Assembly (NCBI GenBank): GCA_035510155.1
Contig: DATKHR010000111.1
Span: 3 to 64,002 of the forward strand
Direction: 5' to 3'
Length of the DNA stretch: 64,000 nt
Origin: Vicinamibacterales bacterium
GTDB taxonomy: Bacteria; Acidobacteriota; Vicinamibacteria; Vicinamibacterales; CAVVIG01
Position numbers and translations under genes: made by a program. The notes under the pieces are model-generated. The model was not told the origin of the DNA, ran no database searches, and was given only the letters and a program-made list of their open reading frames with translations. Positions 1 through 64,000 of the stretch are shown piece by piece. Position 1 is the first letter of the stretch. Every line of letters begins with the position of its first letter.

Positions 1-226
1 CCGCTGTAGCGCTTGCGCCCATCTTGGCGACCGCAACGGGGTGAACGCGTCTCGCCAGATCTGACTGGGGGTACCCCGGCACCGCGGGACGACCCAGTGC
101 CCATCGGGGGAGAAGTCGGCGTTGCGCGGGATGCTGCACGTCGTTACGAAAGGCGAGCGACAGGTGTGAACAGTTGTGAAGAGAAGCCAGCGCGGGTCGG
201 TCGATAATGAGACTTACGGAGCGGGA

Positions 227-925
227 ATGATTCACGCAGGTGATGGGCGAGGCTTTGGCGAAATCGTTTCCTCAGTAGGGACTGCGGCGTTCCTGACGCT
301 GTCGGCCATTCTCGCGCCCGCCACACCCGCCCGCGCGCAGTACGTCCAAATCCAGGCATTCGAGGTGACGCCATTTGTCGGCGCCAGGTTCGGCGGGATC
401 TTCGACATTCAGACGGACCAGCCTTCGCCGATTCAGGCCACCTTGAAGGATGCCACGAGCTATGGTTTCTCTACCGGAGTTCGCTTCGACGATTTCTCTC
501 TCGTCGAATTCCGCTGGACGCGCTCAACGTCGGCGCTGAGCTTCAGCCCTCCGTTCCACAATGTGGGTGCGTCGCTCGGAGACGTGACATTGAACCAGTT
601 TCATGCGGACTTCACCCGCGAGTTCATCGTCCCGGAAGTCAAGGGACTCCGATCGTTTCTGACAGGCAGCGTGGGTGCCACGCACATCGCTGCGGCACAT
701 GATGGCTTCACCCGCTTCTCGTTCGGCTTCGGGGCCGGACTGAAACAGTTCCTCGGCTCGAAGCTCGCCATGCGCGCCGAAGCCGACTGGCTGCCAATCT
801 TGATTGAACCGGAAGTTGGCGCGTGGGCATGTGGGACACTGGGCCTCGGCGGCTGCGTGGTGATCCTGAATGGACGACTGACGCAACAGTTCCAACTGAG
901 CATTGGTCCGACCGTGCGCTTCTGA
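227..925 (+). CDS. Outer-membrane beta-barrel protein (OmpW/OmpA-barrel-like porin family)
   Basis: ORF 176..925. Internal ATG at 227 gives a signal peptide ending ...ATPARA/QY. Alternating hydrophobic beta-strand pattern, Gly/aromatic-rich, C-terminal ...GPTVRF aromatic terminus typical of OMPs. Confidence 0.6.
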   Translation: MIHAGDGRGFGEIVSSVGTAAFLTLSAILAPATPARAQYVQIQAFEVTPFVGARFGGIFDIQTDQPSPIQATLKDATSYGFSTGVRFDDFSLVEFRWTRSTSALSFSPPFHNVGASLGDVTLNQFHADFTREFIVPEVKGLRSFLTGSVGATHIAAAHDGFTRFSFGFGAGLKQFLGSKLAMRAEADWLPILIEPEVGAWACGTLGLGGCVVILNGRLTQQFQLSIGPTVRF

Positions 926-1050
926 AACGCACACCGAGATCCGCGCGGTGCCATTGCCGCGACACGCTGTGTTTTCGAAGGACCGCTGTCCGCCTGAAGG
1001 ATCCGCTCGGACGCTGAAGGTTGTGAACCACGTTCTCCTAGCCAAAGAGA

Positions 1051-2574
1051 TCAAGCGAGCGCGTAGAACAGGTCAACGTAAGAACGAACCGCACCGTCCA
1101 TGCCGGCCACCTTCGGATTGGCGGCTTCGATGAGCCAGTACTCGTCCGGCGCGTGGGCACCCGCACCGTGACCAAGTCCGAACTGGCCCGCGGGCAAGTG
1201 CAGCGGTGGCCCGGTGAAAGTCACGCCGGGCCATGATCCCGCCAGCCTCGGCCATAATAGAGGATCGATCCCGGCTTGATGGTAGGCCGCGAGCATGCCG
1301 GTTACGAGCCGCGAGTCCGGCGGTGTCTCCGTGGGGTCATACCCCCCTGTCATGTTTACCTCGACATCCCCGAAGCCGTGCGTCGCGAGGTGCTTCTTGA
1401 TCAGTTCCAGGGTTTCGGTCGCGGTCATGTCCGGGACAAGCCGCACGTCGATTTTCGCGGTAGCGCGGTGCGGCAGAATGGTTTTCCCTCCTGGGCCTGT
1501 GTAGCCGCCGACCAGTCCTTCGATGTTGATGGTGGGCTGGGAAACGAGCCGGACGAGTGAGTCGTGCCATGACTCGTCCCCGTACCACCGTGACACGCTC
1601 AACGCTTTCTTGGCCGCCGCTTCGTTGCGACGCGGTATCGAAGCCTCGAGGATTTCGCGCAGCTGAGGACTGAGCGGACGCACTCTGTCAAAAAAGCCCG
1701 CAACAGCGGGGGTATGCCCGTCGGCCTTGACAAGCGTGTTGAGCGCCTGTACGAGGTGCCAGGCCGGACTGTCGACCTGCGCCTCGTAACTCGAGTGGAC
1801 GTCCTGGGTCGGCCCACGGCCCCATTTTTCTCCAGACGCCACAATCTCGAGTTCGATAACGCCCTTGGACCCGAGGTTGATTGCGACGGAGCCGTCGAGT
1901 TCTTGGTTGCCGAGCGGAATGACGATGCCAATGGACTTGCGCAGCGCCTCCTCGACCACCGGCTTGAATACGATCTCCCGGAAATTGGGCGACCCGATCT
2001 CTTCCTCACCCTCGCATACAAGCACCAGGTTCACGGGCAACTTCCGACCGGCGGCCTTGAAGGCTTGCAGCGCGGCGAGACAAGCGACCTGTGGGCCCTT
2101 GGTGTTTGTAGCCCCTCGTCCGATCATGATCTTCCCCACTCCGGGCCGCTCGACGATGCGTCCCTCGAGGGGCGGTGCACTCCATTCCGATGCGTCGAAC
2201 TGTTTCACGTCGTACATGAAGTACAGCGCCAGCGTCGTGGCCGCCCCCACGTCGAGCGTTGCGAAAACTCCCGGCTTCCCGGCCGTCGGGATGATGTCCA
2301 CGCGGCCGAAACCGGCTTGACGGGCGAGCCGAGCCACATATTCCGCACCCTTCGGATAATTGCGGTTCTCAGCCGCGATCGATGGAAGGGCGATCCATTC
2401 GCGCAGCATCAGGACCGTGGCGTCGTGTTGCCGAGCGATTTCAGCGACAACGGACTCACGATCTGTGGCGAGGAGGCCGTCGGATCGACCGATTGCGAGG
2501 GCCGCCGCGCCGCCCATGCCGGTGTGAAGGAAATCGCGGCGAGTCACCGTATGGGGTGTGACAGGCATGATCAC
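1051..2574 (-). CDS. M20/M25/M40-family metallopeptidase (dipeptidase-like), Tat-exported
   Basis: 507-aa ORF. Twin-arginine signal TRRDFLHTGMGGAAALAIG. M20-like blocks GRGATNTKGP and VCEGEEEIGS. Conserved His/Asp-rich C-terminus. Confidence 0.8.
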   Translation of the reverse strand: MIMPVTPHTVTRRDFLHTGMGGAAALAIGRSDGLLATDRESVVAEIARQHDATVLMLREWIALPSIAAENRNYPKGAEYVARLARQAGFGRVDIIPTAGKPGVFATLDVGAATTLALYFMYDVKQFDASEWSAPPLEGRIVERPGVGKIMIGRGATNTKGPQVACLAALQAFKAAGRKLPVNLVLVCEGEEEIGSPNFREIVFKPVVEEALRKSIGIVIPLGNQELDGSVAINLGSKGVIELEIVASGEKWGRGPTQDVHSSYEAQVDSPAWHLVQALNTLVKADGHTPAVAGFFDRVRPLSPQLREILEASIPRRNEAAAKKALSVSRWYGDESWHDSLVRLVSQPTINIEGLVGGYTGPGGKTILPHRATAKIDVRLVPDMTATETLELIKKHLATHGFGDVEVNMTGGYDPTETPPDSRLVTGMLAAYHQAGIDPLLWPRLAGSWPGVTFTGPPLHLPAGQFGLGHGAGAHAPDEYWLIEAANPKVAGMDGAVRSYVDLFYALA

Positions 2575-2660
2575 TCCTTGTCGAAGGACGCCAGCGTTAC
2601 GCCACTATAGAGCATCAGACTATGGAGTCAACCTGCGGCGACCTGACAGTCGGAGTGCCG

Positions 2661-4658
2661 TCAGGGCTTCCCGGAGCCTGCCTCCTCTACGAAAACGTAC
2701 TCGTGCTGCGCGTCGCGGGTGATCAGCTGGCGTTTCCCGCCTTTGTCCGCCACGACGAACTCAAACCCGCGTAACGTCGGATCGATTGTGATGAATGAGA
2801 TCGAGCCATCATCGTTCGTCCGCGATGCGACGGCGCTCTTCCACTCGCCGACATCGAAGACAGTCGCGTTGCCTTCCTTAAGGATCTTCACCTCGCCCAG
2901 CGCACTGCTCACATATCGTGGGGCCAGTTTCGCGGCTAACGCAGAGTTTGCCGGCACAACGAGGCGCTCGCGCTCCTTGGCGATTGCCGCTTTTCGCTGT
3001 GCTGCGGCGACTTTCAGCTGATCTTCGGCTTCCGGTTTACCGTCGAACAGCACTTCAAGGAACCTCCGGAGGAGCAGCCCCCGGATGACAGCGCCCGAGT
3101 CGGCGTTGGTGAGGATCACGGCGCCGACGCCGTGTTCGGGCAGCCAGATCATGTCGCTGTGGTATCCGGCGAGGTCCCCACCGTGGTGGACCACCTGGAT
3201 ACCGTACTTGGTGTCGACCATCAGGGCCATCCCATACGTCACGTTCTCACCCACAATCACGTTCGGCTTGTACCGTGCCAGAAGGCTCTCCTGCGAGACG
3301 AGACGCCTGCCGTTCGGGAGCATCCCTTTGGCAAGCTCCATCTCGACGTACCGCGCAAGCTCTCGTGGGCTCGTCCAGACCCCCCCTGCGGGTCGGACGG
3401 GGACGACCGAGTAGTTCAGGTCCATGCGAGCTCGGACCACCTTCCCGTCCACGTCCTCTCCGTGGGGCTGAGCAACGTCACCCTTCAACGCCTTCGCAAA
3501 GTCAAAAGTCGTCGTCGTCATCCCGAGCGGCTCGAAGACCTTCGTCCGCATGGCCTCGTCGTACGCGACTCCCCACTCCTTGCCGGGCACCGCCTGCGCG
3601 CCGCCGATAAAACCGGCGGCGGCCGCCATCAGGTTGCTGTACTGGAAGACCTCCCCGAAGCGGCTGGTCGGCTGCATCGTTCCCAGCAGCTTGATCGCCG
3701 ACGCCGGCGTCGCACTGTCGTACTCGAAGAGCCATTCAAAGTCCTGCCGCGGCATGCCTGTACAAGCGCAGATGAGGTGCTGCACCTGCACCTGCTTCGT
3801 CGTCGCCTCGTCTCCCAGCTTGAACGCTGGGAAGAGTTCCGTCACGGGCTGGTTCCACCGCATCTTCCCCTCGTCCACCAACTCGGCGAGGAGGAGCGTC
3901 GTCAGTGCCTTGGTGTTCGATGCGGCGATGAAGAGTGTATCGGGGCCGATCGGATCCGGCTTGCCCAAGTCCTTCACGCCAAGTCCGCCCGCCCAGACCG
4001 TCTTTCCGCCATCGATGAAAGCCAACCCGACGCCGGGCGTGTCCAGCATCTTCATGCCGCTGGCAACGAACTCCTTTAGAACGGCCAGCCGCTTTTCGTC
4101 CAACGAGTTTGCTTTCTTCCCGGCGAACGCCTCACGGGAATACCCCTTCGGCCGCAGGCTCTGGAGAATAAGCCCCAGCGGCGCGCCGCGCTTTTCGATT
4201 GTCGGTTCGGTCCCGTTTACAACGACCACCGTCCACGCCTCACCGGCTCGCCAAGTGTTGGCGACCACGACGGCTCGCTCGTTCGGCGATGTCTCGTACT
4301 GGAAGGCTCTCCGCTCCTCCCATCCCTCTCGGGCCGCTTGCGGCAGAGCGATCTTGAGGGGCCGCTTGAAGCCGGGCATGTATGCGGCCCACGCAGCGGC
4401 GACGGCAGCCTCAGCGTCCTTCGCCTTCACATCCACGATAACGACGTGCGAATCGGTTTCAGGCGGGTCGAGAACGACCATCGACGCCTTAGTCGTCAAC
4501 GTCCACCCTGCTGGAGCCGTGAAAGTCGCTCCAGCGGGCGTCGCCCGTGGTGAGTCCTCCTTCAATTGTTCGGACGAAGCAGGCGCCACCGTCTGGCCGA
4601 TGACGGGGATACCGATAAGAAGCGTCGCGGCGAGGCCGATGAGGAACCGTCGAGGCAT
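2661..4658 (-). CDS. Serine hydrolase, beta-lactamase/penicillin-binding (class C-like) fold with extra N- and C-terminal domains
   Basis: ORF 2661..4742. Start moved to ATG 4658 (MPRRFLIGLAATLL signal peptide, GGAGG-type RBS at 4661-4670). S-x-x-K active-site motif in FIAASNTKALTT. Confidence 0.8.
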   Translation of the reverse strand: MPRRFLIGLAATLLIGIPVIGQTVAPASSEQLKEDSPRATPAGATFTAPAGWTLTTKASMVVLDPPETDSHVVIVDVKAKDAEAAVAAAWAAYMPGFKRPLKIALPQAAREGWEERRAFQYETSPNERAVVVANTWRAGEAWTVVVVNGTEPTIEKRGAPLGLILQSLRPKGYSREAFAGKKANSLDEKRLAVLKEFVASGMKMLDTPGVGLAFIDGGKTVWAGGLGVKDLGKPDPIGPDTLFIAASNTKALTTLLLAELVDEGKMRWNQPVTELFPAFKLGDEATTKQVQVQHLICACTGMPRQDFEWLFEYDSATPASAIKLLGTMQPTSRFGEVFQYSNLMAAAAGFIGGAQAVPGKEWGVAYDEAMRTKVFEPLGMTTTTFDFAKALKGDVAQPHGEDVDGKVVRARMDLNYSVVPVRPAGGVWTSPRELARYVEMELAKGMLPNGRRLVSQESLLARYKPNVIVGENVTYGMALMVDTKYGIQVVHHGGDLAGYHSDMIWLPEHGVGAVILTNADSGAVIRGLLLRRFLEVLFDGKPEAEDQLKVAAAQRKAAIAKERERLVVPANSALAAKLAPRYVSSALGEVKILKEGNATVFDVGEWKSAVASRTNDDGSISFITIDPTLRGFEFVVADKGGKRQLITRDAQHEYVFVEEAGSGKP

Positions 4659-4887
4659 GGCAACCTCCCTGGTAGAACGGGCGGATTGAAAGAGCATCTT
4701 CACAGACGTGCGGCGGCCTTCGCACAATGACTGATCCGCCATCGCTCGGGCGCCTCGTCACGCACACGGACCTGATGTTGCGGGACCCATGTTATGTCGG
4801 CCTCAGTCTTCTCTCGAAGCTCCTGACGCCTGCGACTGTGACGACGAACAGATAACAGATAGGTAACGAGTAGAGACTACCGTTTCC

Positions 4888-5388
4888 TTACTCCTTGAGT
4901 CGAGGGTTGTGGCCACCACCCCAGTCCTCGAGCCATAGATTGGGCCACTTTTGCCGGAACCTGGCGGCGAGGGCAATGCATTTACGTGCGGCGTCGCTCG
5001 TCGCGGGTTCGAGGACGATGACGTCGATCCCACGCGATCGCATGAACCGAATCGTTTCATCGCTCGACGCATTGGCTACATCTCCAATCACAACGCGCGG
5101 GATGCCGAATTGGACGATGGCACCCGTGCACATGAAGCAGGGCTGCAGGGTGGTGTAGAGCGTTGTGTTGTGGCGGTTCGACATGCGGCCGGCGGCGCGC
5201 AAGGCGGCCATCTCGCCGTGAAGGATGGGATTGCCTTCCTGGACCATCCCGTTGTGGCCTTCTCCGAGCACGTTCCCTGTGTCGCCGGCGACAAGGACGG
5301 CGCCGATCGGGCAGCCACCTTCGGCGTCGCTTTTGGCAGCCAAGTCGAACGCGCGGGTCATGTAGTGTTCGTGTGAGTGGTACATCAT
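4888..5388 (-). CDS. Cytosine deaminase, FCY1/yeast-type (CMP/dCMP deaminase zinc-binding fold)
   Basis: 166 aa. HGEMAAL...TTLYTTLQPCFMCTGAIVQFGIPRVVIG reproduces the H-x-E and P-C-x-x-C zinc motifs and the TTLYTTL block that I recall from FCY1-type cytosine deaminases. Confidence 0.75.
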   Translation of the reverse strand: MMYHSHEHYMTRAFDLAAKSDAEGGCPIGAVLVAGDTGNVLGEGHNGMVQEGNPILHGEMAALRAAGRMSNRHNTTLYTTLQPCFMCTGAIVQFGIPRVVIGDVANASSDETIRFMRSRGIDVIVLEPATSDAARKCIALAARFRQKWPNLWLEDWGGGHNPRLKE

Positions 5389-5473
5389 CGCTTCAGAATC
5401 GCCGCGTTCGAAGTCGGTCCGACACGCATCACGCGGACGCGATCACCTATCAGATGGCCGGACGCGGAGCCGC

Positions 5474-5830
5474 TCAGGCCAACACGCCGAGGGCGTCGGC
5501 GTCGCGCGCGAGTCGTCGATCGCGCGTCGCCAACGTCGCACGACTAACCAAGGTGGATGCTAAGAGATGTAGGTCGATCCAGCCCAAGCCGTGCCCCATG
5601 AGTCGATGCCGATCGAGGAAATGAAGCACTTCCTCGTGCGAGACCACTGTCGCCGACGGTAACTGTTCGAGCAGAGCCAGCACCTCAGTCCGCCGCGGCA
5701 TCTCGCCACATGCGAGCTCGCCGTGAACGAACGGATGGCCCAGCACCAACCCTTCACTGAGCCACTCGACCAACTGACCATCACGCCGGCGGCCGTGATC
5801 GATCCAAATTGAGGTATCGACCAGAATCAT
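5474..5830 (-). CDS. vapC: Type II toxin VapC (PIN-domain ribonuclease)
   Basis: 118 aa. N-terminal MILVDTSIWIDH (PIN acidic Asp). 4-nt overlap with the upstream antitoxin ORF. Confidence 0.85.
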   Translation of the reverse strand: MILVDTSIWIDHGRRRDGQLVEWLSEGLVLGHPFVHGELACGEMPRRTEVLALLEQLPSATVVSHEEVLHFLDRHRLMGHGLGWIDLHLLASTLVSRATLATRDRRLARDADALGVLA

Positions 5831-6036
5831 TGCCGCGTTCGCCGACGCCGTCGCCGCGGCGGTCTGGTCATTGGAAACCGACCGCCCAAGGCGGCCAACC
5901 GCTGCGCGCTGGCTCGCGCAATCAACGCATCGAGCCCAGCGTGGATCAGGGCCGTCTTTTTCGTCAGACCGGTGAGATCTCTGGCGCGAGCGATCTTCTC
6001 GTCATCGAGATTGAGCGTCGTTCGCATCTGCACCAA
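5827..6036 (-). CDS. vapB: Type II antitoxin VapB (DUF2191-like)
   Basis: 69 aa. MRTTLNLDDEKIARARDLTGLTKKTALIHAGLDALI is typical of VapB-type antitoxins. Overlaps the vapC start (ATGA). Confidence 0.75.
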   Translation of the reverse strand: MVQMRTTLNLDDEKIARARDLTGLTKKTALIHAGLDALIARASAQRLAALGGRFPMTRPPRRRRRRTRQ

Positions 6037-6197
6037 TTGTACATCACAATACAGACGTTTAGGCGCGGTGACGAAAGCGACCGTCGCGGTGCCGGTAAAG
6101 AATGGCCGGCCGGCTCGCTTCTCGGCGACTCGTGGTTGGATTCTTCGAGTGAGTCACGGAGGCGTCATGGCCTTTTGTCCGATTTGCGCTCGCAACC

Positions 6198-6386
6198 ATG
6201 ACCCGGACATCGGTTGCCTCGATGCTACCGGTCAGGCGATTCGAGATATGGGGCTGCCGCGTGCGTCGGACCGGGGACAGCATTTCGCCGAACGCGGAGC
6301 GCCATTACAAACGGGCCGCGCTTTGGATCCTGGCTATAGGTGGAGTCTTCCTGTTGATCATATGGCTACTCCGCGGCGTCTCGTGA
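6198..6386 (+). CDS. Possible small tail-anchored membrane protein (hypothetical)
   Basis: 62-aa ORF. C-terminal hydrophobic helix AALWILAIGGVFLLIIWLL. Third-codon-position GC bias is good only in the 3' half. No recognisable family. Confidence 0.25.
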   Translation: MTRTSVASMLPVRRFEIWGCRVRRTGDSISPNAERHYKRAALWILAIGGVFLLIIWLLRGVS

Positions 6387-6575
6387 AGTCCCGAGTCGGC
6401 GACAACGGTGGCACCATCAGGCTGCTCAGGAAAACCCTGGGAGGGCTTATCCGCGGAAGGCGACAACATCAATCGCCGCAACGAACACCCCTCGACAGCT
6501 TACGTTGGTAGCCCGCCAGTGAGTCTGAGGATCCACCGCACGCATCTGTGTCCGAAGAGCAGGGATGGAACGCCG

Positions 6576-7148
6576 TCAGGGGTACAAGAATGTGCGGATC
6601 CAGACATCACCATCGCGCGCGTACCGCTCACGGTGGTGCAATCGAGCCGGATCCCGCGTCCAGAATTCCATGGCGCTCGGAATGACACGGAATCCTGACC
6701 AGAATGGGGGCCGACAGACGGGATGGCCTTCAAAGCGCCGGCCGACCTCGGCGACGCGCTCATCGAGGATGGGCCGAGAGTCCAAGACTGCGCTCTGACG
6801 TGATGCCCATGCTGCGACCTGGAACTCGCGCGGCCTGGTCGCGAAATACGCGTCGGCCTGCTCATCCGACACGCGTTCGACCGGCCCCTCGATCCGGACC
6901 TGCCTTTCGATCGGTGCCCAATAGAAGCACAGCGAGCCGTAGGGGTTGACGGTGAGCGCGCGAGCCTTGCGGCTGTCCAGGTTGGTATAGAACACGAACC
7001 CACGCTGATCGAACGCTTTCAGCAAGACCCAGCGGCTGGAGGGCCGCCCGTCCGGGTCCACCGTGGACAAGACCATCGCCTCAGGCTCGACACACGTCTG
7101 GACCGCTTGCTCGAAGAGATCGCGGAACATCTCGATCGGATCGGCCAT
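6576..7148 (-). CDS. pdxH: Pyridoxamine 5'-phosphate oxidase
   Basis: ORF 6576..7394 trimmed to ATG 7148 (MADPIEMFRDLFEQA). Full-length PdxH-like sequence including VLLKAFDQRGFVFYTNLDSRKA, RQVRIEG, WSGFRV, EFW and the C-terminal ...FLYP. Confidence 0.9.
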   Translation of the reverse strand: MADPIEMFRDLFEQAVQTCVEPEAMVLSTVDPDGRPSSRWVLLKAFDQRGFVFYTNLDSRKARALTVNPYGSLCFYWAPIERQVRIEGPVERVSDEQADAYFATRPREFQVAAWASRQSAVLDSRPILDERVAEVGRRFEGHPVCRPPFWSGFRVIPSAMEFWTRDPARLHHRERYARDGDVWIRTFLYP

Positions 7149-7173
7149 AGAGTTCAGGTGGAGACTCGGGGCA

Positions 7174-8388
7174 TTAGAAAGTCTGCGCCTTGAGCTTGAA
7201 CGTTCCCGCGAGCTCGGGCTGCAGGTCGTTGCCGACGACTCGATGCGCGACGTAATCTCCAAGCATGATCCCGTGCTTGTAACCGTGGCCTGAACCTCCG
7301 CCGACGAGCCAGACGTTTTCAAGCATCGGATGGCGGTCGACGATGAAATGCTCGTCGACGCTGTTCTCGTACTGGCACACTTTGGTTTCGACAACAGGCT
7401 GGTCCCTCAGGGCGGGAAACCATTTGGCGATGAACGTCCGGACCTTGGCAATTTCGTCCGGCGTCACGACGCGTTCCTGCGTGTCGGGGTCGACCGGCAC
7501 GTCATCGAACAACGGCGCCACCTTGAAGCCGCGCCCTTCGATGCTCGCGAAGCCGTACGCGCCCGCGACCGCCCAGTTCGGCAAGTTCGGATAGGTGAAG
7601 CGTTCGTCGCCCGGCGGGGTCCCGATGAAGAATTCTTCGCGCCGCGGCGTCACCAGCTTGTTTCTCAGCACGTCCGGAAAAACCTTCGGCAGCCAGGGAC
7701 CGCAGGCAAACACGAATGTCTCAGCCGCAACCGTCTGTCCCGTCGACAGCGTCAGGTCCCGTAGTCGGCCGCCTGAGTGGCGGCCAGGCTGCGCTTTCGC
7801 AATGATCAGGATGCCGCCCTTCTTCTGAAACGCTTCCGAGACAGCCACACAGCCCTCTCGGGCTTTCAAGACGCCCGTGGCGGGCACATAGAAGCCGAAC
7901 TCGATCCCCTCGACGTTCACCTGCGGATATCGATGTCGCAGCTCGTCGTGAGGAAGGACATGATTTTCCACCTCCAGCCTGTCCAATACCGACTTCGTGC
8001 GGCGCAGGTTGTCGGTCCACTCCGGCATCAATGAGAGCTCACCGGTCTGAAAGAACAGCGTCCTTCCCCACTCGGCTTGCCGGGCCCTCCAACGATCAAG
8101 TGCTTGGAGCACCCAGCGCGTGTAGATCTCACGGTCGCCGTACCCGGGCCTGATCTGCCGCGTCTCGCCGCCCGAACTGGCCCGCGAGTTCCCCCCACCG
8201 TAAGCATCAATCATCGTGACCGGCACACCCATCTCCCGGAGATACAAGGCCGTCCAACCGCCGAACGCCCCCGCACCGATCACAACGACGTCTGGGGACT
8301 GGGCTCGCAGGGGTTGCCGGTCGGCCTGACGAAGTGCCAGCGTGCCGAGAGTGCCGCCCGCAGCCGTGAGAAACCGTCTTCTATTCAT
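7174..8388 (-). CDS. FAD-dependent oxidoreductase (DAO/sarcosine-oxidase family), Tat-exported
   Basis: 404 aa. Tat signal MNRRRFLTAAGGTLGTLAL. Rossmann dinucleotide motif VVVIGAGAFGG. C-terminal GGSGHGYKH block typical of the DAO family. Lies 25 nt upstream of pdxH, so probably co-transcribed. Confidence 0.85.
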   Translation of the reverse strand: MNRRRFLTAAGGTLGTLALRQADRQPLRAQSPDVVVIGAGAFGGWTALYLREMGVPVTMIDAYGGGNSRASSGGETRQIRPGYGDREIYTRWVLQALDRWRARQAEWGRTLFFQTGELSLMPEWTDNLRRTKSVLDRLEVENHVLPHDELRHRYPQVNVEGIEFGFYVPATGVLKAREGCVAVSEAFQKKGGILIIAKAQPGRHSGGRLRDLTLSTGQTVAAETFVFACGPWLPKVFPDVLRNKLVTPRREEFFIGTPPGDERFTYPNLPNWAVAGAYGFASIEGRGFKVAPLFDDVPVDPDTQERVVTPDEIAKVRTFIAKWFPALRDQPVVETKVCQYENSVDEHFIVDRHPMLENVWLVGGGSGHGYKHGIMLGDYVAHRVVGNDLQPELAGTFKLKAQTF

Positions 8389-8504
8389 GGGTAGGCGCAG
8401 TCTACCGCATCGAAACCTCCGGCCGTTATCGTTTCACACCTTCCTTGAACCGTTGCGACGACAATAGTACGCACGTCGGGTTGGCTTTCCCCGAAACGTT
8501 AATA

Positions 8505-9257
8505 ATGGCTTGGGAATCGACTCCTCGTTTGCGGCGGATCTGTTCGAGACAAACCCTATCGGTCGTCTTCATCCTGCCGGCGGTAGCCGGGTTGTTCGCT
8601 GCCTGCAGCCATCCACTCGCGCCGACCGCGTCAGGATCGCCTACGACCGAGGTCGATGCGCTCGAGTTCGTGATTGGCGACGCGGGTCTGTGGCCGCGCA
8701 CCGGCTCCCAGTTCCAGCATCAACTCGTCGACCGGACACGGCGCGAAGTGTGTTGGGTCAAATACGGCCTGCCCTTCATGTTTGAGTGCTGGCGCTGGGA
8801 CGACGAGTGGATCTACCACGCCGTCGATCACGCGCTCGACCGCAGCCGCGCAGGAGAGTCTTACATGTTGACCGACGGACGCTGGTTGCCTCGCATGCTG
8901 GTTCCCGGGCAGGTCTGGACACTCGACGTGCCCTCAAATCGGATTCGATGGTTTTTGCGGGACTGTTCGGAAACGCCGCCAGGCCTCCGCGAAGGGATAC
9001 CCGGAACGGGGCTTTTCCCATATCGCATGAGCGCGTGGCTCGAGCCGGCACGACATCTCGGCGGCTATCTCGGAACGCGCGAAGTGCTGGTGTTGTCGTA
9101 CGCCCCGTACGCGCCCGGCGCAGTGGCATCCGGCGGCGAGCGATTTCTCTTCGGGCGAGGGGCTGGTTGGTATCGTTGGGAGCGAGACGGCAACATCTCG
9201 ACGTTCGCGGACCGCGGCGGGGTCGTCGTCAATCGGACCCCCAGCTGCCTCGACTGA
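8505..9257 (+). CDS. Hypothetical lipoprotein (Trp-rich, unknown family)
   Basis: ORF 8445..9257. ATG 8505 gives a lipobox-like LFAAC|SH signal. No motif recognised. Confidence 0.5.
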   Translation: MAWESTPRLRRICSRQTLSVVFILPAVAGLFAACSHPLAPTASGSPTTEVDALEFVIGDAGLWPRTGSQFQHQLVDRTRREVCWVKYGLPFMFECWRWDDEWIYHAVDHALDRSRAGESYMLTDGRWLPRMLVPGQVWTLDVPSNRIRWFLRDCSETPPGLREGIPGTGLFPYRMSAWLEPARHLGGYLGTREVLVLSYAPYAPGAVASGGERFLFGRGAGWYRWERDGNISTFADRGGVVVNRTPSCLD

Positions 9258-9313
9258 CGGCGGCGCGTCGAGGGGCGTGCACGCCCACGTCCGGTGCCGC
9301 TCTGGTCCGGCCT

Positions 9314-9559
9314 CTAGGGCGCCGTGTACACATCCGACAGCTGAATGCGCCCTGTCTCGAGAAACGTGGCCCGCTGGAAACGTCCCGCCCATTTGTCGTA
9401 AATGATCATCGACCGCCCGTCCGACGTGACGGGCTTCCAGTCATATCGCGGCAGCAGTGCATGGATAAACACCGCGACAGCGATCAGCACCGCCACCATG
9501 AGGAACACGACGGACCGTTGCAGCGTGTCAAGGACCGGGTCAGGCTGTGACTGTGGCAT
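9314..9559 (-). CDS. Small single-pass membrane protein (hypothetical), downstream of the ABC-2 operon
   Basis: 81 aa. One TM helix (VVFLMVAVLIAVAVFIHALL) followed by a ~45-aa soluble tail. Same strand as the ABC-2 permeases, 69 nt downstream. Confidence 0.45.
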   Translation of the reverse strand: MPQSQPDPVLDTLQRSVVFLMVAVLIAVAVFIHALLPRYDWKPVTSDGRSMIIYDKWAGRFQRATFLETGRIQLSDVYTAP

Positions 9560-9628
9560 AGCACGCGCAGTATACGACCTCGGCGCCGGATGACGACACG
9601 CGCTGGAACCGCTGGTGACCGATCATCC

Positions 9629-10417
9629 TCACCCGAACGTGCTGAACCGACTTCCGGATGCATAGCGACGCAAGCCGCGATCGAACACGACCACGGCGAG
9701 CGCCAAATACGTGCCCGCGCCGACCGCCAGCAGGGACACATGCAGAAGCGACGGGGCGTGCACGACTCGCGCGGGTAAGTAGCCGACGAACCCTGCTGGC
9801 AAGATCGTAAACAGCGCGAGACGGAGCATCCCTCCAAACAGCGGTTCCGGGTACAAGGAGAACGTGATCAGCAGCTCCCACAGTTGCCGCGCGAGCGTTT
9901 CGACCCTTCCGAGCCAGAACGCGAGACTGAAGAACACGATCCCGGAAGCGACGAAGACGAGCGCACTGGCAAGAATCACTGCAAGGACAATGGGCACCAT
10001 GCGCCAGGAGACCTGCCCGGACCACGCGATGAAAAGCATTCCCGAGAGCAGGTCACCAAAACCGGAAGGCTGCGAGCGCACGCCCAGGGCGTACACGAGG
10101 ACCGACCTGGGCTGCGTAAGTAGCGTGTCGAGATCGCCTTCCTCGATGAACCGACCGAGATGACGGACACCTCCGGCAACCGTCACCGCCAGCCCGAACC
10201 CAGCCGCGACTACGCCGAACAACAGCTGAATGTCGCCCAGACGCCAGCCTCGGAGCGCGCTCACCTGGTGCATCAACGCCCACCAGAACACAAAGAACGT
10301 GCCGTTGTTGAGCAGCATGAACACCACTTGTATGACGAAAGCGCCGCGCAGCGCCAAGGCCGCCTTGAGGTTGGTCGCGATGAGCGCCCGCGCAAAAGCC
10401 AGAGACTTAGCCGCCAT
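9629..10417 (-). CDS. ABC-2 family transporter permease
   Basis: 262 aa, about 6 TM segments. 11-nt overlap with the upstream paralogous permease. Typical three-gene ABC-2 (ATPase plus two permeases) layout. Confidence 0.75.
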   Translation of the reverse strand: MAAKSLAFARALIATNLKAALALRGAFVIQVVFMLLNNGTFFVFWWALMHQVSALRGWRLGDIQLLFGVVAAGFGLAVTVAGGVRHLGRFIEEGDLDTLLTQPRSVLVYALGVRSQPSGFGDLLSGMLFIAWSGQVSWRMVPIVLAVILASALVFVASGIVFFSLAFWLGRVETLARQLWELLITFSLYPEPLFGGMLRLALFTILPAGFVGYLPARVVHAPSLLHVSLLAVGAGTYLALAVVVFDRGLRRYASGSRFSTFG

Positions 10418-11195
10418 TGATTGTCAGGGCCGATGTCGCCCGCCGAAATGTCCACCAGACGGCGATTGCCGTGGCGCAGCACCAGATCACGAGACTGCGG
10501 GCAAGCGCTCCCGGCGTGACGAGACGGTTCCACACCACGAAGGATGCTGGATCCGCCAGCATGACTGGAAACGGCGTAAATGCCGCAGCTTTCTGGATGA
10601 ACTGCGGGTACAACTCGAGTGGCATCATCAGGCCGCCAAGGACGAACATCAGTTTTTGCCACACCCAGTACACCGGTGACACGTCCTCGAGCCAAAACGC
10701 CAACAGGCCAATCCACAAGTGCAACCCCGTCATCAACGCAGCGGCGGCGAGTCCGAAGGGCACGACGATGGCGAGCGCGCCCAAGGGTGGAATCCACCTG
10801 GTGAACGCGAATGCGCAGAGAAACGCCGTCAGTCCCAGCAGCGGCGCTCGTGCCGCGAGGAGACCCAGGCTTGCCGCGAACTCGCCGATTACGTAGGATG
10901 CGGGCCGGCCGAGCCGGTACACGACGTCGCCGCGCCGGATCGCTTCCTGAATGTCGAGATGGATGGGGGGCGCGCTGAGCACAATCCATTCGGTGGCCGC
11001 GAGGTACCAGACGAGCGTTTTTGGATCGGCCGCCACCGGCATTCCAGCTTCGGCAACCGCTCGCCACAGGCTCGAGAACACGCCCAGGATGACCGCAAAG
11101 AACACGATGCGGCCGTACAGCTCACCGCGCTCCCGGCGCGCCTGAGCGACCGAGATCCGCGAAAACGCCGCATACTTGACGATGAACGCCATCAT
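10407..11195 (-). CDS. ABC-2 family transporter permease
   Basis: 262 aa, polytopic. 4-nt overlap with the ATPase stop. Confidence 0.75.
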   Translation of the reverse strand: MMAFIVKYAAFSRISVAQARRERGELYGRIVFFAVILGVFSSLWRAVAEAGMPVAADPKTLVWYLAATEWIVLSAPPIHLDIQEAIRRGDVVYRLGRPASYVIGEFAASLGLLAARAPLLGLTAFLCAFAFTRWIPPLGALAIVVPFGLAAAALMTGLHLWIGLLAFWLEDVSPVYWVWQKLMFVLGGLMMPLELYPQFIQKAAAFTPFPVMLADPASFVVWNRLVTPGALARSLVIWCCATAIAVWWTFRRATSALTINGG

Positions 11196-12205
11196 GACGA
11201 CGCGCTCCCAGTGTCGGCATTCGCGTACAGAGCCCGGATCACTTCATCGAGCGGGGCGTCCTCAATGGCCATGTCCCTGATCGCCGCTTGACGCAGCGCC
11301 GCGTCGACGACCTGTCCGAGCGGCGTGATCTCGAGGGCGATCTCCAGCTCTGTCCTGTACGAGCCCGACGAGAGGACCCGCACGCCTGGCAAGGTCAGCT
11401 CCAAATGTTCAGCCTCAGTCCACACCGTGACCCGCTTCGCCTTCAAGTAGCTGCGCCTGAGGGCTGCGATCGGGCCATCCCACAGCAGCTGGCCACGGTG
11501 GATCACGATCGCGCGCTTGCAGACCCGCTCCATGTCGCCGGTGTCGTGCGACGTCAAGAGGAGCGTCACACCCTGTCGCTCCGACTCCGACCGCAGCAGC
11601 TCGCGTATCGCCGCCTTCGCCGAAACATCGAGGCCGATGGTCGGTTCATCGAGAAACAACATCCGTGGCGAGTGCAGCAGGCTTGCGACGATCTCGCAGC
11701 GCATGCGCTCGCCGAGCGACAGATGGCGCACCGGCGTGTCGACGAGCGTGCCGAGCTCGAACACGGACGTCAGCGCGTCAATCCGCCGCTTGTGCTCACG
11801 CCCGTCGATTTCGTACACGCGACCCAGAAGCGCGAACGTGTCGCGCGGCGGCAGTTGGTACCAGAGCTGCGAACGCTGACCGAACACGGTGCCTATCTGA
11901 AACGCGAGCTGGTGCCGCTGTCGCGAGGGTACGAATCCGAGCACGCGCACGTCACCGGCATCGGGCCGGAGAATCCCCGCCAGCATTTTCAGGGTCGTCG
12001 ACTTTCCAGCGCCATTTGGACCGATGAACGCTACGCGTTCACCGGGCGCGATCGAAAACGACAGCCGGTCGACGGCCAAGACCGTCTGTGTTTCTGGGCC
12101 AAGAAGATCGAAGACGCGAGCGGTGACACCCGCGCTGCGCGCTCGGCGCACGCGAAACGATTTGGAGACCTGATGCAGCTCGACGGCGGCTTGCATGGCG
12201 ACCAC
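11192..12205 (-). CDS. ABC transporter ATP-binding protein
   Basis: Walker A GPNGAGKSTTLKML, signature LSLGERMR, Walker B LFLDEPTIGLD. Start is either GTG 12205 or ATG 12196; the latter has a GGAG 8 nt upstream. Confidence 0.9.
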   Translation of the reverse strand: MVAMQAAVELHQVSKSFRVRRARSAGVTARVFDLLGPETQTVLAVDRLSFSIAPGERVAFIGPNGAGKSTTLKMLAGILRPDAGDVRVLGFVPSRQRHQLAFQIGTVFGQRSQLWYQLPPRDTFALLGRVYEIDGREHKRRIDALTSVFELGTLVDTPVRHLSLGERMRCEIVASLLHSPRMLFLDEPTIGLDVSAKAAIRELLRSESERQGVTLLLTSHDTGDMERVCKRAIVIHRGQLLWDGPIAALRRSYLKAKRVTVWTEAEHLELTLPGVRVLSSGSYRTELEIALEITPLGQVVDAALRQAAIRDMAIEDAPLDEVIRALYANADTGSASS

Positions 12206-12229
12206 TCCATGTCGCCCCGCGGAGCCCCC

Positions 12230-12270
12230 CGAAATGAAAACGCCCTTCCGGGGAGGCTTCCGGAAGGGCG
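12230..12270 (-). terminator. Terminator-like hairpin (11-bp perfect stem) followed by a T-tract on the minus strand
   Basis: cgcccttccgg (12241-12251) pairs with ccggaagggcg (12260-12270), with an 8-nt loop. On the minus strand it is followed by TTTTCATTTC. Lies 220 nt after the aminotransferase stop and only ~25-35 nt before the ABC ATPase start. Confidence 0.5.
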
Positions 12271-12489
12271 GGACTGCTGTTGAATCGATGCGCTTCCGGC
12301 TTCAGCCAGTGACACTCATGCACAGATCGCCCGAATGGGCGACGTACGGCATGGTGACGATGCTGAAAACCGGTCTCGTCATGGAACTCAAGAATTATGC
12401 CCGGACGGTCGCGCCTCTGTCAAAACCGCGTCGCGCTGGAACGGGGCTCTGGCTCCGCAGTACTCGTGCCGGTCGGCAGACGTCCGGGC

Positions 12490-13896
12490 TCAGGCCTTGT
12501 TGAGCGCGCTGGCCATGTTGGTCATCGCCAGCTCGAGAAGCTTGCGTGATGTCCCGCAATTCATCCGCATACGCCCCGCGCTGCCGTAGCCGTAGGATGA
12601 CCCGGCGGTCATCTGTACTTTGGCATGCTCGACCAAGTAACGCTCGAGGATTGTCTCCGGCGTGACGTCGGCCGCACCGGGCGCCTTCTTCTTGTTGGCC
12701 TGAGCCGCCATCTCCTTCGCGCCGATCTTGTCGGCGACCTTGCTCATGTCCAGCCACGCCAGATACGTCGCCTGAGGCTTGACCACGTTTACGAGCGGCA
12801 TGTTCGTGCGAACGAACGTCTCGACGTACTCCAGGTTGCCGTCGATGTACGGCAACAGTTGATCCAGCCACTCCGCGCCTTCGTTATAGGCAGCGCGATG
12901 GGCCACCATGCCCAGTGTGTTGATGTCCTCGCGGTGGCCGCCGACGGTTTTTATTCTGGCGAGATAAGCGGGGTTGGTCGAGAACATGTAGGCGCACTTC
13001 ATGGCCGCCAGATTGAACGACTTGCTCGCAGACTTGAACGTGACGCTGTTCGCCACGATCTTCTCGTTGGGAAGGCTCGCGAACGGCGTGTACTTTTCGC
13101 CCTTGCGGACGAAGTCGCAATGAATCTCGTCGGCGAGGACCACGACGCGGCGGCGCGTGCAGATTTCACCGAGCGTCATCAGGTCGTCCCGAGACCAGCA
13201 GTTGCCGGTCGGATTCTGCGGGTTGCAGAGGATGATCGTGTTCGTGTCGTTGTCGATGCGGCGCTCGAGATCCTCGAAGTCCATCGCGTATCGGCCATTC
13301 ACGAGCCTGAGCGGACTCTCCTCGGCCTTGCAGCCCACTGCCGTAATGTCCCCGTAGAATCCGTTGTAGGTCGGCGACTGCACGATCACCTTGGTTCCCG
13401 GCGGCGAAAACGCTCTGAGGACGCTCAGGATCGCCGGGTGGACGCTCGGCGAATGGAGGATCCAGCTGGGGTTGATCTCGAGACCGTAGCGCCGCTTGTT
13501 CCAGTTGACGATCGACTCGACGTGAGACGCGGGGATGGTCAGATACCCGTAGTTCTCATGATGAATACGCTCGACGAGCGCCTGGGTCACCACGGGCGCC
13601 ACTTTGAAGTCCATGTCCGCGATGCCCATGCCGACAGCGATGTGGTCCTTTCCGTAGATCGCGATCTGCCTATCCCATTTGGTGCAATCGGTCCCGATGC
13701 GGCTATAAATGGTGTCGAAATCGAACTTCCCCCCCGGCGACTCGGGAAGGAGCGGCGCAGCGCTTGCGTGGGCCCCGCCCAGGATCCCAGGGATCCCTGG
13801 AACCAACGATGTGCTCGTTCCAACGGCGCCCACGACGGCCGTTAAGCCCGCGTTCCTCAGGAACGCCCTGCGATTGAGCCCATCAGGCTGTGACAT
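12490..13896 (-). CDS. PLP-dependent aminotransferase class I/II, MalY/PatB-type C-S lyase-like, with Tat signal
   Basis: 468 aa. Tat signal NRRAFLRNAGLTAVVGAVG. PLP-lysine block SASKSFNLAAMK. LCNPQNPTG motif typical of MalY/PatB cystathionine beta-lyase-like enzymes. Confidence 0.8.
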   Translation of the reverse strand: MSQPDGLNRRAFLRNAGLTAVVGAVGTSTSLVPGIPGILGGAHASAAPLLPESPGGKFDFDTIYSRIGTDCTKWDRQIAIYGKDHIAVGMGIADMDFKVAPVVTQALVERIHHENYGYLTIPASHVESIVNWNKRRYGLEINPSWILHSPSVHPAILSVLRAFSPPGTKVIVQSPTYNGFYGDITAVGCKAEESPLRLVNGRYAMDFEDLERRIDNDTNTIILCNPQNPTGNCWSRDDLMTLGEICTRRRVVVLADEIHCDFVRKGEKYTPFASLPNEKIVANSVTFKSASKSFNLAAMKCAYMFSTNPAYLARIKTVGGHREDINTLGMVAHRAAYNEGAEWLDQLLPYIDGNLEYVETFVRTNMPLVNVVKPQATYLAWLDMSKVADKIGAKEMAAQANKKKAPGAADVTPETILERYLVEHAKVQMTAGSSYGYGSAGRMRMNCGTSRKLLELAMTNMASALNKA

Positions 13897-14298
13897 GGCT
13901 TTGTTCTCTCCTCCCTATGCGTTCCAGCTACGACACGTGCGAACGGGCTGATAGTACACCCGCACAGGCCGCGATGGACGGCCAAAATTCTTGACGGGTA
14001 GGCCTTCAGCGTGCGAGGAGCCGCAACAGACGGACGAGGATTGCCGTGGACGAGGGAGTTTGCTTCTGCCATGCGGCAAAACGGCTGATACTGACCCGGC
14101 GGTCACGCTGCCGCGCCCATTGCGTTAACCCGTCCCCCAGCACGCAGGCTGGATGGGGATTCGGCGGCGAAGGAGCCAACACAGGTTCCAATTTCATTAG
14201 CTGGACGCCTCCAAGACTGTTATCGACGGCTCGAGGCTCAGACTGGAGGGCCGCCTTAGGGGGCTGCTCCAGCGCCTGACTCCCGCTACAATGCGCCC

Positions 14299-15543
14299 AT
14301 GTCTCCGACGAGCACGACATCGGTCGACGCAGCCGAGCTGGCTGATCCGGGCAGCTCCTGGCAAGTGGCAACGAATCGAAGCGCGGTCCCGGGACTACCG
14401 TCGATCTTCGCGCTCGCGACGTTGGCCCTCGGCGCGGGTTACATCGCGCAGGTGATCAGTCCAAGACAAGCCGGGCTGTTTCTCGTTGGGGCCGCCTCGG
14501 GCGTCGTGCTGTATCACGCGGCCTTTGGCTTCACATCATCCTGGCGCGCCTTCATCGTCCACAGCCGTGGCGACGGCGTGCGCGCGCAAATGCTGATGCT
14601 CGCGGTGACATCCCTCATTTTTTTCCCGGTGCTCGCGGCAGGACATTTCTTCGGTCAGCCCGTTCGAGGCGCGGTGTCGCCGGTTGGCGTCTCCGTCGTC
14701 GTCGGCGCATTTCTCTTCGGCGTGGGGATGCAATTGGGCGGGAGTTGCGCTTCGGGGACGCTGTACACGGTGGGCGGCGGCAATACGCGCATGCTCGCAA
14801 CGCTTGCGGCCTTCATCGCCGGATCGGTGATTGGCGCGACCCACCAACCGCGGTGGGAGCTTCTGCCGGCCGTGAAGCCAAGCTCCTTGATCGCGACTCT
14901 GGGGCCCGCGATGGGATTGACAGTGAGCCTGACGTTGTTGGCCACGATAGCGGGCGTGACCGTCGTTATCGAACGCTCACGGCACGGCCGCCTGCTTCGC
15001 GACGCGCCGCCACCGCGATCGGGATGGGCGCGTCTGGCGCGCGGTCCATGGCCGTTTGCGGCAGGTGCGCTGGGCCTTGCCGCGGTGAACATCGCCACGC
15101 TGGCGCTTGCGGGACGGCCCTGGGGAATCACGGGCGCGTTCGCACTGTGGGGCGGAAAGATCATGAGTGCGGCGGGTGTCGACCTTCAGACATGGCGGTA
15201 CTTCGGCTCCCCCGCGCGACAGACCGAGCTCCACGCGAGTGTGCTCAAGGACATCACGTCAGTCATGGACTTTGGTCTCATCCTCGGGGCGCTCGCGGCG
15301 GCGACCTTGGCCGGTCGCTTCGCGCCGACCTGGCGCCTCCCGGCGCGCTCACTTGCAGCGGCCATTGTGGGCGGGCTGCTCCTCGGCTACGGCGCACGCA
15401 TCGCTTACGGTTGCAACATCGGCGCGTTCTTCAGCGGTATCGCCTCCGGCAGTCTGCACGGATGGGTATGGTTTCCGGCCGCGCTGGCGGGCAACGTGGT
15501 CGGCACGAAGCTGCGTCCGCTCTTCGGTCTCAGCACGCGGTAG
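14299..15543 (+). CDS. YeeE/YedE family sulfur-compound (thiosulfate-type) transporter
   Basis: 414 aa, polytopic. Two conserved Cys-containing half-repeats, QLGGSCASGTLY and YGCNIGAFFSG, characteristic of YeeE/YedE. Confidence 0.8.
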   Translation: MSPTSTTSVDAAELADPGSSWQVATNRSAVPGLPSIFALATLALGAGYIAQVISPRQAGLFLVGAASGVVLYHAAFGFTSSWRAFIVHSRGDGVRAQMLMLAVTSLIFFPVLAAGHFFGQPVRGAVSPVGVSVVVGAFLFGVGMQLGGSCASGTLYTVGGGNTRMLATLAAFIAGSVIGATHQPRWELLPAVKPSSLIATLGPAMGLTVSLTLLATIAGVTVVIERSRHGRLLRDAPPPRSGWARLARGPWPFAAGALGLAAVNIATLALAGRPWGITGAFALWGGKIMSAAGVDLQTWRYFGSPARQTELHASVLKDITSVMDFGLILGALAAATLAGRFAPTWRLPARSLAAAIVGGLLLGYGARIAYGCNIGAFFSGIASGSLHGWVWFPAALAGNVVGTKLRPLFGLSTR

Positions 15544-15599
15544 CCACCTCTCGCCGACCTTTCAATCCCGAGAACTCACGATATGAGCGCTTCCTCCAG

Positions 15600-17066
15600 C
15601 TAACCCTTGTTCTTGATTCTCACGTTCTTGGGCGCCTGAGGGATCGACTTTGCTGCTTCAGTCACAGTGATCGTACCGCCCGCAACCGTCAGTGTTCCGG
15701 TCTGCCCGGCCGTCGTGTTATTCGAGGCGACCGTGTAATTGACCGTGCCATTCCCCGTTCCGCTTGCCCCCGACGTCACCGTGATCCATGACACGTTGCT
15801 GACCGCGGTCCATCCACAGCCGCTGCCCGCCGTGACCGTGACACTGCCCTGCCCGCCACTCCACCCTAGGCTCTGAGACGTCGGCGACACGGCGAAGCTG
15901 CACCCCCCCGCCTCGGTCACCGTGATCGTCTGCCCCGCGACAGTCAACGTTCCGTTGCGCGCCGTGGACGAGGTGTTCGCGGCAATCGTGTAATGGACCG
16001 AGCCATTGCCGCTCCCGCTCGCCCCCGACGTGACCGTGATCCACGACGCGTTACTGACCGCAGTCCATCCGCAACCATTGCCCGCCGTGACCGTGACACT
16101 ACTTAGTCCGCCACTCGACCCGACGCTCTGCGACGTCGGCGACGCGCTGAAGCCGCACACGCCGGCCTCAGTGACCGTGACCGTCTGCCCCCCAACCGTC
16201 ACGTTTCCGGAGCGACTGCTCGTCGTTGTATTCGGCGCAACGGTGTAATTGACCGTGCCATTGCCCGTCCCGCTCGCCCCCGAGGTGACGGTGATCCACG
16301 ACGCGTTGCTCACGGCGGTCCATCCGCAGCCGCTGCCCGCCGCAACCGTCACACTGCCTGGCCCGCCGCTCGACCCGAAACTCTGCGACGCCGGCGTCGC
16401 GCTGATGCTGCACGCCGCGGCCTCGGTGATCGTGATCGTCTGCCCCGCGACCGTCAGAGATCCAGTCAACGGGGTCGTGCTCGTGTTAGCAGCGACTGTG
16501 TAATTGACGGTGCCGTTGCCCGTCCCGCTGGCCCCCGACGTGATCGTGATCCACGACGCATTGCTGACCGCGGTCCATCCGCAGCCACTACTCGCAGTCA
16601 CCGCGACACTCCCAGACCCGCCACTCGATCCGAAGCTCTGCAACGTTGGTGACGCTGAATATGTGCAGGCGGCCGTGAAGCCGAAGGTGTTGGACAGCGC
16701 GCTCGCGGCGCTCCCGCCGGGTCCCACGGCCGCGACGTCGGCAACGTACACCGTGCCGGGCACCGGCCACCCGGCGAACATGGACCTCAAGTCCACCGTG
16801 ATCGTGCCGGTAGAATCGGGTGCGGGCTTTCCGAGCGAGTTGCTTTGAAACGGTGCCGACGCACCGGACAGATAGAGATCGAGCTGGTAGTACTGAAGGA
16901 CCGGCGTGCCGTCCGGAAGTGTCGTGGTCTGATCCGACGACGCCGAGAACACCGCAGTGGTCGGATTCAACGTTGTCTGCGCGAGCGCTCGCGATGACGA
17001 TATCGCAACGATCACCAACACGAATGTACTGACACACCAGGACCGAGCCGTTCGAAACGGGACCAT
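15600..17066 (-). CDS. Secreted repeat protein: N-terminal Ig/FN3-like domain plus four BACON-like domains
   Basis: 488 aa with a signal peptide (ISSSRALAQT). Four 85-aa repeats, each with GCGWTAVSNASWITVTSGASGTGNGTVNYTV..N....R/G.LTVAGQTITVTEA (BACON-like signature). Confidence 0.75.
   Translation of the reverse strand: MVPFRTARSWCVSTFVLVIVAISSSRALAQTTLNPTTAVFSASSDQTTTLPDGTPVLQYYQLDLYLSGASAPFQSNSLGKPAPDSTGTITVDLRSMFAGWPVPGTVYVADVAAVGPGGSAASALSNTFGFTAACTYSASPTLQSFGSSGGSGSVAVTASSGCGWTAVSNASWITITSGASGTGNGTVNYTVAANTSTTPLTGSLTVAGQTITITEAAACSISATPASQSFGSSGGPGSVTVAAGSGCGWTAVSNASWITVTSGASGTGNGTVNYTVAPNTTTSSRSGNVTVGGQTVTVTEAGVCGFSASPTSQSVGSSGGLSSVTVTAGNGCGWTAVSNASWITVTSGASGSGNGSVHYTIAANTSSTARNGTLTVAGQTITVTEAGGCSFAVSPTSQSLGWSGGQGSVTVTAGSGCGWTAVSNVSWITVTSGASGTGNGTVNYTVASNNTTAGQTGTLTVAGGTITVTEAAKSIPQAPKNVRIKNKG
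15651..16670 (-). repeat. Four tandem 255-bp coding repeats (BACON-like modules)
   Basis: Near-identical DNA blocks (for example gtgatccacgacgc.ttgctgaccgc.gtccatccgcagcc recurs with a 255-bp period). Shadow ORFs on the + strand restart with the same MTVPLPVPLAP at 16249 and 16504. Confidence 0.85.
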
Positions 17067-17422
17067 GTCCGCACCGCCAGACCGCTGGGTAGCCGGGCGT
17101 GGTGCACGATCCGCGCTCAGTTCAGCTGTAGTGAGGAAGCGCTGTAAACCGTTGAAGCAGCACGAAGCCGATACTCGCTCCGCGCGGAACTGCGCAAATC
17201 AGGTTGCAGTTTTCGAGAAGCGTTCACGATTCGGTGCAGCGAAAGATAGCAGGGATTCGAGTTGAGAAACGGGGGGTCAGGCAGACAGAGAGGCACCAAG
17301 GCACGGACAAAAAATGCGAGCGACTTTCAGAATTGACATTCTCGCGCCGGCGAGGAATCATCCGCGGGTTCAGCTCGTCCGCCGGTGGCTGCCGATCACG
17401 GCCGCCGCCAAGGAGGTCCCGC

Positions 17423-19159
17423 ATGAAACGTGTGCTCCCCGTTCTCTTGGGCTGCTCGCTCGGCTTGGCGAGCCTTACCGTTCTCGTCGCTGCTGACGAT
17501 CGCGGCACGTTCGATCTCGTCGAGGCCACCATCCCTGCAATTCAGGCCGCTCTGGACAGCGAGATCATCACCCCGTCACAGCTCGTACGTATGTACCACG
17601 CCCGGATCGCCGCGTACGACGGGAAGACAACAGACACGCATCTCAACTCGTACATCTTCTTGAACCCCCGCGCACTCGGCGAAGCGGAGGATGAGGGGGG
17701 CAACGACCAAGGCGACAATGCCCTGCCGCTCCGCGGCATTCCGATGATCCTCAAGGACAATATCGATACACGCGACATGCCGACGACGGCGGGCTCGGTA
17801 GCGTTCAAGGGATCGTTTCCGAGGTCTGACGCGTTCGTGGCGCGCCGCCTCCGGGCAGCCGGCGCCATCATCCTCGGCAAGGCCACGATGACCGAGTTCG
17901 CCAACTTCCTGACCAACGGGATGCCGTCTGGGTACAGCTCTCTCGGCGGATACGGATTCAACCCGTACGATCCGCGGCCCGACCCGCGGGCGATCCTGGA
18001 CACCTTCAATCGCCCGGTCAATGATGGCCGGCCGACGCTGACGCCGGGCGGCTCCAGCTCGGGACCTGGCATCGCGGTCTCGGCGAACCTCGCCGCAGTA
18101 GGCATAGGCACCGAAACCTCCGGCTCCATCCTGAGCCCGGGCACGGCAAACGGCCTGGTCGGTATCAAGCCGACCGTGGGCCTCGTGAGCCGCGATGGGA
18201 TCATTCCGATCACCGCCGATCAGGACACCGCCGGCCCGCTGGCGAGGACGGTGCGCGATGCGGCGATCGTGCTCGGCGTGATTGCCGGTTTCGATCCGAA
18301 CGACGCAGCAACCGCCGCGTGCCTGACGCCGGGCAATTGCTTCAGTAATTACACACAGTTCTTGAAGGTTAATGCGCTTGCCGGCGCGCGGATCGCCGTT
18401 CCGCCATTCCCCTCCAACCGTGCTGCCATCATGACTGATGCGATTGCCGCGTTGAAGGCTAAGGGCGCGACCGTCGACATGGTGCCCGCGCTCGCGGCAC
18501 AGCTCCCGGGATGCCCGACGATTCCGCCTGCGGTGTTTCCTCCCGCGCCTGGCTGCTCGACCGTGCTGAACTATGGATTCAAGCGCGATCTGAACAAGTA
18601 CATCGCCGATCACGTGCGCCGCTCGTTCCCGACTCAGTCGTTGCAGGACGTGGTCAACTTCAACATTGCGTTCGGCCCGGGCGCGACGAAGTACGGACAG
18701 GACCTCGCGATCTTCTCGCAGATGTTCGACACGGCGCCGGGAAGCGACGACACGAAAAGATACCTGAGCGATCGCGCGCAGGACATCGCCCTTTCCCGTT
18801 CGGCGATCCACAAGATCCTCGACGGGCCTGACGGCATCCCGGGTACGAAAGACGATTACGATGCGCTCCTCTTCTCGGGCAACAGCGGCGCAGGGACGCC
18901 GGCGAAGGCGGGCTATCCGAGCATCGTCGTCCCCGGAGGATTCTTCGATCCGGCCGCGGGGCTGCCGCCTGAGCAGCAGTATCCGCAAGGTTTCGACCCG
19001 AAGAAGGGGCCCGCGGGCGTGACCTTTTCAGGCGGGGCGTTCAGCGAGCCGAGGTTGATCGCCCTCGCTTACGCGTTCGAGCAGGCTACGCATCACCGCA
19101 TGCCGCCTGCGTCAGTTCCATCGTTGCCGACCGATCACGTGGTCCGGAAAATGAACTGA
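17423..19159 (+). CDS. Amidase (amidase-signature family), secreted
   Basis: ORF 17204..19159 trimmed to ATG 17423 (AGGAGG at 17411-17416; signal MKRVLPVLLGCSLGLASLTVLVAADD). AS motifs ILKDNID (Lys) and GGSSSGPGIAVSA. Confidence 0.85.
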   Translation: MKRVLPVLLGCSLGLASLTVLVAADDRGTFDLVEATIPAIQAALDSEIITPSQLVRMYHARIAAYDGKTTDTHLNSYIFLNPRALGEAEDEGGNDQGDNALPLRGIPMILKDNIDTRDMPTTAGSVAFKGSFPRSDAFVARRLRAAGAIILGKATMTEFANFLTNGMPSGYSSLGGYGFNPYDPRPDPRAILDTFNRPVNDGRPTLTPGGSSSGPGIAVSANLAAVGIGTETSGSILSPGTANGLVGIKPTVGLVSRDGIIPITADQDTAGPLARTVRDAAIVLGVIAGFDPNDAATAACLTPGNCFSNYTQFLKVNALAGARIAVPPFPSNRAAIMTDAIAALKAKGATVDMVPALAAQLPGCPTIPPAVFPPAPGCSTVLNYGFKRDLNKYIADHVRRSFPTQSLQDVVNFNIAFGPGATKYGQDLAIFSQMFDTAPGSDDTKRYLSDRAQDIALSRSAIHKILDGPDGIPGTKDDYDALLFSGNSGAGTPAKAGYPSIVVPGGFFDPAAGLPPEQQYPQGFDPKKGPAGVTFSGGAFSEPRLIALAYAFEQATHHRMPPASVPSLPTDHVVRKMN

Positions 19160-19186
19160 GCACGGTGCGGAATTGGGAATTTGGGG

Positions 19187-19240
19187 TTGAGAATTCAGAA
19201 AGCCGGAATCGAGTCGGCTGCCTCAATCCTGAATTCTCAA
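19187..19240. terminator. Long inverted repeat between convergent genes (putative bidirectional terminator)
   Basis: ttgagaattcag (19187-19198) is the perfect complement of ctgaattctcaa (19229-19240). An inner small hairpin is agccg...cggct. Located between the amidase stop (19159) and the PilZ-protein stop (19255). Confidence 0.5.
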
Positions 19241-19254
19241 TTTCGCAGCGCTCT

Positions 19255-20655
19255 TCAGTGCGTGGAATATCGGATGATGAACGCTTCGACGGCGGCTGCA
19301 TCCACCGCGGTGAACAAGATACCCGTCCGATACTTCAGCGGCTGACCCTCCAAGTCGGGGTCGAGCAGGCTCCACACGACTCGCCCGGTCCCCGACACCG
19401 GCAGTTCGTCTGAAATCAAGGAGAGCTTCCCGCTGGAACCTGGCTCCAGCGCTCGCGATAAGGTGACCTGAGCCCCCGAAATCGAGAGATCAAGGAGCGC
19501 GCCCGCTTCGCCGCCAAATTCAACGGCCACGTCCATCGCGAACGTGTAGCGGCTGGCCCCGCGTTTTGCCTTGCTCGCCAAATCTCGCGCGAGCATCGCC
19601 GACAGATTTTCGTTCCTGTCCTGCAGCGGGCGGTCACGCCGGAACAGCTGCACCTCCAGCCGCCGCACCTGCTCGATGGACGATGCGAGGCGTTGTTCGT
19701 AGTCTTTGAGCTGGGCGTGCAGGTCTGCGTGTCGCGCGTCGGCGGCGTCGCCGTTACGTGCCGCCGCCTGCTTCGCCGCGTCGAGATCCGCGTTCAGCTT
19801 GTCGACCGCACGGAGCGTGTCGTGCGCACGCGCGGCAGCTTCCGCCGCCCGCGCCTCGGAATCGTTGTGTTTCGTCGCCGCGTCGGCGGCCCGGGTTTCT
19901 GCGGCATGCCGCCCGGTTTCCGCGGCTGTGGCGCGCGCCTCCATCTCGCGAGCCCGAGCTTCCGCTTGTTCGGCACGCGCTTCGGCGTCTTGTCTTTTTG
20001 CGTCTGCGCCGGCTGCGCGAGCCTCTGCTTGCTGCCGGCGTTGATCCGTTTCGCGCAGACGCGCCTCCGCCTGTTGGGCTACGCGCTCGGCCTGTGCTTT
20101 CGCAGAATCCGCCGCGGCCGCTTTCTCCGCCGCGGCCTCCCGAGCGGTGGTCGCCGCGGCCTTCGCGGTATCGAGAGCCGTGGTCCGCGTTTGAGCGATG
20201 CGAAGCGCATCGGCCAGCGCCTTCTCGGCCGCCGCCAACTTTTCGCCGGTCTTCCTGCCGGCGGCCTGTTCGCGCGCCAGATCGGCCCCCAGCTTCCTTC
20301 TGATCTCTTCCAGCTCCGAGCTAAGCGCTGCGGTCGTTTCCCGCTCCTGCGCCAGCAGGCGCTCGTTCTCCCTCGCAGCGGCGACCCGGCTTTGGGACTC
20401 GCGCTCGGCCTCGAAACTCGCCCGCGCCGCCGATGCCTCCGCTTCGACGGTCGCAACACGCGCGAGATCGAGGACCAGCGCCTCGAGCGAGTCGTGCGCT
20501 CCGGGATGCGCGAGCGCGGCCTCGAGCGCGAGGAGTCGCGAGTCGAGCGCCATGTGTAATGCGTCCAGCTCGCGCTTGGCAGTGTCGGACAGGTGTTGTT
20601 TCAGCCGGTCCTGTGCCGGGCCGGCTACTGATTGGGCGAGCGCTCTGTCGGTCAT
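19255..20655 (-). CDS. Ala/Glu/Arg-rich coiled-coil protein with C-terminal PilZ (c-di-GMP-binding) domain
   Basis: 466 aa. About 350 aa of heptad-like Ala-rich sequence with reiterated AEARA units. C-terminal ~110 aa resembles a PilZ beta-barrel (RGASRYTFAMDVAVEF...LLDLSISGAQV...G.GRVVW). An alternative start is Met35 (20553). Confidence 0.65.
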   Translation of the reverse strand: MTDRALAQSVAGPAQDRLKQHLSDTAKRELDALHMALDSRLLALEAALAHPGAHDSLEALVLDLARVATVEAEASAARASFEAERESQSRVAAARENERLLAQERETTAALSSELEEIRRKLGADLAREQAAGRKTGEKLAAAEKALADALRIAQTRTTALDTAKAAATTAREAAAEKAAAADSAKAQAERVAQQAEARLRETDQRRQQAEARAAGADAKRQDAEARAEQAEARAREMEARATAAETGRHAAETRAADAATKHNDSEARAAEAAARAHDTLRAVDKLNADLDAAKQAAARNGDAADARHADLHAQLKDYEQRLASSIEQVRRLEVQLFRRDRPLQDRNENLSAMLARDLASKAKRGASRYTFAMDVAVEFGGEAGALLDLSISGAQVTLSRALEPGSSGKLSLISDELPVSGTGRVVWSLLDPDLEGQPLKYRTGILFTAVDAAAVEAFIIRYSTH

Positions 20656-21871
20656 GGCGAAACGCAGTCTCGACGCTTGGGGGCCTCTATCCCGCGGTCG
20701 ACGGGATGCCGATTATCTTTTCGGCGTGATCACGGAAGAGGAACTGGTCGAACAGCGGGCGAAAGTTCTCGCGGCTGCACAGGCTGCGGCAAGCTGGGTG
20801 CGCGCTCGCCGCGCGACGTGGAGTGATGAACAGGAACTCGTGGCAGCCGTGGGGAGATCCGCCAACGCACCCTTCACGGCTCCGGAACACGGTCCCCTGA
20901 TCGAGGCCCCACTCGAGGCACCCGCCGAGGCTGAGGGGACCCTCGCGAAGGTGAACGAGCGCCCGGGAGCGAGCCAGAAGCTCCCAACGCTCTCAAAACT
21001 TCTCACCCTTGCCAGGCGCTTCATCGCCGGCTTCAAGATGCGCTGGCTGCTCGCCATCGGCGCGGCCGCGTTCGTCGCCGGGGTGATCATGGCGGCGCGA
21101 CACCTTCCGCCCGCGGCGACAGCCGGCCTGACCGCCATCCAGCTGCCGCGCTTGCTCGAATCGGCGAACAACCTGACCTCCGTCCAGCTCCCGCGCTTGC
21201 TGGAGTCCGGGAACACCAGCGCAGCGACGTCTCAGCCCGCACCAACGGCATCGGCGAAAACGACCGGCACGCTCAATATCCTCTCCGCACCGGAAGGCAC
21301 GCGCGTGCTCGTCGACGGTTCAGTTCGCGGCCTGACGCCACTCAGCATCGACGATATTCCGGTGGGGCGGCACGTGGTTGTGCTCGAGAGCCCGTCGGGG
21401 GTTTTGCAGCGGTCAGTGACTGTCGCTGCGGACAAGGTGACGGAAGTCAACGAATCCATCGTGGCCGCGTTCGTCACCATCCTCTCGCCCTTCGAGGTGT
21501 CGATCACCGAAGGGACGCGTACTTTCCGGCCCGACGATCACAACGAGATCACGCTCGCCGCCGGCCCACATGATCTCCGATTGACCAATCGCCGGCTCAT
21601 GTTCGAGGACCGGCGACATCTGGATCTCGCCCCCGCGGAGCGGCTCACGATTTCGGTGACGCCGCCGCAATCGACGGTCTCGGTGACGGCGAGCGAACCA
21701 GCCGAGGTGTGGGTGGACGGCGCGCGGGTCGGACAGACACCGCTCGCGGATCACGTTGTGGAGCTCGGCTCACACGAGATTCTCGTGAAGCGCGCGGACG
21801 GCGGGGAACGCCGGGTGACCGCCATGGTGACGGTGAAGCCGTTCGCACTCCACGTCGACTTTTCGAAATAG
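20654..21871 (+). CDS. Membrane-anchored PEGA-domain protein
   Basis: In-frame part of ORF 20198..21871 after the divergent gene. One TM helix (WLLAIGAAAFVAGVIMAA). Two PEGA-like modules (LSAPEGTRVLVDGSVRGLTPL and EVWVDGARVGQTPL). Start uncertain: ATG 20654 or GTG 20726. Confidence 0.65.
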   Translation: MAKRSLDAWGPLSRGRRDADYLFGVITEEELVEQRAKVLAAAQAAASWVRARRATWSDEQELVAAVGRSANAPFTAPEHGPLIEAPLEAPAEAEGTLAKVNERPGASQKLPTLSKLLTLARRFIAGFKMRWLLAIGAAAFVAGVIMAARHLPPAATAGLTAIQLPRLLESANNLTSVQLPRLLESGNTSAATSQPAPTASAKTTGTLNILSAPEGTRVLVDGSVRGLTPLSIDDIPVGRHVVVLESPSGVLQRSVTVAADKVTEVNESIVAAFVTILSPFEVSITEGTRTFRPDDHNEITLAAGPHDLRLTNRRLMFEDRRHLDLAPAERLTISVTPPQSTVSVTASEPAEVWVDGARVGQTPLADHVVELGSHEILVKRADGGERRVTAMVTVKPFALHVDFSK

Positions 21872-21890
21872 CCGGTTCACGATCCGGCCA

Positions 21891-22952
21891 TCACGGTTGT
21901 GTGGCGGCGTGGCGCTCGGACTGAAGCTTCCGGATCTCGTTGACGCCGTTGTTGACGGTGATCTCCGCGAAGATTTTGCCGAGCTCCTTCGTCGACGGAT
22001 GCGGATCGCCCGTGAGCCCGTTGTTGACGCGCGGCGGCGCATTCGGATCCTGCGGGCGCCCGCGTCCGCCACCGGCGGAACCCGCGCCCTGCCCTCGTCC
22101 TGCCCCGGCAGCCGCTGTCGCGTTTCCCGCGCCCGAAGCCGGCTGGCGCGCCATGCGCGCGTCGCGTGCCGTCTTCCACTGCTCCGGTGTCACTCCTGTC
22201 GGATCGAATGGAACAGTTTTGTAGATAGGCCGCACGTACGCCCCGGGCGCCGGCTCGAACGATAACATCTCGGACGTTTCCATCATCGCGCCGTGACCGC
22301 CAATCGGCAGCTTGTGCTCGTACAGGTAGAGGTCAATGTCGTCGTGCGTCTTGTTGTAGAAGTCGCTGACGTAGTACACGCGCACGCCTTTCGGCGAGAG
22401 CTTCTTGTCCATCTCCTCGGCGGCTTCCCGCATCATGGCCTGACCGCCGCCGTGATCGCCCATCACGAAAATATCCTTGAAGCCGTTGAAGGACATGCTT
22501 TCGACTTCCGCCATCTTCACGGCCTTGAAGACGTCCGCCGGCAGCTGAACGCTCCCGGGCTGATCGGTTCCCTCGCGCAGTCCGGTTGCGTTGACGTCCA
22601 TCGGCAGCACCGGCGCGACCAGCGTCTTGCCCAGCCGTTTCGCCATCTCGACGGCGTGATGCCGCGCCATGATCGAGTGGCCGGCGAGGACGTCGTGAGG
22701 CCCACGCTCTTCCGTACCGCCGTTCACGATCAGCACGCTCGTGAATCCCTTGTTGTGGATCTTGTCGTAGACCTCCGTATGAGTGAGCATCTCGAGCTCG
22801 ACGATGTCATCCACTCCTGCGGAAGAGGGCGACCGGGGCGGTGTGTCGCGTTGCTGCGCGTACAGGATGCCGCCGGCTGCCGCAACCGCAACCGCCGCGA
22901 GAACGACCGAGATCGTCATGGTCTTCTTCTTGGTCTTCTCGATCTTTTTCAT
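21891..22952 (-). CDS. Creatininase-family amidohydrolase, membrane-anchored or secreted, with Gly/Arg-rich C-terminal linker
   Basis: ORF trimmed to ATG 22952 (GGAGG upstream; Lys-rich N-terminus plus hydrophobic helix). Motifs [18 protein letters not shown] and [11 protein letters not shown] resemble the creatininase-fold metal ligands. Confidence 0.6.
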
Positions 22953-23101
22953 GAATGCCTCCAGCTCTCGCCGCAACGAGTAGGCCGTGGTTACTGTAGC
23001 TGCGGAGAGTCGAACGGTCAACCGGACGCCAGCCGCGCGGTGACAGCCGGCGCGCGCTGACTCGACAAGGGAGGTGAAAAGGGCGGTAAGCTACCGCGGC
23101 T

Positions 23102-24757
23102 ATGCTTCCCCCCGGGGCGCCTGCCCCCAGGATGCCCCGCGCCGTTCTCGCCGCCCTTCTCTGCCTGGTGCTTGCGATGTTCCATACGTGGCCGCTCACC
23201 GCGGCTCCAAGCCGATACTCCCTCAACTACAACGCCGATGCCGAGCTGAACGCCTGGATCGTCAGCTGGATCGCTTACGCGCTCACTCACGAACCGGCGC
23301 GCCTCTTTGCAGGCAACATCTTTCAACCGGACGACCGCGCGCTTGCCTACTCGGAGCCGCTGGTCGTCCCGGCGCTCGCGGGCGCGCCGATCCGCTGGAT
23401 GGGCGGGTCCGCCGTGCTGACCTTCAATCTGTTGCTCATTGCCGGCCTTGCAGCGACGGCGTTCGCCGGGTGGTGGGTCGTTGACCAGTGGACGGCATCC
23501 TTTGCCGGCGCTCTCGTCGCAGGAGCGCTTCTCGCGTTCAACACGCACCTGCTGACTCGACTTCCGCACCTGCAAGCCGCGCACGCGTGGGGCTTGATCC
23601 TGGCGTTCTTTTTCACCGACCGCCTGCTCAGGCAACAGGGCGGGACAGCGCCGCTCGCCGTAACCCTTGCAGCCATCGCCGCGACGTCGGCCTACTGGTT
23701 GATCTTTGCCGGCGTCCTGATGCTCGTTCTCGTGGCGGTGGGCCCCCGCTCTTCAGCAGCAATCCGACGGATTGCCGTCGCCTGCCTGCTGGGCGCGCTG
23801 CTCGCGGTGCCCGTGCTGCTGCCCTACGCGCGGCTGGCGGGAGAAGGCGTGCGCCGGCCGATCGAGCAGGCCGAGCAGCTCTCCGCGTCGCCGTCTGCGT
23901 ATCTCGTATCGTCGAGCGTCGTCGACCGTGGTTGGAGCCGGCGCTTCTTCACGAGGGACATCGACGTCCTCTTTCCCGGATTCATTGCGCTCGGCCTTGC
24001 GACCATCGGCGTGCTTGCCAACGTTCGGGCCGACGCGGTCGCCCGACGCCGATCCCTTGCGCTCGTCCTCGCGGGATTCGTTGGCTTTGTCTTGTCGTTT
24101 GGGCCCGCGACGTCTCTCTACCGCATGGCCTTCCGTGCGCTGCTGCCGCTGCAGGGCCTCCGGGTGCCGGCGCGGTTCGGCTACCTGCCCCTCTTCGCCA
24201 TCGCGATTCTCGCAGGCCTGGGTGTCGCTGCCCTCCAACGCATGGCGCTGCGGCTGAATCCGCGAATGGGGCCGTCACGAGCGCCGGGCGGGGTCGCCGG
24301 CATTATCGCCGTTGCGGCCGTGACATTCGAGGCTTGGCACGGGCCTGTCCCCACGACACCGTTCGCCGGAGTGCCAGCGATCTACTCAAGGCTCGACGCC
24401 GAACCGAGTCCGGCGCTTCTGGTCGAAGTCCCGTTCTGGCCGGCGGAAGCCGTGTTCGGCAACGCGGAATACGTCCTCAACGCAACCGGGCATCGGGCTC
24501 CGATCATGAACGGCTACAGCGGTTACACGCCGGACAGCTACCGCCGCCGAGCCCAGTGGTTCTGGTTCTTTCCCGAATCGTGGGCGATCGACGCCATGCG
24601 GCATGAGGGCGCGACGCACGTCATGGTTCATCTGGAGCAGTTCGGCGCCGACGCCGAGGGCGTCAGAGCCGCGCTCGCGAGTCAGCGCGAGCTCGAACTG
24701 GTCGCCAGCGACAGCGCCGGGCATCTCCTCTACCGATTTGCCGGACGCGCCCGCTGA
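23102..24757 (+). CDS. Polytopic membrane protein with C-terminal periplasmic domain (GT-C/ArnT-like architecture)
   Basis: 551 aa. About 10 predicted TM helices in the first ~400 aa, then a soluble domain. Function inferred only from architecture. An alternative start is ATG 23132. Confidence 0.5.
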   Translation: MLPPGAPAPRMPRAVLAALLCLVLAMFHTWPLTAAPSRYSLNYNADAELNAWIVSWIAYALTHEPARLFAGNIFQPDDRALAYSEPLVVPALAGAPIRWMGGSAVLTFNLLLIAGLAATAFAGWWVVDQWTASFAGALVAGALLAFNTHLLTRLPHLQAAHAWGLILAFFFTDRLLRQQGGTAPLAVTLAAIAATSAYWLIFAGVLMLVLVAVGPRSSAAIRRIAVACLLGALLAVPVLLPYARLAGEGVRRPIEQAEQLSASPSAYLVSSSVVDRGWSRRFFTRDIDVLFPGFIALGLATIGVLANVRADAVARRRSLALVLAGFVGFVLSFGPATSLYRMAFRALLPLQGLRVPARFGYLPLFAIAILAGLGVAALQRMALRLNPRMGPSRAPGGVAGIIAVAAVTFEAWHGPVPTTPFAGVPAIYSRLDAEPSPALLVEVPFWPAEAVFGNAEYVLNATGHRAPIMNGYSGYTPDSYRRRAQWFWFFPESWAIDAMRHEGATHVMVHLEQFGADAEGVRAALASQRELELVASDSAGHLLYRFAGRAR

Positions 24758-24863
24758 CCGCTCAAGGGTCTGGCACGAACGATGGCGGCGCGCTAAAATG
24801 ACGCGTCGGTACTCACGCTCGCTTCACGAAAGTTCACGTCGCTCGCATCAGGAGGAGAGACAC

Positions 24864-25580
24864 ATGGCCAATCGTCGCACGGAGCCCCTACCCCGCCGGT
24901 TGTTTCTCGCCCGCGCCGGCACGTCTGCCACTGCCGCTGCGGCCGCCCTGGGGCTCGGAACGGCGGTCACGGCCCAGACCCAGACTGGAGGCACCGCCAG
25001 CGCCCGCTTCCAGCCCGCGCGGCACGCCGCGGATGACTGGTTCGACGGCGTGCCCGGCAAACACCGCCTTTATCTCGACGCGTCCACCGGAGGCGGCGCC
25101 GGCGACGCGCTGCTCTTCGCCGGCAACTTCCTGAACAACAGCAAGAGCGCGTACGGCCTCAACGACAGCGACAGTGCCATCGTGATTTGCCTGCGGCACT
25201 TCGCGACGCCGTTCGCGTGGACCGACACTGTCTGGACGAAGTACGGGCCGGCGCTCACGGAGTTGACGAAAGTGAACGACCCCAAGACAGGCAAGCCGCC
25301 GACAATCAATCTCTATCGGTCGGCGGCCTACGGAATGCAACTGAACAACCTCGGCACGACGATCGACGCGCTCATCGGACGCGGCGTTCAATTCGCCGTC
25401 TGCGACACCGCGACGCACTTCGTTGCCGGGATGCTCGCCGAGGGCACCAAGGGGAACGCCGACGCCATCTACAAGGAGCTGACGTCGAACACGATACCCA
25501 ATTCCCACTACGTATCCGCCGGCATCGTCGCCACCAATCGCGCGCAGGAGCGCGGTTACACAATTGCGCACTGCGGGTAG
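24864..25580 (+). CDS. Tat-exported protein, possibly DsrE/DsrF-like
   Basis: ATG 24864 preceded by GGAGGAG (24851). Tat signal PRRLFLARAGTSATAAAAALG. The pattern ...VICLRH... / VQFAVCDTATH... / AQERGYT resembles the DsrE-fold family, recalled from memory only. Confidence 0.4.
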   Translation: MANRRTEPLPRRLFLARAGTSATAAAAALGLGTAVTAQTQTGGTASARFQPARHAADDWFDGVPGKHRLYLDASTGGGAGDALLFAGNFLNNSKSAYGLNDSDSAIVICLRHFATPFAWTDTVWTKYGPALTELTKVNDPKTGKPPTINLYRSAAYGMQLNNLGTTIDALIGRGVQFAVCDTATHFVAGMLAEGTKGNADAIYKELTSNTIPNSHYVSAGIVATNRAQERGYTIAHCG

Positions 25581-25604
25581 GTCGGAGCCGGCGGATGACC
25601 GCCC

Positions 25605-26309
25605 TCACTTCTTCTGGAGTGCGGGGTTCACGTATCCGGCTGAAAGCACGCGTTCCGGATCGGGCCTGATGCTCAAGTAGTCGACGTGATCGATGATGTC
25701 CGTCCATCCGTGCGGCACACCCGCCGGGATGATGACGATATCGCCGGTCTTCACCTTCCTCTTGACGACGTCGGCCCCGGCGATCATGCCGCTGCAGGAC
25801 GGACCGTTGAGCACTTTGGTGACCTCGCTGTCCGGCGGCGATTTGCGACCGTTGACGATGTGGCCGCCGGTGATAAGCGTGCCGGTGCCTGATGTGATGA
25901 TGTAAGTCTCGGTTTGGCCGTCGTGGGCGATCCCGCCCGGCGCCCCATCGGTTGGCGGCGCTGTCGACTGTTGGCCACACGGCTCGCCGGCTGCCGCTGG
26001 CCCGCCGCCACGCGCCCCGCCTCCGGCCGCTCCGCGCGCCGCTGCCGAAGCCCCCGCCGCTCCGCCACCCGACCCGCGCCCGCCGGGCGCCGCCGCCACA
26101 CGGTGAATCATGCCGACTTGTTCATTGCTCTTGCCGATGTCGACGCTGACGATCGTACGATCGACCCCAGGAAGCGCGTTAATGGTCTTGACGTCTTCGT
26201 CGGTGATGTAGGTCGCCGCTTTCGGCCCGTTGTTCTGGACCTGAGCGCCAACGAGCGCGGGGGTCACCGCGCAGGCCAGGGCGGCAATTCGTGCGGCTAT
26301 CCGGTGCAT
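25605..26309 (-). CDS. Secreted cupin-domain protein with Gly/Ala/Arg-rich insertion
   Basis: ORF trimmed to ATG 26309 (AGGAGG upstream; signal peptide IAALACAVTPALVGAQ). C-terminal cupin strands GDIVIIPAGVPHGW. A 58-aa low-complexity insert is encoded at 25926-26099. Confidence 0.65.
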   Translation of the reverse strand: MHRIAARIAALACAVTPALVGAQVQNNGPKAATYITDEDVKTINALPGVDRTIVSVDIGKSNEQVGMIHRVAAAPGGRGSGGGAAGASAAARGAAGGGARGGGPAAAGEPCGQQSTAPPTDGAPGGIAHDGQTETYIITSGTGTLITGGHIVNGRKSPPDSEVTKVLNGPSCSGMIAGADVVKRKVKTGDIVIIPAGVPHGWTDIIDHVDYLSIRPDPERVLSAGYVNPALQKK

Positions 26310-26339
26310 GAGTCCCTCCTCGCCGCGTAATATATCGCG

Positions 26340-27089
26340 ATGGCCGTCGGGCGCAGAGAATTCCTCACATTTCTCACATGCCTTGCTGGTGCCCCCCGTG
26401 CGGCGTTCTTCGCCCAATCAAACGGGCAGGGTCAAACCGCGCAGGGTGGCCGCAACCAGAACGCACCCGGCCGCTATCCGCTTGGGCTGGGCGACGACCG
26501 TGACGGCTTCGTCTACATTCCAGCCGGCTACACGGCCGGAACACCACTGCCGTTGTTGATCCTGCTGCACGGCGCGGGCAACACGTCGCTGTCGGTGCAA
26601 TACGCGCTGCCGCTGGCCGATGAGTTCAGCGTCATCATCCTGGCGCCTGACTCCCGCGACGAGCGGACCTGGGATGGTGTGCTTCGCAGCTGGGGCCCCG
26701 ACGTCGAGTTCATCTCGAACGCCGTCGCCCAGACCGTCGCCCGCTACAGCGTCGATCGCGACCGCCTCGGCATCGGCGGCTTCTCGGACGGCGCGTCGTA
26801 CGCGCTCTCCTTCGGCATCACGTTCGGCGACCAGTTCACGAGCGTCATCGCCATGTCGCCCGGTGTGATGCAACCGATGGCCGCCCGGGGAAAACCCCGC
26901 GTCTTCATCTCGCACGGCACGAACGATCCCGTCATGCCAATCGACATCACCAGCCGGACGTTCGTGCCGAAACTGAAAAGCCTTGGATACGACGTGACGT
27001 ACCGGGAATACCAGGGGCGCCACGCTCCATCGCCGCCGATCGTGCGTGAGGCGTTCGACTGGTTCGCGCGTTCCGCAAGGGTTCCATAG
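26340..27089 (+). CDS. Alpha/beta hydrolase, phospholipase/carboxylesterase (PHB-depolymerase-esterase-like) family
   Basis: 249 aa. Tat-like GRREFLTFL. Oxyanion LLILLHGAG. Nucleophile elbow GGFSDGA. Late HGTNDPVMP block. Confidence 0.75.
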   Translation: MAVGRREFLTFLTCLAGAPRAAFFAQSNGQGQTAQGGRNQNAPGRYPLGLGDDRDGFVYIPAGYTAGTPLPLLILLHGAGNTSLSVQYALPLADEFSVIILAPDSRDERTWDGVLRSWGPDVEFISNAVAQTVARYSVDRDRLGIGGFSDGASYALSFGITFGDQFTSVIAMSPGVMQPMAARGKPRVFISHGTNDPVMPIDITSRTFVPKLKSLGYDVTYREYQGRHAPSPPIVREAFDWFARSARVP

Positions 27090-27213
27090 AGAAATTTGTA
27101 ATTGACGCAACAAGGTTGATGCCCCATAACGGGGCGCGCGGACGTTTTTCCGCAGCCAGGGTGCGATTCCCGTCTGGCATAGGAGTTGCCGCTCGCAGCC
27201 TACGCCGACAACT

Positions 27214-27687
27214 ATGCCCGATGCGCACCTCAGCTCCGCTGCCCCTGCGTTTCTTACGATTGACACCCGTGCTCCAGCCGCCGTCCGAGAGCTCATCGTC
27301 GAAGCCGACGGCTGTCTGAAAGCCGGCTTTCTGACAGGCGGCACCGTGTGCGCCCAGAAGGCCATTCAGACGCTGCTGCAGCACGAAAGCGCCGAAGGGG
27401 CGAGCTATGAAGCGCGGCTTCACGCGCTCAGCCAGAAATATCCGTCCGTCCCACAGTCGCTCTTCGCGCTGTGCATCCGCCTCGGCGAATCACCGTCGAA
27501 AGAGCACCCGGCGCTCGACGTCGAACGGCTGAAGGTCCTGGTCGTCGCGCTCAAGATCATGTTGTACGAGATCTACGTGCTCGGCCCCGACCGCGTCGAC
27601 CGATTGAAGTACCTGCAGCAGATGGTCGAAGCGTGCGAGGCTGGCGCTCACGGCCAGAAGTCGACGGTCGTCGCCTTCCCGAACTGA
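27214..27687 (+). CDS. Hypothetical protein, DUF4145-like helical domain
   Basis: 157 aa. Helical pattern EADGCLKAGFLTGGTVCAQKAIQTLL....L...L....P..L......IRLGE resembles DUF4145 as I recall it. Overlaps the 3' end of the convergent glycosidase gene by 40 nt. Confidence 0.4.
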   Translation: MPDAHLSSAAPAFLTIDTRAPAAVRELIVEADGCLKAGFLTGGTVCAQKAIQTLLQHESAEGASYEARLHALSQKYPSVPQSLFALCIRLGESPSKEHPALDVERLKVLVVALKIMLYEIYVLGPDRVDRLKYLQQMVEACEAGAHGQKSTVVAFPN

Positions 27688-28685
27688 CCGGACCGGGGTT
27701 TCTGCGGCCCCCCATCCGGGGGAACCGTCGCCCCGGCGTGGGCGTTGATGAACGCCTGATAAAGTGAGAACGCCGGCCGGTTGCTCCAATCCGGGCGTGT
27801 CATCGCGCTGCCGCAGTCGTTTGGCAGCGGCGGATCGTACAAATCATAGAACATCACGCCGGTCCACCAATGGCGCCGACGCTCAAGCGCATCGAGCACC
27901 TGCTGATAGAACAGGGCCTGTTCGATCTCTCCGAACACCGATCGGCAGGGCCTCAGCCCGGTTTCCGAGAGCCAGACGTCCCTGCCGTACGACGACGGTA
28001 GCACGATGTCGTCCATCATCCGGTCGAGCTTCGGACCGTCGCCGTACCAATGCAGAGTGACGATGTCGAACAGAGCGGCGGTTTCGCGCATGGCGGCGCT
28101 GAACCAGCCATTGAGTGTTGCGTGGTGGCTGATCTCGGGACCGAGCACGAGTGCCTTCGGGTTGGCGGCGCGAATCGCCGCGCGGCCGGCCATGGCGAGG
28201 GCTTTGTACACCTCAAGGTCGGCACCTTGGAGATACATATCGAGATTCGGCTCATTCCACACCCCCCAGAGGAAGATGTCGTCCCTATAGCGCGCGACCA
28301 CCGCGTATACGAAGTCGTAATAGTCCTGATACACGAGGGGCGGATAGTTGAACGGTCGACCGCCGTTGGCCCATCGAGGTGTGTAGGCCAGCGATCCGAA
28401 GATCATCCGATGCGTACGCTTGGCTTGGTCGCGCCAGGCATCGGTCACGGTCCAGTCGAAACAGCCTTTGCACGCCGGTTCGATCACGTCCCACCCGTAG
28501 AGCAGCCGGACGACGTTTGCGCCTAGCTCCACCATCTTGTCGGCCATCTGTGGCGTGAACGCACGCGCGTTCACCCCGAAGGAGAAGCCGTACACGCCTT
28601 GCCCCTGCGCGGTGGTTCCCCCACTCCACAGCGCACCGAACGTTGCCAACAGGAGAACCAGGAACGCACGTGGCGCGCGTGGCAT
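27648..28685 (-). CDS. Clan GH-A glycoside hydrolase (GH5/GH39-like, PslG-type candidate exopolysaccharide hydrolase)
   Basis: ORF trimmed to ATG 28685 (signal MPRAPRAFLVLLLATFGALWSGG). Acid/base WGVWNEPN and nucleophile VWLSETG motifs of (beta/alpha)8 clan A glycosidases. Confidence 0.7.
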   Translation of the reverse strand: MPRAPRAFLVLLLATFGALWSGGTTAQGQGVYGFSFGVNARAFTPQMADKMVELGANVVRLLYGWDVIEPACKGCFDWTVTDAWRDQAKRTHRMIFGSLAYTPRWANGGRPFNYPPLVYQDYYDFVYAVVARYRDDIFLWGVWNEPNLDMYLQGADLEVYKALAMAGRAAIRAANPKALVLGPEISHHATLNGWFSAAMRETAALFDIVTLHWYGDGPKLDRMMDDIVLPSSYGRDVWLSETGLRPCRSVFGEIEQALFYQQVLDALERRRHWWTGVMFYDLYDPPLPNDCGSAMTRPDWSNRPAFSLYQAFINAHAGATVPPDGGPQKPRSGQFGKATTVDFWP

Positions 28686-28723
28686 TGCCCTATCATGGAG
28701 CCTTAGGACCGGGTGACATCGAC

Positions 28724-29302
28724 GTGCAACGACACTCAAGAGCCCTGGCGACGCTCGTGTGCCTCGGTTCCACCCTCGCCATCCCGCGATCCGTCCATGC
28801 GCAGACGCCGTCGACGTCATCGACTGAATTCTTCGGCGGCTACTCATATCTGCGCGACCCGGGCGCTTCGGTGCTGACCGCCACGGAAGGCGACGACAGC
28901 TTTCCGCTCGGGTGGGCCGCCGGCGTGGCGCGGCCGGTGCGGCGGGCGATCGCCGTCGTGGGCGACGTCAGCGGTCAGTACAAGACACGCACGACGTTCG
29001 ACAACGACGTCAAGCTGTCGTTCCACGCGTTTATGGCCGGGCCTCGCGCGAGCGCTACGATTGGACGTGTCGCCGAGTTCGCGCAGATCCTCGTCGGCGC
29101 CGTGCACGCCCGAGGATCCGGCTTCGGCGTGACCACATCTCTCACGACTCTCGGCGTCCAACCTGGCGGGGGCATCGACTACCCGCTCGGGTCGCGGTTC
29201 GCGGCGCGGCTCGAGCTCGACTACCGGTGGATCAAGGGCTCCGCAGAGGGACGGGAGGCCGCGAACCAGCTGCGAGCGATCGTGGCGGTCGTCTATCGCT
29301 GA
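28724..29302 (+). CDS. Outer-membrane beta-barrel protein (OmpA-barrel/porin-family)
   Basis: Signal peptide LATLVCLGSTLAIPRSVHAQ. FFGGYSYLRD first strand. Alternating strands through the rest. Start tentatively GTG 28724; the ORF opens at 28643. Confidence 0.6.
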   Translation: MQRHSRALATLVCLGSTLAIPRSVHAQTPSTSSTEFFGGYSYLRDPGASVLTATEGDDSFPLGWAAGVARPVRRAIAVVGDVSGQYKTRTTFDNDVKLSFHAFMAGPRASATIGRVAEFAQILVGAVHARGSGFGVTTSLTTLGVQPGGGIDYPLGSRFAARLELDYRWIKGSAEGREAANQLRAIVAVVYR

Positions 29303-29314
29303 ATTGAACGCTGG

Positions 29315-30469
29315 ATGAAGATCGGCATGGTCGTGACGGGCGGCGTCGATCGCAGCGGCCGCGAGCGTGTCGTCCCAGCCCTGCTGTGGCTGATCGAGGC
29401 GCTGGCGCGGCGCCACGAGCTCCACGTCTTCGTGCTCGACTATTACCCGGAGCCGTGCTCGTACGACCTGCTCGGAGCAACGGTGCACGATCTCGGCCGG
29501 GTACGCGGCGTTCGTGGCTCGAGACGGTTCCGCATCGCGCGCCGCCTGTCGGTGGAGTTGGCCGCCCACGGCCCGTTCGACGTCCTGCACGCATATTGGG
29601 GGGTGCCGGCCGGTGCCGTCACGGCCCGGTTGGCGGGCCGCATCGGCGTTCCAGTGGTCGTGACCTTCGACAGCGGGGAATTCGTGCGCTGCGATGACAT
29701 CGCCTACGGGCTTCAACGGCGCTGGATCGATCGGCTCGCCGTCCGCGCGGCCATTCGCGCCGCCTCGACGCTGACGGTGCCGACGCAATTCATGCGGCGG
29801 CTGGCGGAGCGGCACGGCGCCGATCCGATTGTCATTCCGATTGGCGTCGACGTGTCGCGCTTTCCGAAAGTCGACCGGTCGGATGGGCCGCCGTGGCGAC
29901 TGATTCGGGTCGCGAGCCTCAACCGCGTCAAGGATTACCCGACTCTGCTTCGCGCGCTCGCGCACCTGGTCGCGCGCGTCCCCGATGTGCACCTCGACAT
30001 CGTAGGCGAAGACATCCTCGGCGGGGCGATCCAGTCGATGGCCGATGGCCTCGGACTCCGGGCGTACGTGACGTTTCACGGCGGACAGCCTACCGAGCGC
30101 GTCTCGATGCTGTACGCGCGTGCGCACCTCAATCTCGTCTCCTCCCGTCATGAGTCCGCAAACGTGACGGTCCTCGAAGCGGCCTCTACCGGACTGCCGA
30201 CCGTCGGTACCGCCGTCGGGTATGTCGCCGAGCTCGAGCCTGACGGCGCGGTCGCGGTACCGGTGCAAGAACCAGTGGCCCTCGCGGCCGCGATCGAGCG
30301 GGCGCTGCACGATCGGGAAAGACGCGAGCGTCTCGGCGCCGCGGCGCGCGCCTGGACAATTGAGCACGACGTTGACTGGACGGCGCGGCAGTTCGAGCGG
30401 TTGTACACGGGGCTCGTCAGCGAGCGCCCACGCCAGGCTCCGAGATCGGACAGCCCTCAATCCGCCTGA
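29315..30469 (+). CDS. Glycosyltransferase family 4 (GT-B fold)
   Basis: 384 aa. MKIGMVVTGG... N-terminus. E-x7-E region SSRHESANVTVLEAASTGLPTVGT. Confidence 0.85.
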   Translation: MKIGMVVTGGVDRSGRERVVPALLWLIEALARRHELHVFVLDYYPEPCSYDLLGATVHDLGRVRGVRGSRRFRIARRLSVELAAHGPFDVLHAYWGVPAGAVTARLAGRIGVPVVVTFDSGEFVRCDDIAYGLQRRWIDRLAVRAAIRAASTLTVPTQFMRRLAERHGADPIVIPIGVDVSRFPKVDRSDGPPWRLIRVASLNRVKDYPTLLRALAHLVARVPDVHLDIVGEDILGGAIQSMADGLGLRAYVTFHGGQPTERVSMLYARAHLNLVSSRHESANVTVLEAASTGLPTVGTAVGYVAELEPDGAVAVPVQEPVALAAAIERALHDRERRERLGAAARAWTIEHDVDWTARQFERLYTGLVSERPRQAPRSDSPQSA

Positions 30470-31754
30470 CCAGCCCTGAGTCAGCGATTTTCGTGACACC
30501 GTCGACGATGAGCTGACGAGGCACGACGCCGCGCGCGTGAAAGAGGGCGGCCAACGACGCGTTCCCGACGAGCGGGCGTCCCCCTACGACGACGAGCGAA
30601 ACGTCACAGCGGCGCGCTGCGAGGAGCGCCGCCGCCGCGGCATCGATCGCGTCGTGCAATCCTTCCGGCCGGGAGGGCAGTTGGGGCGACCCTTCCCTCT
30701 CGGCCTCCAGTCCCGGGGCTCCGGTGCCAGGCACTCCTCCGGGGTTCGGGACGATCACGAGATCCGCCGGACCGCCAATGGACAAGCGGCCGGCGTATGG
30801 GAGCCGCAGCAAGCGCGCCGCGTTGGTCGTGACCATGGCCAGCAATTCCCGTGTCGAAGCCACGTGCGTCGCGCTGGCGGCCCTGAGCTCGTCGAGCAGA
30901 TCGTTCGACCCCGTCAGCCGTGAGTCGGACCCGAGCGCCACGGGAGCCGGCGCCTCGTGACCGTCCAACCCGTCGAGCAGCGGGCGCACGGCGGCGGTCC
31001 GGCCGAACAGGAAGGCGTTCGATCCCGGGCACCAGACGAGCCCGGCGCCGGCCTTCACCATGCGACTGAACCCGTTCGCGTCGATCGCGACGCCGTGCAC
31101 GGCGATCGTATTCGGCGCGAGGCATCCGAGGGCCTCGAGCCGAGGCAGCTCGCTCGCCGCCTCGTCGTCGACACCCTCGGCGAGATGGACCACGAACGGC
31201 ACGTCCGCGGACGTGCGCCGCCAGCGCAGGGCCACTTCTCCACCGAGCTCGCCACGCGCGCCGGCCGGGCCGTGCTCGAGCGCGAAAGAATGCGCCCACC
31301 CGTAGCGCCGAACGACGTGAATCGGCATCGTCCGACGGAGCTCGCTGTAATACGGGTTGTGGTGCGCAACGGTTGTCACACCGGCGAGGAGGTTCTTCAG
31401 CGCACCGATGAACAGCCGCTCGGTGAGCGGGTATCCGACGCCTGCGCGGATCGACGAGTCCGAGGCCAGCCGCGGGCGCATGTCTTCCATCCACTCGGTG
31501 GCATTCGCGTACCGATCGCGGAACTTGCGCCGGCCGTAGTGATTGAGCTCGAGGTGGTCGTGCGCGTTGATGAGACCCGGAAGAATCCACGCTCCCCGGA
31601 GATCGATGACTGTGTCGCCCTGCTTCGGCGGGGCGTTTATCGCGAGGATGCGCGACGTGAAGCGGAGCGATCGGATGGCTTCGCTGGCTCCGTCGGGCGC
31701 GGCCACGGCAGGGGCGCCAGCATTCACGAGGTATGCGGCGCGGCCCAGGATCAC
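30417..31754 (-). CDS. Amidohydrolase-superfamily metal-dependent hydrolase
   Basis: ORF 30417..32474 trimmed to GTG 31754, which overlaps the upstream stop (GTGA). PGLINAHDHLELN (H-x-H metal motif) and later VHLAEG and HGV blocks. The N-terminal 240 aa of the raw ORF are Arg/Pro-rich junk overlapping the methyltransferase gene. Confidence 0.75.
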   Translation of the reverse strand: MILGRAAYLVNAGAPAVAAPDGASEAIRSLRFTSRILAINAPPKQGDTVIDLRGAWILPGLINAHDHLELNHYGRRKFRDRYANATEWMEDMRPRLASDSSIRAGVGYPLTERLFIGALKNLLAGVTTVAHHNPYYSELRRTMPIHVVRRYGWAHSFALEHGPAGARGELGGEVALRWRRTSADVPFVVHLAEGVDDEAASELPRLEALGCLAPNTIAVHGVAIDANGFSRMVKAGAGLVWCPGSNAFLFGRTAAVRPLLDGLDGHEAPAPVALGSDSRLTGSNDLLDELRAASATHVASTRELLAMVTTNAARLLRLPYAGRLSIGGPADLVIVPNPGGVPGTGAPGLEAEREGSPQLPSRPEGLHDAIDAAAAALLAARRCDVSLVVVGGRPLVGNASLAALFHARGVVPRQLIVDGVTKIADSGLVRRIEGCPISEPGVGAR

Positions 31755-32524
31755 CGTGGCGAACCTTGCTCCGGCGTCGAAACTCCGGACACTCTTTTTA
31801 CAGCATGAAAGACCGCGACCACCGGTGCCAGGCGGTCCCGCGGCACGGGGCCCGCCGAGGCACCCCAACGTGGCAGCCGCGTTTGGGACCTTGCCCAGGC
31901 GCCCGCCCGGGCGAACCGTGCGAGACGGCCCACCCTGGGGACCTTGACGCGCGGCTCGCGAATCGCCAGCACGCTCAACCCGGCAGCGGACAGAGCCGCG
32001 AGATGTGCCTCGATCGTGTGCGGCGCAAGCTGAACGGCGTGTAGGCCGCCGTCGGCGGTTCTGAATGTGCGCTCCCACCCGTAATCCAGCCACGAGGGGT
32101 GGAAATCGGAGTACACGAGGTGGCCGGCGGGGGTCATGACCCGGGCCATCTCGGTCATCCAGCCGGGGAGATCGCGGATGTCGCCGACCATCAACGACGC
32201 GTTCACCAGGTCGAATGTCGCGCGCCGGAAGGGAAGGCAACAGGCATCCGCTCGAATGCAGCGGCCGTGAGCCACACGCCTGAGCATCGCCATCGACAGG
32301 TCGAGGCCCACGACCGAGCCGGCGCGCGTTTGGAGGATCGGCAGATACCGTCCAGAGCCCGTGCCGACGTCCAAAGCGCGCTTCGCGGATAGATGCGCGA
32401 GGATTCGAACGACGATCGCCTCTTCGGCCGCCATGAGCGGGTTGTGGGCTTCCGCCGCGTACGTGTCGGCCCACAGCTCGTAGGCCAGTCGCGGAGGAAG
32501 TGGCGTCAACGCGGTCCGCATCAT
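31751..32524 (-). CDS. Class I SAM-dependent methyltransferase
   Basis: ORF trimmed to ATG 32524 (MMRTALTPL). Motif I ALDVGTGSGRY. Post-I VGLDLS. Its start overlaps the stop of the upstream radical SAM gene (TGATG). Confidence 0.8.
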   Translation of the reverse strand: MMRTALTPLPPRLAYELWADTYAAEAHNPLMAAEEAIVVRILAHLSAKRALDVGTGSGRYLPILQTRAGSVVGLDLSMAMLRRVAHGRCIRADACCLPFRRATFDLVNASLMVGDIRDLPGWMTEMARVMTPAGHLVYSDFHPSWLDYGWERTFRTADGGLHAVQLAPHTIEAHLAALSAAGLSVLAIREPRVKVPRVGRLARFARAGAWARSQTRLPRWGASAGPVPRDRLAPVVAVFHAVKRVSGVSTPEQGSPR

Positions 32525-34050
32525 CAGAAGCCCGTGGTCTCCGGCCGCTGATAACTCATGAAGTGCTGAAGCGCGTGAAGCTCGTACGGCGCATCGTAGA
32601 AACGGAGCGCGTAGCGCCACGAGCTCGTCGTCCTCAAGACCGCGCGCCGCCAGCGCGTCAGCTTCGGGTCGGTGACGGTGGGATAAAAGGCGTTGACGAC
32701 CCGCTCGAAGTTCCTGACGCGGCGCCGCACCTCGGTGTGCACCCAGGGGAGCCCGTCGCCGCGCCGCTTTGCGAGCTGTTCCCACGCCGGCGACGCCCAC
32801 TCCTCGAGCGAATCAGCAAAGCGGAACCCCTCTCGCCGCGCGCTGTCGAGCAGCACGCCGTCGAGCGGGACCGGCGTGTACGTATAGAGAATGATTTCCA
32901 CCGCCGGATTGACCCGCTTGATCCGGCGGATGAACTCAAACGTGCGCGCGACGTCCCTTTCCGGATCGGGCGGGCAACCGAGCACAAAAGAGAATTCCGG
33001 GACGATGCGGTGCCGCTTCATGCGTGCCGCGAGCTCGAGCGCCAGGCTCGCCGACGCCGTGCCGCCTTTGTTCATCGCCGCAAGCGCTTCGTCGGAGCCG
33101 GATTCGGCGCCGGAAAAGACCATCTTGAGGCCCGAGCGCGCCATCTTCTCCCACGTGGCCTCGCCGTAATGCATCAACGTGTCGACGCGCCCGAGGCCCC
33201 ACCATCGAAGCCGCAGATCGGTGATGCGATCGGCAAACTCCGCCGTCCGCGCTTCCGATACGAAGAAGTCCATGTCGTGCATCTGAACCGCATCGATCCC
33301 AAAAGTTGACGTGAGGTGTCTGAGGACGCGTTCCAGACGTGCGGGAGACTGCGCCAGCCAGCGCCGGTTCGACATCGCCACAACCGCGCAGAAGTTGCAC
33401 GCGAACGGACAGCCAAACGACGAGTTGTGCGCCGTCGTCCGGCGGCCGAGATAGTCCGCGTGCACATACGCCCCCATATCGATGCGGTGATACGGCAGGT
33501 CCGGCAGCTCATCGAGCGGAATCATGGGCCCAATCGGGTTGTGCACGATGCGACAGTCCAGTGCGGATTGCGACCACCCGGATTTCCACGACAGCCCGCC
33601 GATGCGATCGAATGATCCGCCGGATTTCAACGCGGCGATGAGCTCCAAGAGCGGGCGCTCGCCCTGGGACCGGACGGCGAAGTCCACGAATGACGACCTC
33701 AGCACGACGTCTGGATGCTGGGTCGGGAAGTAGCCGCCCCACACGATCGGCAGATCCGGACAGGCCGCTTTGATGCGCCGGCAGACTGTCACGGCTTGCG
33801 AGAGCTGCGGACCGGGCATGACGCTGACGGCCAACAACACGACCCTTTCGGGCGCACCCATCCTCGGAGGCCTCAAGGCGCGCGCCCGGGTCACGCAGTC
33901 GATGATGTCTGCCGCGGGATCGCGCGCAAGGTTCCCGTCGATGAGCGTCCACGGCTCCGCCCCCTCGAGCACCGCGGCCAGCGACATCAACGATAACGGC
34001 AGCGGCTGTTTTCCCGGCGTCGTCGACAACGGGTTGAAGAGAATGATCAT
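32524..34050 (-). CDS. B12-binding-domain radical SAM enzyme (class B)
   Basis: ORF trimmed to ATG 34050 (MIILFNPLS...). N-terminal Rossmann-like cobalamin-binding region. Radical SAM cluster motif GCPFACNFC. ATGA overlap with the upstream methyltransferase stop. Confidence 0.8.
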   Translation of the reverse strand: MIILFNPLSTTPGKQPLPLSLMSLAAVLEGAEPWTLIDGNLARDPAADIIDCVTRARALRPPRMGAPERVVLLAVSVMPGPQLSQAVTVCRRIKAACPDLPIVWGGYFPTQHPDVVLRSSFVDFAVRSQGERPLLELIAALKSGGSFDRIGGLSWKSGWSQSALDCRIVHNPIGPMIPLDELPDLPYHRIDMGAYVHADYLGRRTTAHNSSFGCPFACNFCAVVAMSNRRWLAQSPARLERVLRHLTSTFGIDAVQMHDMDFFVSEARTAEFADRITDLRLRWWGLGRVDTLMHYGEATWEKMARSGLKMVFSGAESGSDEALAAMNKGGTASASLALELAARMKRHRIVPEFSFVLGCPPDPERDVARTFEFIRRIKRVNPAVEIILYTYTPVPLDGVLLDSARREGFRFADSLEEWASPAWEQLAKRRGDGLPWVHTEVRRRVRNFERVVNAFYPTVTDPKLTRWRRAVLRTTSSWRYALRFYDAPYELHALQHFMSYQRPETTGF

Positions 34051-34955
34051 CGCCGCTTCCGCAGCACGATCAAGAAGTGATCGCCCCACGATCGGAGCAC
34101 GGGCCAGCCGCCGACGAGGTCGTCGACGCGCTGCAGGCGTCCGACGAGCGCCGGATGACGCTCCGCAAACGCCTCGAGGTAGGGCGGCGGTGTCACCAGG
34201 CCCAGCGCCCGCAACGACACCACCGCGAAGCCGGCCGACCGAAACGCGCGAGCGAATTCGCGAGGCGCGTAGTAGCGCGTCCACACCGTGCGGCCTTCGA
34301 GCGGAACGGCGACTTGATGGCGAGAAAAGCGCAGCCTGGCGCGCGACCATGCGCCGCGGGCTGCGTACAGCGCAATCTCCCAGGGGCAGACCCGCCCGAT
34401 GGCGGACGCGACGAGCAGACCGCCCGGTCTCAGACGATCCGCGATGGTCCGAGCCGCCTCGGGAAGATCCGGCACGCAATTGAGCGCGCCGAAGCTCGAA
34501 TAGGCGGCATCGAACAGATCGGGGGCCAACTGGTCGAGCTGATGGATGCCGAGGTGCTCGATCCGCACTTTTTCGTCCAGGCCCGCCTCCCGCACACGAT
34601 GCCGCGCGGCCTCAACCATCAGCGGCGACCAATCGATGGCCGTGATTTCGTGGCCGCTCTGCCCGAGTGGAACGTCATCGGTGCCCGGCCCGCAGCCGAG
34701 ATCGAGGACTCTCGATCCGGGCTCGAGGAACCGATCGAGCGTGTCGCGCGAGCGCTTGCGCATCGCACACAGGATCGGATTGGCCGCGTTCGAACGATCG
34801 TACCGGCTGGCCACGCCGTCGAAGGCGCGCTGCGTATCGATCAAGGCACGCTGCCGCTCGACGTTCTCTCGCTCGCGCGCCTCTCGCTCGCGCGTCTCTT
34901 TCTCACGTGCGGCTCGCTCGCGCGCCCCTCGCGCGGTCGCGGTCAGGATATCCAC
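34047..34955 (-). CDS. Class I SAM-dependent methyltransferase with charged N-terminal helix
   Basis: 302 aa. Motif I VLDLGCGPGTD. EITAIDWS. FGALNCVPD. N-terminal REKETREREARERENVERQ low-complexity stretch. Confidence 0.8.
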   Translation of the reverse strand: MDILTATARGARERAAREKETREREARERENVERQRALIDTQRAFDGVASRYDRSNAANPILCAMRKRSRDTLDRFLEPGSRVLDLGCGPGTDDVPLGQSGHEITAIDWSPLMVEAARHRVREAGLDEKVRIEHLGIHQLDQLAPDLFDAAYSSFGALNCVPDLPEAARTIADRLRPGGLLVASAIGRVCPWEIALYAARGAWSRARLRFSRHQVAVPLEGRTVWTRYYAPREFARAFRSAGFAVVSLRALGLVTPPPYLEAFAERHPALVGRLQRVDDLVGGWPVLRSWGDHFLIVLRKRR

Positions 34956-35980
34956 GGCGCGCGCCTCCAGCTAGTTTTGAGCGAGCACACGCATCGCCGG
35001 CAGACGGGGTTGCTGGACATGTCGAGCGATTCGCGAAACGCCCGCAGGTTGCGGGTCACGATCGCCTCGAGCGGTGTTTCACGAATGCTGCCGATCGAAT
35101 CATGGAAAAAGCAGGGCCGAACGGCGCCGTTTGCCTCGATGACAACCGACACCCACGGAGCATTGCAGTGCACGAGCGGAAAAACCATCTCGCCACGAAG
35201 CGCGGCGTAGTAGCGAGGGAGGTTCCGCAGCTTGTCGGGGGCCTCGGCGATGAAGCCGGACTCGAAGTCGTCACCGTAGTCCGCGATCGTCTGTTCAACG
35301 ATCCGTGCAAACTCAGCCGTCTCGTCGGCGTTCAGCGTCAACCCGCGGGCGTCCGGAGCGTGATCCCGGCCGAACGCGCGCGACGTGACATCGGCCGGCA
35401 GGAACGAGATGCCGTCGAGGCCCAGGGTCCTGGCGCAGTCGATGAGATTCGGCATCTCGCGGTAATTGGCCTTGTGGAGCGTCGCCCGCGCCGTCACCGG
35501 AAGCGACGGCGCCAGCGCCCGAAGACGCGCCACACCGCGCGCGACCGTGCCGAACGCCGCCACGCCGCGAATCTGCTCGTACAGGTCCTCCGCGGGTGCA
35601 TCGAGCGACACGCACACGCGCGCGAAGTGGTGCGCGACACGATTGGCGAATCGCTCGAGCAGAATGCCGCTCGTGAGCAGGTGGAGCGTCAGCCCGCGCG
35701 CCCGGAACATCGACGCCGCATCGAAGACCTCGGGACGCAGGAGCGGCTCGCCGCCGGAGAACACAACCACTTTCGTTCCCAACGCCGGCAGCGTCCCGGC
35801 AAGATCGTCGATCTCGGCGAGACTGAGATCCCCCTCGCCGGACTGCTTCCACCAGTCGCAGGAGATGCAGCGGCTGTTACACCGGCTCGTGGGATAGAAG
35901 ATGACGAGCGGGAGCACGAACGTCCGGTTGGCCGCCTCTCCCAGCCTGACGAGCACCGCCGTCGGTAATGTGGCCAGCAT
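34943..35980 (-). CDS. Radical SAM enzyme with C-terminal SPASM/twitch-type Cys cluster
   Basis: 345 aa. CNSRCISC (C-x3-C-x2-C) near the N-terminus, about 35857-35881. FSGGEPLL. C-terminal CNAPW...PCFF...NPVCRRCVC auxiliary-cluster pattern. Confidence 0.8.
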   Translation of the reverse strand: MLATLPTAVLVRLGEAANRTFVLPLVIFYPTSRCNSRCISCDWWKQSGEGDLSLAEIDDLAGTLPALGTKVVVFSGGEPLLRPEVFDAASMFRARGLTLHLLTSGILLERFANRVAHHFARVCVSLDAPAEDLYEQIRGVAAFGTVARGVARLRALAPSLPVTARATLHKANYREMPNLIDCARTLGLDGISFLPADVTSRAFGRDHAPDARGLTLNADETAEFARIVEQTIADYGDDFESGFIAEAPDKLRNLPRYYAALRGEMVFPLVHCNAPWVSVVIEANGAVRPCFFHDSIGSIRETPLEAIVTRNLRAFRESLDMSSNPVCRRCVCSLKTSWRRAPWIS

Positions 35981-36017
35981 GCGAGGTTCTTGGTCTTTGG
36001 GCCTTGGTGCTTGGTCC

Positions 36018-38828
36018 TCAGCGAGGCTGCTCGCTCGGCACGGCCGCCTCCTGCGGCGACAGGACGGCGCTCGGCACGACGGCCGGATACGGCGCGGGCA
36101 CTTTCGCCAACCGGTCGACGGTCCGCCGCAGTGACGGCAACGTCACCGCTCGACTGACCAGTTGCATCGCCGCCCGCGCGTGACGCGGCCTCGCCCTCAA
36201 GGGCTGCGCGAGCGCCCGCTTCACCTCCTCGGCCGACCGGCGCGCGCGGAACTCCGCGTGCACGAGCGCGTGCAGGGCGCGGTAGAAGTCGGGCACATAG
36301 GTCGCGTGGTACATCATGGCCAGGTCGTTTGAATCGACCCAGTTCTGTTTCTGCCCGAGCTGCGACTGCACGCGCTGGTAGAAGGGCGTGCCGGGAAGCG
36401 GGTAAGACACCGACACGCCGATGTCATCCGGGCGGCAGACGCGAACCATCTCGAGCGTCTTGTCGATGTCTTCGCGCGTTTCGCCCGGGTAGCCGAACTG
36501 GAGGAAGAAGCCCACGTGGATCCCGGCCTCGTGGAGCAGCCGGGTTGCGCGCTCGATTTGTTCGACACGCGTCCCCTTTTCCATCGCGTCGAGCACCCGC
36601 TGCGACCCGGACTCTGCCCCAATCCAGGCCGTCTGGCACGCCGCGTGTCCGAGCGCGGCCGCGAAGTCCGCCGTCACCTGATCGGCGCGCAGCAGGCACT
36701 TGAAAGGAATGGCGGCGTCGCGATGGTCGACGAACTCCGCAAAGCGCTCGATCCATCCGGGCTTCAACCCAAAGATGTCGTCGGCGATCCAGAGATGGTC
36801 CGGCGCATAAAGCTGCTTCAGCCAGACCATCTCCTCGACGACGTGCTCCGGGGTCCGTGCGGTGTAGCGCTGGCCGTAAATCGGTTTTGCGCACCAGTTG
36901 CAGTGGTACGGACACCCTCGGGTCGTCGCGATGTTCATCGAGAAGTAGCCGTGATGCGAGCGCCAGATGGCTCGATAGCGCGCAACTTCGACGAGGTCCC
37001 AGGCCGGGAGCGGCAAGGAGCCCAGGTCGCGAATGATGTCCCTGGCCCTGGTGCGCACGACGCCCGCCCGGCCCTCGAGATAGGACAGCCCGTCGATCGT
37101 CTCGAGCCCGCCGGATCTGCGCCCGGTAAGCACATCGAGCAGCTCGACCAGCGTGGTTTCCCCCTCGCCCGTTACGACCACGTCGGCTCCGCCCTCGAGG
37201 TAGATCGCCGCGTGGTCGGTCGCATCCGACCCCGACACGATGGTCGGGATGCGGCGCGCTTTCGCGCTGGCAATCATCGCAAGCGCCGCCTGCCGCATGC
37301 GCAGCAGGCACATCTTAGTGAGGTAGTTAAAGTTGTCCTCGTAGATCACCGCGAAGCGTGGCTGGTGGCGATCAAGAGCGGCAGTCCACTCCTGCTCTGA
37401 TTCGGCGAGCATTGCGTCGAACAACGCGACCCCGTAGCCGCGCTCACGAGCACAGGCCGCCGCGTAGAGCGCGCCGAGCGGCGCGTAAGGCTGCTGCGCT
37501 TCCCAAAGCTTCGGATCGAAGCGCAGATAGTAGGCTTGGCCGAACAGGACGTCGACTCCGGCCGTCGCCGGAATCGGCCGTGAGGGTGCGTTGGCCGCGC
37601 GGCCGGCGCCCGGGCTCGCGACTCTCGCCGACCTGACTTCTTTCCGAGGATCGACCTGCGCAGCCGCGGGCACGAGCGCTGGCTTCACTCTCCCAGTCAC
37701 GACGCGCTGGTAGACGTCCAGGCTCTGTCGGGCCGCACGCGCCCACGAAAACTCGTCGGAGCGCGCGCGACCCGCCACCGCGAGCGCGTGGCGGCGACCA
37801 GGATCGCGCGCGAGCCGAACAAGCGCGGCGCCCAGAGCGTCGGTATCGATCCGATCGACCTGCTCGACCGCGAGGCCGCCGACTTCCGCGACTGCCGCGG
37901 CGCGGCCAGTCACCACCGGCGTGCCGCACGCCATGGCTTCGATGACCGGCAGGCCGAAGCCCTCGTACATCGAGGGATAGACGAACATCTCCGCGGCGCT
38001 GTAGAGTGCCGGCAGGTCCTCGAACGGCACATACCCCGTGAACGTGATCGCGTCGCCGACTCGTGATCGGGCGATCACATCTTCAACGCCCCGCGACAGC
38101 CACCCGTACGGACCCACACAGACCAGTCGGTGATTCAGTTCGCCGCGGCGGTGGCGCTCCGCGAACGCTTCGATCAGGACGGGAAGGTTCTTCCGCGGCT
38201 CAATGGTGCCGACGTACAGAATGATCCGGCGATCTCCAGGCCCGTTGCCGTCTACCAAGCCGTACTTGCGCTTCACACGATCGATCGCCGCCTCGTCGGT
38301 GACCCGGCGGAATTGGGACGCCGCGGCTTCATAGACGACGTGCACACGCCGATCGTCCAGCCGATAGTGGCGGACGATGTCGCGTTTCGCGCTTTCCGAG
38401 ACCGTGATTAACGCATCTGCTTTGCGGGCGGCGAGATCCATGAGCGGCCGGTTCAAGAGCACGCGGCGTACAGGGTGATAGCTGGGGAGGAGCCGCAAGC
38501 TCATGTCGTGAATCGTCACGACGGTCGGCGCGCTGGTGACGATTGGCATCATGCCGTTCGTGAAATGGGCGACGTCGGCGCGCATCTCTCTGAGCATCGC
38601 GGGCACGCGCGTCTGCATCCACACGAAGCGCGGAAGGCGGCGCGTGTCCTGGAACACCTGCACGTGCCGGGAAAGCGGTGTCGCGGTCTCTACCGCGCAG
38701 TTCGAGATGACGACGATCTCGTCGTCCGGCGCCGCGGCGTCAGCGAGATGATGGAGCAAATGTTCGGCGTAGTAGCCGACACCCGTCCGATTCGGCCGAA
38801 GCGCCGAGCCATCAAAGGCGATGCGCAT
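36018..38828 (-). CDS. Fusion protein: GT4 glycosyltransferase (N-terminal) plus B12-binding radical SAM domain (C-terminal)
   Basis: Single uninterrupted frame. GT4 part about 38828-37692 (MRIAFDGS..., EPRKN, YPSMYEGFGLPVIEAMACGTPVV). Pro/Ala-rich linker about 37691-37560. B12/radical SAM part about 37559-36021 with GCPYHCNWC at 36891-36914. Confidence 0.8.
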   Translation of the reverse strand: MRIAFDGSALRPNRTGVGYYAEHLLHHLADAAAPDDEIVVISNCAVETATPLSRHVQVFQDTRRLPRFVWMQTRVPAMLREMRADVAHFTNGMMPIVTSAPTVVTIHDMSLRLLPSYHPVRRVLLNRPLMDLAARKADALITVSESAKRDIVRHYRLDDRRVHVVYEAAASQFRRVTDEAAIDRVKRKYGLVDGNGPGDRRIILYVGTIEPRKNLPVLIEAFAERHRRGELNHRLVCVGPYGWLSRGVEDVIARSRVGDAITFTGYVPFEDLPALYSAAEMFVYPSMYEGFGLPVIEAMACGTPVVTGRAAAVAEVGGLAVEQVDRIDTDALGAALVRLARDPGRRHALAVAGRARSDEFSWARAARQSLDVYQRVVTGRVKPALVPAAAQVDPRKEVRSARVASPGAGRAANAPSRPIPATAGVDVLFGQAYYLRFDPKLWEAQQPYAPLGALYAAACARERGYGVALFDAMLAESEQEWTAALDRHQPRFAVIYEDNFNYLTKMCLLRMRQAALAMIASAKARRIPTIVSGSDATDHAAIYLEGGADVVVTGEGETTLVELLDVLTGRRSGGLETIDGLSYLEGRAGVVRTRARDIIRDLGSLPLPAWDLVEVARYRAIWRSHHGYFSMNIATTRGCPYHCNWCAKPIYGQRYTARTPEHVVEEMVWLKQLYAPDHLWIADDIFGLKPGWIERFAEFVDHRDAAIPFKCLLRADQVTADFAAALGHAACQTAWIGAESGSQRVLDAMEKGTRVEQIERATRLLHEAGIHVGFFLQFGYPGETREDIDKTLEMVRVCRPDDIGVSVSYPLPGTPFYQRVQSQLGQKQNWVDSNDLAMMYHATYVPDFYRALHALVHAEFRARRSAEEVKRALAQPLRARPRHARAAMQLVSRAVTLPSLRRTVDRLAKVPAPYPAVVPSAVLSPQEAAVPSEQPR

Positions 38829-40509
38829 CGGCAGCAGGCTCCACAGCTCCCCGCGGCACGGCCGCGGCAAATCCAAGGGTCAACGAAAAGAGGATGTAGG
38901 TGGGGGCGAAGCTGATGAAAGAATCGAACAGGGCGTGCAGAACGATGGCCACGCCCGCGGCTGCCACGGCCACTCGCCTCGGGTCGATGCTCTTGCAACA
39001 CGAGACAAACACCGTGACCGCTTCACGCAGAAACCATACAAATGCGATGGCGGCGACCAGACCACCACTCACGAGCACTTCGAGATACATATTGTTGCTG
39101 TGGGTCCGAGCGTCGGCGTTCTGCAGGCCGGCGTAGGGCCCGTAAAGCAATCGAAAGTTGTCCGGGCCAACGCCCAGAAACGGATGAGCTGCAATCATCC
39201 GCGCTGCGGCGCGCCACAGAACGAGCCGGCCCGGGCGGACCGCGGGTCGAGGTCGATCCGTCGTGATGAACGATTCCCCCGTCGATTCGCCGGTCACCGT
39301 GGCCAGCGAAACAGTTGATGGCAGCGCCCCTTGCTCGGTGCTGAACCAGAGCAACCCCTCTTGCAGCACATCCCATTCGAGCTGGTAGGCGCCCGGGCGA
39401 TGCGGCGCGCGGACGAGCGCATGCACCGTCGCGGTCTCGCCCGGCTCGACAGGACGATCGAAGGCGGTTCGCGCGCCGTTGAAGGCCACGACGCGATCGC
39501 CGTTCTCCGCGAGCCAGTGATACGACACGAGAATCGGCGGATCTTCGGCTGAATCCCACACCAGGCGGCCGGTGTTGCTGACCGCGATGGGAATGCGCCG
39601 CTCGTCGCCTGTCGCCATCGAGAGACTCTTGGGGGCGTCGATACGCGCGCGATACCAAGTGTCTTGACCCTCTGTCGTGAATCGGAGCCACAAGGACTGC
39701 GCGGATCGCGACGAGACGAAGAACCCGACCACGACGACCGACAGCGCGGCCAGCAGCACGGTGCCCGTGTCCAGCCCGCGCCGAGTGGCCCGCGCCGCAC
39801 CCACGAGCAGCACGCTGGCGGCCATCGTGATCAACCCCGCGCGAGTAAACGTCAAAGTGATTGCACCGCCAATTGCGGCAAGCGCGAGAAACCACAAAGC
39901 GGTCCGGAGACGGGACGAAGCGTCGACTGCCGCAAGGAGGAGCCCGAGACCGAAGGCAAAGACGACTTCCAGATACATCGAGGCAATCGTCGGATATTGA
40001 AGGGGCCCGCCCGCACGGACCTGGGCGCCGACGACGCTGACCGACGGCCGAAACGCTTGCAGCCACCTCAGCACGACATCAACCTGAGCCGATTCCAACA
40101 TCGCGAGGGCGGCGACCAGCACGCCTGAAGCGACTGAAAGCGACAGTGCCGTCCGCAGACGCCGCTCGGTCGTCAGACCGTCAACCGTCAGCCGATACAC
40201 GGCTGCGGCCGCCAACAGCCGGCCCGTCATGTGCCACGCGTTCAAATGAGCGGCCGGCGCGACCGCAGCGGCGATGGCCATTGCCGCGAGGAACACCGCT
40301 CCGGCTCTTCCAAGGTGGGCGTGCGGACCCCAACCGACCCCTCGCCTCACCCACGCCAGCGCGGCCGCCCAGGTGGCCAGCGTCAGGAGCAGCACAGCTT
40401 CCAGGTTGCTGATCGCCTGCCACGGCAGTCGAACGAGCGGCTTTGTCATCTCGAACGGAGCAAGCGTCGCCAACAGAAACACCCCGGCTGCGGCAATGAC
40501 GCTTGTCAT
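38812..40509 (-). CDS. O-antigen ligase/polymerase-like (Wzy_C family) membrane protein with an inserted Ig-like soluble domain
   Basis: ORF 38812..40902 trimmed to ATG 40509 (MTSVIAAAGVFLLATL). About 10 TM helices. Soluble insert IAVSNTGRLVWDS...SYHWL...PGETATV...PGAYQLEWDVLQEGLLWF. C-terminal GVGPDNF...HSNNMYLEVL is typical of the O-antigen ligase family. Confidence 0.7.
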   Translation of the reverse strand: MTSVIAAAGVFLLATLAPFEMTKPLVRLPWQAISNLEAVLLLTLATWAAALAWVRRGVGWGPHAHLGRAGAVFLAAMAIAAAVAPAAHLNAWHMTGRLLAAAAVYRLTVDGLTTERRLRTALSLSVASGVLVAALAMLESAQVDVVLRWLQAFRPSVSVVGAQVRAGGPLQYPTIASMYLEVVFAFGLGLLLAAVDASSRLRTALWFLALAAIGGAITLTFTRAGLITMAASVLLVGAARATRRGLDTGTVLLAALSVVVVGFFVSSRSAQSLWLRFTTEGQDTWYRARIDAPKSLSMATGDERRIPIAVSNTGRLVWDSAEDPPILVSYHWLAENGDRVVAFNGARTAFDRPVEPGETATVHALVRAPHRPGAYQLEWDVLQEGLLWFSTEQGALPSTVSLATVTGESTGESFITTDRPRPAVRPGRLVLWRAAARMIAAHPFLGVGPDNFRLLYGPYAGLQNADARTHSNNMYLEVLVSGGLVAAIAFVWFLREAVTVFVSCCKSIDPRRVAVAAAGVAIVLHALFDSFISFAPTYILFSLTLGFAAAVPRGAVEPAADAHRL

Positions 40510-40608
40510 GCAGGCCCCCGAAGCCAGTTCCAAGAACCTTGCCACTCCCCACGGGATGGCTGCTGAGGGGTGGGGCCAAGGCACGCTCGCTGCATACGAG
40601 CGGGGCGG

Positions 40609-41883
40609 ATGCGGTTTGCTTCCCTTTCGAGCCGTGCGCTCCAGACCAGCCGGGGAGTGACGCTTACGGGGGGCGAAAGCCCGTTTCAAAGCGCGAAATT
40701 GCGGCGCTTTTACCTGTTCGCCTACAAAGCGTTCGCCGACGTCACCGCCAGGGGATCGCTGTTCATCGTCACGCTTCTCGCCGCGCGCCGTCTGTCGCCC
40801 TGGGAGTTCGGGGTGTTCGGGCTGGGCACCACGCTCGGCTGGATGCTGGCGGTTGCGACCGATTTCGGCGTGCAGATGCACCTGGCGCGTGCGGTGGCAC
40901 AAGCGCCGGGTGATGCCCGCGCGATGCTCGCCCGATGGTGGCGCGTGAGGTTGATCACCTCAGCGTTGGGGCTGGGCCTCCTCGTAGTGGCGCTGACGGC
41001 GTTTGGCGCACGCCGCACCCTGGCGGTGCCGGTCGTGCTGCTTGCGCTCGTGTATGCGGTGACGAGTCTCGTCGAGCTGATCAATTACTTCTACAGAGGC
41101 CTGTCTCGCAGCGATATCGAGTCGACCCTGACCCTGTGGCAACGCGTCGCAACGCTGGCGCTCGGCATTGGCGCGCTCCTCTGGCGGCCGAGCGTGGCGG
41201 TTCTGGCGGCTGCGCTCCTCGTGCCTCCGCTTGCCGCGCTCACGTGGAGCGCGCGGTTCGCCATGCGCGACGGCCCGGCGAACGCGCCACCGCCAGAGGA
41301 CAGCTTCATTCACGACGTCTTTCCGATCGGGTTGGGCATTGTCCTTTCCGCGTTGTACTTCCGGGTCGACGTGCTGCTCGTCCAGCTCTGGCTCGGGACC
41401 GAGGCCGTGGCTGGCTACAACGCCGTCTTTCGATTGATCGACGCGCTGCGGCTCTTTCCGGCGGCCGCGCTCGCCGTCGTGCTGCCCACCCTGTGTCGCG
41501 CCGATGACCTCCGGCCGCTCGTGCAGGTTTCGGTCGCTGTGACCGCATTCGCGATCATCGCGGCCGCGCTCTTGTGGGCCCTGTCGGACCGTGTGGTGAC
41601 GCTTGCGTTCGGCGAGCACTACCGGACGGCTGTGCCGGCCTTCCGGATCCTCGCGCTGGCATTTCCGCTGCTCTCGCTCAATTTCGCGCTGACGCACCAG
41701 CTCATCGGCTGGAACCGTCAACACTCCTACGCGGTGATCGCAGGAGCGGCGCTCTTCGCGAACCTTGCGCTGAACGCCTGGCTCATTCCGGCGCTGTCGA
41801 TCGAAGGGGCCGCGTGGGCGACGCTAGGGACCGAATTGTGCGTCACGTCCGGCTGTCTCGTGGCGCTGAGGGCGAGGGGATGA
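40609..41883 (+). CDS. Polysaccharide biosynthesis protein / MOP-superfamily flippase (Wzx-like)
   Basis: About 12 TM helices. N-terminal KAFADVTARGSLFIVTLLAARRLSPWEFGVFG is typical of Wzx-type flippases. Start ATG 40609 or GTG 40570. Divergent from the Wzy-like gene. Confidence 0.7.
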   Translation: MRFASLSSRALQTSRGVTLTGGESPFQSAKLRRFYLFAYKAFADVTARGSLFIVTLLAARRLSPWEFGVFGLGTTLGWMLAVATDFGVQMHLARAVAQAPGDARAMLARWWRVRLITSALGLGLLVVALTAFGARRTLAVPVVLLALVYAVTSLVELINYFYRGLSRSDIESTLTLWQRVATLALGIGALLWRPSVAVLAAALLVPPLAALTWSARFAMRDGPANAPPPEDSFIHDVFPIGLGIVLSALYFRVDVLLVQLWLGTEAVAGYNAVFRLIDALRLFPAAALAVVLPTLCRADDLRPLVQVSVAVTAFAIIAAALLWALSDRVVTLAFGEHYRTAVPAFRILALAFPLLSLNFALTHQLIGWNRQHSYAVIAGAALFANLALNAWLIPALSIEGAAWATLGTELCVTSGCLVALRARG

Positions 41884-42794
41884 TGAGCCGGCAAGAGCTC
41901 GCCATCGTGCGCACAGTCACCTACGCGTCGCTCTTCGACTACCCGCTCACGCTCGAACAGCTGCGGCTCACGTTGATCTCGCTCGAGATGTCCCGCGACG
42001 AGATCCTCGCGACCTACGATGCCAGCGCACGTCTGCGATCGATGATCGACTACCGGGACGGCTTCTTCTTCCCGGCGGGACGCGGCGACCTCGTCGGCGA
42101 GCGCCGCCGGCGCGAAGCCCGCAGCCGCGAGTTCCTCGCGCGTCACGCCCGACTCCTCCAGTGGGTGTGCGCGCTGCCCTTCACGCGAACGGTCGCCCTC
42201 TCGGGCAGCATCGCGCATCTCAACCTCGAGGACGGCGGCGATCTCGACCTCTTCATCGTCACACGCGGTCGGCGAGTCTGGATGGTCACCGTCGCGATGA
42301 TTCTGATGACCCGGCTCCTCGGCGCGCGACGGATCGTCTGCGCGAATCTCGTCATGTCTGATACCCATCTGGCGATCGAGGAGCAGGATCTGTTCACGGC
42401 AAACCAGGTGCTCCACCTCAAGCCTCTCATCGGGCCGGAGGTCCTCGAAGGCTTCGTTGCCGCCAATCCGTTCGTCGCGAGGTTCTATCCCAACCGGGCG
42501 CGTCGAGCTGAGACCGCTTTCGCAATTCACCGGGGGCGAGCGCTCAGATGGCTGAAGGCTGCGGCTGAGTGGCTGCTGATCGTCCCATCGCCGGCGCTCG
42601 AGGCGCTCTGCCGCCATGCCTATGCGTGGCATCTGAAGCGGCGTTCCGTGTCCTGGCGATCGCCCGAGCAAGTGCGCCTGCAGCCTGACTACCTCAAGCT
42701 TCACACTCACAGCCACCGTCAATCGGTCCTCGAGCAGTTCGACCGGCGGGTCGACGAAGCGCTCGGACGAGGTGAGCGCGCGGCAATCGCGTAG
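41880..42794 (+). CDS. Hypothetical protein with Pol-beta-type nucleotidyltransferase-like motif
   Basis: ATG 41880 overlaps the flippase stop (ATGA). GSIAHLNLEDGGDLDLFIV fits the G-S-x(9-13)-D-x-D minimal nucleotidyltransferase signature. The rest is unrecognised. Confidence 0.45.
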   Translation: MMSRQELAIVRTVTYASLFDYPLTLEQLRLTLISLEMSRDEILATYDASARLRSMIDYRDGFFFPAGRGDLVGERRRREARSREFLARHARLLQWVCALPFTRTVALSGSIAHLNLEDGGDLDLFIVTRGRRVWMVTVAMILMTRLLGARRIVCANLVMSDTHLAIEEQDLFTANQVLHLKPLIGPEVLEGFVAANPFVARFYPNRARRAETAFAIHRGRALRWLKAAAEWLLIVPSPALEALCRHAYAWHLKRRSVSWRSPEQVRLQPDYLKLHTHSHRQSVLEQFDRRVDEALGRGERAAIA

Positions 42795-42827
42795 ACCGTT
42801 CAGGCGCTACTATAAAGAACGACGCTG

Positions 42828-43253
42828 ATGAAGCGCGTTCCCCTTCTCCCGACCGCTGGCGCGGTGCTCGCGGCGGCATGCGCGGTGATAGCCACCGCCT
42901 GTCGATCCTCTCCACGGCCCGCCGTCAAGGACGTCGTGGTCTGGAAGGAAGTCGGCTCGTGGTCTGGACGCGGCAACGCGCAAACCGAAACGTTCACGAG
43001 CGATACAGGCGGCTTTCGCGTTCGCTGGGAAACCAGAAATGAAACGCGGCCGGGCGCCGGCGCACTAAAAGTCATCTTCCGAAGCGGCGACAGCGGCCGA
43101 CCCATCATGGAGGCGGTTGACGCGCGCGGCGTCGGCCGCGACGAGGAAGAGATCGCCGACCTCGTTCGCTGGTACTACCTGACGATCGAATCGGCGAACG
43201 TCGACTGGACCGTGAGCGTCGACGAGCGCCTCCGCGGCCACGTCCCACGGTAG
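42828..43253 (+). CDS. Hypothetical lipoprotein
   Basis: 141 aa. Lipobox VIATAC|RS. No family recognised. 3 nt upstream of the next gene. Confidence 0.5.
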   Translation: MKRVPLLPTAGAVLAAACAVIATACRSSPRPAVKDVVVWKEVGSWSGRGNAQTETFTSDTGGFRVRWETRNETRPGAGALKVIFRSGDSGRPIMEAVDARGVGRDEEEIADLVRWYYLTIESANVDWTVSVDERLRGHVPR

Positions 43254-43256
43254 ACG

Positions 43257-44639
43257 ATGGTGGTCCTTCGAGAAAGACACTTGAACGTTCTGGCGGCCAT
43301 CGCCGTCTTGACGGCCGCCGCGTGCAGCAGCTCAACGCCGACGCCCCCGCACATGACTCCCGCCGCTCCCGTGACGGTTACCGGAAAGGAGCATCTGACG
43401 TGGGATCAGAGCGCGGCGAGCTCCGCGGAGCTTTCCATGATTGGCTTCAACATCTACATCGACGGCTTGCCCTCGATATTCACAGGCGTGGACTGCACCC
43501 CCACCGGGACGTCGGGAGAGACGGCCGGCCTTTTCGAGTGCAAAGCTCCGCTCCCGCCGATGACCGTCGGCGGCCACTCCCTGGAGCTCACCTCGTTCTT
43601 CCAGGACAGCCCAACCGTCGAGAGCGCGAAAGCGGGGCCCCTGCTTGTCACGGTTGTGGGCGCCACGACAATGACGCGGCAACAGCCAGGACAGGCGGCG
43701 GCTCCCGTTGCAACGCCCTCGGGGCGCCGGGCCTCTGCGGGGGAGGCCGCGGCTGGAATCGACGCTCGCGCATGGCCCCCTGCCGCGGTCCGACTCGCCG
43801 ACGGCCTGGATCGTCCGGCGGATCTGGCGTTCACGCCCGATGGCCGGCTCTGGATCGCCGAGCGCAGCGGCCGCGTGCGCGTCCTGCAGGACGGCGCTGT
43901 TCTGGTTGAACCCGCGCTGACGCTGGCGGCGCCCGCTGGCGGCGGAGGCGCCATTGTCGCCCTGGCGGTCGATCCGCAGTTCGCCCGGAGCCATTTCATC
44001 TTCGCGATCTACACGGCACGATCGCGCCAACCCGGAATTGGTGGCGCGGTCGGCCCGCGGTCGGGCCCGTTGACGTTTACGCTGGCGCGATTCCGCGAAG
44101 CCGCGAACACGCTTGCCGACCGCATCGTGATTCTGGATGATGTGCCGGCGTCGCTCGAGGCGCGCGCCGCGCTGCGGTTCGGTCCAGACGGAAAGCTGTA
44201 TGCCGCGTTCGACAATGGGGGGGACGATCAGCTGATCGAGGATCTGGCGTCATTCAACGGCAAGATTCTCAGGTTGAATCCCGATGGGACGACGCCGGAT
44301 GATGCCGCGCGCAAATCGCCGGTCTTCATGTCAGGGATGACGTCGCCGCGCGGGCTCGCGTGGCACTGGCGCTCGGGCCAAATGTGGGCGGCCGACGAAC
44401 GGCGCGTCGGCGCGGTCCCGTGGGACAACGCGCCTGCGGCGCTCGCGATCCTTCAGGACGACCTCTTTGTCGGATCGGATGTAGGATTGAGGCGCGGGCG
44501 AATCGACGAACAGCATCCGTCGCGGCTCACGCGAACGGCGGACGTGCTGCGCAACCTGCCGGTTCACGCGGTCGCCGCGGGACCCGACGGCGCGCTGTAT
44601 TTCGCGACGGACGGCGCGCTCGGGCGTCTTCAGGAGTGA
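43257..44639 (+). CDS. PQQ-dependent sugar (glucose/sorbosone) dehydrogenase-like beta-propeller lipoprotein with N-terminal Ig-like domain
   Basis: 460 aa. Lipobox LTAAAC|SS. LADGLDRPADLAFTPDGRLWIAERSGRVRVL is the hallmark first blade of GSDH-family propellers. Confidence 0.65.
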   Translation: MVVLRERHLNVLAAIAVLTAAACSSSTPTPPHMTPAAPVTVTGKEHLTWDQSAASSAELSMIGFNIYIDGLPSIFTGVDCTPTGTSGETAGLFECKAPLPPMTVGGHSLELTSFFQDSPTVESAKAGPLLVTVVGATTMTRQQPGQAAAPVATPSGRRASAGEAAAGIDARAWPPAAVRLADGLDRPADLAFTPDGRLWIAERSGRVRVLQDGAVLVEPALTLAAPAGGGGAIVALAVDPQFARSHFIFAIYTARSRQPGIGGAVGPRSGPLTFTLARFREAANTLADRIVILDDVPASLEARAALRFGPDGKLYAAFDNGGDDQLIEDLASFNGKILRLNPDGTTPDDAARKSPVFMSGMTSPRGLAWHWRSGQMWAADERRVGAVPWDNAPAALAILQDDLFVGSDVGLRRGRIDEQHPSRLTRTADVLRNLPVHAVAAGPDGALYFATDGALGRLQE

Positions 44640-44681
44640 CTCTCCCATGGCTCATGGCTGATCCCTGATGGCCAATCGCTG

Positions 44682-45614
44682 ATGGCTGGAGTGTGCCGGA
44701 ACTCGATCGCGCGGACTGTTCTCTTCATCGCCTTCACGGGGGCCGCGGCGCTTGCCGCGTCTTCCTGTGGACGTGCGAAGCGATCCGGCCATTCGCTTGT
44801 CCCCTCGTCGGCGACGATGGTGGCCGCGTGGCGGGTGCCTCGGAACCCGCTCGACGACCCCACGCTCGACACCTCGCCGCTGGCGAAGCAGATTCGGTGG
44901 GGCTTTCAGATTTTCACCGATACCCCAGGCAAGGCGCCGGCGTTCACAGGGGGCACGATCTCGTGCGCGAACTGTCATTTGAACGCCGGCCAGCGCGAGC
45001 GCGCGTTGCCGATAGTCGGCGTGGCAGCGGTCTTTCCCGAGTACAACGCGCGCGCATCGCGACTGATCTCGCTCGCCGACCGAGTTGTCGATTGCTTTCT
45101 CAGAAGCGAGAACGCGACCGGCAGCAAATCCGGCCATTTGCCGACGACGACCTCCGCGGAAGTGTTGGCGTTGAGCGCGTATGTCACGTGGCTCTCGTCA
45201 GGTCAGCCGGTCGGCGCCAGCCCGCCCTGGCGTGGACAGAATGCCATCGCGCCGCCCCACCTCATCGCCGTCAACAAGCTGGACCGAGAACGCGGGCGCT
45301 CGATCTACACCGAGCGGTGCACGTCCTGCCATGGCGAGGATGGACAGGGCGTGCAGATCGGCGACAAGAAGGCAGCGCCTCTGTGGGGGCCGGCGTCGTG
45401 GAACGACGGTGCAGGCGCGTCGCGCGTCTACACCCTGGCCGGTATCATCCGGTACAGCATGCCGTATCTCGACCCGGGCAGCCTGAGCGATGAGGACGCG
45501 CAGCACGTCGCGGCATTCATCACCTCCCAGCCGAGGCCGGTCTACCCTCACAAAGATCTCGACTACGCCACCGCGACGGTTCCACGCGACGCTGTCTACT
45601 ACGCCAAGCGCTGA
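44682..45614 (+). CDS. Dihaem c-type cytochrome, TsdA (thiosulfate dehydrogenase)-like
   Basis: 310 aa with a lipoprotein-type signal. Two CxxCH motifs (CANCH, CTSCH). Intervening ...LADRVVDCFLRSENA... and PLWGPASWNDGAG blocks resemble the TsdA family as I recall it. Confidence 0.6.
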   Translation: MAGVCRNSIARTVLFIAFTGAAALAASSCGRAKRSGHSLVPSSATMVAAWRVPRNPLDDPTLDTSPLAKQIRWGFQIFTDTPGKAPAFTGGTISCANCHLNAGQRERALPIVGVAAVFPEYNARASRLISLADRVVDCFLRSENATGSKSGHLPTTTSAEVLALSAYVTWLSSGQPVGASPPWRGQNAIAPPHLIAVNKLDRERGRSIYTERCTSCHGEDGQGVQIGDKKAAPLWGPASWNDGAGASRVYTLAGIIRYSMPYLDPGSLSDEDAQHVAAFITSQPRPVYPHKDLDYATATVPRDAVYYAKR

Positions 45615-45627
45615 ACGCGAGGATCTC

Positions 45628-46437
45628 TTGCGAGCTGCCGCTGCGCTCCTGGTTGCCGTGATGCTCGCCGTGGGCGCCACTTCCGCGCAACGCCGTGGCG
45701 AGCGTTACGCCACGGGCCGCGTGCCTGAAAACCCGAAGTACGACGGAGCGTTTCAATTCTGTCGAATAGCGTTCCGCAACGCCTCAAACGGCGACGGCTA
45801 CGGCTGGTATGTGGACTGGCCCCGTGCGGATGAAAACCTGACGTTTCGCCTCTCCGAGCTGACGACGACGATCGTCAGCGACAAGGGACCGCGAAATTAC
45901 AATCACTCGGTGATGAATCTCACCGATGCGATGACGCTGTCACGCTGTCCGTTCACCATGCTGACGGAGCCGGGCGGGGCGTTCTTCGACGAAGCAGAAG
46001 CGCGAGGGCTGCGCGAGTACCTCGAACGTGGCGGATTCCTGTGGGCCGATGACTTCTGGGGCGAGTACGCCTGGGAACATTGGCTGGGCGAGCTGCGGAA
46101 GGCGCTGCCCTCCGGCGAGTTCACCGTCAGCGACGTTCCCATGGATCACCCTATCTTTCATGTGCTGTACGACGTGCGCGAGTTCCCGCAGATTCCGGGC
46201 ATCGGCTTCTGGGTCCGTTCCGGCGGCCGAACGTCCGAGCGCGGGCAGGACAGCGCCGTGCCGCACGCGCGCGCGGCGTTCGACTCCAGCGGGCACATGC
46301 TGGTCTTCATGACGCACAACACCGACATCGGCGACGCGTTCGAGCGCGAAGGCGACAGTCGCGAGTACTTCGAGGCGTTCGCGGGCAAGGGCTACGCGGT
46401 CGGCGTGAACGTCATCCTGTACGCCATGACGCATTAG
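45628..46437 (+). CDS. DUF4159 domain-containing protein
   Basis: Real coding part of ORF 45490..46437. Tentative TTG start at 45628 (signal LLVAVMLAVGATSAQ). FQFCRIAF...WYVDWPRADENL...GGFLWADDFWG...DHPIFH matches the DUF4159 pattern. Confidence 0.6.
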   Translation: MRAAAALLVAVMLAVGATSAQRRGERYATGRVPENPKYDGAFQFCRIAFRNASNGDGYGWYVDWPRADENLTFRLSELTTTIVSDKGPRNYNHSVMNLTDAMTLSRCPFTMLTEPGGAFFDEAEARGLREYLERGGFLWADDFWGEYAWEHWLGELRKALPSGEFTVSDVPMDHPIFHVLYDVREFPQIPGIGFWVRSGGRTSERGQDSAVPHARAAFDSSGHMLVFMTHNTDIGDAFEREGDSREYFEAFAGKGYAVGVNVILYAMTH

Positions 46438-46449
46438 CCAGGACGTTGG

Positions 46450-47496
46450 TCACGGACGCGCAGCCCCGTACCTCTTGACCTCACCCGTGCGCCCATTCGT
46501 CACGGCGAACGATCCATCCTCGAACGCGCTCACCTTGATCCAGTGCGCGGTGGTTTCGTCCAGGTTAGCGACGCGGGCGTCGGCGAAGTTCTGAGCGCCG
46601 CTCGCGCGCGATTCGTGGAGCTGCCACACGTCCTCGATGCCGCGCGCCTGGCGAAGCGCCGTGAACGCCTCGGGCGCCCCACCCTTGTTCTCCCCGTTAT
46701 TCAGGATGGCGACACGCGGTTGCAGCGCAAAGGTCCACGGGGCGACGGCATCGGCGCCGCCGTGGTGCGGCACGAGATAGACGTCGGCATGTCCAAGCAG
46801 ATTGTCGGGGCAGAACACGGCGAACAACGGCTTGCCGGTCAAATCGCCGAGGTCGACGAAGCGAAACTTGCCGTAGCGGAGGATCACCCCCGTCGATCGC
46901 GGATTCTCGAGCGGCTCACCCGGCTCTCGCGCCGATGCTTCGCACGCGCGATTGGGCTCGCCGTCGCCAGAAACCGCCGTCCGGATCGTGTCGCCGCCGC
47001 TGCTGACGACGCGCACTTCGACGCCGGTGAGCGGCAGTCGGTCGCCCGGTTTGGGGACGATATGCCGGCCGAACGCTCGGATTGGTGCGTACGCATCGAC
47101 GACCGGCGCCGCGTTCCGGTCGCCCGGAACCGTCGAGTCGTGATCGACGAACACACGGATGGGCAGCCGCTTCGCCAGCTCGGGAACACCGCCGGCGTGG
47201 TCGCCGTGAAAATGGGTGACAAGCAGATAATCGATGCGCGTGATGCCCGCCGCCCGGGCGGCTGCGACGATGCGTTCGGGATCGCGGCGGTTGAAGCCGG
47301 CGTACCCGGCGTCGATTAGGAACGACTCGCCTGCCGGCGTGGCAACGAGCGTCGACTGACCGCCTTCGACGTCGATGAAATAGATATCGAGTTCGTTGGC
47401 GGCGGGCGCGGTCGAGCCTGGCGCCGCGCCAACTGCCGCGGCGACGACCGGCGCGGCCGCCAGCAAAGCGCCTGCTGCCCGCGTCAGGCGCGTCAC
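46450..47496 (-). CDS. Secreted MBL-fold metallo-hydrolase (ComEC-type beta-lactamase domain)
   Basis: ORF trimmed to GTG 47496 (GTGA overlap with the upstream stop). Signal peptide AAGALLAAAPVVAAAVGA. VTHFHGDHAGG (H-x-H-x-D-H). Confidence 0.75.
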   Translation of the reverse strand: MTRLTRAAGALLAAAPVVAAAVGAAPGSTAPAANELDIYFIDVEGGQSTLVATPAGESFLIDAGYAGFNRRDPERIVAAARAAGITRIDYLLVTHFHGDHAGGVPELAKRLPIRVFVDHDSTVPGDRNAAPVVDAYAPIRAFGRHIVPKPGDRLPLTGVEVRVVSSGGDTIRTAVSGDGEPNRACEASAREPGEPLENPRSTGVILRYGKFRFVDLGDLTGKPLFAVFCPDNLLGHADVYLVPHHGGADAVAPWTFALQPRVAILNNGENKGGAPEAFTALRQARGIEDVWQLHESRASGAQNFADARVANLDETTAHWIKVSAFEDGSFAVTNGRTGEVKRYGAARP

Positions 47497-48536
47497 AGCG
47501 CGGCCACGCGGACAATCAGCTTGCCGAAATTGCGCCCCTGGAGCAGGCCGATGAACGCGGCCGGGGCGGCATCGAGCCCCTCGACGATATCTTCCCGATA
47601 TTTGATACGGCCGTCGCGCACGAGCGGCGTCATCTCCTGCGCGAATGCGGGCGCGCGATCGCTGTGGTCGCTCACGATGAACCCCTTGATCATGGCCCGA
47701 TTGACGAGCAACGGCCGAAGATTCGGACCACCGACGTGCTCCGTCGCATTGTACTCGGCGATGAGACCGCACAGCGGAATACGGGCGCCGCGATTGAGCA
47801 GCCTGAGAACAGATGCCAACACGGCGCCCCCGACGTTCTCGAAATAGATGTCGACGCCGCCCGGGCACGCCGCACTTAGCGCCTGCTTGAAGTCATCTCT
47901 CTTGTAGTTGACGCATGCGTCGAACCCGAGCTCGGCGATCACGTACTGGCACTTTTCCGCGGAGCCGGCGATCCCCACCGCACGACACCCTCTGATCTTG
48001 GCCAACTGCCCGACAACCGACCCGACCGCACCTGATGCGGCCGATACGACGACGGTCTCACCCGCCTTGGGCTGCCCGATGTCGAGCAGACCGACGTAAG
48101 CGGTAAGCCCAGGCATGCCGAGAACGCTGAGGGCTGTGGACACCGGCAGCGTGCGGTCGAGCGTGCGGAGGTCCGCTCCGTTCGAGACGGCGAACTCCTG
48201 CCACCCGTCGTAGCCGGCCACGATGTCCCCCGGTCGAAACGCCGGGTTTTGCGACTCGACGACCTCGCTCACGGTGTGCCCGCACATCGGGTCCCCCACG
48301 GCCACCGGCGCGGCATACGACGGCCCGTCGCTCATGCGGCCACGCATATAAGGATCGAGTGACAGCCACAGCGTGCGGCGCAACACGGGGCTCCAAGCGG
48401 GCCCCGCTGCCCCGCCGGTGCGGGCAGCGGCCGCGGGCGGATCGCCGAGCGAGGGCATCGGCGCGTCGACGGCCTCGAAATTGTCGGCGGTGGGCGCGCC
48501 AATCGGACGGCTCTTTAAGCGAATCTGGCGATTCAT
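47493..48536 (-). CDS. NADP-dependent oxidoreductase, MDR superfamily (YncB/alkenal-reductase type)
   Basis: 347 aa. MNRQIRLKSRPIGAPTADNF... N-terminus. Nucleotide-binding VVSAASGAVGSVVGQLAK. Confidence 0.8.
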   Translation of the reverse strand: MNRQIRLKSRPIGAPTADNFEAVDAPMPSLGDPPAAAARTGGAAGPAWSPVLRRTLWLSLDPYMRGRMSDGPSYAAPVAVGDPMCGHTVSEVVESQNPAFRPGDIVAGYDGWQEFAVSNGADLRTLDRTLPVSTALSVLGMPGLTAYVGLLDIGQPKAGETVVVSAASGAVGSVVGQLAKIRGCRAVGIAGSAEKCQYVIAELGFDACVNYKRDDFKQALSAACPGGVDIYFENVGGAVLASVLRLLNRGARIPLCGLIAEYNATEHVGGPNLRPLLVNRAMIKGFIVSDHSDRAPAFAQEMTPLVRDGRIKYREDIVEGLDAAPAAFIGLLQGRNFGKLIVRVAAL

Positions 48537-48747
48537 GGCGCGATCCTACCAAGGCTCGCGCATGGGAGGCCGCAGGCAGGGGCGTGGGCGATTCTTTGAG
48601 CAAAAAGCGAAACGGCGGAGAGCCACGTGGCGATGTCAGGTCCGCCACGCGCGCGCGGCCCGCGCGCTGGCGACCCGGCGCGACACCGCACACTCTCCGC
48701 CGCTTCCTGGGCTAACTCTTGGGCCTTGGTCCCTGGTCCACCCGATC

Positions 48748-49425
48748 TCAGTGAACCGACGCCGAGACCGGCCGCCCAACGGTGCGGCACCAATCATCCT
48801 CGAGAATTGACCAGAGCACCTGGTCGTGGTACTCGCCGTTTCTGAGGAACGAGCGGCGCAACATACCCTCCTGCACGGCGCCGATCTTCCGGAGCGCGCC
48901 GTTGCCGCGCCCGTTTCTCACCGACGCTCGCGCCTCGAGCCGATGGACGCCCAGTGTCTCGAAGGCGAACCGCAGCACCAGCCCGGCGCCCTCCGTGAAG
49001 GCGCCCGAGCCCCAATACTCAGACCCAATCGCGAATCCCCACTCCGCCGTCTGGAACCCGGTCTCGAGCTCGCGCAGTTGGAAGATGCCGATTGCGACGT
49101 CGCTCGGGTTCAGCGTGACCGCGTAGCAGACGTACGTCCCGAGATCGCGCATCCGGTGCGTCCAGGCGATGAACCGCTCGAACCCTTGGATCGTGGCGGG
49201 AGGCGGAGAAATGAACCGCGACACCTCCTCGGTTGTCAGCATGGAGAACAACGATGTCGCGTCCGACGGGCGCAGCTCGCGCAAGCTCACGCGCTTGCCG
49301 GTCAGCAGCGGCAGGGCCTTGCGCCAGTCGCTACTGACGAGCACTCCAGGCTCGGCAACCATGCTATGAGTCGCGCGAGTCCGGACCGAAGGCTCCAGTT
49401 TGGATCGGTAAGGCATCTTTTCCAT
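48748..49425 (-). CDS. GNAT-family N-acetyltransferase (RimJ/RimL-like)
   Basis: 225 aa. LRELRPSDA..., FETLGVHRLEARASVRNGRGNGALRKIGAVQEG. The start could lie further downstream. Confidence 0.75.
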   Translation of the reverse strand: MEKMPYRSKLEPSVRTRATHSMVAEPGVLVSSDWRKALPLLTGKRVSLRELRPSDATSLFSMLTTEEVSRFISPPPATIQGFERFIAWTHRMRDLGTYVCYAVTLNPSDVAIGIFQLRELETGFQTAEWGFAIGSEYWGSGAFTEGAGLVLRFAFETLGVHRLEARASVRNGRGNGALRKIGAVQEGMLRRSFLRNGEYHDQVLWSILEDDWCRTVGRPVSASVH

Positions 49426-49427
49426 GG

Positions 49428-51506
49428 CTAGAGACCTCCGCCCGGCAGAGGTGCCGACGATGGCGTCGCGACGGTCGAGCTGGGGAGCGTGACAAGCCCC
49501 CCAAGGTCGGGATCGCCGAATTCTGTCCCAACGCTTGATGGCGCCCCATCGGCGGCATCAGGGAATATCAGGTCGCTGGCGGGATCGCCGGACATGCCCC
49601 ACACGATGTTGTCTTCGGCCGACATCCCCCAGACGATGTTCCCCGCTGCCGACATGCCCCAGACGATGTTGTCGCCTGCGGCCGCCGTGCCCCAGACGAT
49701 GTTGCTGACCGGGTCGGTCATGCCCCAGACAACGTTGTCGCAATCCGCACCGCCGCAATCCATGCCCCAGACAATGTTGTCGCTCTGGGACATGCCCCAC
49801 ACGATGTTGTCGCCGTCGCCCGCCGTGCCCCAGACGATGTTGTCGACGCTCATACCCCACACGATGTTGTCGCAGGGAGAGCAGTCGGTGCCCCACACGA
49901 TGTTGTCGCCTGTGGCGCCGAGCGTCTTCGCGCTGCCCCAGACAATGTTGGTGGCCCAGGCATTCGACGCCGGGTTGATGTAGCCGCCCGTGATCAGATG
50001 GTTGCCCCAGATGATCTGGCGGCTCCAGATGGCCTGCGCCGGCATGCGATCGCCCGGCCTGGGATTGGCGTAGTACTTCGCCAGTCGCACGGCTCCCAGC
50101 GAATTAAGAAATCCCGCGCCCTCACGCAGAGCGCTATAACCAGGATACGACTGAGCGGTGTACTGGAGGATCGCTTTGATCAGGTTCGGCGTCAGCAGTG
50201 GGTTCGCCTGCAGCATCAGCGCGACAGTGCCGCTGACCACCGGGGCTGCCATGCTCGTGCCGCTCAGCGCGAGATACGGCTTGAACCCGAGTGCGGGCTG
50301 TCCATCGACGAGAAATGCCGCATCGATTGAATAGAGCGTGCTGCCGGGAACGGCGAGTGAGACCGTTCCTGTGCCTGGAGCGACCAGATCCGGCTTCGCC
50401 GCGAAATCAACGGCGGTCGGACCCGACGAGCTGTAGCTTGCCATGGCATCGTCCCATCGCGTGACGGTGCCGTTGGTGGTCGAGGCGCCGACGGTCAGGA
50501 CCCATGGGGCGTTGCCGGGCGCCGTGATGCCGCCCCACTGCAGTTGGCCTTGGGCGTTCTTGCCGAAATTGCCGGCAGCGGCGACGACCGTAATGCCCTG
50601 GTCGGTGAGCGCTTTCGCGGCGAGCGTCAACGGATCGGTCCAGTACGATTCGTCCACGCCCGCGCCGACCGACAGGTTGACGACTCTGATGTTGTAAGTC
50701 GCGGAGTTGGCGGCGACCCAACTCATGGCGGCGATGATGTTGCTGATCGTCCCCAGTCCGTTCTGATCGAGCACCTTCAACGAGACGAGCGACGCGCCGG
50801 GCGCAACACCTGCCAGTTGTCCGTTCGAGTCGTAGCCATTGCCGGCGAGCGTGCCCGCGACGTGCGAGCCGTGGCCGTTGTCGTCATACGGCGCTGTCTG
50901 CCCGTTCACGAAGTCCACGAACATCGACACACGCTGGTTGCCGTACGGATAGAGGACCGAGCTGTTGTTCGTGAGGTCGTCGTGCCACGAGGTCACGCCG
51001 GAGTCGATGATGGCGACGCCAATCCCTGCGCCCGTATAACCGAGGTAGTTCTGAACGACCCGCGCCCCGACCGTGACCGACGTCCGATAGTTGTGCATTG
51101 CGGCCGGCCGGTCGTAATTGATGCGAAAGACTGATGGATGCGCGGCGAGCTGGCGGATAACGGAATTAGGGAGCTCGAGAGCGACCCCGTGAATGATGTC
51201 AAGTCCCTTGCGTGCGAAGCGCTGGAACTGAGGAGGCAGTTGCGCGCCAGGCACCAGCGAGACAATGACCTTCGTCAACGCGAAGGGATTGCCGTCGCGT
51301 GAACGACGAGCGACTTCGTCGTCCATGCGGTAGTCATGCACGAACGAGTTGGGCCCGCTCTTGGCGTTCCTGCCTGGACCGTTGGGCTGGCCTTGTGCCG
51401 ACGCGATCGGCCCGGCAGCCAGAAGAACGAGCAGGCTTCCCAGGAGCGTGCGCTTGGGTCCCCAGACCGCTTTGTGTCTGGTTGAATTGCCGGACGCACG
51501 GATCAT
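49428..51506 (-). CDS. S8-family (subtilisin-like) serine peptidase with C-terminal NIVWG-repeat domain
   Basis: 692 aa with a signal peptide. Catalytic triad blocks AIIDSGV (Asp), HGSHVAGT (His) and SGTSMAAPVVSG (Ser). C-terminal 142 aa contain 12 copies of (Q/N)(I/V)(I/V)WG. Confidence 0.85.
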   Translation of the reverse strand: MIRASGNSTRHKAVWGPKRTLLGSLLVLLAAGPIASAQGQPNGPGRNAKSGPNSFVHDYRMDDEVARRSRDGNPFALTKVIVSLVPGAQLPPQFQRFARKGLDIIHGVALELPNSVIRQLAAHPSVFRINYDRPAAMHNYRTSVTVGARVVQNYLGYTGAGIGVAIIDSGVTSWHDDLTNNSSVLYPYGNQRVSMFVDFVNGQTAPYDDNGHGSHVAGTLAGNGYDSNGQLAGVAPGASLVSLKVLDQNGLGTISNIIAAMSWVAANSATYNIRVVNLSVGAGVDESYWTDPLTLAAKALTDQGITVVAAAGNFGKNAQGQLQWGGITAPGNAPWVLTVGASTTNGTVTRWDDAMASYSSSGPTAVDFAAKPDLVAPGTGTVSLAVPGSTLYSIDAAFLVDGQPALGFKPYLALSGTSMAAPVVSGTVALMLQANPLLTPNLIKAILQYTAQSYPGYSALREGAGFLNSLGAVRLAKYYANPRPGDRMPAQAIWSRQIIWGNHLITGGYINPASNAWATNIVWGSAKTLGATGDNIVWGTDCSPCDNIVWGMSVDNIVWGTAGDGDNIVWGMSQSDNIVWGMDCGGADCDNVVWGMTDPVSNIVWGTAAAGDNIVWGMSAAGNIVWGMSAEDNIVWGMSGDPASDLIFPDAADGAPSSVGTEFGDPDLGGLVTLPSSTVATPSSAPLPGGGL
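49593..50018 (-). repeat. Twelve short degenerate coding repeats (D-N-I-V-W-G-M/T, spacing 8-14 aa)
   Basis: Protein: QIIWGN...NIVWGS...DNIVWGT..DNIVWGM..DNIVWGT...DNIVWGM and so on. DNA: ccccagacgatgtt / ccccacacgatgtt recurs on the + strand. Confidence 0.85.
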
Positions 51507-51793
51507 GATTTGGCAGGGGGAGCAAACCCATGGCCAAGCTTAGCTGCTGCGAGATATCTTCAATAAAATCAAGAGCTTAGTGGTGGGCTCGGCGACCAGT
51601 TCGATCAGGCGGCATGTGAAGATCTGGGACAAGCGTTCCCAATGAAATGGCTGATGTACGACTATAAGTCATTATAGAAGTGACACTTACGCCATCATGT
51701 TCCATTTCTGACCACGACGGACGCAATTGGAACACTCTGTCATATCGAGTCCTACTGAAGAGCTGTGTTGTGTGATGCGATAATGCGCAACCA

Positions 51794-52969
51794 ATGACGT
51801 TCACTCGCTCCACGGCACCTTGGGTTGCCATCGCCTTGGGCGTCGTTTTCTCAGAAGCCTCCGCACGTAGAGTTGATGTTGGGGGCTCTTGCGGGAACCA
51901 ACAGGAGACACCCACATATCAGGAACGCGACTTCCTCACGCGTGTGCGCCGGCTGACGGTCGAGGGGCGCCGCGCCGGCGAAGGATACTGGTCGCCGGAC
52001 GGCAAACGTCTCGTGTTTCAGAGCGAACGGGAGCCGGGCAACCCGTTCTATCAGATCTACGTGCTCGATCTCGCCACCGGGGAGACCAAGCGCATCTCAC
52101 CGGGCACGGGCAAGACGACCTGCGCGTTCTTCCGGCCTGGCACCGACGAAATCGAGTTCGCCTCGACGCACGCCGACCCGAAATCACGGCAGCTGCAAGA
52201 GGAGGAGCTCACGTTCCGCGCGTCCGGCAAGGAGCGGCGTTACGCGTGGGACTACGACCCGTCCATGGACATCTACGCGTTCAATGAAAGCACAGGGGCG
52301 CTGCGACAGCTGACCACTGCGCGCGGCTATGACGCCGAAGGCAGCTACTCGCCCGATGGCCAGTGGATCGTGTTTTCCTCGATGCGCGACGCCTACAACC
52401 GTGCTCTGAGCGACGTGGAGAAAAAACAGCTCGAGGCCGACCCGAGCTACTTCGGCGAGATCTATATCATGCGCGCCGACGGCAGCGGGCAGAAACGGCT
52501 GACGAACGCCCCCGGATACGACGGCGGGCCGTTTTTCACACCCGATGGACGGAAAATCATCTGGCGCCGGTTCGATGAGAAGGGGCTCATCGCCGACGTG
52601 TGGACGATGAACATCGATGGAACCGACCAGAAACAGATCACCGACTTCGGATCGATGAGCTGGGCGCCTTACATGCACCCTTCCGGGGCTTATTTCTTTT
52701 TCTCGTCCAACAAGCTCGGCTTCGAGAATTTCGAGATCTTCATCGCCGACGCTGCGGGCGAGAAGGAGCCGGTGCGCGTGACGTACTCGGATGGCTTCGA
52801 CGGTCTGCCGGTACCGTCGCCCGACGGCCGGCAGCTCGCGTGGACAACGACGCGATCGGGCGGAGGCGGCGGGCAGCTGTTTCTGGCCGAATGGAATCAC
52901 CAGAAAGCGCTCGAAGCGCTGAAAAACTCCCCTCCGAAGAAGGCCCGCCGGGCATCGAGCGAAAAATGA
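51794..52969 (+). CDS. TolB-like WD40/PD40 beta-propeller protein (periplasmic)
   Basis: 391 aa. Repeated PD40 units (WSPDGKRLVF, YSPDGQWIVFSS, FTPDGRKIIW, PSPDGRQLAW). Confidence 0.75.
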   Translation: MTFTRSTAPWVAIALGVVFSEASARRVDVGGSCGNQQETPTYQERDFLTRVRRLTVEGRRAGEGYWSPDGKRLVFQSEREPGNPFYQIYVLDLATGETKRISPGTGKTTCAFFRPGTDEIEFASTHADPKSRQLQEEELTFRASGKERRYAWDYDPSMDIYAFNESTGALRQLTTARGYDAEGSYSPDGQWIVFSSMRDAYNRALSDVEKKQLEADPSYFGEIYIMRADGSGQKRLTNAPGYDGGPFFTPDGRKIIWRRFDEKGLIADVWTMNIDGTDQKQITDFGSMSWAPYMHPSGAYFFFSSNKLGFENFEIFIADAAGEKEPVRVTYSDGFDGLPVPSPDGRQLAWTTTRSGGGGGQLFLAEWNHQKALEALKNSPPKKARRASSEK

Positions 52970-54864
52970 TGAACTGGACTCGCCTCTCTCGCGCTCGACT
53001 GGGCGCCCGTGTGGGCGCCGTGGCCCTTGCCTGGCTCGGGCACGCGACGCTCGTCACGGCGCAGCCAGTCGCGACACACTCCAAAACGCGCCCAGCCCTG
53101 CAGGCGCTCGCGTCGCCACGCCTGGAAGGACGGCTCGCAGGATCGGAGGGCGAGAAGCTCGCCGCCGACTACCTCCAGTCCGAGCTGAGGCGCATCGGCG
53201 CCCGGCCTCTGCTTCTCCGGCTTCAGGAGGGGGAGCGTGCCGAGTACGTGATGCCGTTCGGCTTCACGGCGGGAACGCGAGACGCGGGGTCGATTCTGAC
53301 GGTCACCGGTGTGCCGTCGCCAGGGGGCGCTCAGCCGGCCGCGGGCAGCAGGCGCTTCGACACCCACACGGACGTGCGTGCCCTCTCGTTCTCCGATGAC
53401 GGCGAGGTCACCGGCGACGCCGTTTTCGCCGGTTACGGCATCGTCGTGCCCGAGAGCCAAACCTTCGGCTACGACAGCTACGCGACGCTGGACGTCAAGG
53501 ACAAGATCGTCGTGGTCCTCCGTTATTTCCCGGAAGACGCCGATGAGAAGACACGCGGCATCCTTGCGCGCTACGCGGACCTTCGTTACAAGGCGATGGC
53601 CGCGCGCCAGCGCGGCGCGAAGGCGATGCTGGTCGTCACGGGGCCGCGCTCTCCGAATGCCGGCGAAACCGTCAGCATGGGCTTCGATACGGCGCTCTCG
53701 GGATCAGGCATCGTGGCAGCGAGCATCAGCGGCGCGGCGGCTCGGACGATCTTCGCGGCGCTGCCTGGAGAAAAAGCGCTCGACTCGATCCAGCAATCGC
53801 TCGACAGCGGCAATCCGCACGTGACCGGCTACCCAATGCCCGGCGTCAAAGTCACGATCCGCGCCAGCGTGCAACGGGAGCGGCGCACCGGCCACAACGT
53901 GCTGGCGTACCTCCCGGCGACCGGTACCGAGGGGGCATCCAAGCCGTGGGTGGCCATTGGCGCCCACTACGACCACCTGGGCCACGGCGAAGCCGGCAAT
54001 ACGTTGGCGAGCGGCGCCGAGCTCAACAAGGTTCACGCCGGGGCGGATGACAACGCGTCCGGCTCTGCCGCCGTGCTTGCCATGGCCGAAGAGCTCTCGA
54101 ACGCTCCGCGCCATCGCAACGTGCTCCTGGCGTTCTGGTCTGGCGAAGAATTAGGTCTCCTCGGCTCCGCCGCGTTCGTCGCATCACCGCCCATCCCGCT
54201 TGATCGGATTGCGGCGTACCTGAACTTCGACATGGTCGGCCGCATGCAGGACAACAAGCTCATCGTGCAGGGCGCCGGCACGAGCCCGGAGTGGCCGAAG
54301 ATTCTCGAGCAGGCGAATGTCGTCGCCGGCTTCGACCTTCAGGTGCAGGACGATCCCTACCAGCCGACGGACGTGGCGACCTTCAACAACGTGAGCATTC
54401 CCTGTCTGAGCTTCTTCACCGGCGCGCACGCCGATTATCACAAGCCGTCCGACACCGCAGACAAGATCGATTACGACGACCTCGATCGTGTTGTCGACTT
54501 CGCGGTCGCGATCGTCAGGCGGCTGGTCGACGCGGACCGGCCGCCGCAGTTTACGAAGGTCGAGCAGCAGCTGCAGCCGGGCAGCGGGCGCGCCGGCGTG
54601 CGGGTGTTCACGGGCACGATCCCCGACTACGCTTCCGACGCAAAGGGACTGCTGCTGAGCGGCGTCATCGGCGGCGGACCGGCCGAGCAGGCGGGATTGC
54701 GGAAAGGCGACGTCATCGTCCAGATCGGCGGGCAGACGATTACGAACATCTACGACTACACCTACGCGCTCGATGTGCTGAAGATCGGCCAACCCACGAC
54801 TGTGATCTACCTGCGTGACGGGAAGCGCCTCGAGACGACGCTGACTCCGGCGGCGCGCAAGTAG
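52966..54864 (+). CDS. M28-family aminopeptidase with PA domain and C-terminal PDZ domain
   Basis: ATG 52966 overlaps the upstream stop (ATGA). Signal peptide. AHYDHLGHGE, GADDNASGSAAVL and WSGEELGLLGS zinc-ligand blocks. C-terminal PDZ GLRKGDVIVQIGGQ. Confidence 0.85.
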   Translation: MMNWTRLSRARLGARVGAVALAWLGHATLVTAQPVATHSKTRPALQALASPRLEGRLAGSEGEKLAADYLQSELRRIGARPLLLRLQEGERAEYVMPFGFTAGTRDAGSILTVTGVPSPGGAQPAAGSRRFDTHTDVRALSFSDDGEVTGDAVFAGYGIVVPESQTFGYDSYATLDVKDKIVVVLRYFPEDADEKTRGILARYADLRYKAMAARQRGAKAMLVVTGPRSPNAGETVSMGFDTALSGSGIVAASISGAAARTIFAALPGEKALDSIQQSLDSGNPHVTGYPMPGVKVTIRASVQRERRTGHNVLAYLPATGTEGASKPWVAIGAHYDHLGHGEAGNTLASGAELNKVHAGADDNASGSAAVLAMAEELSNAPRHRNVLLAFWSGEELGLLGSAAFVASPPIPLDRIAAYLNFDMVGRMQDNKLIVQGAGTSPEWPKILEQANVVAGFDLQVQDDPYQPTDVATFNNVSIPCLSFFTGAHADYHKPSDTADKIDYDDLDRVVDFAVAIVRRLVDADRPPQFTKVEQQLQPGSGRAGVRVFTGTIPDYASDAKGLLLSGVIGGGPAEQAGLRKGDVIVQIGGQTITNIYDYTYALDVLKIGQPTTVIYLRDGKRLETTLTPAARK

Positions 54865-54887
54865 AACCCGACCGGACTCCGCGGGCG

Positions 54888-55820
54888 TCAGCGCCGATTC
54901 AACCTGGCCAGCAGCGATTCGATCTGTTGTCGCAGCTGCAGCAGCCTCGCCCGCTCCACGGTGACCGTGTCGGCACGCCCGGCTTCACCGGGCCGGGCGT
55001 CAGCTTGTTTTTCAGAACCTGGTCTCTCATTACCCGGCCTCACGCCGGAGGTACCGATCGCCGAGGGTATCGAATTGCCGAGCATGCGATCGATCATCTG
55101 CTCGGCATCAATGAGCTGGGCCCGCAGCTCCGCGTCGCCGATGGAACGGCCTGCCGATCGAGCGTCCAGGCTCGAGGCGCCCATGGAGGTCTGAGAGGTC
55201 GTCTCCAGTGAGTCGGTGCGAGGTCCAGGCCCACTCCGCCCGAGCGCGCGCAGGAACGGCGCGGCTTCGGTGGGCGCCGACAGCTCGCGGCTCGCGAGAA
55301 CAGTGCTCGGTGCCGCCCCGCGGCCGTAGACGCTGATGTTCGCTCTTTCGTCGGCTATCAACTCACTCCCTGACAGATCAACCGGCACGAGCGGTCCCTT
55401 TGAGCGCTGGTAAGAAACAATTGCCTGGTTGCGCTCGAGCTGGACCCTGCTCTCCAGGATTCGCGTCACAGCCGATTCAGGCATCATCAGAACCACCAGA
55501 TCGCCCCGGGAGAGCGGGCGGCTGCTCGTGAGTCGGACAAACAGCGGCGCGCTCCAACCGCCTGCGGATCGGCAACTCATCACGCCCCGGCCGATCCCGC
55601 CCGAGGCGCTGTCAGCTTCGGGCACGACGATCACGCAGTGCGCGCGGCCCCACGAGTCCGAGGGGATCTCGTCTCTCGCCTGCCCCACGACTCTCGCGCC
55701 GCCGGCGAGGCGACCCGCCACGTCTTCATCACTCCGGCGGCCCGTATCTTGCGCCGCGGCGGCTTCTGCCAAGCAAGCCGCGGCAAGCAGCACCCCGACG
55801 GCAGCAAACCCGCGGATCAT
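54888..55820 (-). CDS. SYLF (Ysc84/DUF500) lipid-binding-domain protein with long disordered/coiled C-terminal tail
   Basis: ORF 54888..56846 trimmed to ATG 55820 (GGAGGTG upstream; signal MIRGFAAVGVLLAAACLA). AHCVIVVPE...GGIGRGVMSCRSAGGWSAPLFV resembles the SYLF core. Confidence 0.6.
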   Translation of the reverse strand: MIRGFAAVGVLLAAACLAEAAAAQDTGRRSDEDVAGRLAGGARVVGQARDEIPSDSWGRAHCVIVVPEADSASGGIGRGVMSCRSAGGWSAPLFVRLTSSRPLSRGDLVVLMMPESAVTRILESRVQLERNQAIVSYQRSKGPLVPVDLSGSELIADERANISVYGRGAAPSTVLASRELSAPTEAAPFLRALGRSGPGPRTDSLETTSQTSMGASSLDARSAGRSIGDAELRAQLIDAEQMIDRMLGNSIPSAIGTSGVRPGNERPGSEKQADARPGEAGRADTVTVERARLLQLRQQIESLLARLNRR

Positions 55821-55862
55821 CGTGCACCTCCGCCGGACAGAATGCTGCAATATGATTGCCGC

Positions 55863-56813
55863 ATGCCGCCTCGAAAAAAGCCCGTTCGCCGGAAGAAAAG
55901 CGCACCCGGTTCGGTAGGCCTGTCCGCTGCCGAGACGCGACAGGTCGCCGATGCCGCCTTGGAGGCCCTCGTGTCGCACGTAGAGACGGACGGCGGCGCG
56001 GTCCTCGGGCGCTATCGGGACCCGTTCGGCGCCGAGCCGCTGCTGCTGGTAGCCCTGCCGATTGATAAGGTGGAACCCACGCCGTACCAACGCGATCCAT
56101 CCGATGCTCACGTCAAGCGTCTGATGGGCGTGATCGAGACCATCGGCCGGTTCCTGGATCCCATCGTGGCCGTGCGTGAAAACGGGCACTATCTGACGCC
56201 CAACGGTAATCATCGATTGCAAGCGCTCAAGCGGCTCGGCGCCAGGACCGTCGTCGCGCTGCTCGTCCCCGACCCGCGCGTCGCGTTCAGGATCCTGGCG
56301 CTCAACACCGAGAAAGCGCACAACCTGCGCGAGAAGTCGCTCGAAACTATCCGAATGGCGCGCGCACTGGCGACCACGAGCGATCAGACCGAGCGTGCGT
56401 ACGCCTTCGAGTTCGACCAGCCGGCGCTGTTGACTCTGGGGGTCTGCTATGAGGAGCGCCCGCGGTTCAGCGGCGGCGCCTACCAGTCGATCCTGCGTCG
56501 CGTCGACGAATTCCTCGACGAGCCCATCCGCAAGGCGCTCAAGGAACGCGAACGCCGCGGCCGGAAGATCCTGAAGCTCGACGACGGCGTGAGCGCGGCG
56601 GTCGAGAAGTTGAAAGCGAAGGGGCTCACCAGTCCTTATCTGAAGGCGTTCGTCGTCGCTCGCGTCAACTACACGCGCTTCTCGAAGGCGACGTCGTTCG
56701 ACTTCGACGAAGCACTCGACAAGATCATCGCCAGCGCACAAAGGTTCAACGTCGATCGCGTGAAGCAGGAGGACGTCGCGAAAACCGGCGGCGGGCCCCC
56801 TGAGGAAGATTAG
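55863..56813 (+). CDS. ParB/Srx-fold N-terminal-domain protein (ParB-like nuclease domain; stand-alone)
   Basis: ATG 55863. Basic tail MPPRKKPVRRKKS. IDKVEPTPYQRD...DPIVAV....YLTPNGNHRLQALKRLG matches the ParB N-domain boxes with a GNHR variant of the GxxR/DGQHR motif. I saw no obvious HTH. Confidence 0.6.
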   Translation: MPPRKKPVRRKKSAPGSVGLSAAETRQVADAALEALVSHVETDGGAVLGRYRDPFGAEPLLLVALPIDKVEPTPYQRDPSDAHVKRLMGVIETIGRFLDPIVAVRENGHYLTPNGNHRLQALKRLGARTVVALLVPDPRVAFRILALNTEKAHNLREKSLETIRMARALATTSDQTERAYAFEFDQPALLTLGVCYEERPRFSGGAYQSILRRVDEFLDEPIRKALKERERRGRKILKLDDGVSAAVEKLKAKGLTSPYLKAFVVARVNYTRFSKATSFDFDEALDKIIASAQRFNVDRVKQEDVAKTGGGPPEED

Positions 56814-56892
56814 GCTCGGCTCCCGGCAGCCACGCCGAGATTCCACGGTGTATCATCGATTCCGGGTAGGTTCGCCAGGAGGAGTTGCCCGT

Positions 56893-58464
56893 ATGGTGCG
56901 ACGATTCGTGATGGTTGCCACGGTAGCCGGATGTCTGGGGGCATCCGGGTTCGCGTTCGCCCAGGAGCCGGCTGCACCCGCGCCCGCACGCGCGCAGGCG
57001 GGCCCCGCCGCCAGGTCAACGGTCGAGACCGCCGGTCCAGCCGAGGAGAAAATCTCTCAAACCTCGCACACGATCAGGCTCGAGGGGCAGGACATCAAGT
57101 ACACCGCCACGGTCGGCACGCTCCCCATCCGGTTGGATGATGGGAGAGTGGCGGCGCGGATGTTCTTCGTCGCGTACACGAGAGACGGCGAGAACGCAAG
57201 AACACGGCCGCTGTCGTTCTTGTTCAACGGCGGGCCGGGCGCCGCGACAATCTGGCTGCACATGGGATCGTTTGCGCCTCGCCACGTGCAGATGGCCGAC
57301 GATGGGTTTCAGCCGGCACCGCCTTACCACCTCGTCGACAACGAGCAATCGCTGCTCGACGTAACCGACCTCGTGTTCGTGGACGCGATTGATACCGGCT
57401 ACAGCCGCGCGGTCGGCGACACCGACAACAAGCAGTTTCATGGCGTGCGCGGCGATCTTCGAGCGTTCGGCGAGTTCATCAACGAGTACCTGAAGACCTA
57501 CAGCCGGTTTCCGTCGCCGAAGTACCTGATTGGCGAAAGCTACGGCACGATTCGATCCGCGGGTCTTGCGAAGGAGCTGCAGGACCGCCACGGCATCGAG
57601 CTGAACGGCATTGTGCTGGTGTCTACGCTGCTGACGTACCAGACCTTGTCGCCCTCCGATCAGAACGACATCGCATACGCCGCGCACATCGAGACCTACA
57701 CGGCGACGGCGTGGTATCACAAGAAGCTGCCGGCGGATCTCGGCGATCTCAAAAGAGCCACCGACGCGGCCCGCGACTTTGCGTTCGGCGAGTATCTGAC
57801 AGCGCTCGCCCGGGGCAACCGGTTGGCCACGGCGGAGCGCACGGCTCTCGCACAGAAGCTCGCGCGATTCACGGGCCTCACTCCCGAGTACGTTTTGCGA
57901 GCGAACTTGCGCATCGCCCCCGGGCGGTTCAGAAAAGAGCTCCTCCGCGACCGGCGCCTCGTACTGGGGCGTCTCGACAGTCGATTCACGGCCGTCGAGG
58001 GCGACGCGGCCGGCGAGACCGAGGAGTTCGATATCTCGAATACGGCCGTCCAGGGCCCCTACACAGCGATGTTTCAGGACTATGTGAAAAACGACCTGAA
58101 GTGGCAAAGCGAACTGCACTATCCGACGTCAGGCAACGTGCGGCCTTGGAATTGGGATCCGTTCGAGAACCGCTACATGGACGAGACCGGCGCGCTGCTC
58201 TCGGCAATGTCGCACAATCCGTTTCTGAAGATCTTCGTCGCCCAGGGATACTACGACATGGCGACGGTCATGGGCGGGATGGAGCTCAACTTCGCGCATC
58301 TCGGATACGACAAGACGTTCACCGATCGCGTGTCGTTCGGCTACTATGAGGCCGGCCACATGATTTACATCAGGGCTTCCGCTCACAAGGCGCTCAAGCA
58401 GGACGTCGTCCGGTTCTTCGAGGGCACTCGATCGGCGCGACCCACGGCGACGTCGCAGCAATAA
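56893..58464 (+). CDS. S10-family serine carboxypeptidase
   Basis: GGAGGAG at 56877-56883 precedes ATG 56893 (the ORF opens with GTG 56848). Signal peptide. FNGGPGAAT and nucleophile IGESYGT motifs. Confidence 0.8.
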   Translation: MVRRFVMVATVAGCLGASGFAFAQEPAAPAPARAQAGPAARSTVETAGPAEEKISQTSHTIRLEGQDIKYTATVGTLPIRLDDGRVAARMFFVAYTRDGENARTRPLSFLFNGGPGAATIWLHMGSFAPRHVQMADDGFQPAPPYHLVDNEQSLLDVTDLVFVDAIDTGYSRAVGDTDNKQFHGVRGDLRAFGEFINEYLKTYSRFPSPKYLIGESYGTIRSAGLAKELQDRHGIELNGIVLVSTLLTYQTLSPSDQNDIAYAAHIETYTATAWYHKKLPADLGDLKRATDAARDFAFGEYLTALARGNRLATAERTALAQKLARFTGLTPEYVLRANLRIAPGRFRKELLRDRRLVLGRLDSRFTAVEGDAAGETEEFDISNTAVQGPYTAMFQDYVKNDLKWQSELHYPTSGNVRPWNWDPFENRYMDETGALLSAMSHNPFLKIFVAQGYYDMATVMGGMELNFAHLGYDKTFTDRVSFGYYEAGHMIYIRASAHKALKQDVVRFFEGTRSARPTATSQQ

Positions 58465-58502
58465 CCGCGTCGAGGCGCCAAGTCAGCCGTGTGAGCGCGG
58501 CT

Positions 58503-60896
58503 TCATTGGTGCCCCGCCGTCGTTCGGCTCGTATCGCCTTTCAGGAACCGGGCGAGGAATTCGTCGAGGCGGTTGAACGCGGTCATCCAGCGCTTGTGCA
58601 GGAGCGTCTCGTGGGTGTCGTCTGGAAAGACGATCAGCTCGTAATACACGTGATGCGCGCGCAGCAGCTGGACCAATCCCGTGGTCTGCGAGAACTGGAC
58701 GTTCCGATCGTCGTCTCCATGGATCAGGAGCACCGGTGACTTCCAGGTGTCGATGGCGGAAATGGCCGACGACTGATACGAGACGTTGTCGGGATCGAGC
58801 GAGCTGCCCCACAGGTGAACGCCCGCGAGATCCACGCCGGCCTTGAAGATGTCGGAGTTTCGCGCGAGCGCCTGCGCCGTGAGCACCCCGCCGTAGGACA
58901 ATCCCCAGATGCCGACGCGGCCCGGATCCACGTCAGGACGCGACTGCAGATACTTCCCACCCGCCACGACGTCCTGGTACTCCGCGTTGCCGCGCCCACC
59001 GGTGTTCGACGCCGTGCGGAACGACTTCCCGTACCCGATGCCGCTCCGATAGTTCACCGAGAGCACGACGTATCCCCGGCTCGCAAGCCACTGATTCACC
59101 GCGTACGCGATGTGGTAGAAGTGCATGTAGTGGTAGCCGAGCAGCATCTGACGGATCGGCCCGCCGTGTACGAAGACGATCGCGGGGCGCCTCTCGCCTG
59201 GCTTCAAATCGTTCGGAAGAAACAGCTGATTATGAATCTCGAGACCGTCGGGAGCCTGCGTGATCACTGCCTGAGGACTGACCTCGTCCGCCACCGGAAA
59301 GTCCTTCGGCAGCGTGGGAAAGATGATCCTTGCCGATCCACCTTCCGCTGACACCATGCCGACCGACTGCGGCCGTTTCGCATCCGCGCTGAGCACCGCC
59401 ACCTGCCGGCCCGAGGCCAGCGCAGCCGGGGAGGTCTCGATCGAGTCGCCGCGCGTCATCTGCACTGCCGGACCGCCGGCGACCGGCACCTTCCAGATGT
59501 GGCGATGATCGATGTCGCCGGCGTTCGTGCAGTAATAAAGGTAAGCGCCGTCGCTCGACAGGCTGAAGTTCTCCACCATGCCGTCACCCGGAGTCAGGGC
59601 GACCGGCAGCTCGACCCCACCCGATTCGGGGCCCGGGTCGGATGTGACGCCCACTGTATAGACCCGAATCCATTCTTCCGGCTCCGCCTGGAAGATCACG
59701 TGGTCCGTCCCGGCCCACCGAATCGCGTTGACAGCGGTGAATTGTCGGTCGTCGGGCTGGTTGTGCCAGAATTCGCGCGCCTCGCCGGTCTGAACATCCG
59801 CAACCCAGAATGAGAGCGTGTAACCACCCGCAAAGGCTGCCGTCGTCAGTCCTGGTCGCTCCGCCGGCTGGCCCGACTCTCCTGACCTGCCGCGTCCCGC
59901 CTGATCGGGCGACTGGCCGCCGCCCCCGCGTCCCTGACCGCCACGCCCGCCGTTGCGCACAGCGTTCAACGGGTTGTAAGCCGGTCCATCGGGGTTCCCG
60001 ATGCTGCCGAGGCCCTGGTGCGCCTGCAGGCCGAAGGGCGTCCCGGGCCGGCGGATGAAGGCCACGCGCCTGCTGTCGGGCGACCATGTCGGACTCGCGT
60101 CGTGATCGACGCTCGGCGAGAGGAACTTGACGCCATGCGTCTTGAGGTCGTAGACACCTACGAACGCATGGTCGACCCGGTTACTGACGAACGCGAGTTT
60201 CTTGCCGTCAGGCGACCATTCCATGCCGCCGTTGGCGCCCCACGCTCTGATGATCGGCGCGCCGCGACGAGCGCCGGTCAGACGCGGGCTCGTCGACCGT
60301 TCTCCGGGGGGAGGCGTGGGACTGCCGGCTTCGGCCCGCGGGCTCACGTCGTAGGCGTAGATCTGCCCGTCCTTGGCGAACACGAGAGTCCCGCCATCGG
60401 GCGAGAGCACCGGCGACGTCCCCTCGCCAATCCTCCAGGCAGCCCCTCCACTGGTCCGCGCGGCCCACACCGTTCGCTCAGCGCCACTCGGATCGCTCGT
60501 CGGGTTCGCCACCCACCCGTCTCGGTTGGGCTCGGTTCCGCGGACGAACGTCACCACCATCCCGTCGTCCGAGATCCGAAGGTCGCTGATGTCGACGCCG
60601 TTGTCTTCCTCGAAGCCGGTGAGTCGAACCGGGCGGAAGTCGGGCGCCGCCGCGCTGTACACATTGCGCCGTCCGCGCTCGTACGCCCACCACGCGACTC
60701 GGTCGGCCTTCTTGGCCGACACGAGATCCTGAGGATACGCCGGGCTCAGAAACTGTTCGATCGTTGGCCTCCCATCGATCGTCGACCCGGCGCCGATCGC
60801 GGCGGGCGAGGCCGCCCTCGAGACTGAACCTGGCGCGAAGGCTATCAACGCAAACGCGGTCGAGAACAACGCGGCACGAGCAAACAAACGGTTCAT
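58503..60896 (-). CDS. S9-family serine peptidase (prolyl oligopeptidase/DPP-type) with N-terminal beta-propeller
   Basis: ORF 58503..61250 trimmed to ATG 60896 (GGAGGG at 60901-60906; signal MNRLFARAALFSTAFALIAFA). PD40-like blades. Catalytic GIWGLSYGG, LLIHGDDDRNV and late His. A Gly/Arg-rich insert is encoded at about 59851-59960. Confidence 0.85.
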   Translation of the reverse strand: MNRLFARAALFSTAFALIAFAPGSVSRAASPAAIGAGSTIDGRPTIEQFLSPAYPQDLVSAKKADRVAWWAYERGRRNVYSAAAPDFRPVRLTGFEEDNGVDISDLRISDDGMVVTFVRGTEPNRDGWVANPTSDPSGAERTVWAARTSGGAAWRIGEGTSPVLSPDGGTLVFAKDGQIYAYDVSPRAEAGSPTPPPGERSTSPRLTGARRGAPIIRAWGANGGMEWSPDGKKLAFVSNRVDHAFVGVYDLKTHGVKFLSPSVDHDASPTWSPDSRRVAFIRRPGTPFGLQAHQGLGSIGNPDGPAYNPLNAVRNGGRGGQGRGGGGQSPDQAGRGRSGESGQPAERPGLTTAAFAGGYTLSFWVADVQTGEAREFWHNQPDDRQFTAVNAIRWAGTDHVIFQAEPEEWIRVYTVGVTSDPGPESGGVELPVALTPGDGMVENFSLSSDGAYLYYCTNAGDIDHRHIWKVPVAGGPAVQMTRGDSIETSPAALASGRQVAVLSADAKRPQSVGMVSAEGGSARIIFPTLPKDFPVADEVSPQAVITQAPDGLEIHNQLFLPNDLKPGERRPAIVFVHGGPIRQMLLGYHYMHFYHIAYAVNQWLASRGYVVLSVNYRSGIGYGKSFRTASNTGGRGNAEYQDVVAGGKYLQSRPDVDPGRVGIWGLSYGGVLTAQALARNSDIFKAGVDLAGVHLWGSSLDPDNVSYQSSAISAIDTWKSPVLLIHGDDDRNVQFSQTTGLVQLLRAHHVYYELIVFPDDTHETLLHKRWMTAFNRLDEFLARFLKGDTSRTTAGHQ

Positions 60897-60913
60897 CACG
60901 CCCTCCCAACCAC

Positions 60914-61411
60914 TCATGACCTGGTCCGATAGAACGCGATCATGTCCATCGGCTTCGCGGGCTGCGCCCCCATCTGCCGCAGCATCGTTGTGACCTGCCC
61001 GCGGTGGTAGCTCGCGTGGTTGACCACATGCTGGAGCATCTGCCAGAACGGCGACGCGCCGGCCGACCCGTTCAGCAGCTTGTATTCGATGACCTTCGTG
61101 ACGCCTGACCCTCCGAGGCGGTTGGCAAACGCGCGCACGTTGGCTTCGGTTTCTGTCCACGCTCGGCGGATCGATGCGACGTCGGGATAGGGCTCGCTCG
61201 TCAACAACGCCGTCGGTGACGCCCCCTGCCAGCGCGAATACCACGCCCATTCGGCGGCGTACATGTGCACGACCGTTTCGCGGATCGACTTGAAGCTGCT
61301 GCCCAGGTCCCTTGCGTACTGCTCGGGGGGAAGCCTCTCGAGCGCGTCGAGCATGCGGTCGCGAGCCCAGTAGTGGTAGTCGAGCATCGTGATCAGATCG
61401 TCAAGGGACAT
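60914..61411 (-). CDS. DinB-family (four-helix bundle, metal-binding) protein
   Basis: 165 aa. LDYHYWARDRML..., HMYAAEWAW, HVVNHASYHRGQV are hallmarks of DinB/YfiT-like proteins. Confidence 0.8.
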   Translation of the reverse strand: MSLDDLITMLDYHYWARDRMLDALERLPPEQYARDLGSSFKSIRETVVHMYAAEWAWYSRWQGASPTALLTSEPYPDVASIRRAWTETEANVRAFANRLGGSGVTKVIEYKLLNGSAGASPFWQMLQHVVNHASYHRGQVTTMLRQMGAQPAKPMDMIAFYRTRS

Positions 61412-61417
61412 TTAAAC

Positions 61418-61458
61418 CTCGGATTGACCTCGGCATGTCTCGGATTGACCTCGGCATG
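61418..61458. repeat. Perfect 20-bp unit duplicated in tandem (21-bp period) immediately upstream of the DinB-family gene
   Basis: ctcggattgacctcggcatg occurs at 61418-61437 and again at 61439-61458. The CTCGG core occurs four times at roughly 10-11 bp spacing. Confidence 0.85.
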
Positions 61459-61469
61459 GCGTGAGCGTA

Positions 61470-62387
61470 TCACCGCGCGAAGATGTTCCGGATGACGAAC
61501 CCGACGTTGGCTGGACGCTCGGCCAATCGCCGCATGTACCACGGGAACCAGTACTCGCCGTACGAGATGAGCACCCGGAGCGGCTTCCCCGAGGCGACCA
61601 ACCGCCGCTGGAGCGGGCGCTGGATCCCATAGAGCATCGCGTACTCAGACGCCGACCGTGGCACGCGGTTGTCCTCGATGAACTTGCCGATGCGCTCGAC
61701 CAGCTTCGAGTCGTGCGTCGCGATGTGCACGCGGGCATTGCCCGCCAAGAGCCGGCATGCCAAACGAAAGTAGTTCTCGTCGACGTCGGCCTTCCTCGGA
61801 AACGCAACCGACGCCGGCTCGAGGTAGGCGCCTTTGACAAGCCGCACCGCGGACCCGAGCGGTATCAGCGCCTCGACATCCCGCTCCGTCCGCCGAAGGT
61901 ACGCCTGCAGCGCCAGGCCGACCCGGGACGTCCGAGCCCTGGCGCGGCGAAACAGCTCGATGGTCGGATCGACGTACGGCGAGCTCTCCATATCAATCCA
62001 AATGAAGTTGTTGCCGGACGCCGCCCGATCGATCAGCCGCTCGAGGTTCCGGTAACAGAGCTCCTTGTCGAGATCCAACCCGAGCTGCGTCGGTTTGATC
62101 GACACTTCAGCATTGAGCTTTCGGGCGGACACGTTGTCAAGGACGTCGAGATAATGGCCTGTCACCTCCTCGGCTTCGTCGGCTCGGGTCAGGTTTTCAC
62201 CGAGCTTCGTGAGAATCGTCCCGACACCCTCCTGCTGCAGGAGCGCCGCGGCGCCGAGCGCGTCTTCGAGGCGCTCGCCCGGCATGAAGCTCGACACTGA
62301 GCGGCGAACGAATGCTGTTTTGGTCGCGCGCTCACGGACCCACGCGTTGGTCGACACGGCCAGCAGGAGGTTTCGGGCGACACCCAC
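61470..62387 (-). CDS. Proline dehydrogenase (monofunctional PutA-like PRODH)
   Basis: 305 aa. FMPGERLEDAL, TILTKLGE, VSIKPTQLGL, IDMESS and LQAYLRRT blocks are typical of bacterial PRODH. GTG start directly abuts the upstream stop. Confidence 0.8.
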   Translation of the reverse strand: MGVARNLLLAVSTNAWVRERATKTAFVRRSVSSFMPGERLEDALGAAALLQQEGVGTILTKLGENLTRADEAEEVTGHYLDVLDNVSARKLNAEVSIKPTQLGLDLDKELCYRNLERLIDRAASGNNFIWIDMESSPYVDPTIELFRRARARTSRVGLALQAYLRRTERDVEALIPLGSAVRLVKGAYLEPASVAFPRKADVDENYFRLACRLLAGNARVHIATHDSKLVERIGKFIEDNRVPRSASEYAMLYGIQRPLQRRLVASGKPLRVLISYGEYWFPWYMRRLAERPANVGFVIRNIFAR

Positions 62388-63179
62388 TCAGATCATTCCC
62401 TTCAACAAGCCGCCGTCGACCTGCACATTTGTCCCGGTGATGTACGACGCTGCGTCCGACAGAAGGAATGCGCCCACGCGTCCGAATTCGTCCGGAGCGC
62501 CGTAGCGGCCGAGCGGCACTGTCGCCATCACGCGCGCACGATGATCGTCGACCGATGTGAGGCTCCGCTTCGCGTTAATCTCGTCGAGGTATCGCAGACG
62601 ATCCGTCTCGATGCGGCCTGGCATCAGGGTGTTGACGCGGATTCGGTCGGGAGCGAGCTCCAGCGAAAGTGTTTTCGCCAGAGACGTGACGCCAGACCGC
62701 AACACGTTGGACAGCGCCAGGTTGGCAATCGGCTCCTTCACCGACGATGAGGTGCCGATGACGATCGAGCCCCCGCCACGAGCTCGCAGCGACGGCACGA
62801 CCAGACGAACGGTGCGAACAACGCTCATCACCAGCAAATCGAACGCGCTTTGCCAGGCGTGGTCGTCGAGGCCAAGCGCGCCGCCCGTGGGCGGTCCTCC
62901 GGTGTTCGCAAACAGCGCGTCGATCCCGCCGAAAGCCTTCAGCGTTTCGGCGTGCCAGCGGGCGATCGCGTCAGCCGTGCTGAGGTCCGCGACCACAGGA
63001 AGGACTCGAGCGCCCGTGGCGTTCATGATTTGATCTGCCGCGCGTCTGATCGCTTCGGGATCGCGCGACGCAATCGACACGGACGCGCCCTCGCCGGCGA
63101 GCGCCCGGGCGACGGCGTACCCCAGCCCTTTGCTGGCGCCGCCGACCATAGCGACTTTGTTGGTCAGTCCGAGGTTCAT
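62388..63179 (-). CDS. Short-chain dehydrogenase/reductase (SDR, 3-oxoacyl-ACP-reductase-like)
   Basis: ORF 62388..63692 trimmed to ATG 63179 (MNLGLTNKVAMVGGASKGLG = TGxxxGxG-type motif). NTGG block. ATGA overlap with the upstream gene. Confidence 0.85.
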   Translation of the reverse strand: MNLGLTNKVAMVGGASKGLGYAVARALAGEGASVSIASRDPEAIRRAADQIMNATGARVLPVVADLSTADAIARWHAETLKAFGGIDALFANTGGPPTGGALGLDDHAWQSAFDLLVMSVVRTVRLVVPSLRARGGGSIVIGTSSSVKEPIANLALSNVLRSGVTSLAKTLSLELAPDRIRVNTLMPGRIETDRLRYLDEINAKRSLTSVDDHRARVMATVPLGRYGAPDEFGRVGAFLLSDAASYITGTNVQVDGGLLKGMI

Positions 63180-63637
63180 GAGGCGCTCACCCAATTCATG
63201 ACGCGATCCAGGGCCACCATTGTGGGCTGATCGAGTGTGCCGCCAGGCGGGCGAACGGCTGGCGTCGTGATGGCGCCGCGGCGGCGCAGCGCAAAACCGG
63301 TCATGGCCGAGTTGATCTTGGCCATCCGAGGAGGGCTGATCATCAACGATGCCGCGCCGGCCTTCTTGGCGCGGCGACTGTACTCGATGCACGTTCGCAA
63401 TCCGTCGGCGGTGGTCCCCGCGACTACCGGCGCGCGGCCGCACACATGGGTCAGCACGGTGTCGAGCACGACATCGCGCTCCCGGTCCGTCAAGCGCGCG
63501 ACCTCGCTGGTCACGCCGAGCGCCGTGAACCCGGTGACGCCGTCGGCGAGAAAGAGGTCGATGACGCGCCGAAGACTGTCGGGATCGAAATCGCCGCGGG
63601 CGTCGAATGGAGTAGGAAGGACCGAGAAAACGCTCAT
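63176..63637 (-). CDS. DHDPS/N-acetylneuraminate-lyase-family protein, truncated (N-terminal half only; possible pseudogene or remnant)
   Basis: 153 aa. PTPFDARGDFD...VTGFTALGVTSEVARLT...VVAGTTADG...LMISPP aligns with the first ~155 residues of DapA-type aldolases. The frame stops just before the position of the Schiff-base lysine. Confidence 0.55.
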   Translation of the reverse strand: MSVFSVLPTPFDARGDFDPDSLRRVIDLFLADGVTGFTALGVTSEVARLTDRERDVVLDTVLTHVCGRAPVVAGTTADGLRTCIEYSRRAKKAGAASLMISPPRMAKINSAMTGFALRRRGAITTPAVRPPGGTLDQPTMVALDRVMNWVSAS

Positions 63638-63981
63638 CTGAAATAGGTGTCCGTCCTGTCGATCCAGTCCTGCCGGACGGGGCTGAAGACATCGATCACT
63701 TCGGCGTCTTCGATGACGGTCACACTATGCTCGGCCCATGACGGAATCTGCAGCGCCTCGCCGGTCCGAACAACGATCTCTTCTCCCGCGACGAGGAAGC
63801 GCACGGCACCCGACACGACGTAGCTGACCTGCTCGTTGTCATGGGCGTGCGCAGGCACGATGGCGCCGCGCGAGAGGCTGAAGCGCGCCAGCGTCATGCG
63901 CTCGGCTGTCAGGTACCGCCGGCGGACGCCCGGCGCGAGCTGCTCGGTCGGGACATCGTCCCATCGGTGGAGGATGGCCAT
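63634..63981 (-). CDS. Cupin-2 domain protein
   Basis: 115 aa. VPAHAHDNEQVSYVVSG...IPSWAEHSV cupin metal-site motifs. ATGA overlap with the downstream gene. Confidence 0.8.
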   Translation of the reverse strand: MAILHRWDDVPTEQLAPGVRRRYLTAERMTLARFSLSRGAIVPAHAHDNEQVSYVVSGAVRFLVAGEEIVVRTGEALQIPSWAEHSVTVIEDAEVIDVFSPVRQDWIDRTDTYFR

Positions 63982-64000
63982 GGCGAACCATTCTATTGCG

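Follow-up and report, generated by a model that had tools for sequence, protein, structure and literature searches.

A conserved gene cluster of Vicinamibacteria that may combine surface-glycan assembly with radical SAM tailoring

Wzx/Wzy loci, such as those for colanic acid and Salmonella O-antigen, encode GT4 glycosyltransferases, a MOP-family (Polysacc_synt) flippase and a Wzy_C protein together with SAM methyltransferases as tailoring enzymes, and polyprenyl-PP-linked glycans are the usual context of the Wzy_C and Wzx families. In the hopanoid HpnI/HpnK/HpnJ series, the glycosyltransferase step precedes those of a hydrolase and of a B12-domain radical SAM (rSAM) enzyme that acts on the attached sugar. 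In aminoglycoside pathways, too, B12-domain rSAM enzymes target unactivated carbons of sugars in glycosidic linkage (C-methylation by GenK/GenD1, C3' deoxygenation by AprD4), and in the BlsD/BlsE step of blasticidin S biosynthesis a glycosyltransferase precedes a SPASM/twitch-type rSAM enzyme acting on the sugar. Psl/Pel-type exopolysaccharide loci (PslG) encode a secreted clan GH-A hydrolase beside glycosyltransferases. The Vicinamibacterales locus described here resembles each of these systems in part, and literature searches turned up no description of it, as the first-pass annotation had supposed.

The window analysed is a 64-kb stretch of DNA, in which the locus consists of seven minus-strand operon genes (40509-30417) and their flanks:

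27648..28688, minus strand: secreted clan GH-A glycoside hydrolase (Glyco_hydro_cc 33.9 bits, cut-off 21; Cellulase 24.9, cut-off 23.5)
28643..29302, plus strand: small OM beta-barrel-like protein with a signal-peptide-like N-terminus; start probably later than 28643
29315..30469, plus strand: GT4b, second GT4 glycosyltransferase, convergent with the operon (Glycos_transf_1 88.5 bits, Glyco_transf_4 58.6)
30417..31754, minus strand: deaminase-type amidohydrolase (COG0402-like; Amidohydro_1 68.1 bits), GTG start within the GTGA overlap
MTb/amidohydrolase junction, minus strand: GTGA
31751..32527, minus strand: MTb, class-I SAM methyltransferase (Methyltransf_11 57.8 bits)
B12b/MTb junction, minus strand: TGATG
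32524..34050, minus strand: B12b, stand-alone B12-binding rSAM enzyme (B12-binding 35.4 bits, cut-off 32.1; Radical_SAM 36.8)
MTa/B12b junction, minus strand: ATGA
34047..34955, minus strand: MTa, class-I SAM methyltransferase (Methyltransf_23/25 60 bits)
SPASM/MTa junction, minus strand: stop 34943, GTG 34955, 13-nt overlap
34943..35980, minus strand: rSAM enzyme with SPASM-type C-terminal Fe-S domain (Radical_SAM 66.5 bits; SPASM 39.1, cut-off 21.5)
Fusion/SPASM junction, minus strand: stop 36018, ATG 35980, 37-nt gap
36018..38828, minus strand: GT4::B12-binding rSAM fusion, about 936-937 aa, variable linker of ~45 aa
Wzy-like/fusion junction, minus strand: stop 38812, ATG 38828, 17-nt overlap
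38812..40509, minus strand: Wzy_C-family (O-antigen polymerase/ligase-like) membrane protein (Wzy_C 55 bits, cut-off 31.7)
40510..40569: divergent intergenic region of 60 nt between the Wzy-like and Wzx-like genes, read from the sequence
40570..41883, plus strand: Wzx-like MOP-family flippase (Polysacc_synt 62.6 bits, cut-off 28.2)
41880-41883, plus strand: Wzx/NTase-like junction, ATGA coupling
41880..42794, plus strand: putative NTase-fold (Pol-beta-like) protein, G108-S109...D120-x-D122 invariant

The seven minus-strand genes and their six junctions, read as ORFs from the sequence, matched the first-pass annotation exactly, and its domain calls for the operon, the Wzx-like protein, the second GT4 and the glycosidase were confirmed by Pfam above the gathering score. 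The EX7E motif was intact in both GT4s (in GT4b as read from the sequence) and CxxxCxxC in all three rSAM enzymes, and the B12-binding domains were present. Genes overlapped at five of the six operon junctions, and the 17-nt Wzy/GT4 overlap was kept in L001 and L002, the two Vicinamibacterales relatives with precomputed Pfam annotation. The 3' ends of GT4b and the amidohydrolase gene overlapped by 53 nt. Positions 40510..40569 presumably form a bidirectional promoter region; a sigma-70 consensus scan gave no match there, so the promoter is only presumed.

An 11-gene core was co-conserved in at least 45 of the 50 related loci with sufficient flanking DNA, and this gene-neighbourhood comparison agrees with the proposed conservation of the seven-gene block. 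The core comprises the genes for the NTase-like (50/50 loci), Wzx-like (46/50) and Wzy_C-like (48/50) proteins, GT4, B12-rSAM, rSAM/SPASM, MTa (50/50), the second B12-rSAM, MTb (45/50), the amidohydrolase and GT4b (45/50). Dozens of independent assemblies shared this gene order, with protein identities of 45-80%, and this recurrence argues that gene set and order lie beyond chance. Per-gene identities co-varied between loci (Spearman 0.67-0.91), and the cluster, which keeps a syntenic position on the chromosome, is inherited vertically as a whole throughout an order. A protein related to the fusion occurred in 269 species-level genomes, nearly all Vicinamibacterales; the relatives of the cluster were all MAGs or single-cell genomes, none of them a cultured strain. 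What the analysis shows is the gene content, together with the domains, catalytic motifs, coupling and co-inheritance of the genes. The cluster is real and tightly packed, and Vicinamibacteria, a major group of soil bacteria, inherit it as a unit. Its rSAM complement is variable. The three rSAM enzymes and the fusion noted earlier are present in the window, but B12-rSAM genes numbered one to four per locus, and GT4 and rSAM were fused in 29 of 73 scored loci and adjacent or split in 41.

The best explanation, with a probability of roughly 0.55, is that the locus assembles and tailors a lipid-linked, most likely polyprenyl-phosphate-linked, cell-surface glycan, through a pathway typical of Acidobacteriota that has a Vicinamibacteria form and a Terriglobia form. 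A glycan-assembly-type locus is supported. The earlier statement that GT4, Wzx and Wzy together define Wzx/Wzy assembly went too far: the families are present, but the Wzy_C domain is common to WaaL, PglL and Wzy and is equally compatible with a polymerase and with a WaaL- or PglL-type ligase, and, unlike known Wzx/Wzy loci, the scanned ORFs of the 64-kb window included no initiating phosphoglycosyltransferase, Wza/Wzc or NDP-sugar gene. The same was true of L001 and L002, and no initiating phosphoglycosyltransferase was found in L065 either. The two to four cobalamin-type rSAM enzymes, the SPASM rSAM enzyme, the deaminase-type amidohydrolase and the NTase-fold GT4 partner are likewise foreign to the canonical pathway.

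The Terriglobia homologues bear on this point. Orthologues were found there of B12b (40%), the amidohydrolase (38%), the SPASM protein (35%), the Wzy-like protein (31%), the rSAM domain of the fusion (37%), GT4 (38%) and the NTase-like protein (33%), with a Bac_transf phosphoglycosyltransferase in cis (223 bits in L080) that adjoined the GT4::NT gene in all three loci examined. These loci also hold extra GT4s, sulfotransferases or GT87, a GT-C family dependent on polyprenyl-P-mannose, which was located in L080. Such a make-up is that of a classic polyprenyl-P-linked glycan locus, and Bac_transf in cis supports a polyprenyl-phosphate-linked glycan. All the backing for a Wzx/Wzy pathway type comes from the Terriglobia homologues.

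The lack of an initiating enzyme among the scanned ORFs of the window, L001, L002 and L065 also favours a product assembled directly on a membrane lipid, a glycolipid or lipoglycan comparable to phosphatidylinositol mannoside/lipomannan. In this reading, PimA/PimB-like GT4s would attach sugars to a phospholipid or diacylglycerol, flipping would be followed by extension or transfer outside, and the targets of the rSAM enzymes would be the head group or even the acyl chains. Low-level matches of the GT4 domain to PimA, PimB', MshA and GlcNAc-PG synthase, and GT87 in L080, point the same way. However, Bac_transf beside the GT4::NT gene, the polyprenyl-PP association of the Wzy_C and Wzx families and a locus without lipid-synthesis genes make this possible but unlikely.

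By hydropathy analysis the Wzy-like protein has ~11 TM segments, and a ~210-aa soluble loop carries an Ig-like domain (N_BRCA1_IG, sub-threshold here at 18.6, 26.8 in the L080 homologue); the Wzx-like protein had ~10 hydrophobic segments. The former could act as an O-oligosaccharyltransferase of PglL/PilO type, or as a WaaL-type ligase, and place a short tailored oligosaccharide on proteins or lipid A-core. The breadth of Wzy_C, the Ig-like domain in the periplasmic loop, the presence of only two or three GT4s per locus and the absence of a chain-length regulator and an OPX exporter from the loci would fit such a role, but a polymer accords better with the GH-A hydrolase of the closest relatives, and we consider this reading quite unlikely. 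This hydrolase carries NEP and SETG motifs and a signal peptide, as read from the sequence; its start is uncertain, the longest ORF reaching 28847 and a Met at ~28688 preceding the signal peptide. In contrast to Psl/Pel loci, the GH39 model scored 18.1, below its cut-off of 26, and the hydrolase and OM barrel adjoined the cluster in only 7 of the 50 loci. The OM barrel call is backed by the signal peptide, but OMP_b-brl was sub-threshold (19 bits, cut-off 28.7). Its gene lies 12 nt upstream of GT4b, and orthologues adjoin GT4b in L001, L015, L024 and L050.

The fusion combines GT4 (99 bits), B12-binding (35.4) and Radical_SAM (67) domains in one protein, and E290/E298 (EX7E) and C640/C644/C647 were invariant in 24 homologues. 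Its nearest solved B12-rSAM relatives were QCMT/MgmA (9ccb), AprD4 (6fd2) and CysS. The fusion is lineage-specific. For the NTase-like protein, Pfam and PDB sequence searches gave no match; its AF2 model (pLDDT 83) gave weak Foldseek matches (E >=0.047), consistently to MNT, GlnE, ANT, AadA and DrrA, which tentatively suggests an NTase fold. The family is large and has no Pfam model. It was fused to GT4 in L080, L083, L084 and 8/8 long representatives tested, a fusion that recurs in thousands of proteins; one protein was GT4::NT::MT, and in Terriglobia an rSAM orthologue lies directly upstream of the GT4::NTase-like fusion. These fusions in different lineages (Rosetta-stone evidence) link the GT4, B12-rSAM and NTase-like parts.

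None of the locus proteins reached the cut-off of a curated NCBIfam family, and the rSAM enzymes missed all equivalog cut-offs by a wide margin (best scores, BchE 127.7 vs 481 and HpnJ 115.7 vs 577.6), placing them outside characterised families as expected earlier. In B12b, C215/C219/C222 were conserved in at least 95% of 49 sequences; its top NCBIfam matches were ApyD (90.6 vs 750) and BchE (83.8 vs 481) and its top PDB match was AprD4, which was within the two nearest solved structures for both B12-rSAM enzymes. The SPASM protein conserves C34/C38/C41, C272, C290, C327, C330 and C332, and its family profile matched BlsE (1e-17) and MoaA (4e-14) best. The BlsE match is limited to residues 30-186, the rSAM core; the score for TIGR04466 fell short of its cut-off (48.9 vs 400), and the pathway context is entirely different. 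The top NCBIfam matches of the methyltransferases were the corrinoid-protein-associated CpaM for MTa (72.3, cut-off 180) and the DVU_1556 family for MTb (53.9, cut-off 155). The solved rSAM relatives thus include sugar-modifying enzymes (AprD4, BlsE) and C-methylases (QCMT/MgmA, CysS), and the B12-rSAM sequences held no feature separating methylases from other class-B chemistries.

In the amidohydrolase, H58/H60, H183/E186, H213 and D270 were conserved in at least 95% of 44 sequences (the window and 43 orthologues), giving the deaminase-type set HxH/HxxE/H/D. The family profile matched 8-oxoguanine deaminase, MTA/SAH deaminases, atrazine chlorohydrolase and aminofutalosine deaminase; no NCBIfam cut-off was reached. 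This catalytic set and the purine/triazine/MTA-SAH deaminase matches mark a deaminase-type enzyme and not a NagA-type sugar deacetylase, and the proposal that the product is deacylated or hydrolysed is unlikely for the same reason. The hopanoid parallel drawn earlier holds in its logic but not in its members: HpnJ (115.7 vs 577.6) and HpnH (42.7 vs 225) cut-offs were missed, the glycosyltransferase is a GT4 and not of the HpnI family, the hydrolase is not an HpnK-type deacetylase, and no hopanoid genes were found among the scanned ORFs of the 64-kb window.

A deaminase of nucleobase type, rSAM relatives from apramycin (AprD4) and blasticidin (BlsE) biosynthesis and NTase-fold matches that include aminoglycoside nucleotidyltransferases could also indicate a small-molecule cluster. 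A GT, BlsE/AprD4/GenK-like rSAM enzymes, methyltransferases and the deaminase would make a nucleoside- or aminoglycoside-like product, with the MOP protein as exporter and an ANT-like NTase for self-resistance. There is only a slim chance of this: the Wzy_C protein, Bac_transf in homologues, GH-A and the OM barrel are misfits, NTase-like/GT4 fusions in thousands of proteins are unexpected for a resistance gene, the cluster is vertically inherited at one site across an order, and similarity to BlsE/AprD4 is confined to the generic rSAM core. Aminoglycoside rSAM enzymes, moreover, act on soluble pseudo-oligosaccharide antibiotics in actinomycete clusters, without a GT fusion or Wzx/Wzy-type membrane machinery. 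It is highly improbable that the locus is a RiPP cluster whose B12-rSAM C-methylases and SPASM maturase would modify a ribosomal peptide before glycosylation and export: SPASM enzymes are often peptide maturases and ApyD, the top match of B12b, is a RiPP enzyme, but a precursor gene has no room because junctions overlap or span 37 nt and 60 nt, comparison of the loci showed no conserved small ORF, protease and RRE domains are absent, and glycan-type membrane machinery dominates.

For the tailored polyprenyl-phosphate-linked glycan, we infer substrate, step order, chemistry and product as follows. GT4 enzymes, together with the NTase-fold partner, would add sugars at the cytoplasmic face, and the B12-rSAM enzyme fused or adjacent to the first GT4 would modify the sugar just installed by it, most likely by C-methylation of an unactivated carbon, with deoxygenation or rearrangement possible. 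One to three more B12-rSAM enzymes, one SPASM-type rSAM enzyme and two or three class-I SAM methyltransferases may tailor it further. The Wzx-like MOP protein would flip the product, and the Wzy_C-family protein, with its periplasmic Ig-like domain, would polymerise it or ligate it to an acceptor; in some lineages the secreted GH-A hydrolase and small OM barrel may process or export it. The amidohydrolase may deaminate an intermediate, releasing NH3 from a group that resembles an amidine or nucleobase, or may detoxify 5'-deoxyadenosine and SAH formed by the three to five rSAM enzymes and by the methyltransferases. 5'-Deoxyadenosine is a toxic by-product of rSAM enzymes, and a deaminase route is known for it and for SAH (PMC6079011, PMC10978960).

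The cluster would thus represent a variant form of surface-glycan assembly, so far uncharacterised, that includes radical SAM tailoring and in which B12-dependent radical enzymes most likely modify the sugars of the polymer.

Seven consecutive minus-strand genes, running from 40509 to 30417 in a window with a G+C content of about 65%, form the centre of the locus. The first-pass annotation had described this run as a translationally coupled operon, and ORF listing, translation, and reading of the junctions reproduced the seven genes and their six junctions exactly. The genes of the locus are as follows.

27648-28688/28847, minus strand: clan GH-A hydrolase
to 29302, plus strand: OMP-like gene
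29315-30469, plus strand: second GT4 glycosyltransferase (GT4b)
30417-31754, minus strand: amidohydrolase
31751-32527, minus strand: class-I methyltransferase (MTb)
32524-34050, minus strand: stand-alone B12-binding radical SAM protein (B12b)
34047-34955, minus strand: class-I methyltransferase (MTa)
34943-35980, minus strand: radical SAM protein with a SPASM-type domain (SPASM protein)
36018-38828, minus strand: GT4::B12-binding radical SAM fusion
38812-40509, minus strand: Wzy-like protein of the Wzy_C family
40570-41883, divergent from the operon across a 60-nt spacer: Wzx-like protein
41880-42794, ATGA-coupled to the Wzx-like gene: nucleotidyltransferase (NTase)-like protein, 304 aa

As read from the sequence, the minus-strand junctions were a 17-nt overlap (Wzy-like/fusion), a 37-nt gap (fusion/SPASM), a 13-nt overlap (SPASM/MTa), ATGA (MTa/B12b), TGATG (B12b/MTb), and GTGA (MTb/amidohydrolase). 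A scan for sigma-70 promoters and intrinsic terminators returned sites no more often than in shuffled controls, and neither end of the operon had one, so the evidence for co-transcription is the junctions themselves. The amidohydrolase and GT4b genes are convergent and their 3' ends overlap by 53 nt (30417-30469), so that the two transcription units have no space between them for terminators. The earlier domain calls all exceeded the Pfam gathering score except the outer-membrane (OM) barrel, which scored 19 bits against a cut-off of 28.7.

Both the fusion and B12b carry a B12-binding domain (PF02310, 35.4 bits in each; cut-off 32.1) followed by a radical SAM core with CxxxCxxC, the arrangement that defines class B (cobalamin-dependent) radical SAM enzymes. 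The core cysteines C640/C644/C647 of the fusion were invariant in 24 homologues, and C215/C219/C222 of B12b were kept in at least 95% of 49 sequences. The closest solved structures to these domains were QCMT/MgmA (9ccb; PMC12931638, PMC11796369), AprD4, and CysS. The nearest solved B12-radical SAM structures mix methylases (QCMT, CysS, TokK) and non-methylases (AprD4, OxsB). We know of no diagnostic sequence motif that separates methylases from other class B chemistry. The SPASM protein was closest to BlsE and MoaA among solved structures, matched PF13186 at 39.1 bits (cut-off 21.5), and has five conserved C-terminal cysteines (C272, C290, C327, C330, and C332), compared with seven in the full auxiliary motif, a set compatible with either one or two auxiliary clusters. 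The glycosyltransferase part of the fusion belongs to GT4, with the GT-B domains Glyco_transf_4 and Glycos_transf_1 and an EX7E motif whose E290 and E298 are invariant in the fusion family; the EX7E motif of GT4b was read in translation.

None of the cluster proteins reached the curated cut-off of any NCBIfam model, placing the radical SAM enzymes outside characterised families. Hopanoid, BchE, RiPP (ApyD), ladderane, and P-methylase identities were the best NCBIfam matches and were rejected, their scores lying four to eight times under the cut-offs: for BchE (TIGR02026, cut-off 481.35) the fusion scored 127.7 bits and B12b 83.8, for ApyD B12b scored 90.6 against 750, and for NirJ the SPASM protein scored 71 against 515. 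Many fusion homologues, including P0002, P0007, and P0008, bear the JGI label 'anaerobic magnesium-protoporphyrin IX monomethyl ester cyclase' (BchE); given the score of 127.7 bits against a cut-off of 481, this label is an over-annotation. A 'GT4-conflict' Pfam match raised a conflict-system reading, which was also rejected, as the PADLOC matches were to the generic radical SAM core only (viperin, 48.7 bits; PDC-M51A, 22 bits). The likeness to the hopanoid enzymes HpnI/HpnK/HpnJ that had been proposed did not hold as membership. HpnJ (TIGR03471, cut-off 577.6) was matched at 115.7 bits by the fusion and 73.6 by B12b, HpnH (TIGR03470) at 42.7 against 225, and no hopanoid genes were found among the scanned ORFs of the window. 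Moreover, the cluster glycosyltransferase is a GT4 enzyme and its hydrolase belongs to Amidohydro_1, whereas HpnI and HpnK belong to other families.

The NTase-like protein had no sequence match in Pfam or the PDB, and all 120 listed homologues were 'hypothetical' and without a Pfam domain. Across 40 sequences, G108-S109...D120-x-D122 was invariant, in the form of the Pol-beta motif G[SG]-x(9-13)-D-x-[DE]. An AF2 model built with the 40-sequence alignment reached a pLDDT of 83 (single-sequence AlphaFold, 40), and Foldseek searches with it gave weak matches (best E 0.047, low TM-scores) that were consistently Pol-beta NTases, namely, MNT antitoxins (probability 0.97), GlnE, ANT(4'), AadA, and DrrA. 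A profile search of 1.84 billion representatives recovered 5,340 representative clusters at E <= 1e-3. Of the 150 best members (P0241-P0390), about 35 were 660-770 aa long with the NTase-like domain at the C-terminus, and all eight long members tested were GT4::NTase-like fusions, one of them also with a methyltransferase. Such a fusion lies at 12994-15066 of the Terriglobia locus L080, and a Terriglobia GT4::NTase fusion used as query matched 5,083 proteins at E <= 1e-20. The NTase-like domain looks like an undescribed GT4-partner domain.

The homologue search scored 996 fusion homologues, of which the best 120 were all full-length GT4 + B12 + radical SAM proteins with 65-75% identity (one with 99%); their named sources were Vicinamibacterales or Acidobacteriia/Terriglobia MAGs. 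With one genome scanned per species, 269 genomes had a fusion relative, nearly all of them labelled Vicinamibacterales or Acidobacteriota. We fetched 82 loci and searched them by tblastn, the basis of orthology here, with 19 window proteins; 80 of the 269 genome matches were examined, all of them MAGs or single-cell genomes and some frameshifted. Among the 50 loci with sufficient flank, the NTase-like gene, MTa, and the GT4 and radical SAM parts of the fusion were present in all 50, the SPASM gene in 49, the Wzy-like gene in 48, B12b, Wzx, and the amidohydrolase in 46 each, and GT4b and MTb in 45 each. The identities of the core genes correlated across loci (Spearman 0.67-0.91), indicating that the block is inherited as a unit. 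The conservation that had been asked of the block was therefore found, mostly in Vicinamibacterales/Acidobacteriota. A literature search found no paper on the cluster, which is real, conserved, and uncharacterised.

Five loci with the same gene order and 59-66% identity to the Vicinamibacterales cluster (L034, L035, L036, L064, and L072) come from MAGs labelled Betaproteobacteria, Bifidobacterium breve, Bifidobacteriaceae, Acidimicrobiia, and cyanobacterium; the most likely explanation, rather than horizontal transfer, is mis-binning of the contigs or an error in the labels. The B12b orthologue lies in two frames in L001 (15468-16944; Vicinamibacterales) and L026 (15454-16930), as two tblastn pieces and called genes of 173 and 199 aa, reflecting either a pseudogene or an assembly frameshift.

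The architecture of the block varied. GT4 and radical SAM domains were fused in 29 loci. They were separate and adjacent in a second group of at least 15 loci, with the GT4 stop within about 15 nt of the radical SAM match and in a different frame. About 20 loci, termed 'type B', had a methyltransferase gene between the two; these clusters had four B12-binding radical SAM genes, a SPASM gene, and a third GT4. In many type A loci, MTa and B12b flanked a third class-I methyltransferase, and some loci had an extra B12-radical SAM gene following the fusion gene. The number of B12-radical SAM genes per locus was two in 28 loci, four in 14, three in four, and one in four. The three radical SAM enzymes and the fusion around which the locus had been defined are thus present in the window and are features of the lineage, not of the system.

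The OMP and GH-A genes were found in only 7 of the 50 loci and are a lineage-specific accessory. The secreted GH-A protein has a signal peptide and NEP and SETG motifs and belongs to the clan by its Glyco_hydro_cc and Cellulase domains; the PslG-type (GH39) assignment given earlier was not borne out (PF01229, 18.1 bits; cut-off 26). Flanking housekeeping genes (esterase, GSDH, cytochrome c, and DUF4159) were syntenic in the closest relatives only. Between the esterase and GH-A genes, 27214-27687 (plus strand) encodes a 157-aa protein with one hydrophobic segment and no Pfam match, whose identity in L001, L015, L024, and L050 (87-93%) was above that of every cluster gene. Genes for secreted or periplasmic peptidases (M20, beta-lactamase-fold, S8, M28+PDZ, S10, and S9+PD40) abound at 1051-4757 and 49428-61400, consistent with a proteolytic lifestyle and not related to the cluster. 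Three sizeable ORFs with coding-type GC3 had no Pfam match: 23102-24757, 55404-56813, and 24510-25580, all on the plus strand.

The Wzx-like protein belongs to the MOP/PST flippase family (PF01943, 62.6 bits; cut-off 28.2) and has about 10 hydrophobic segments. The Wzy-like protein matched Wzy_C at 55 bits (cut-off 31.7) and has about 11 transmembrane segments and an Ig-like domain in a loop of about 210 aa. Of the Wzx/Wzy-dependent assembly first proposed, the locus encodes a Wzx-family flippase, GT4 enzymes, and a Wzy_C protein that could be a polymerase or a ligase. No phosphoglycosyltransferase of the Bac_transf/WecA type was found among the scanned ORFs of the 64-kb window, L001, L002, and the L065 flanks, no Wzz/Poly_export domains (Wzc/Wzz, Wza) in the scanned window ORFs or annotated relatives, and no NDP-sugar genes among the ORFs scanned across the window. 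Either the initiation, Wza/Wzc, and NDP-sugar functions are encoded elsewhere in the genome, or the pathway in Vicinamibacteria has a different start.

The Terriglobia homologues L080, L083, and L084 contain Wzy_C, again with an Ig-like domain, a GT4::NTase-like fusion, an orthologue of the fusion radical SAM domain, methyltransferases, and several B12-radical SAM genes, among them a B12b orthologue of 35-44% identity; in L084, orthologues of the amidohydrolase (38%) and the SPASM protein (35%) occur as well. A Bac_transf phosphoglycosyltransferase gene (223 bits in L080) adjoins the GT4::NTase gene in each of the three loci, followed by another GT4. This context is the strongest evidence for a polyprenyl-phosphate-linked glycan. 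L080 also encodes a GT87 GT-C enzyme. Sulfotransferase genes are located at 6563-7366 of L083 and 1-190 of L084, suggesting that the Terriglobia cluster may make a sulfated glycan.

One rival to the polyprenyl-phosphate-linked product to which the Bac_transf context points is a PIM-like glycolipid or lipoglycan assembled directly on a membrane lipid. Ligation to protein or LPS instead of polymerisation is a second rival: the Wzy_C domain is common to polymerases and to WaaL/PglL ligases, and no sequence test splits them. A nucleoside- or aminoglycoside-like small molecule is a poor fit, matching poorly with the membrane machinery and the Bac_transf homologues. The same evidence speaks against a RiPP, for which the junctions also leave no space for a precursor gene.

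The amidohydrolase had been taken to deacylate or hydrolyse the product. In an alignment of the window protein and 43 orthologues, the deaminase-type catalytic set H58/H60 (HxH), H183/E186 (HxxE), H213, and D270 was kept in at least 95% of the 44 sequences, which, on an amidohydrolase TIM barrel, identifies a COG0402-type enzyme. The family profile matched 8-oxoguanine deaminase, the Pseudomonas enzymes 4dyk/4gbd, atrazine chlorohydrolase, MTA/SAH deaminases (4f0r and TM0936), guanine deaminase, and aminofutalosine deaminase, and the top matches were all deaminases or dechlorinases of this group. The NagA family was absent among the best 25 of 40 NCBIfam matches and the 60 best PDB profile matches. 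Deacylation was thus not upheld, and the residues and profiles point to probable hydrolytic deamination at an sp2 carbon. Scores for named deaminase equivalogs stayed below their cut-offs (8-oxoguanine deaminase, the best, 62.4 bits against 532; 5'-deoxyadenosine deaminase, 29.1 against 522). Two functions would fit: the enzyme could edit a pathway intermediate at an amidine- or nucleobase-like group, or it could clear the 5'-deoxyadenosine and SAH that the three to five radical SAM enzymes and the methyltransferases would produce. 5'-Deoxyadenosine is toxic, and a deaminase route for it is known (PMC6079011, PMC10978960).

The fusions and adjacencies of NTase-like, GT4, and B12-radical SAM domains, in some cases with a methyltransferase, indicate consecutive action on one substrate. 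The cluster is most likely a variant of surface-glycan assembly that includes radical SAM tailoring. We infer all of the chemical steps. Assembly would take place in the cytoplasm on a lipid carrier, where the sugar newly added by GT4 would undergo radical tailoring, most likely C-methylation and possibly AprD4-like deoxygenation or rearrangement. Further radical SAM and SAM-dependent tailoring would follow, after which the Wzx-like protein would flip the product and, in the periplasm, the Wzy_C protein would either polymerise it or ligate it. The boldest reading, to which we assign a probability of roughly 0.4, is that B12-radical SAM enzymes that are fusion partners or neighbours of a Leloir GT4 tailor the sugars of a lipid-linked surface glycan right after transfer, which would give C-methylated (branched-chain), deoxygenated, or rearranged envelope sugars, with an undescribed NTase-fold family as obligate GT4 partner and a dedicated deaminase that clears 5'-deoxyadenosine/SAH or edits a nucleobase-like substituent.

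If this reading is true, the natural GT4::B12-radical SAM fusion would offer a tractable system in which to study radical chemistry on sugars that are lipid-linked or part of a polymer, the database label 'anaerobic Mg-protoporphyrin IX monomethyl ester cyclase' carried by its homologues would be corrected, and glycan biosynthesis could be assigned as the role of an NTase-like family (5,340 representative clusters) that has no Pfam model. Vicinamibacteria and Terriglobia rank among the most abundant soil bacteria, and to our knowledge almost nothing is known of their envelope chemistry. The cluster would be the first case of a Wzx/Wzy-type glycan pathway with radical SAM tailoring and would predict that hundreds of species carry an unusual and possibly C-methylated surface glycan.
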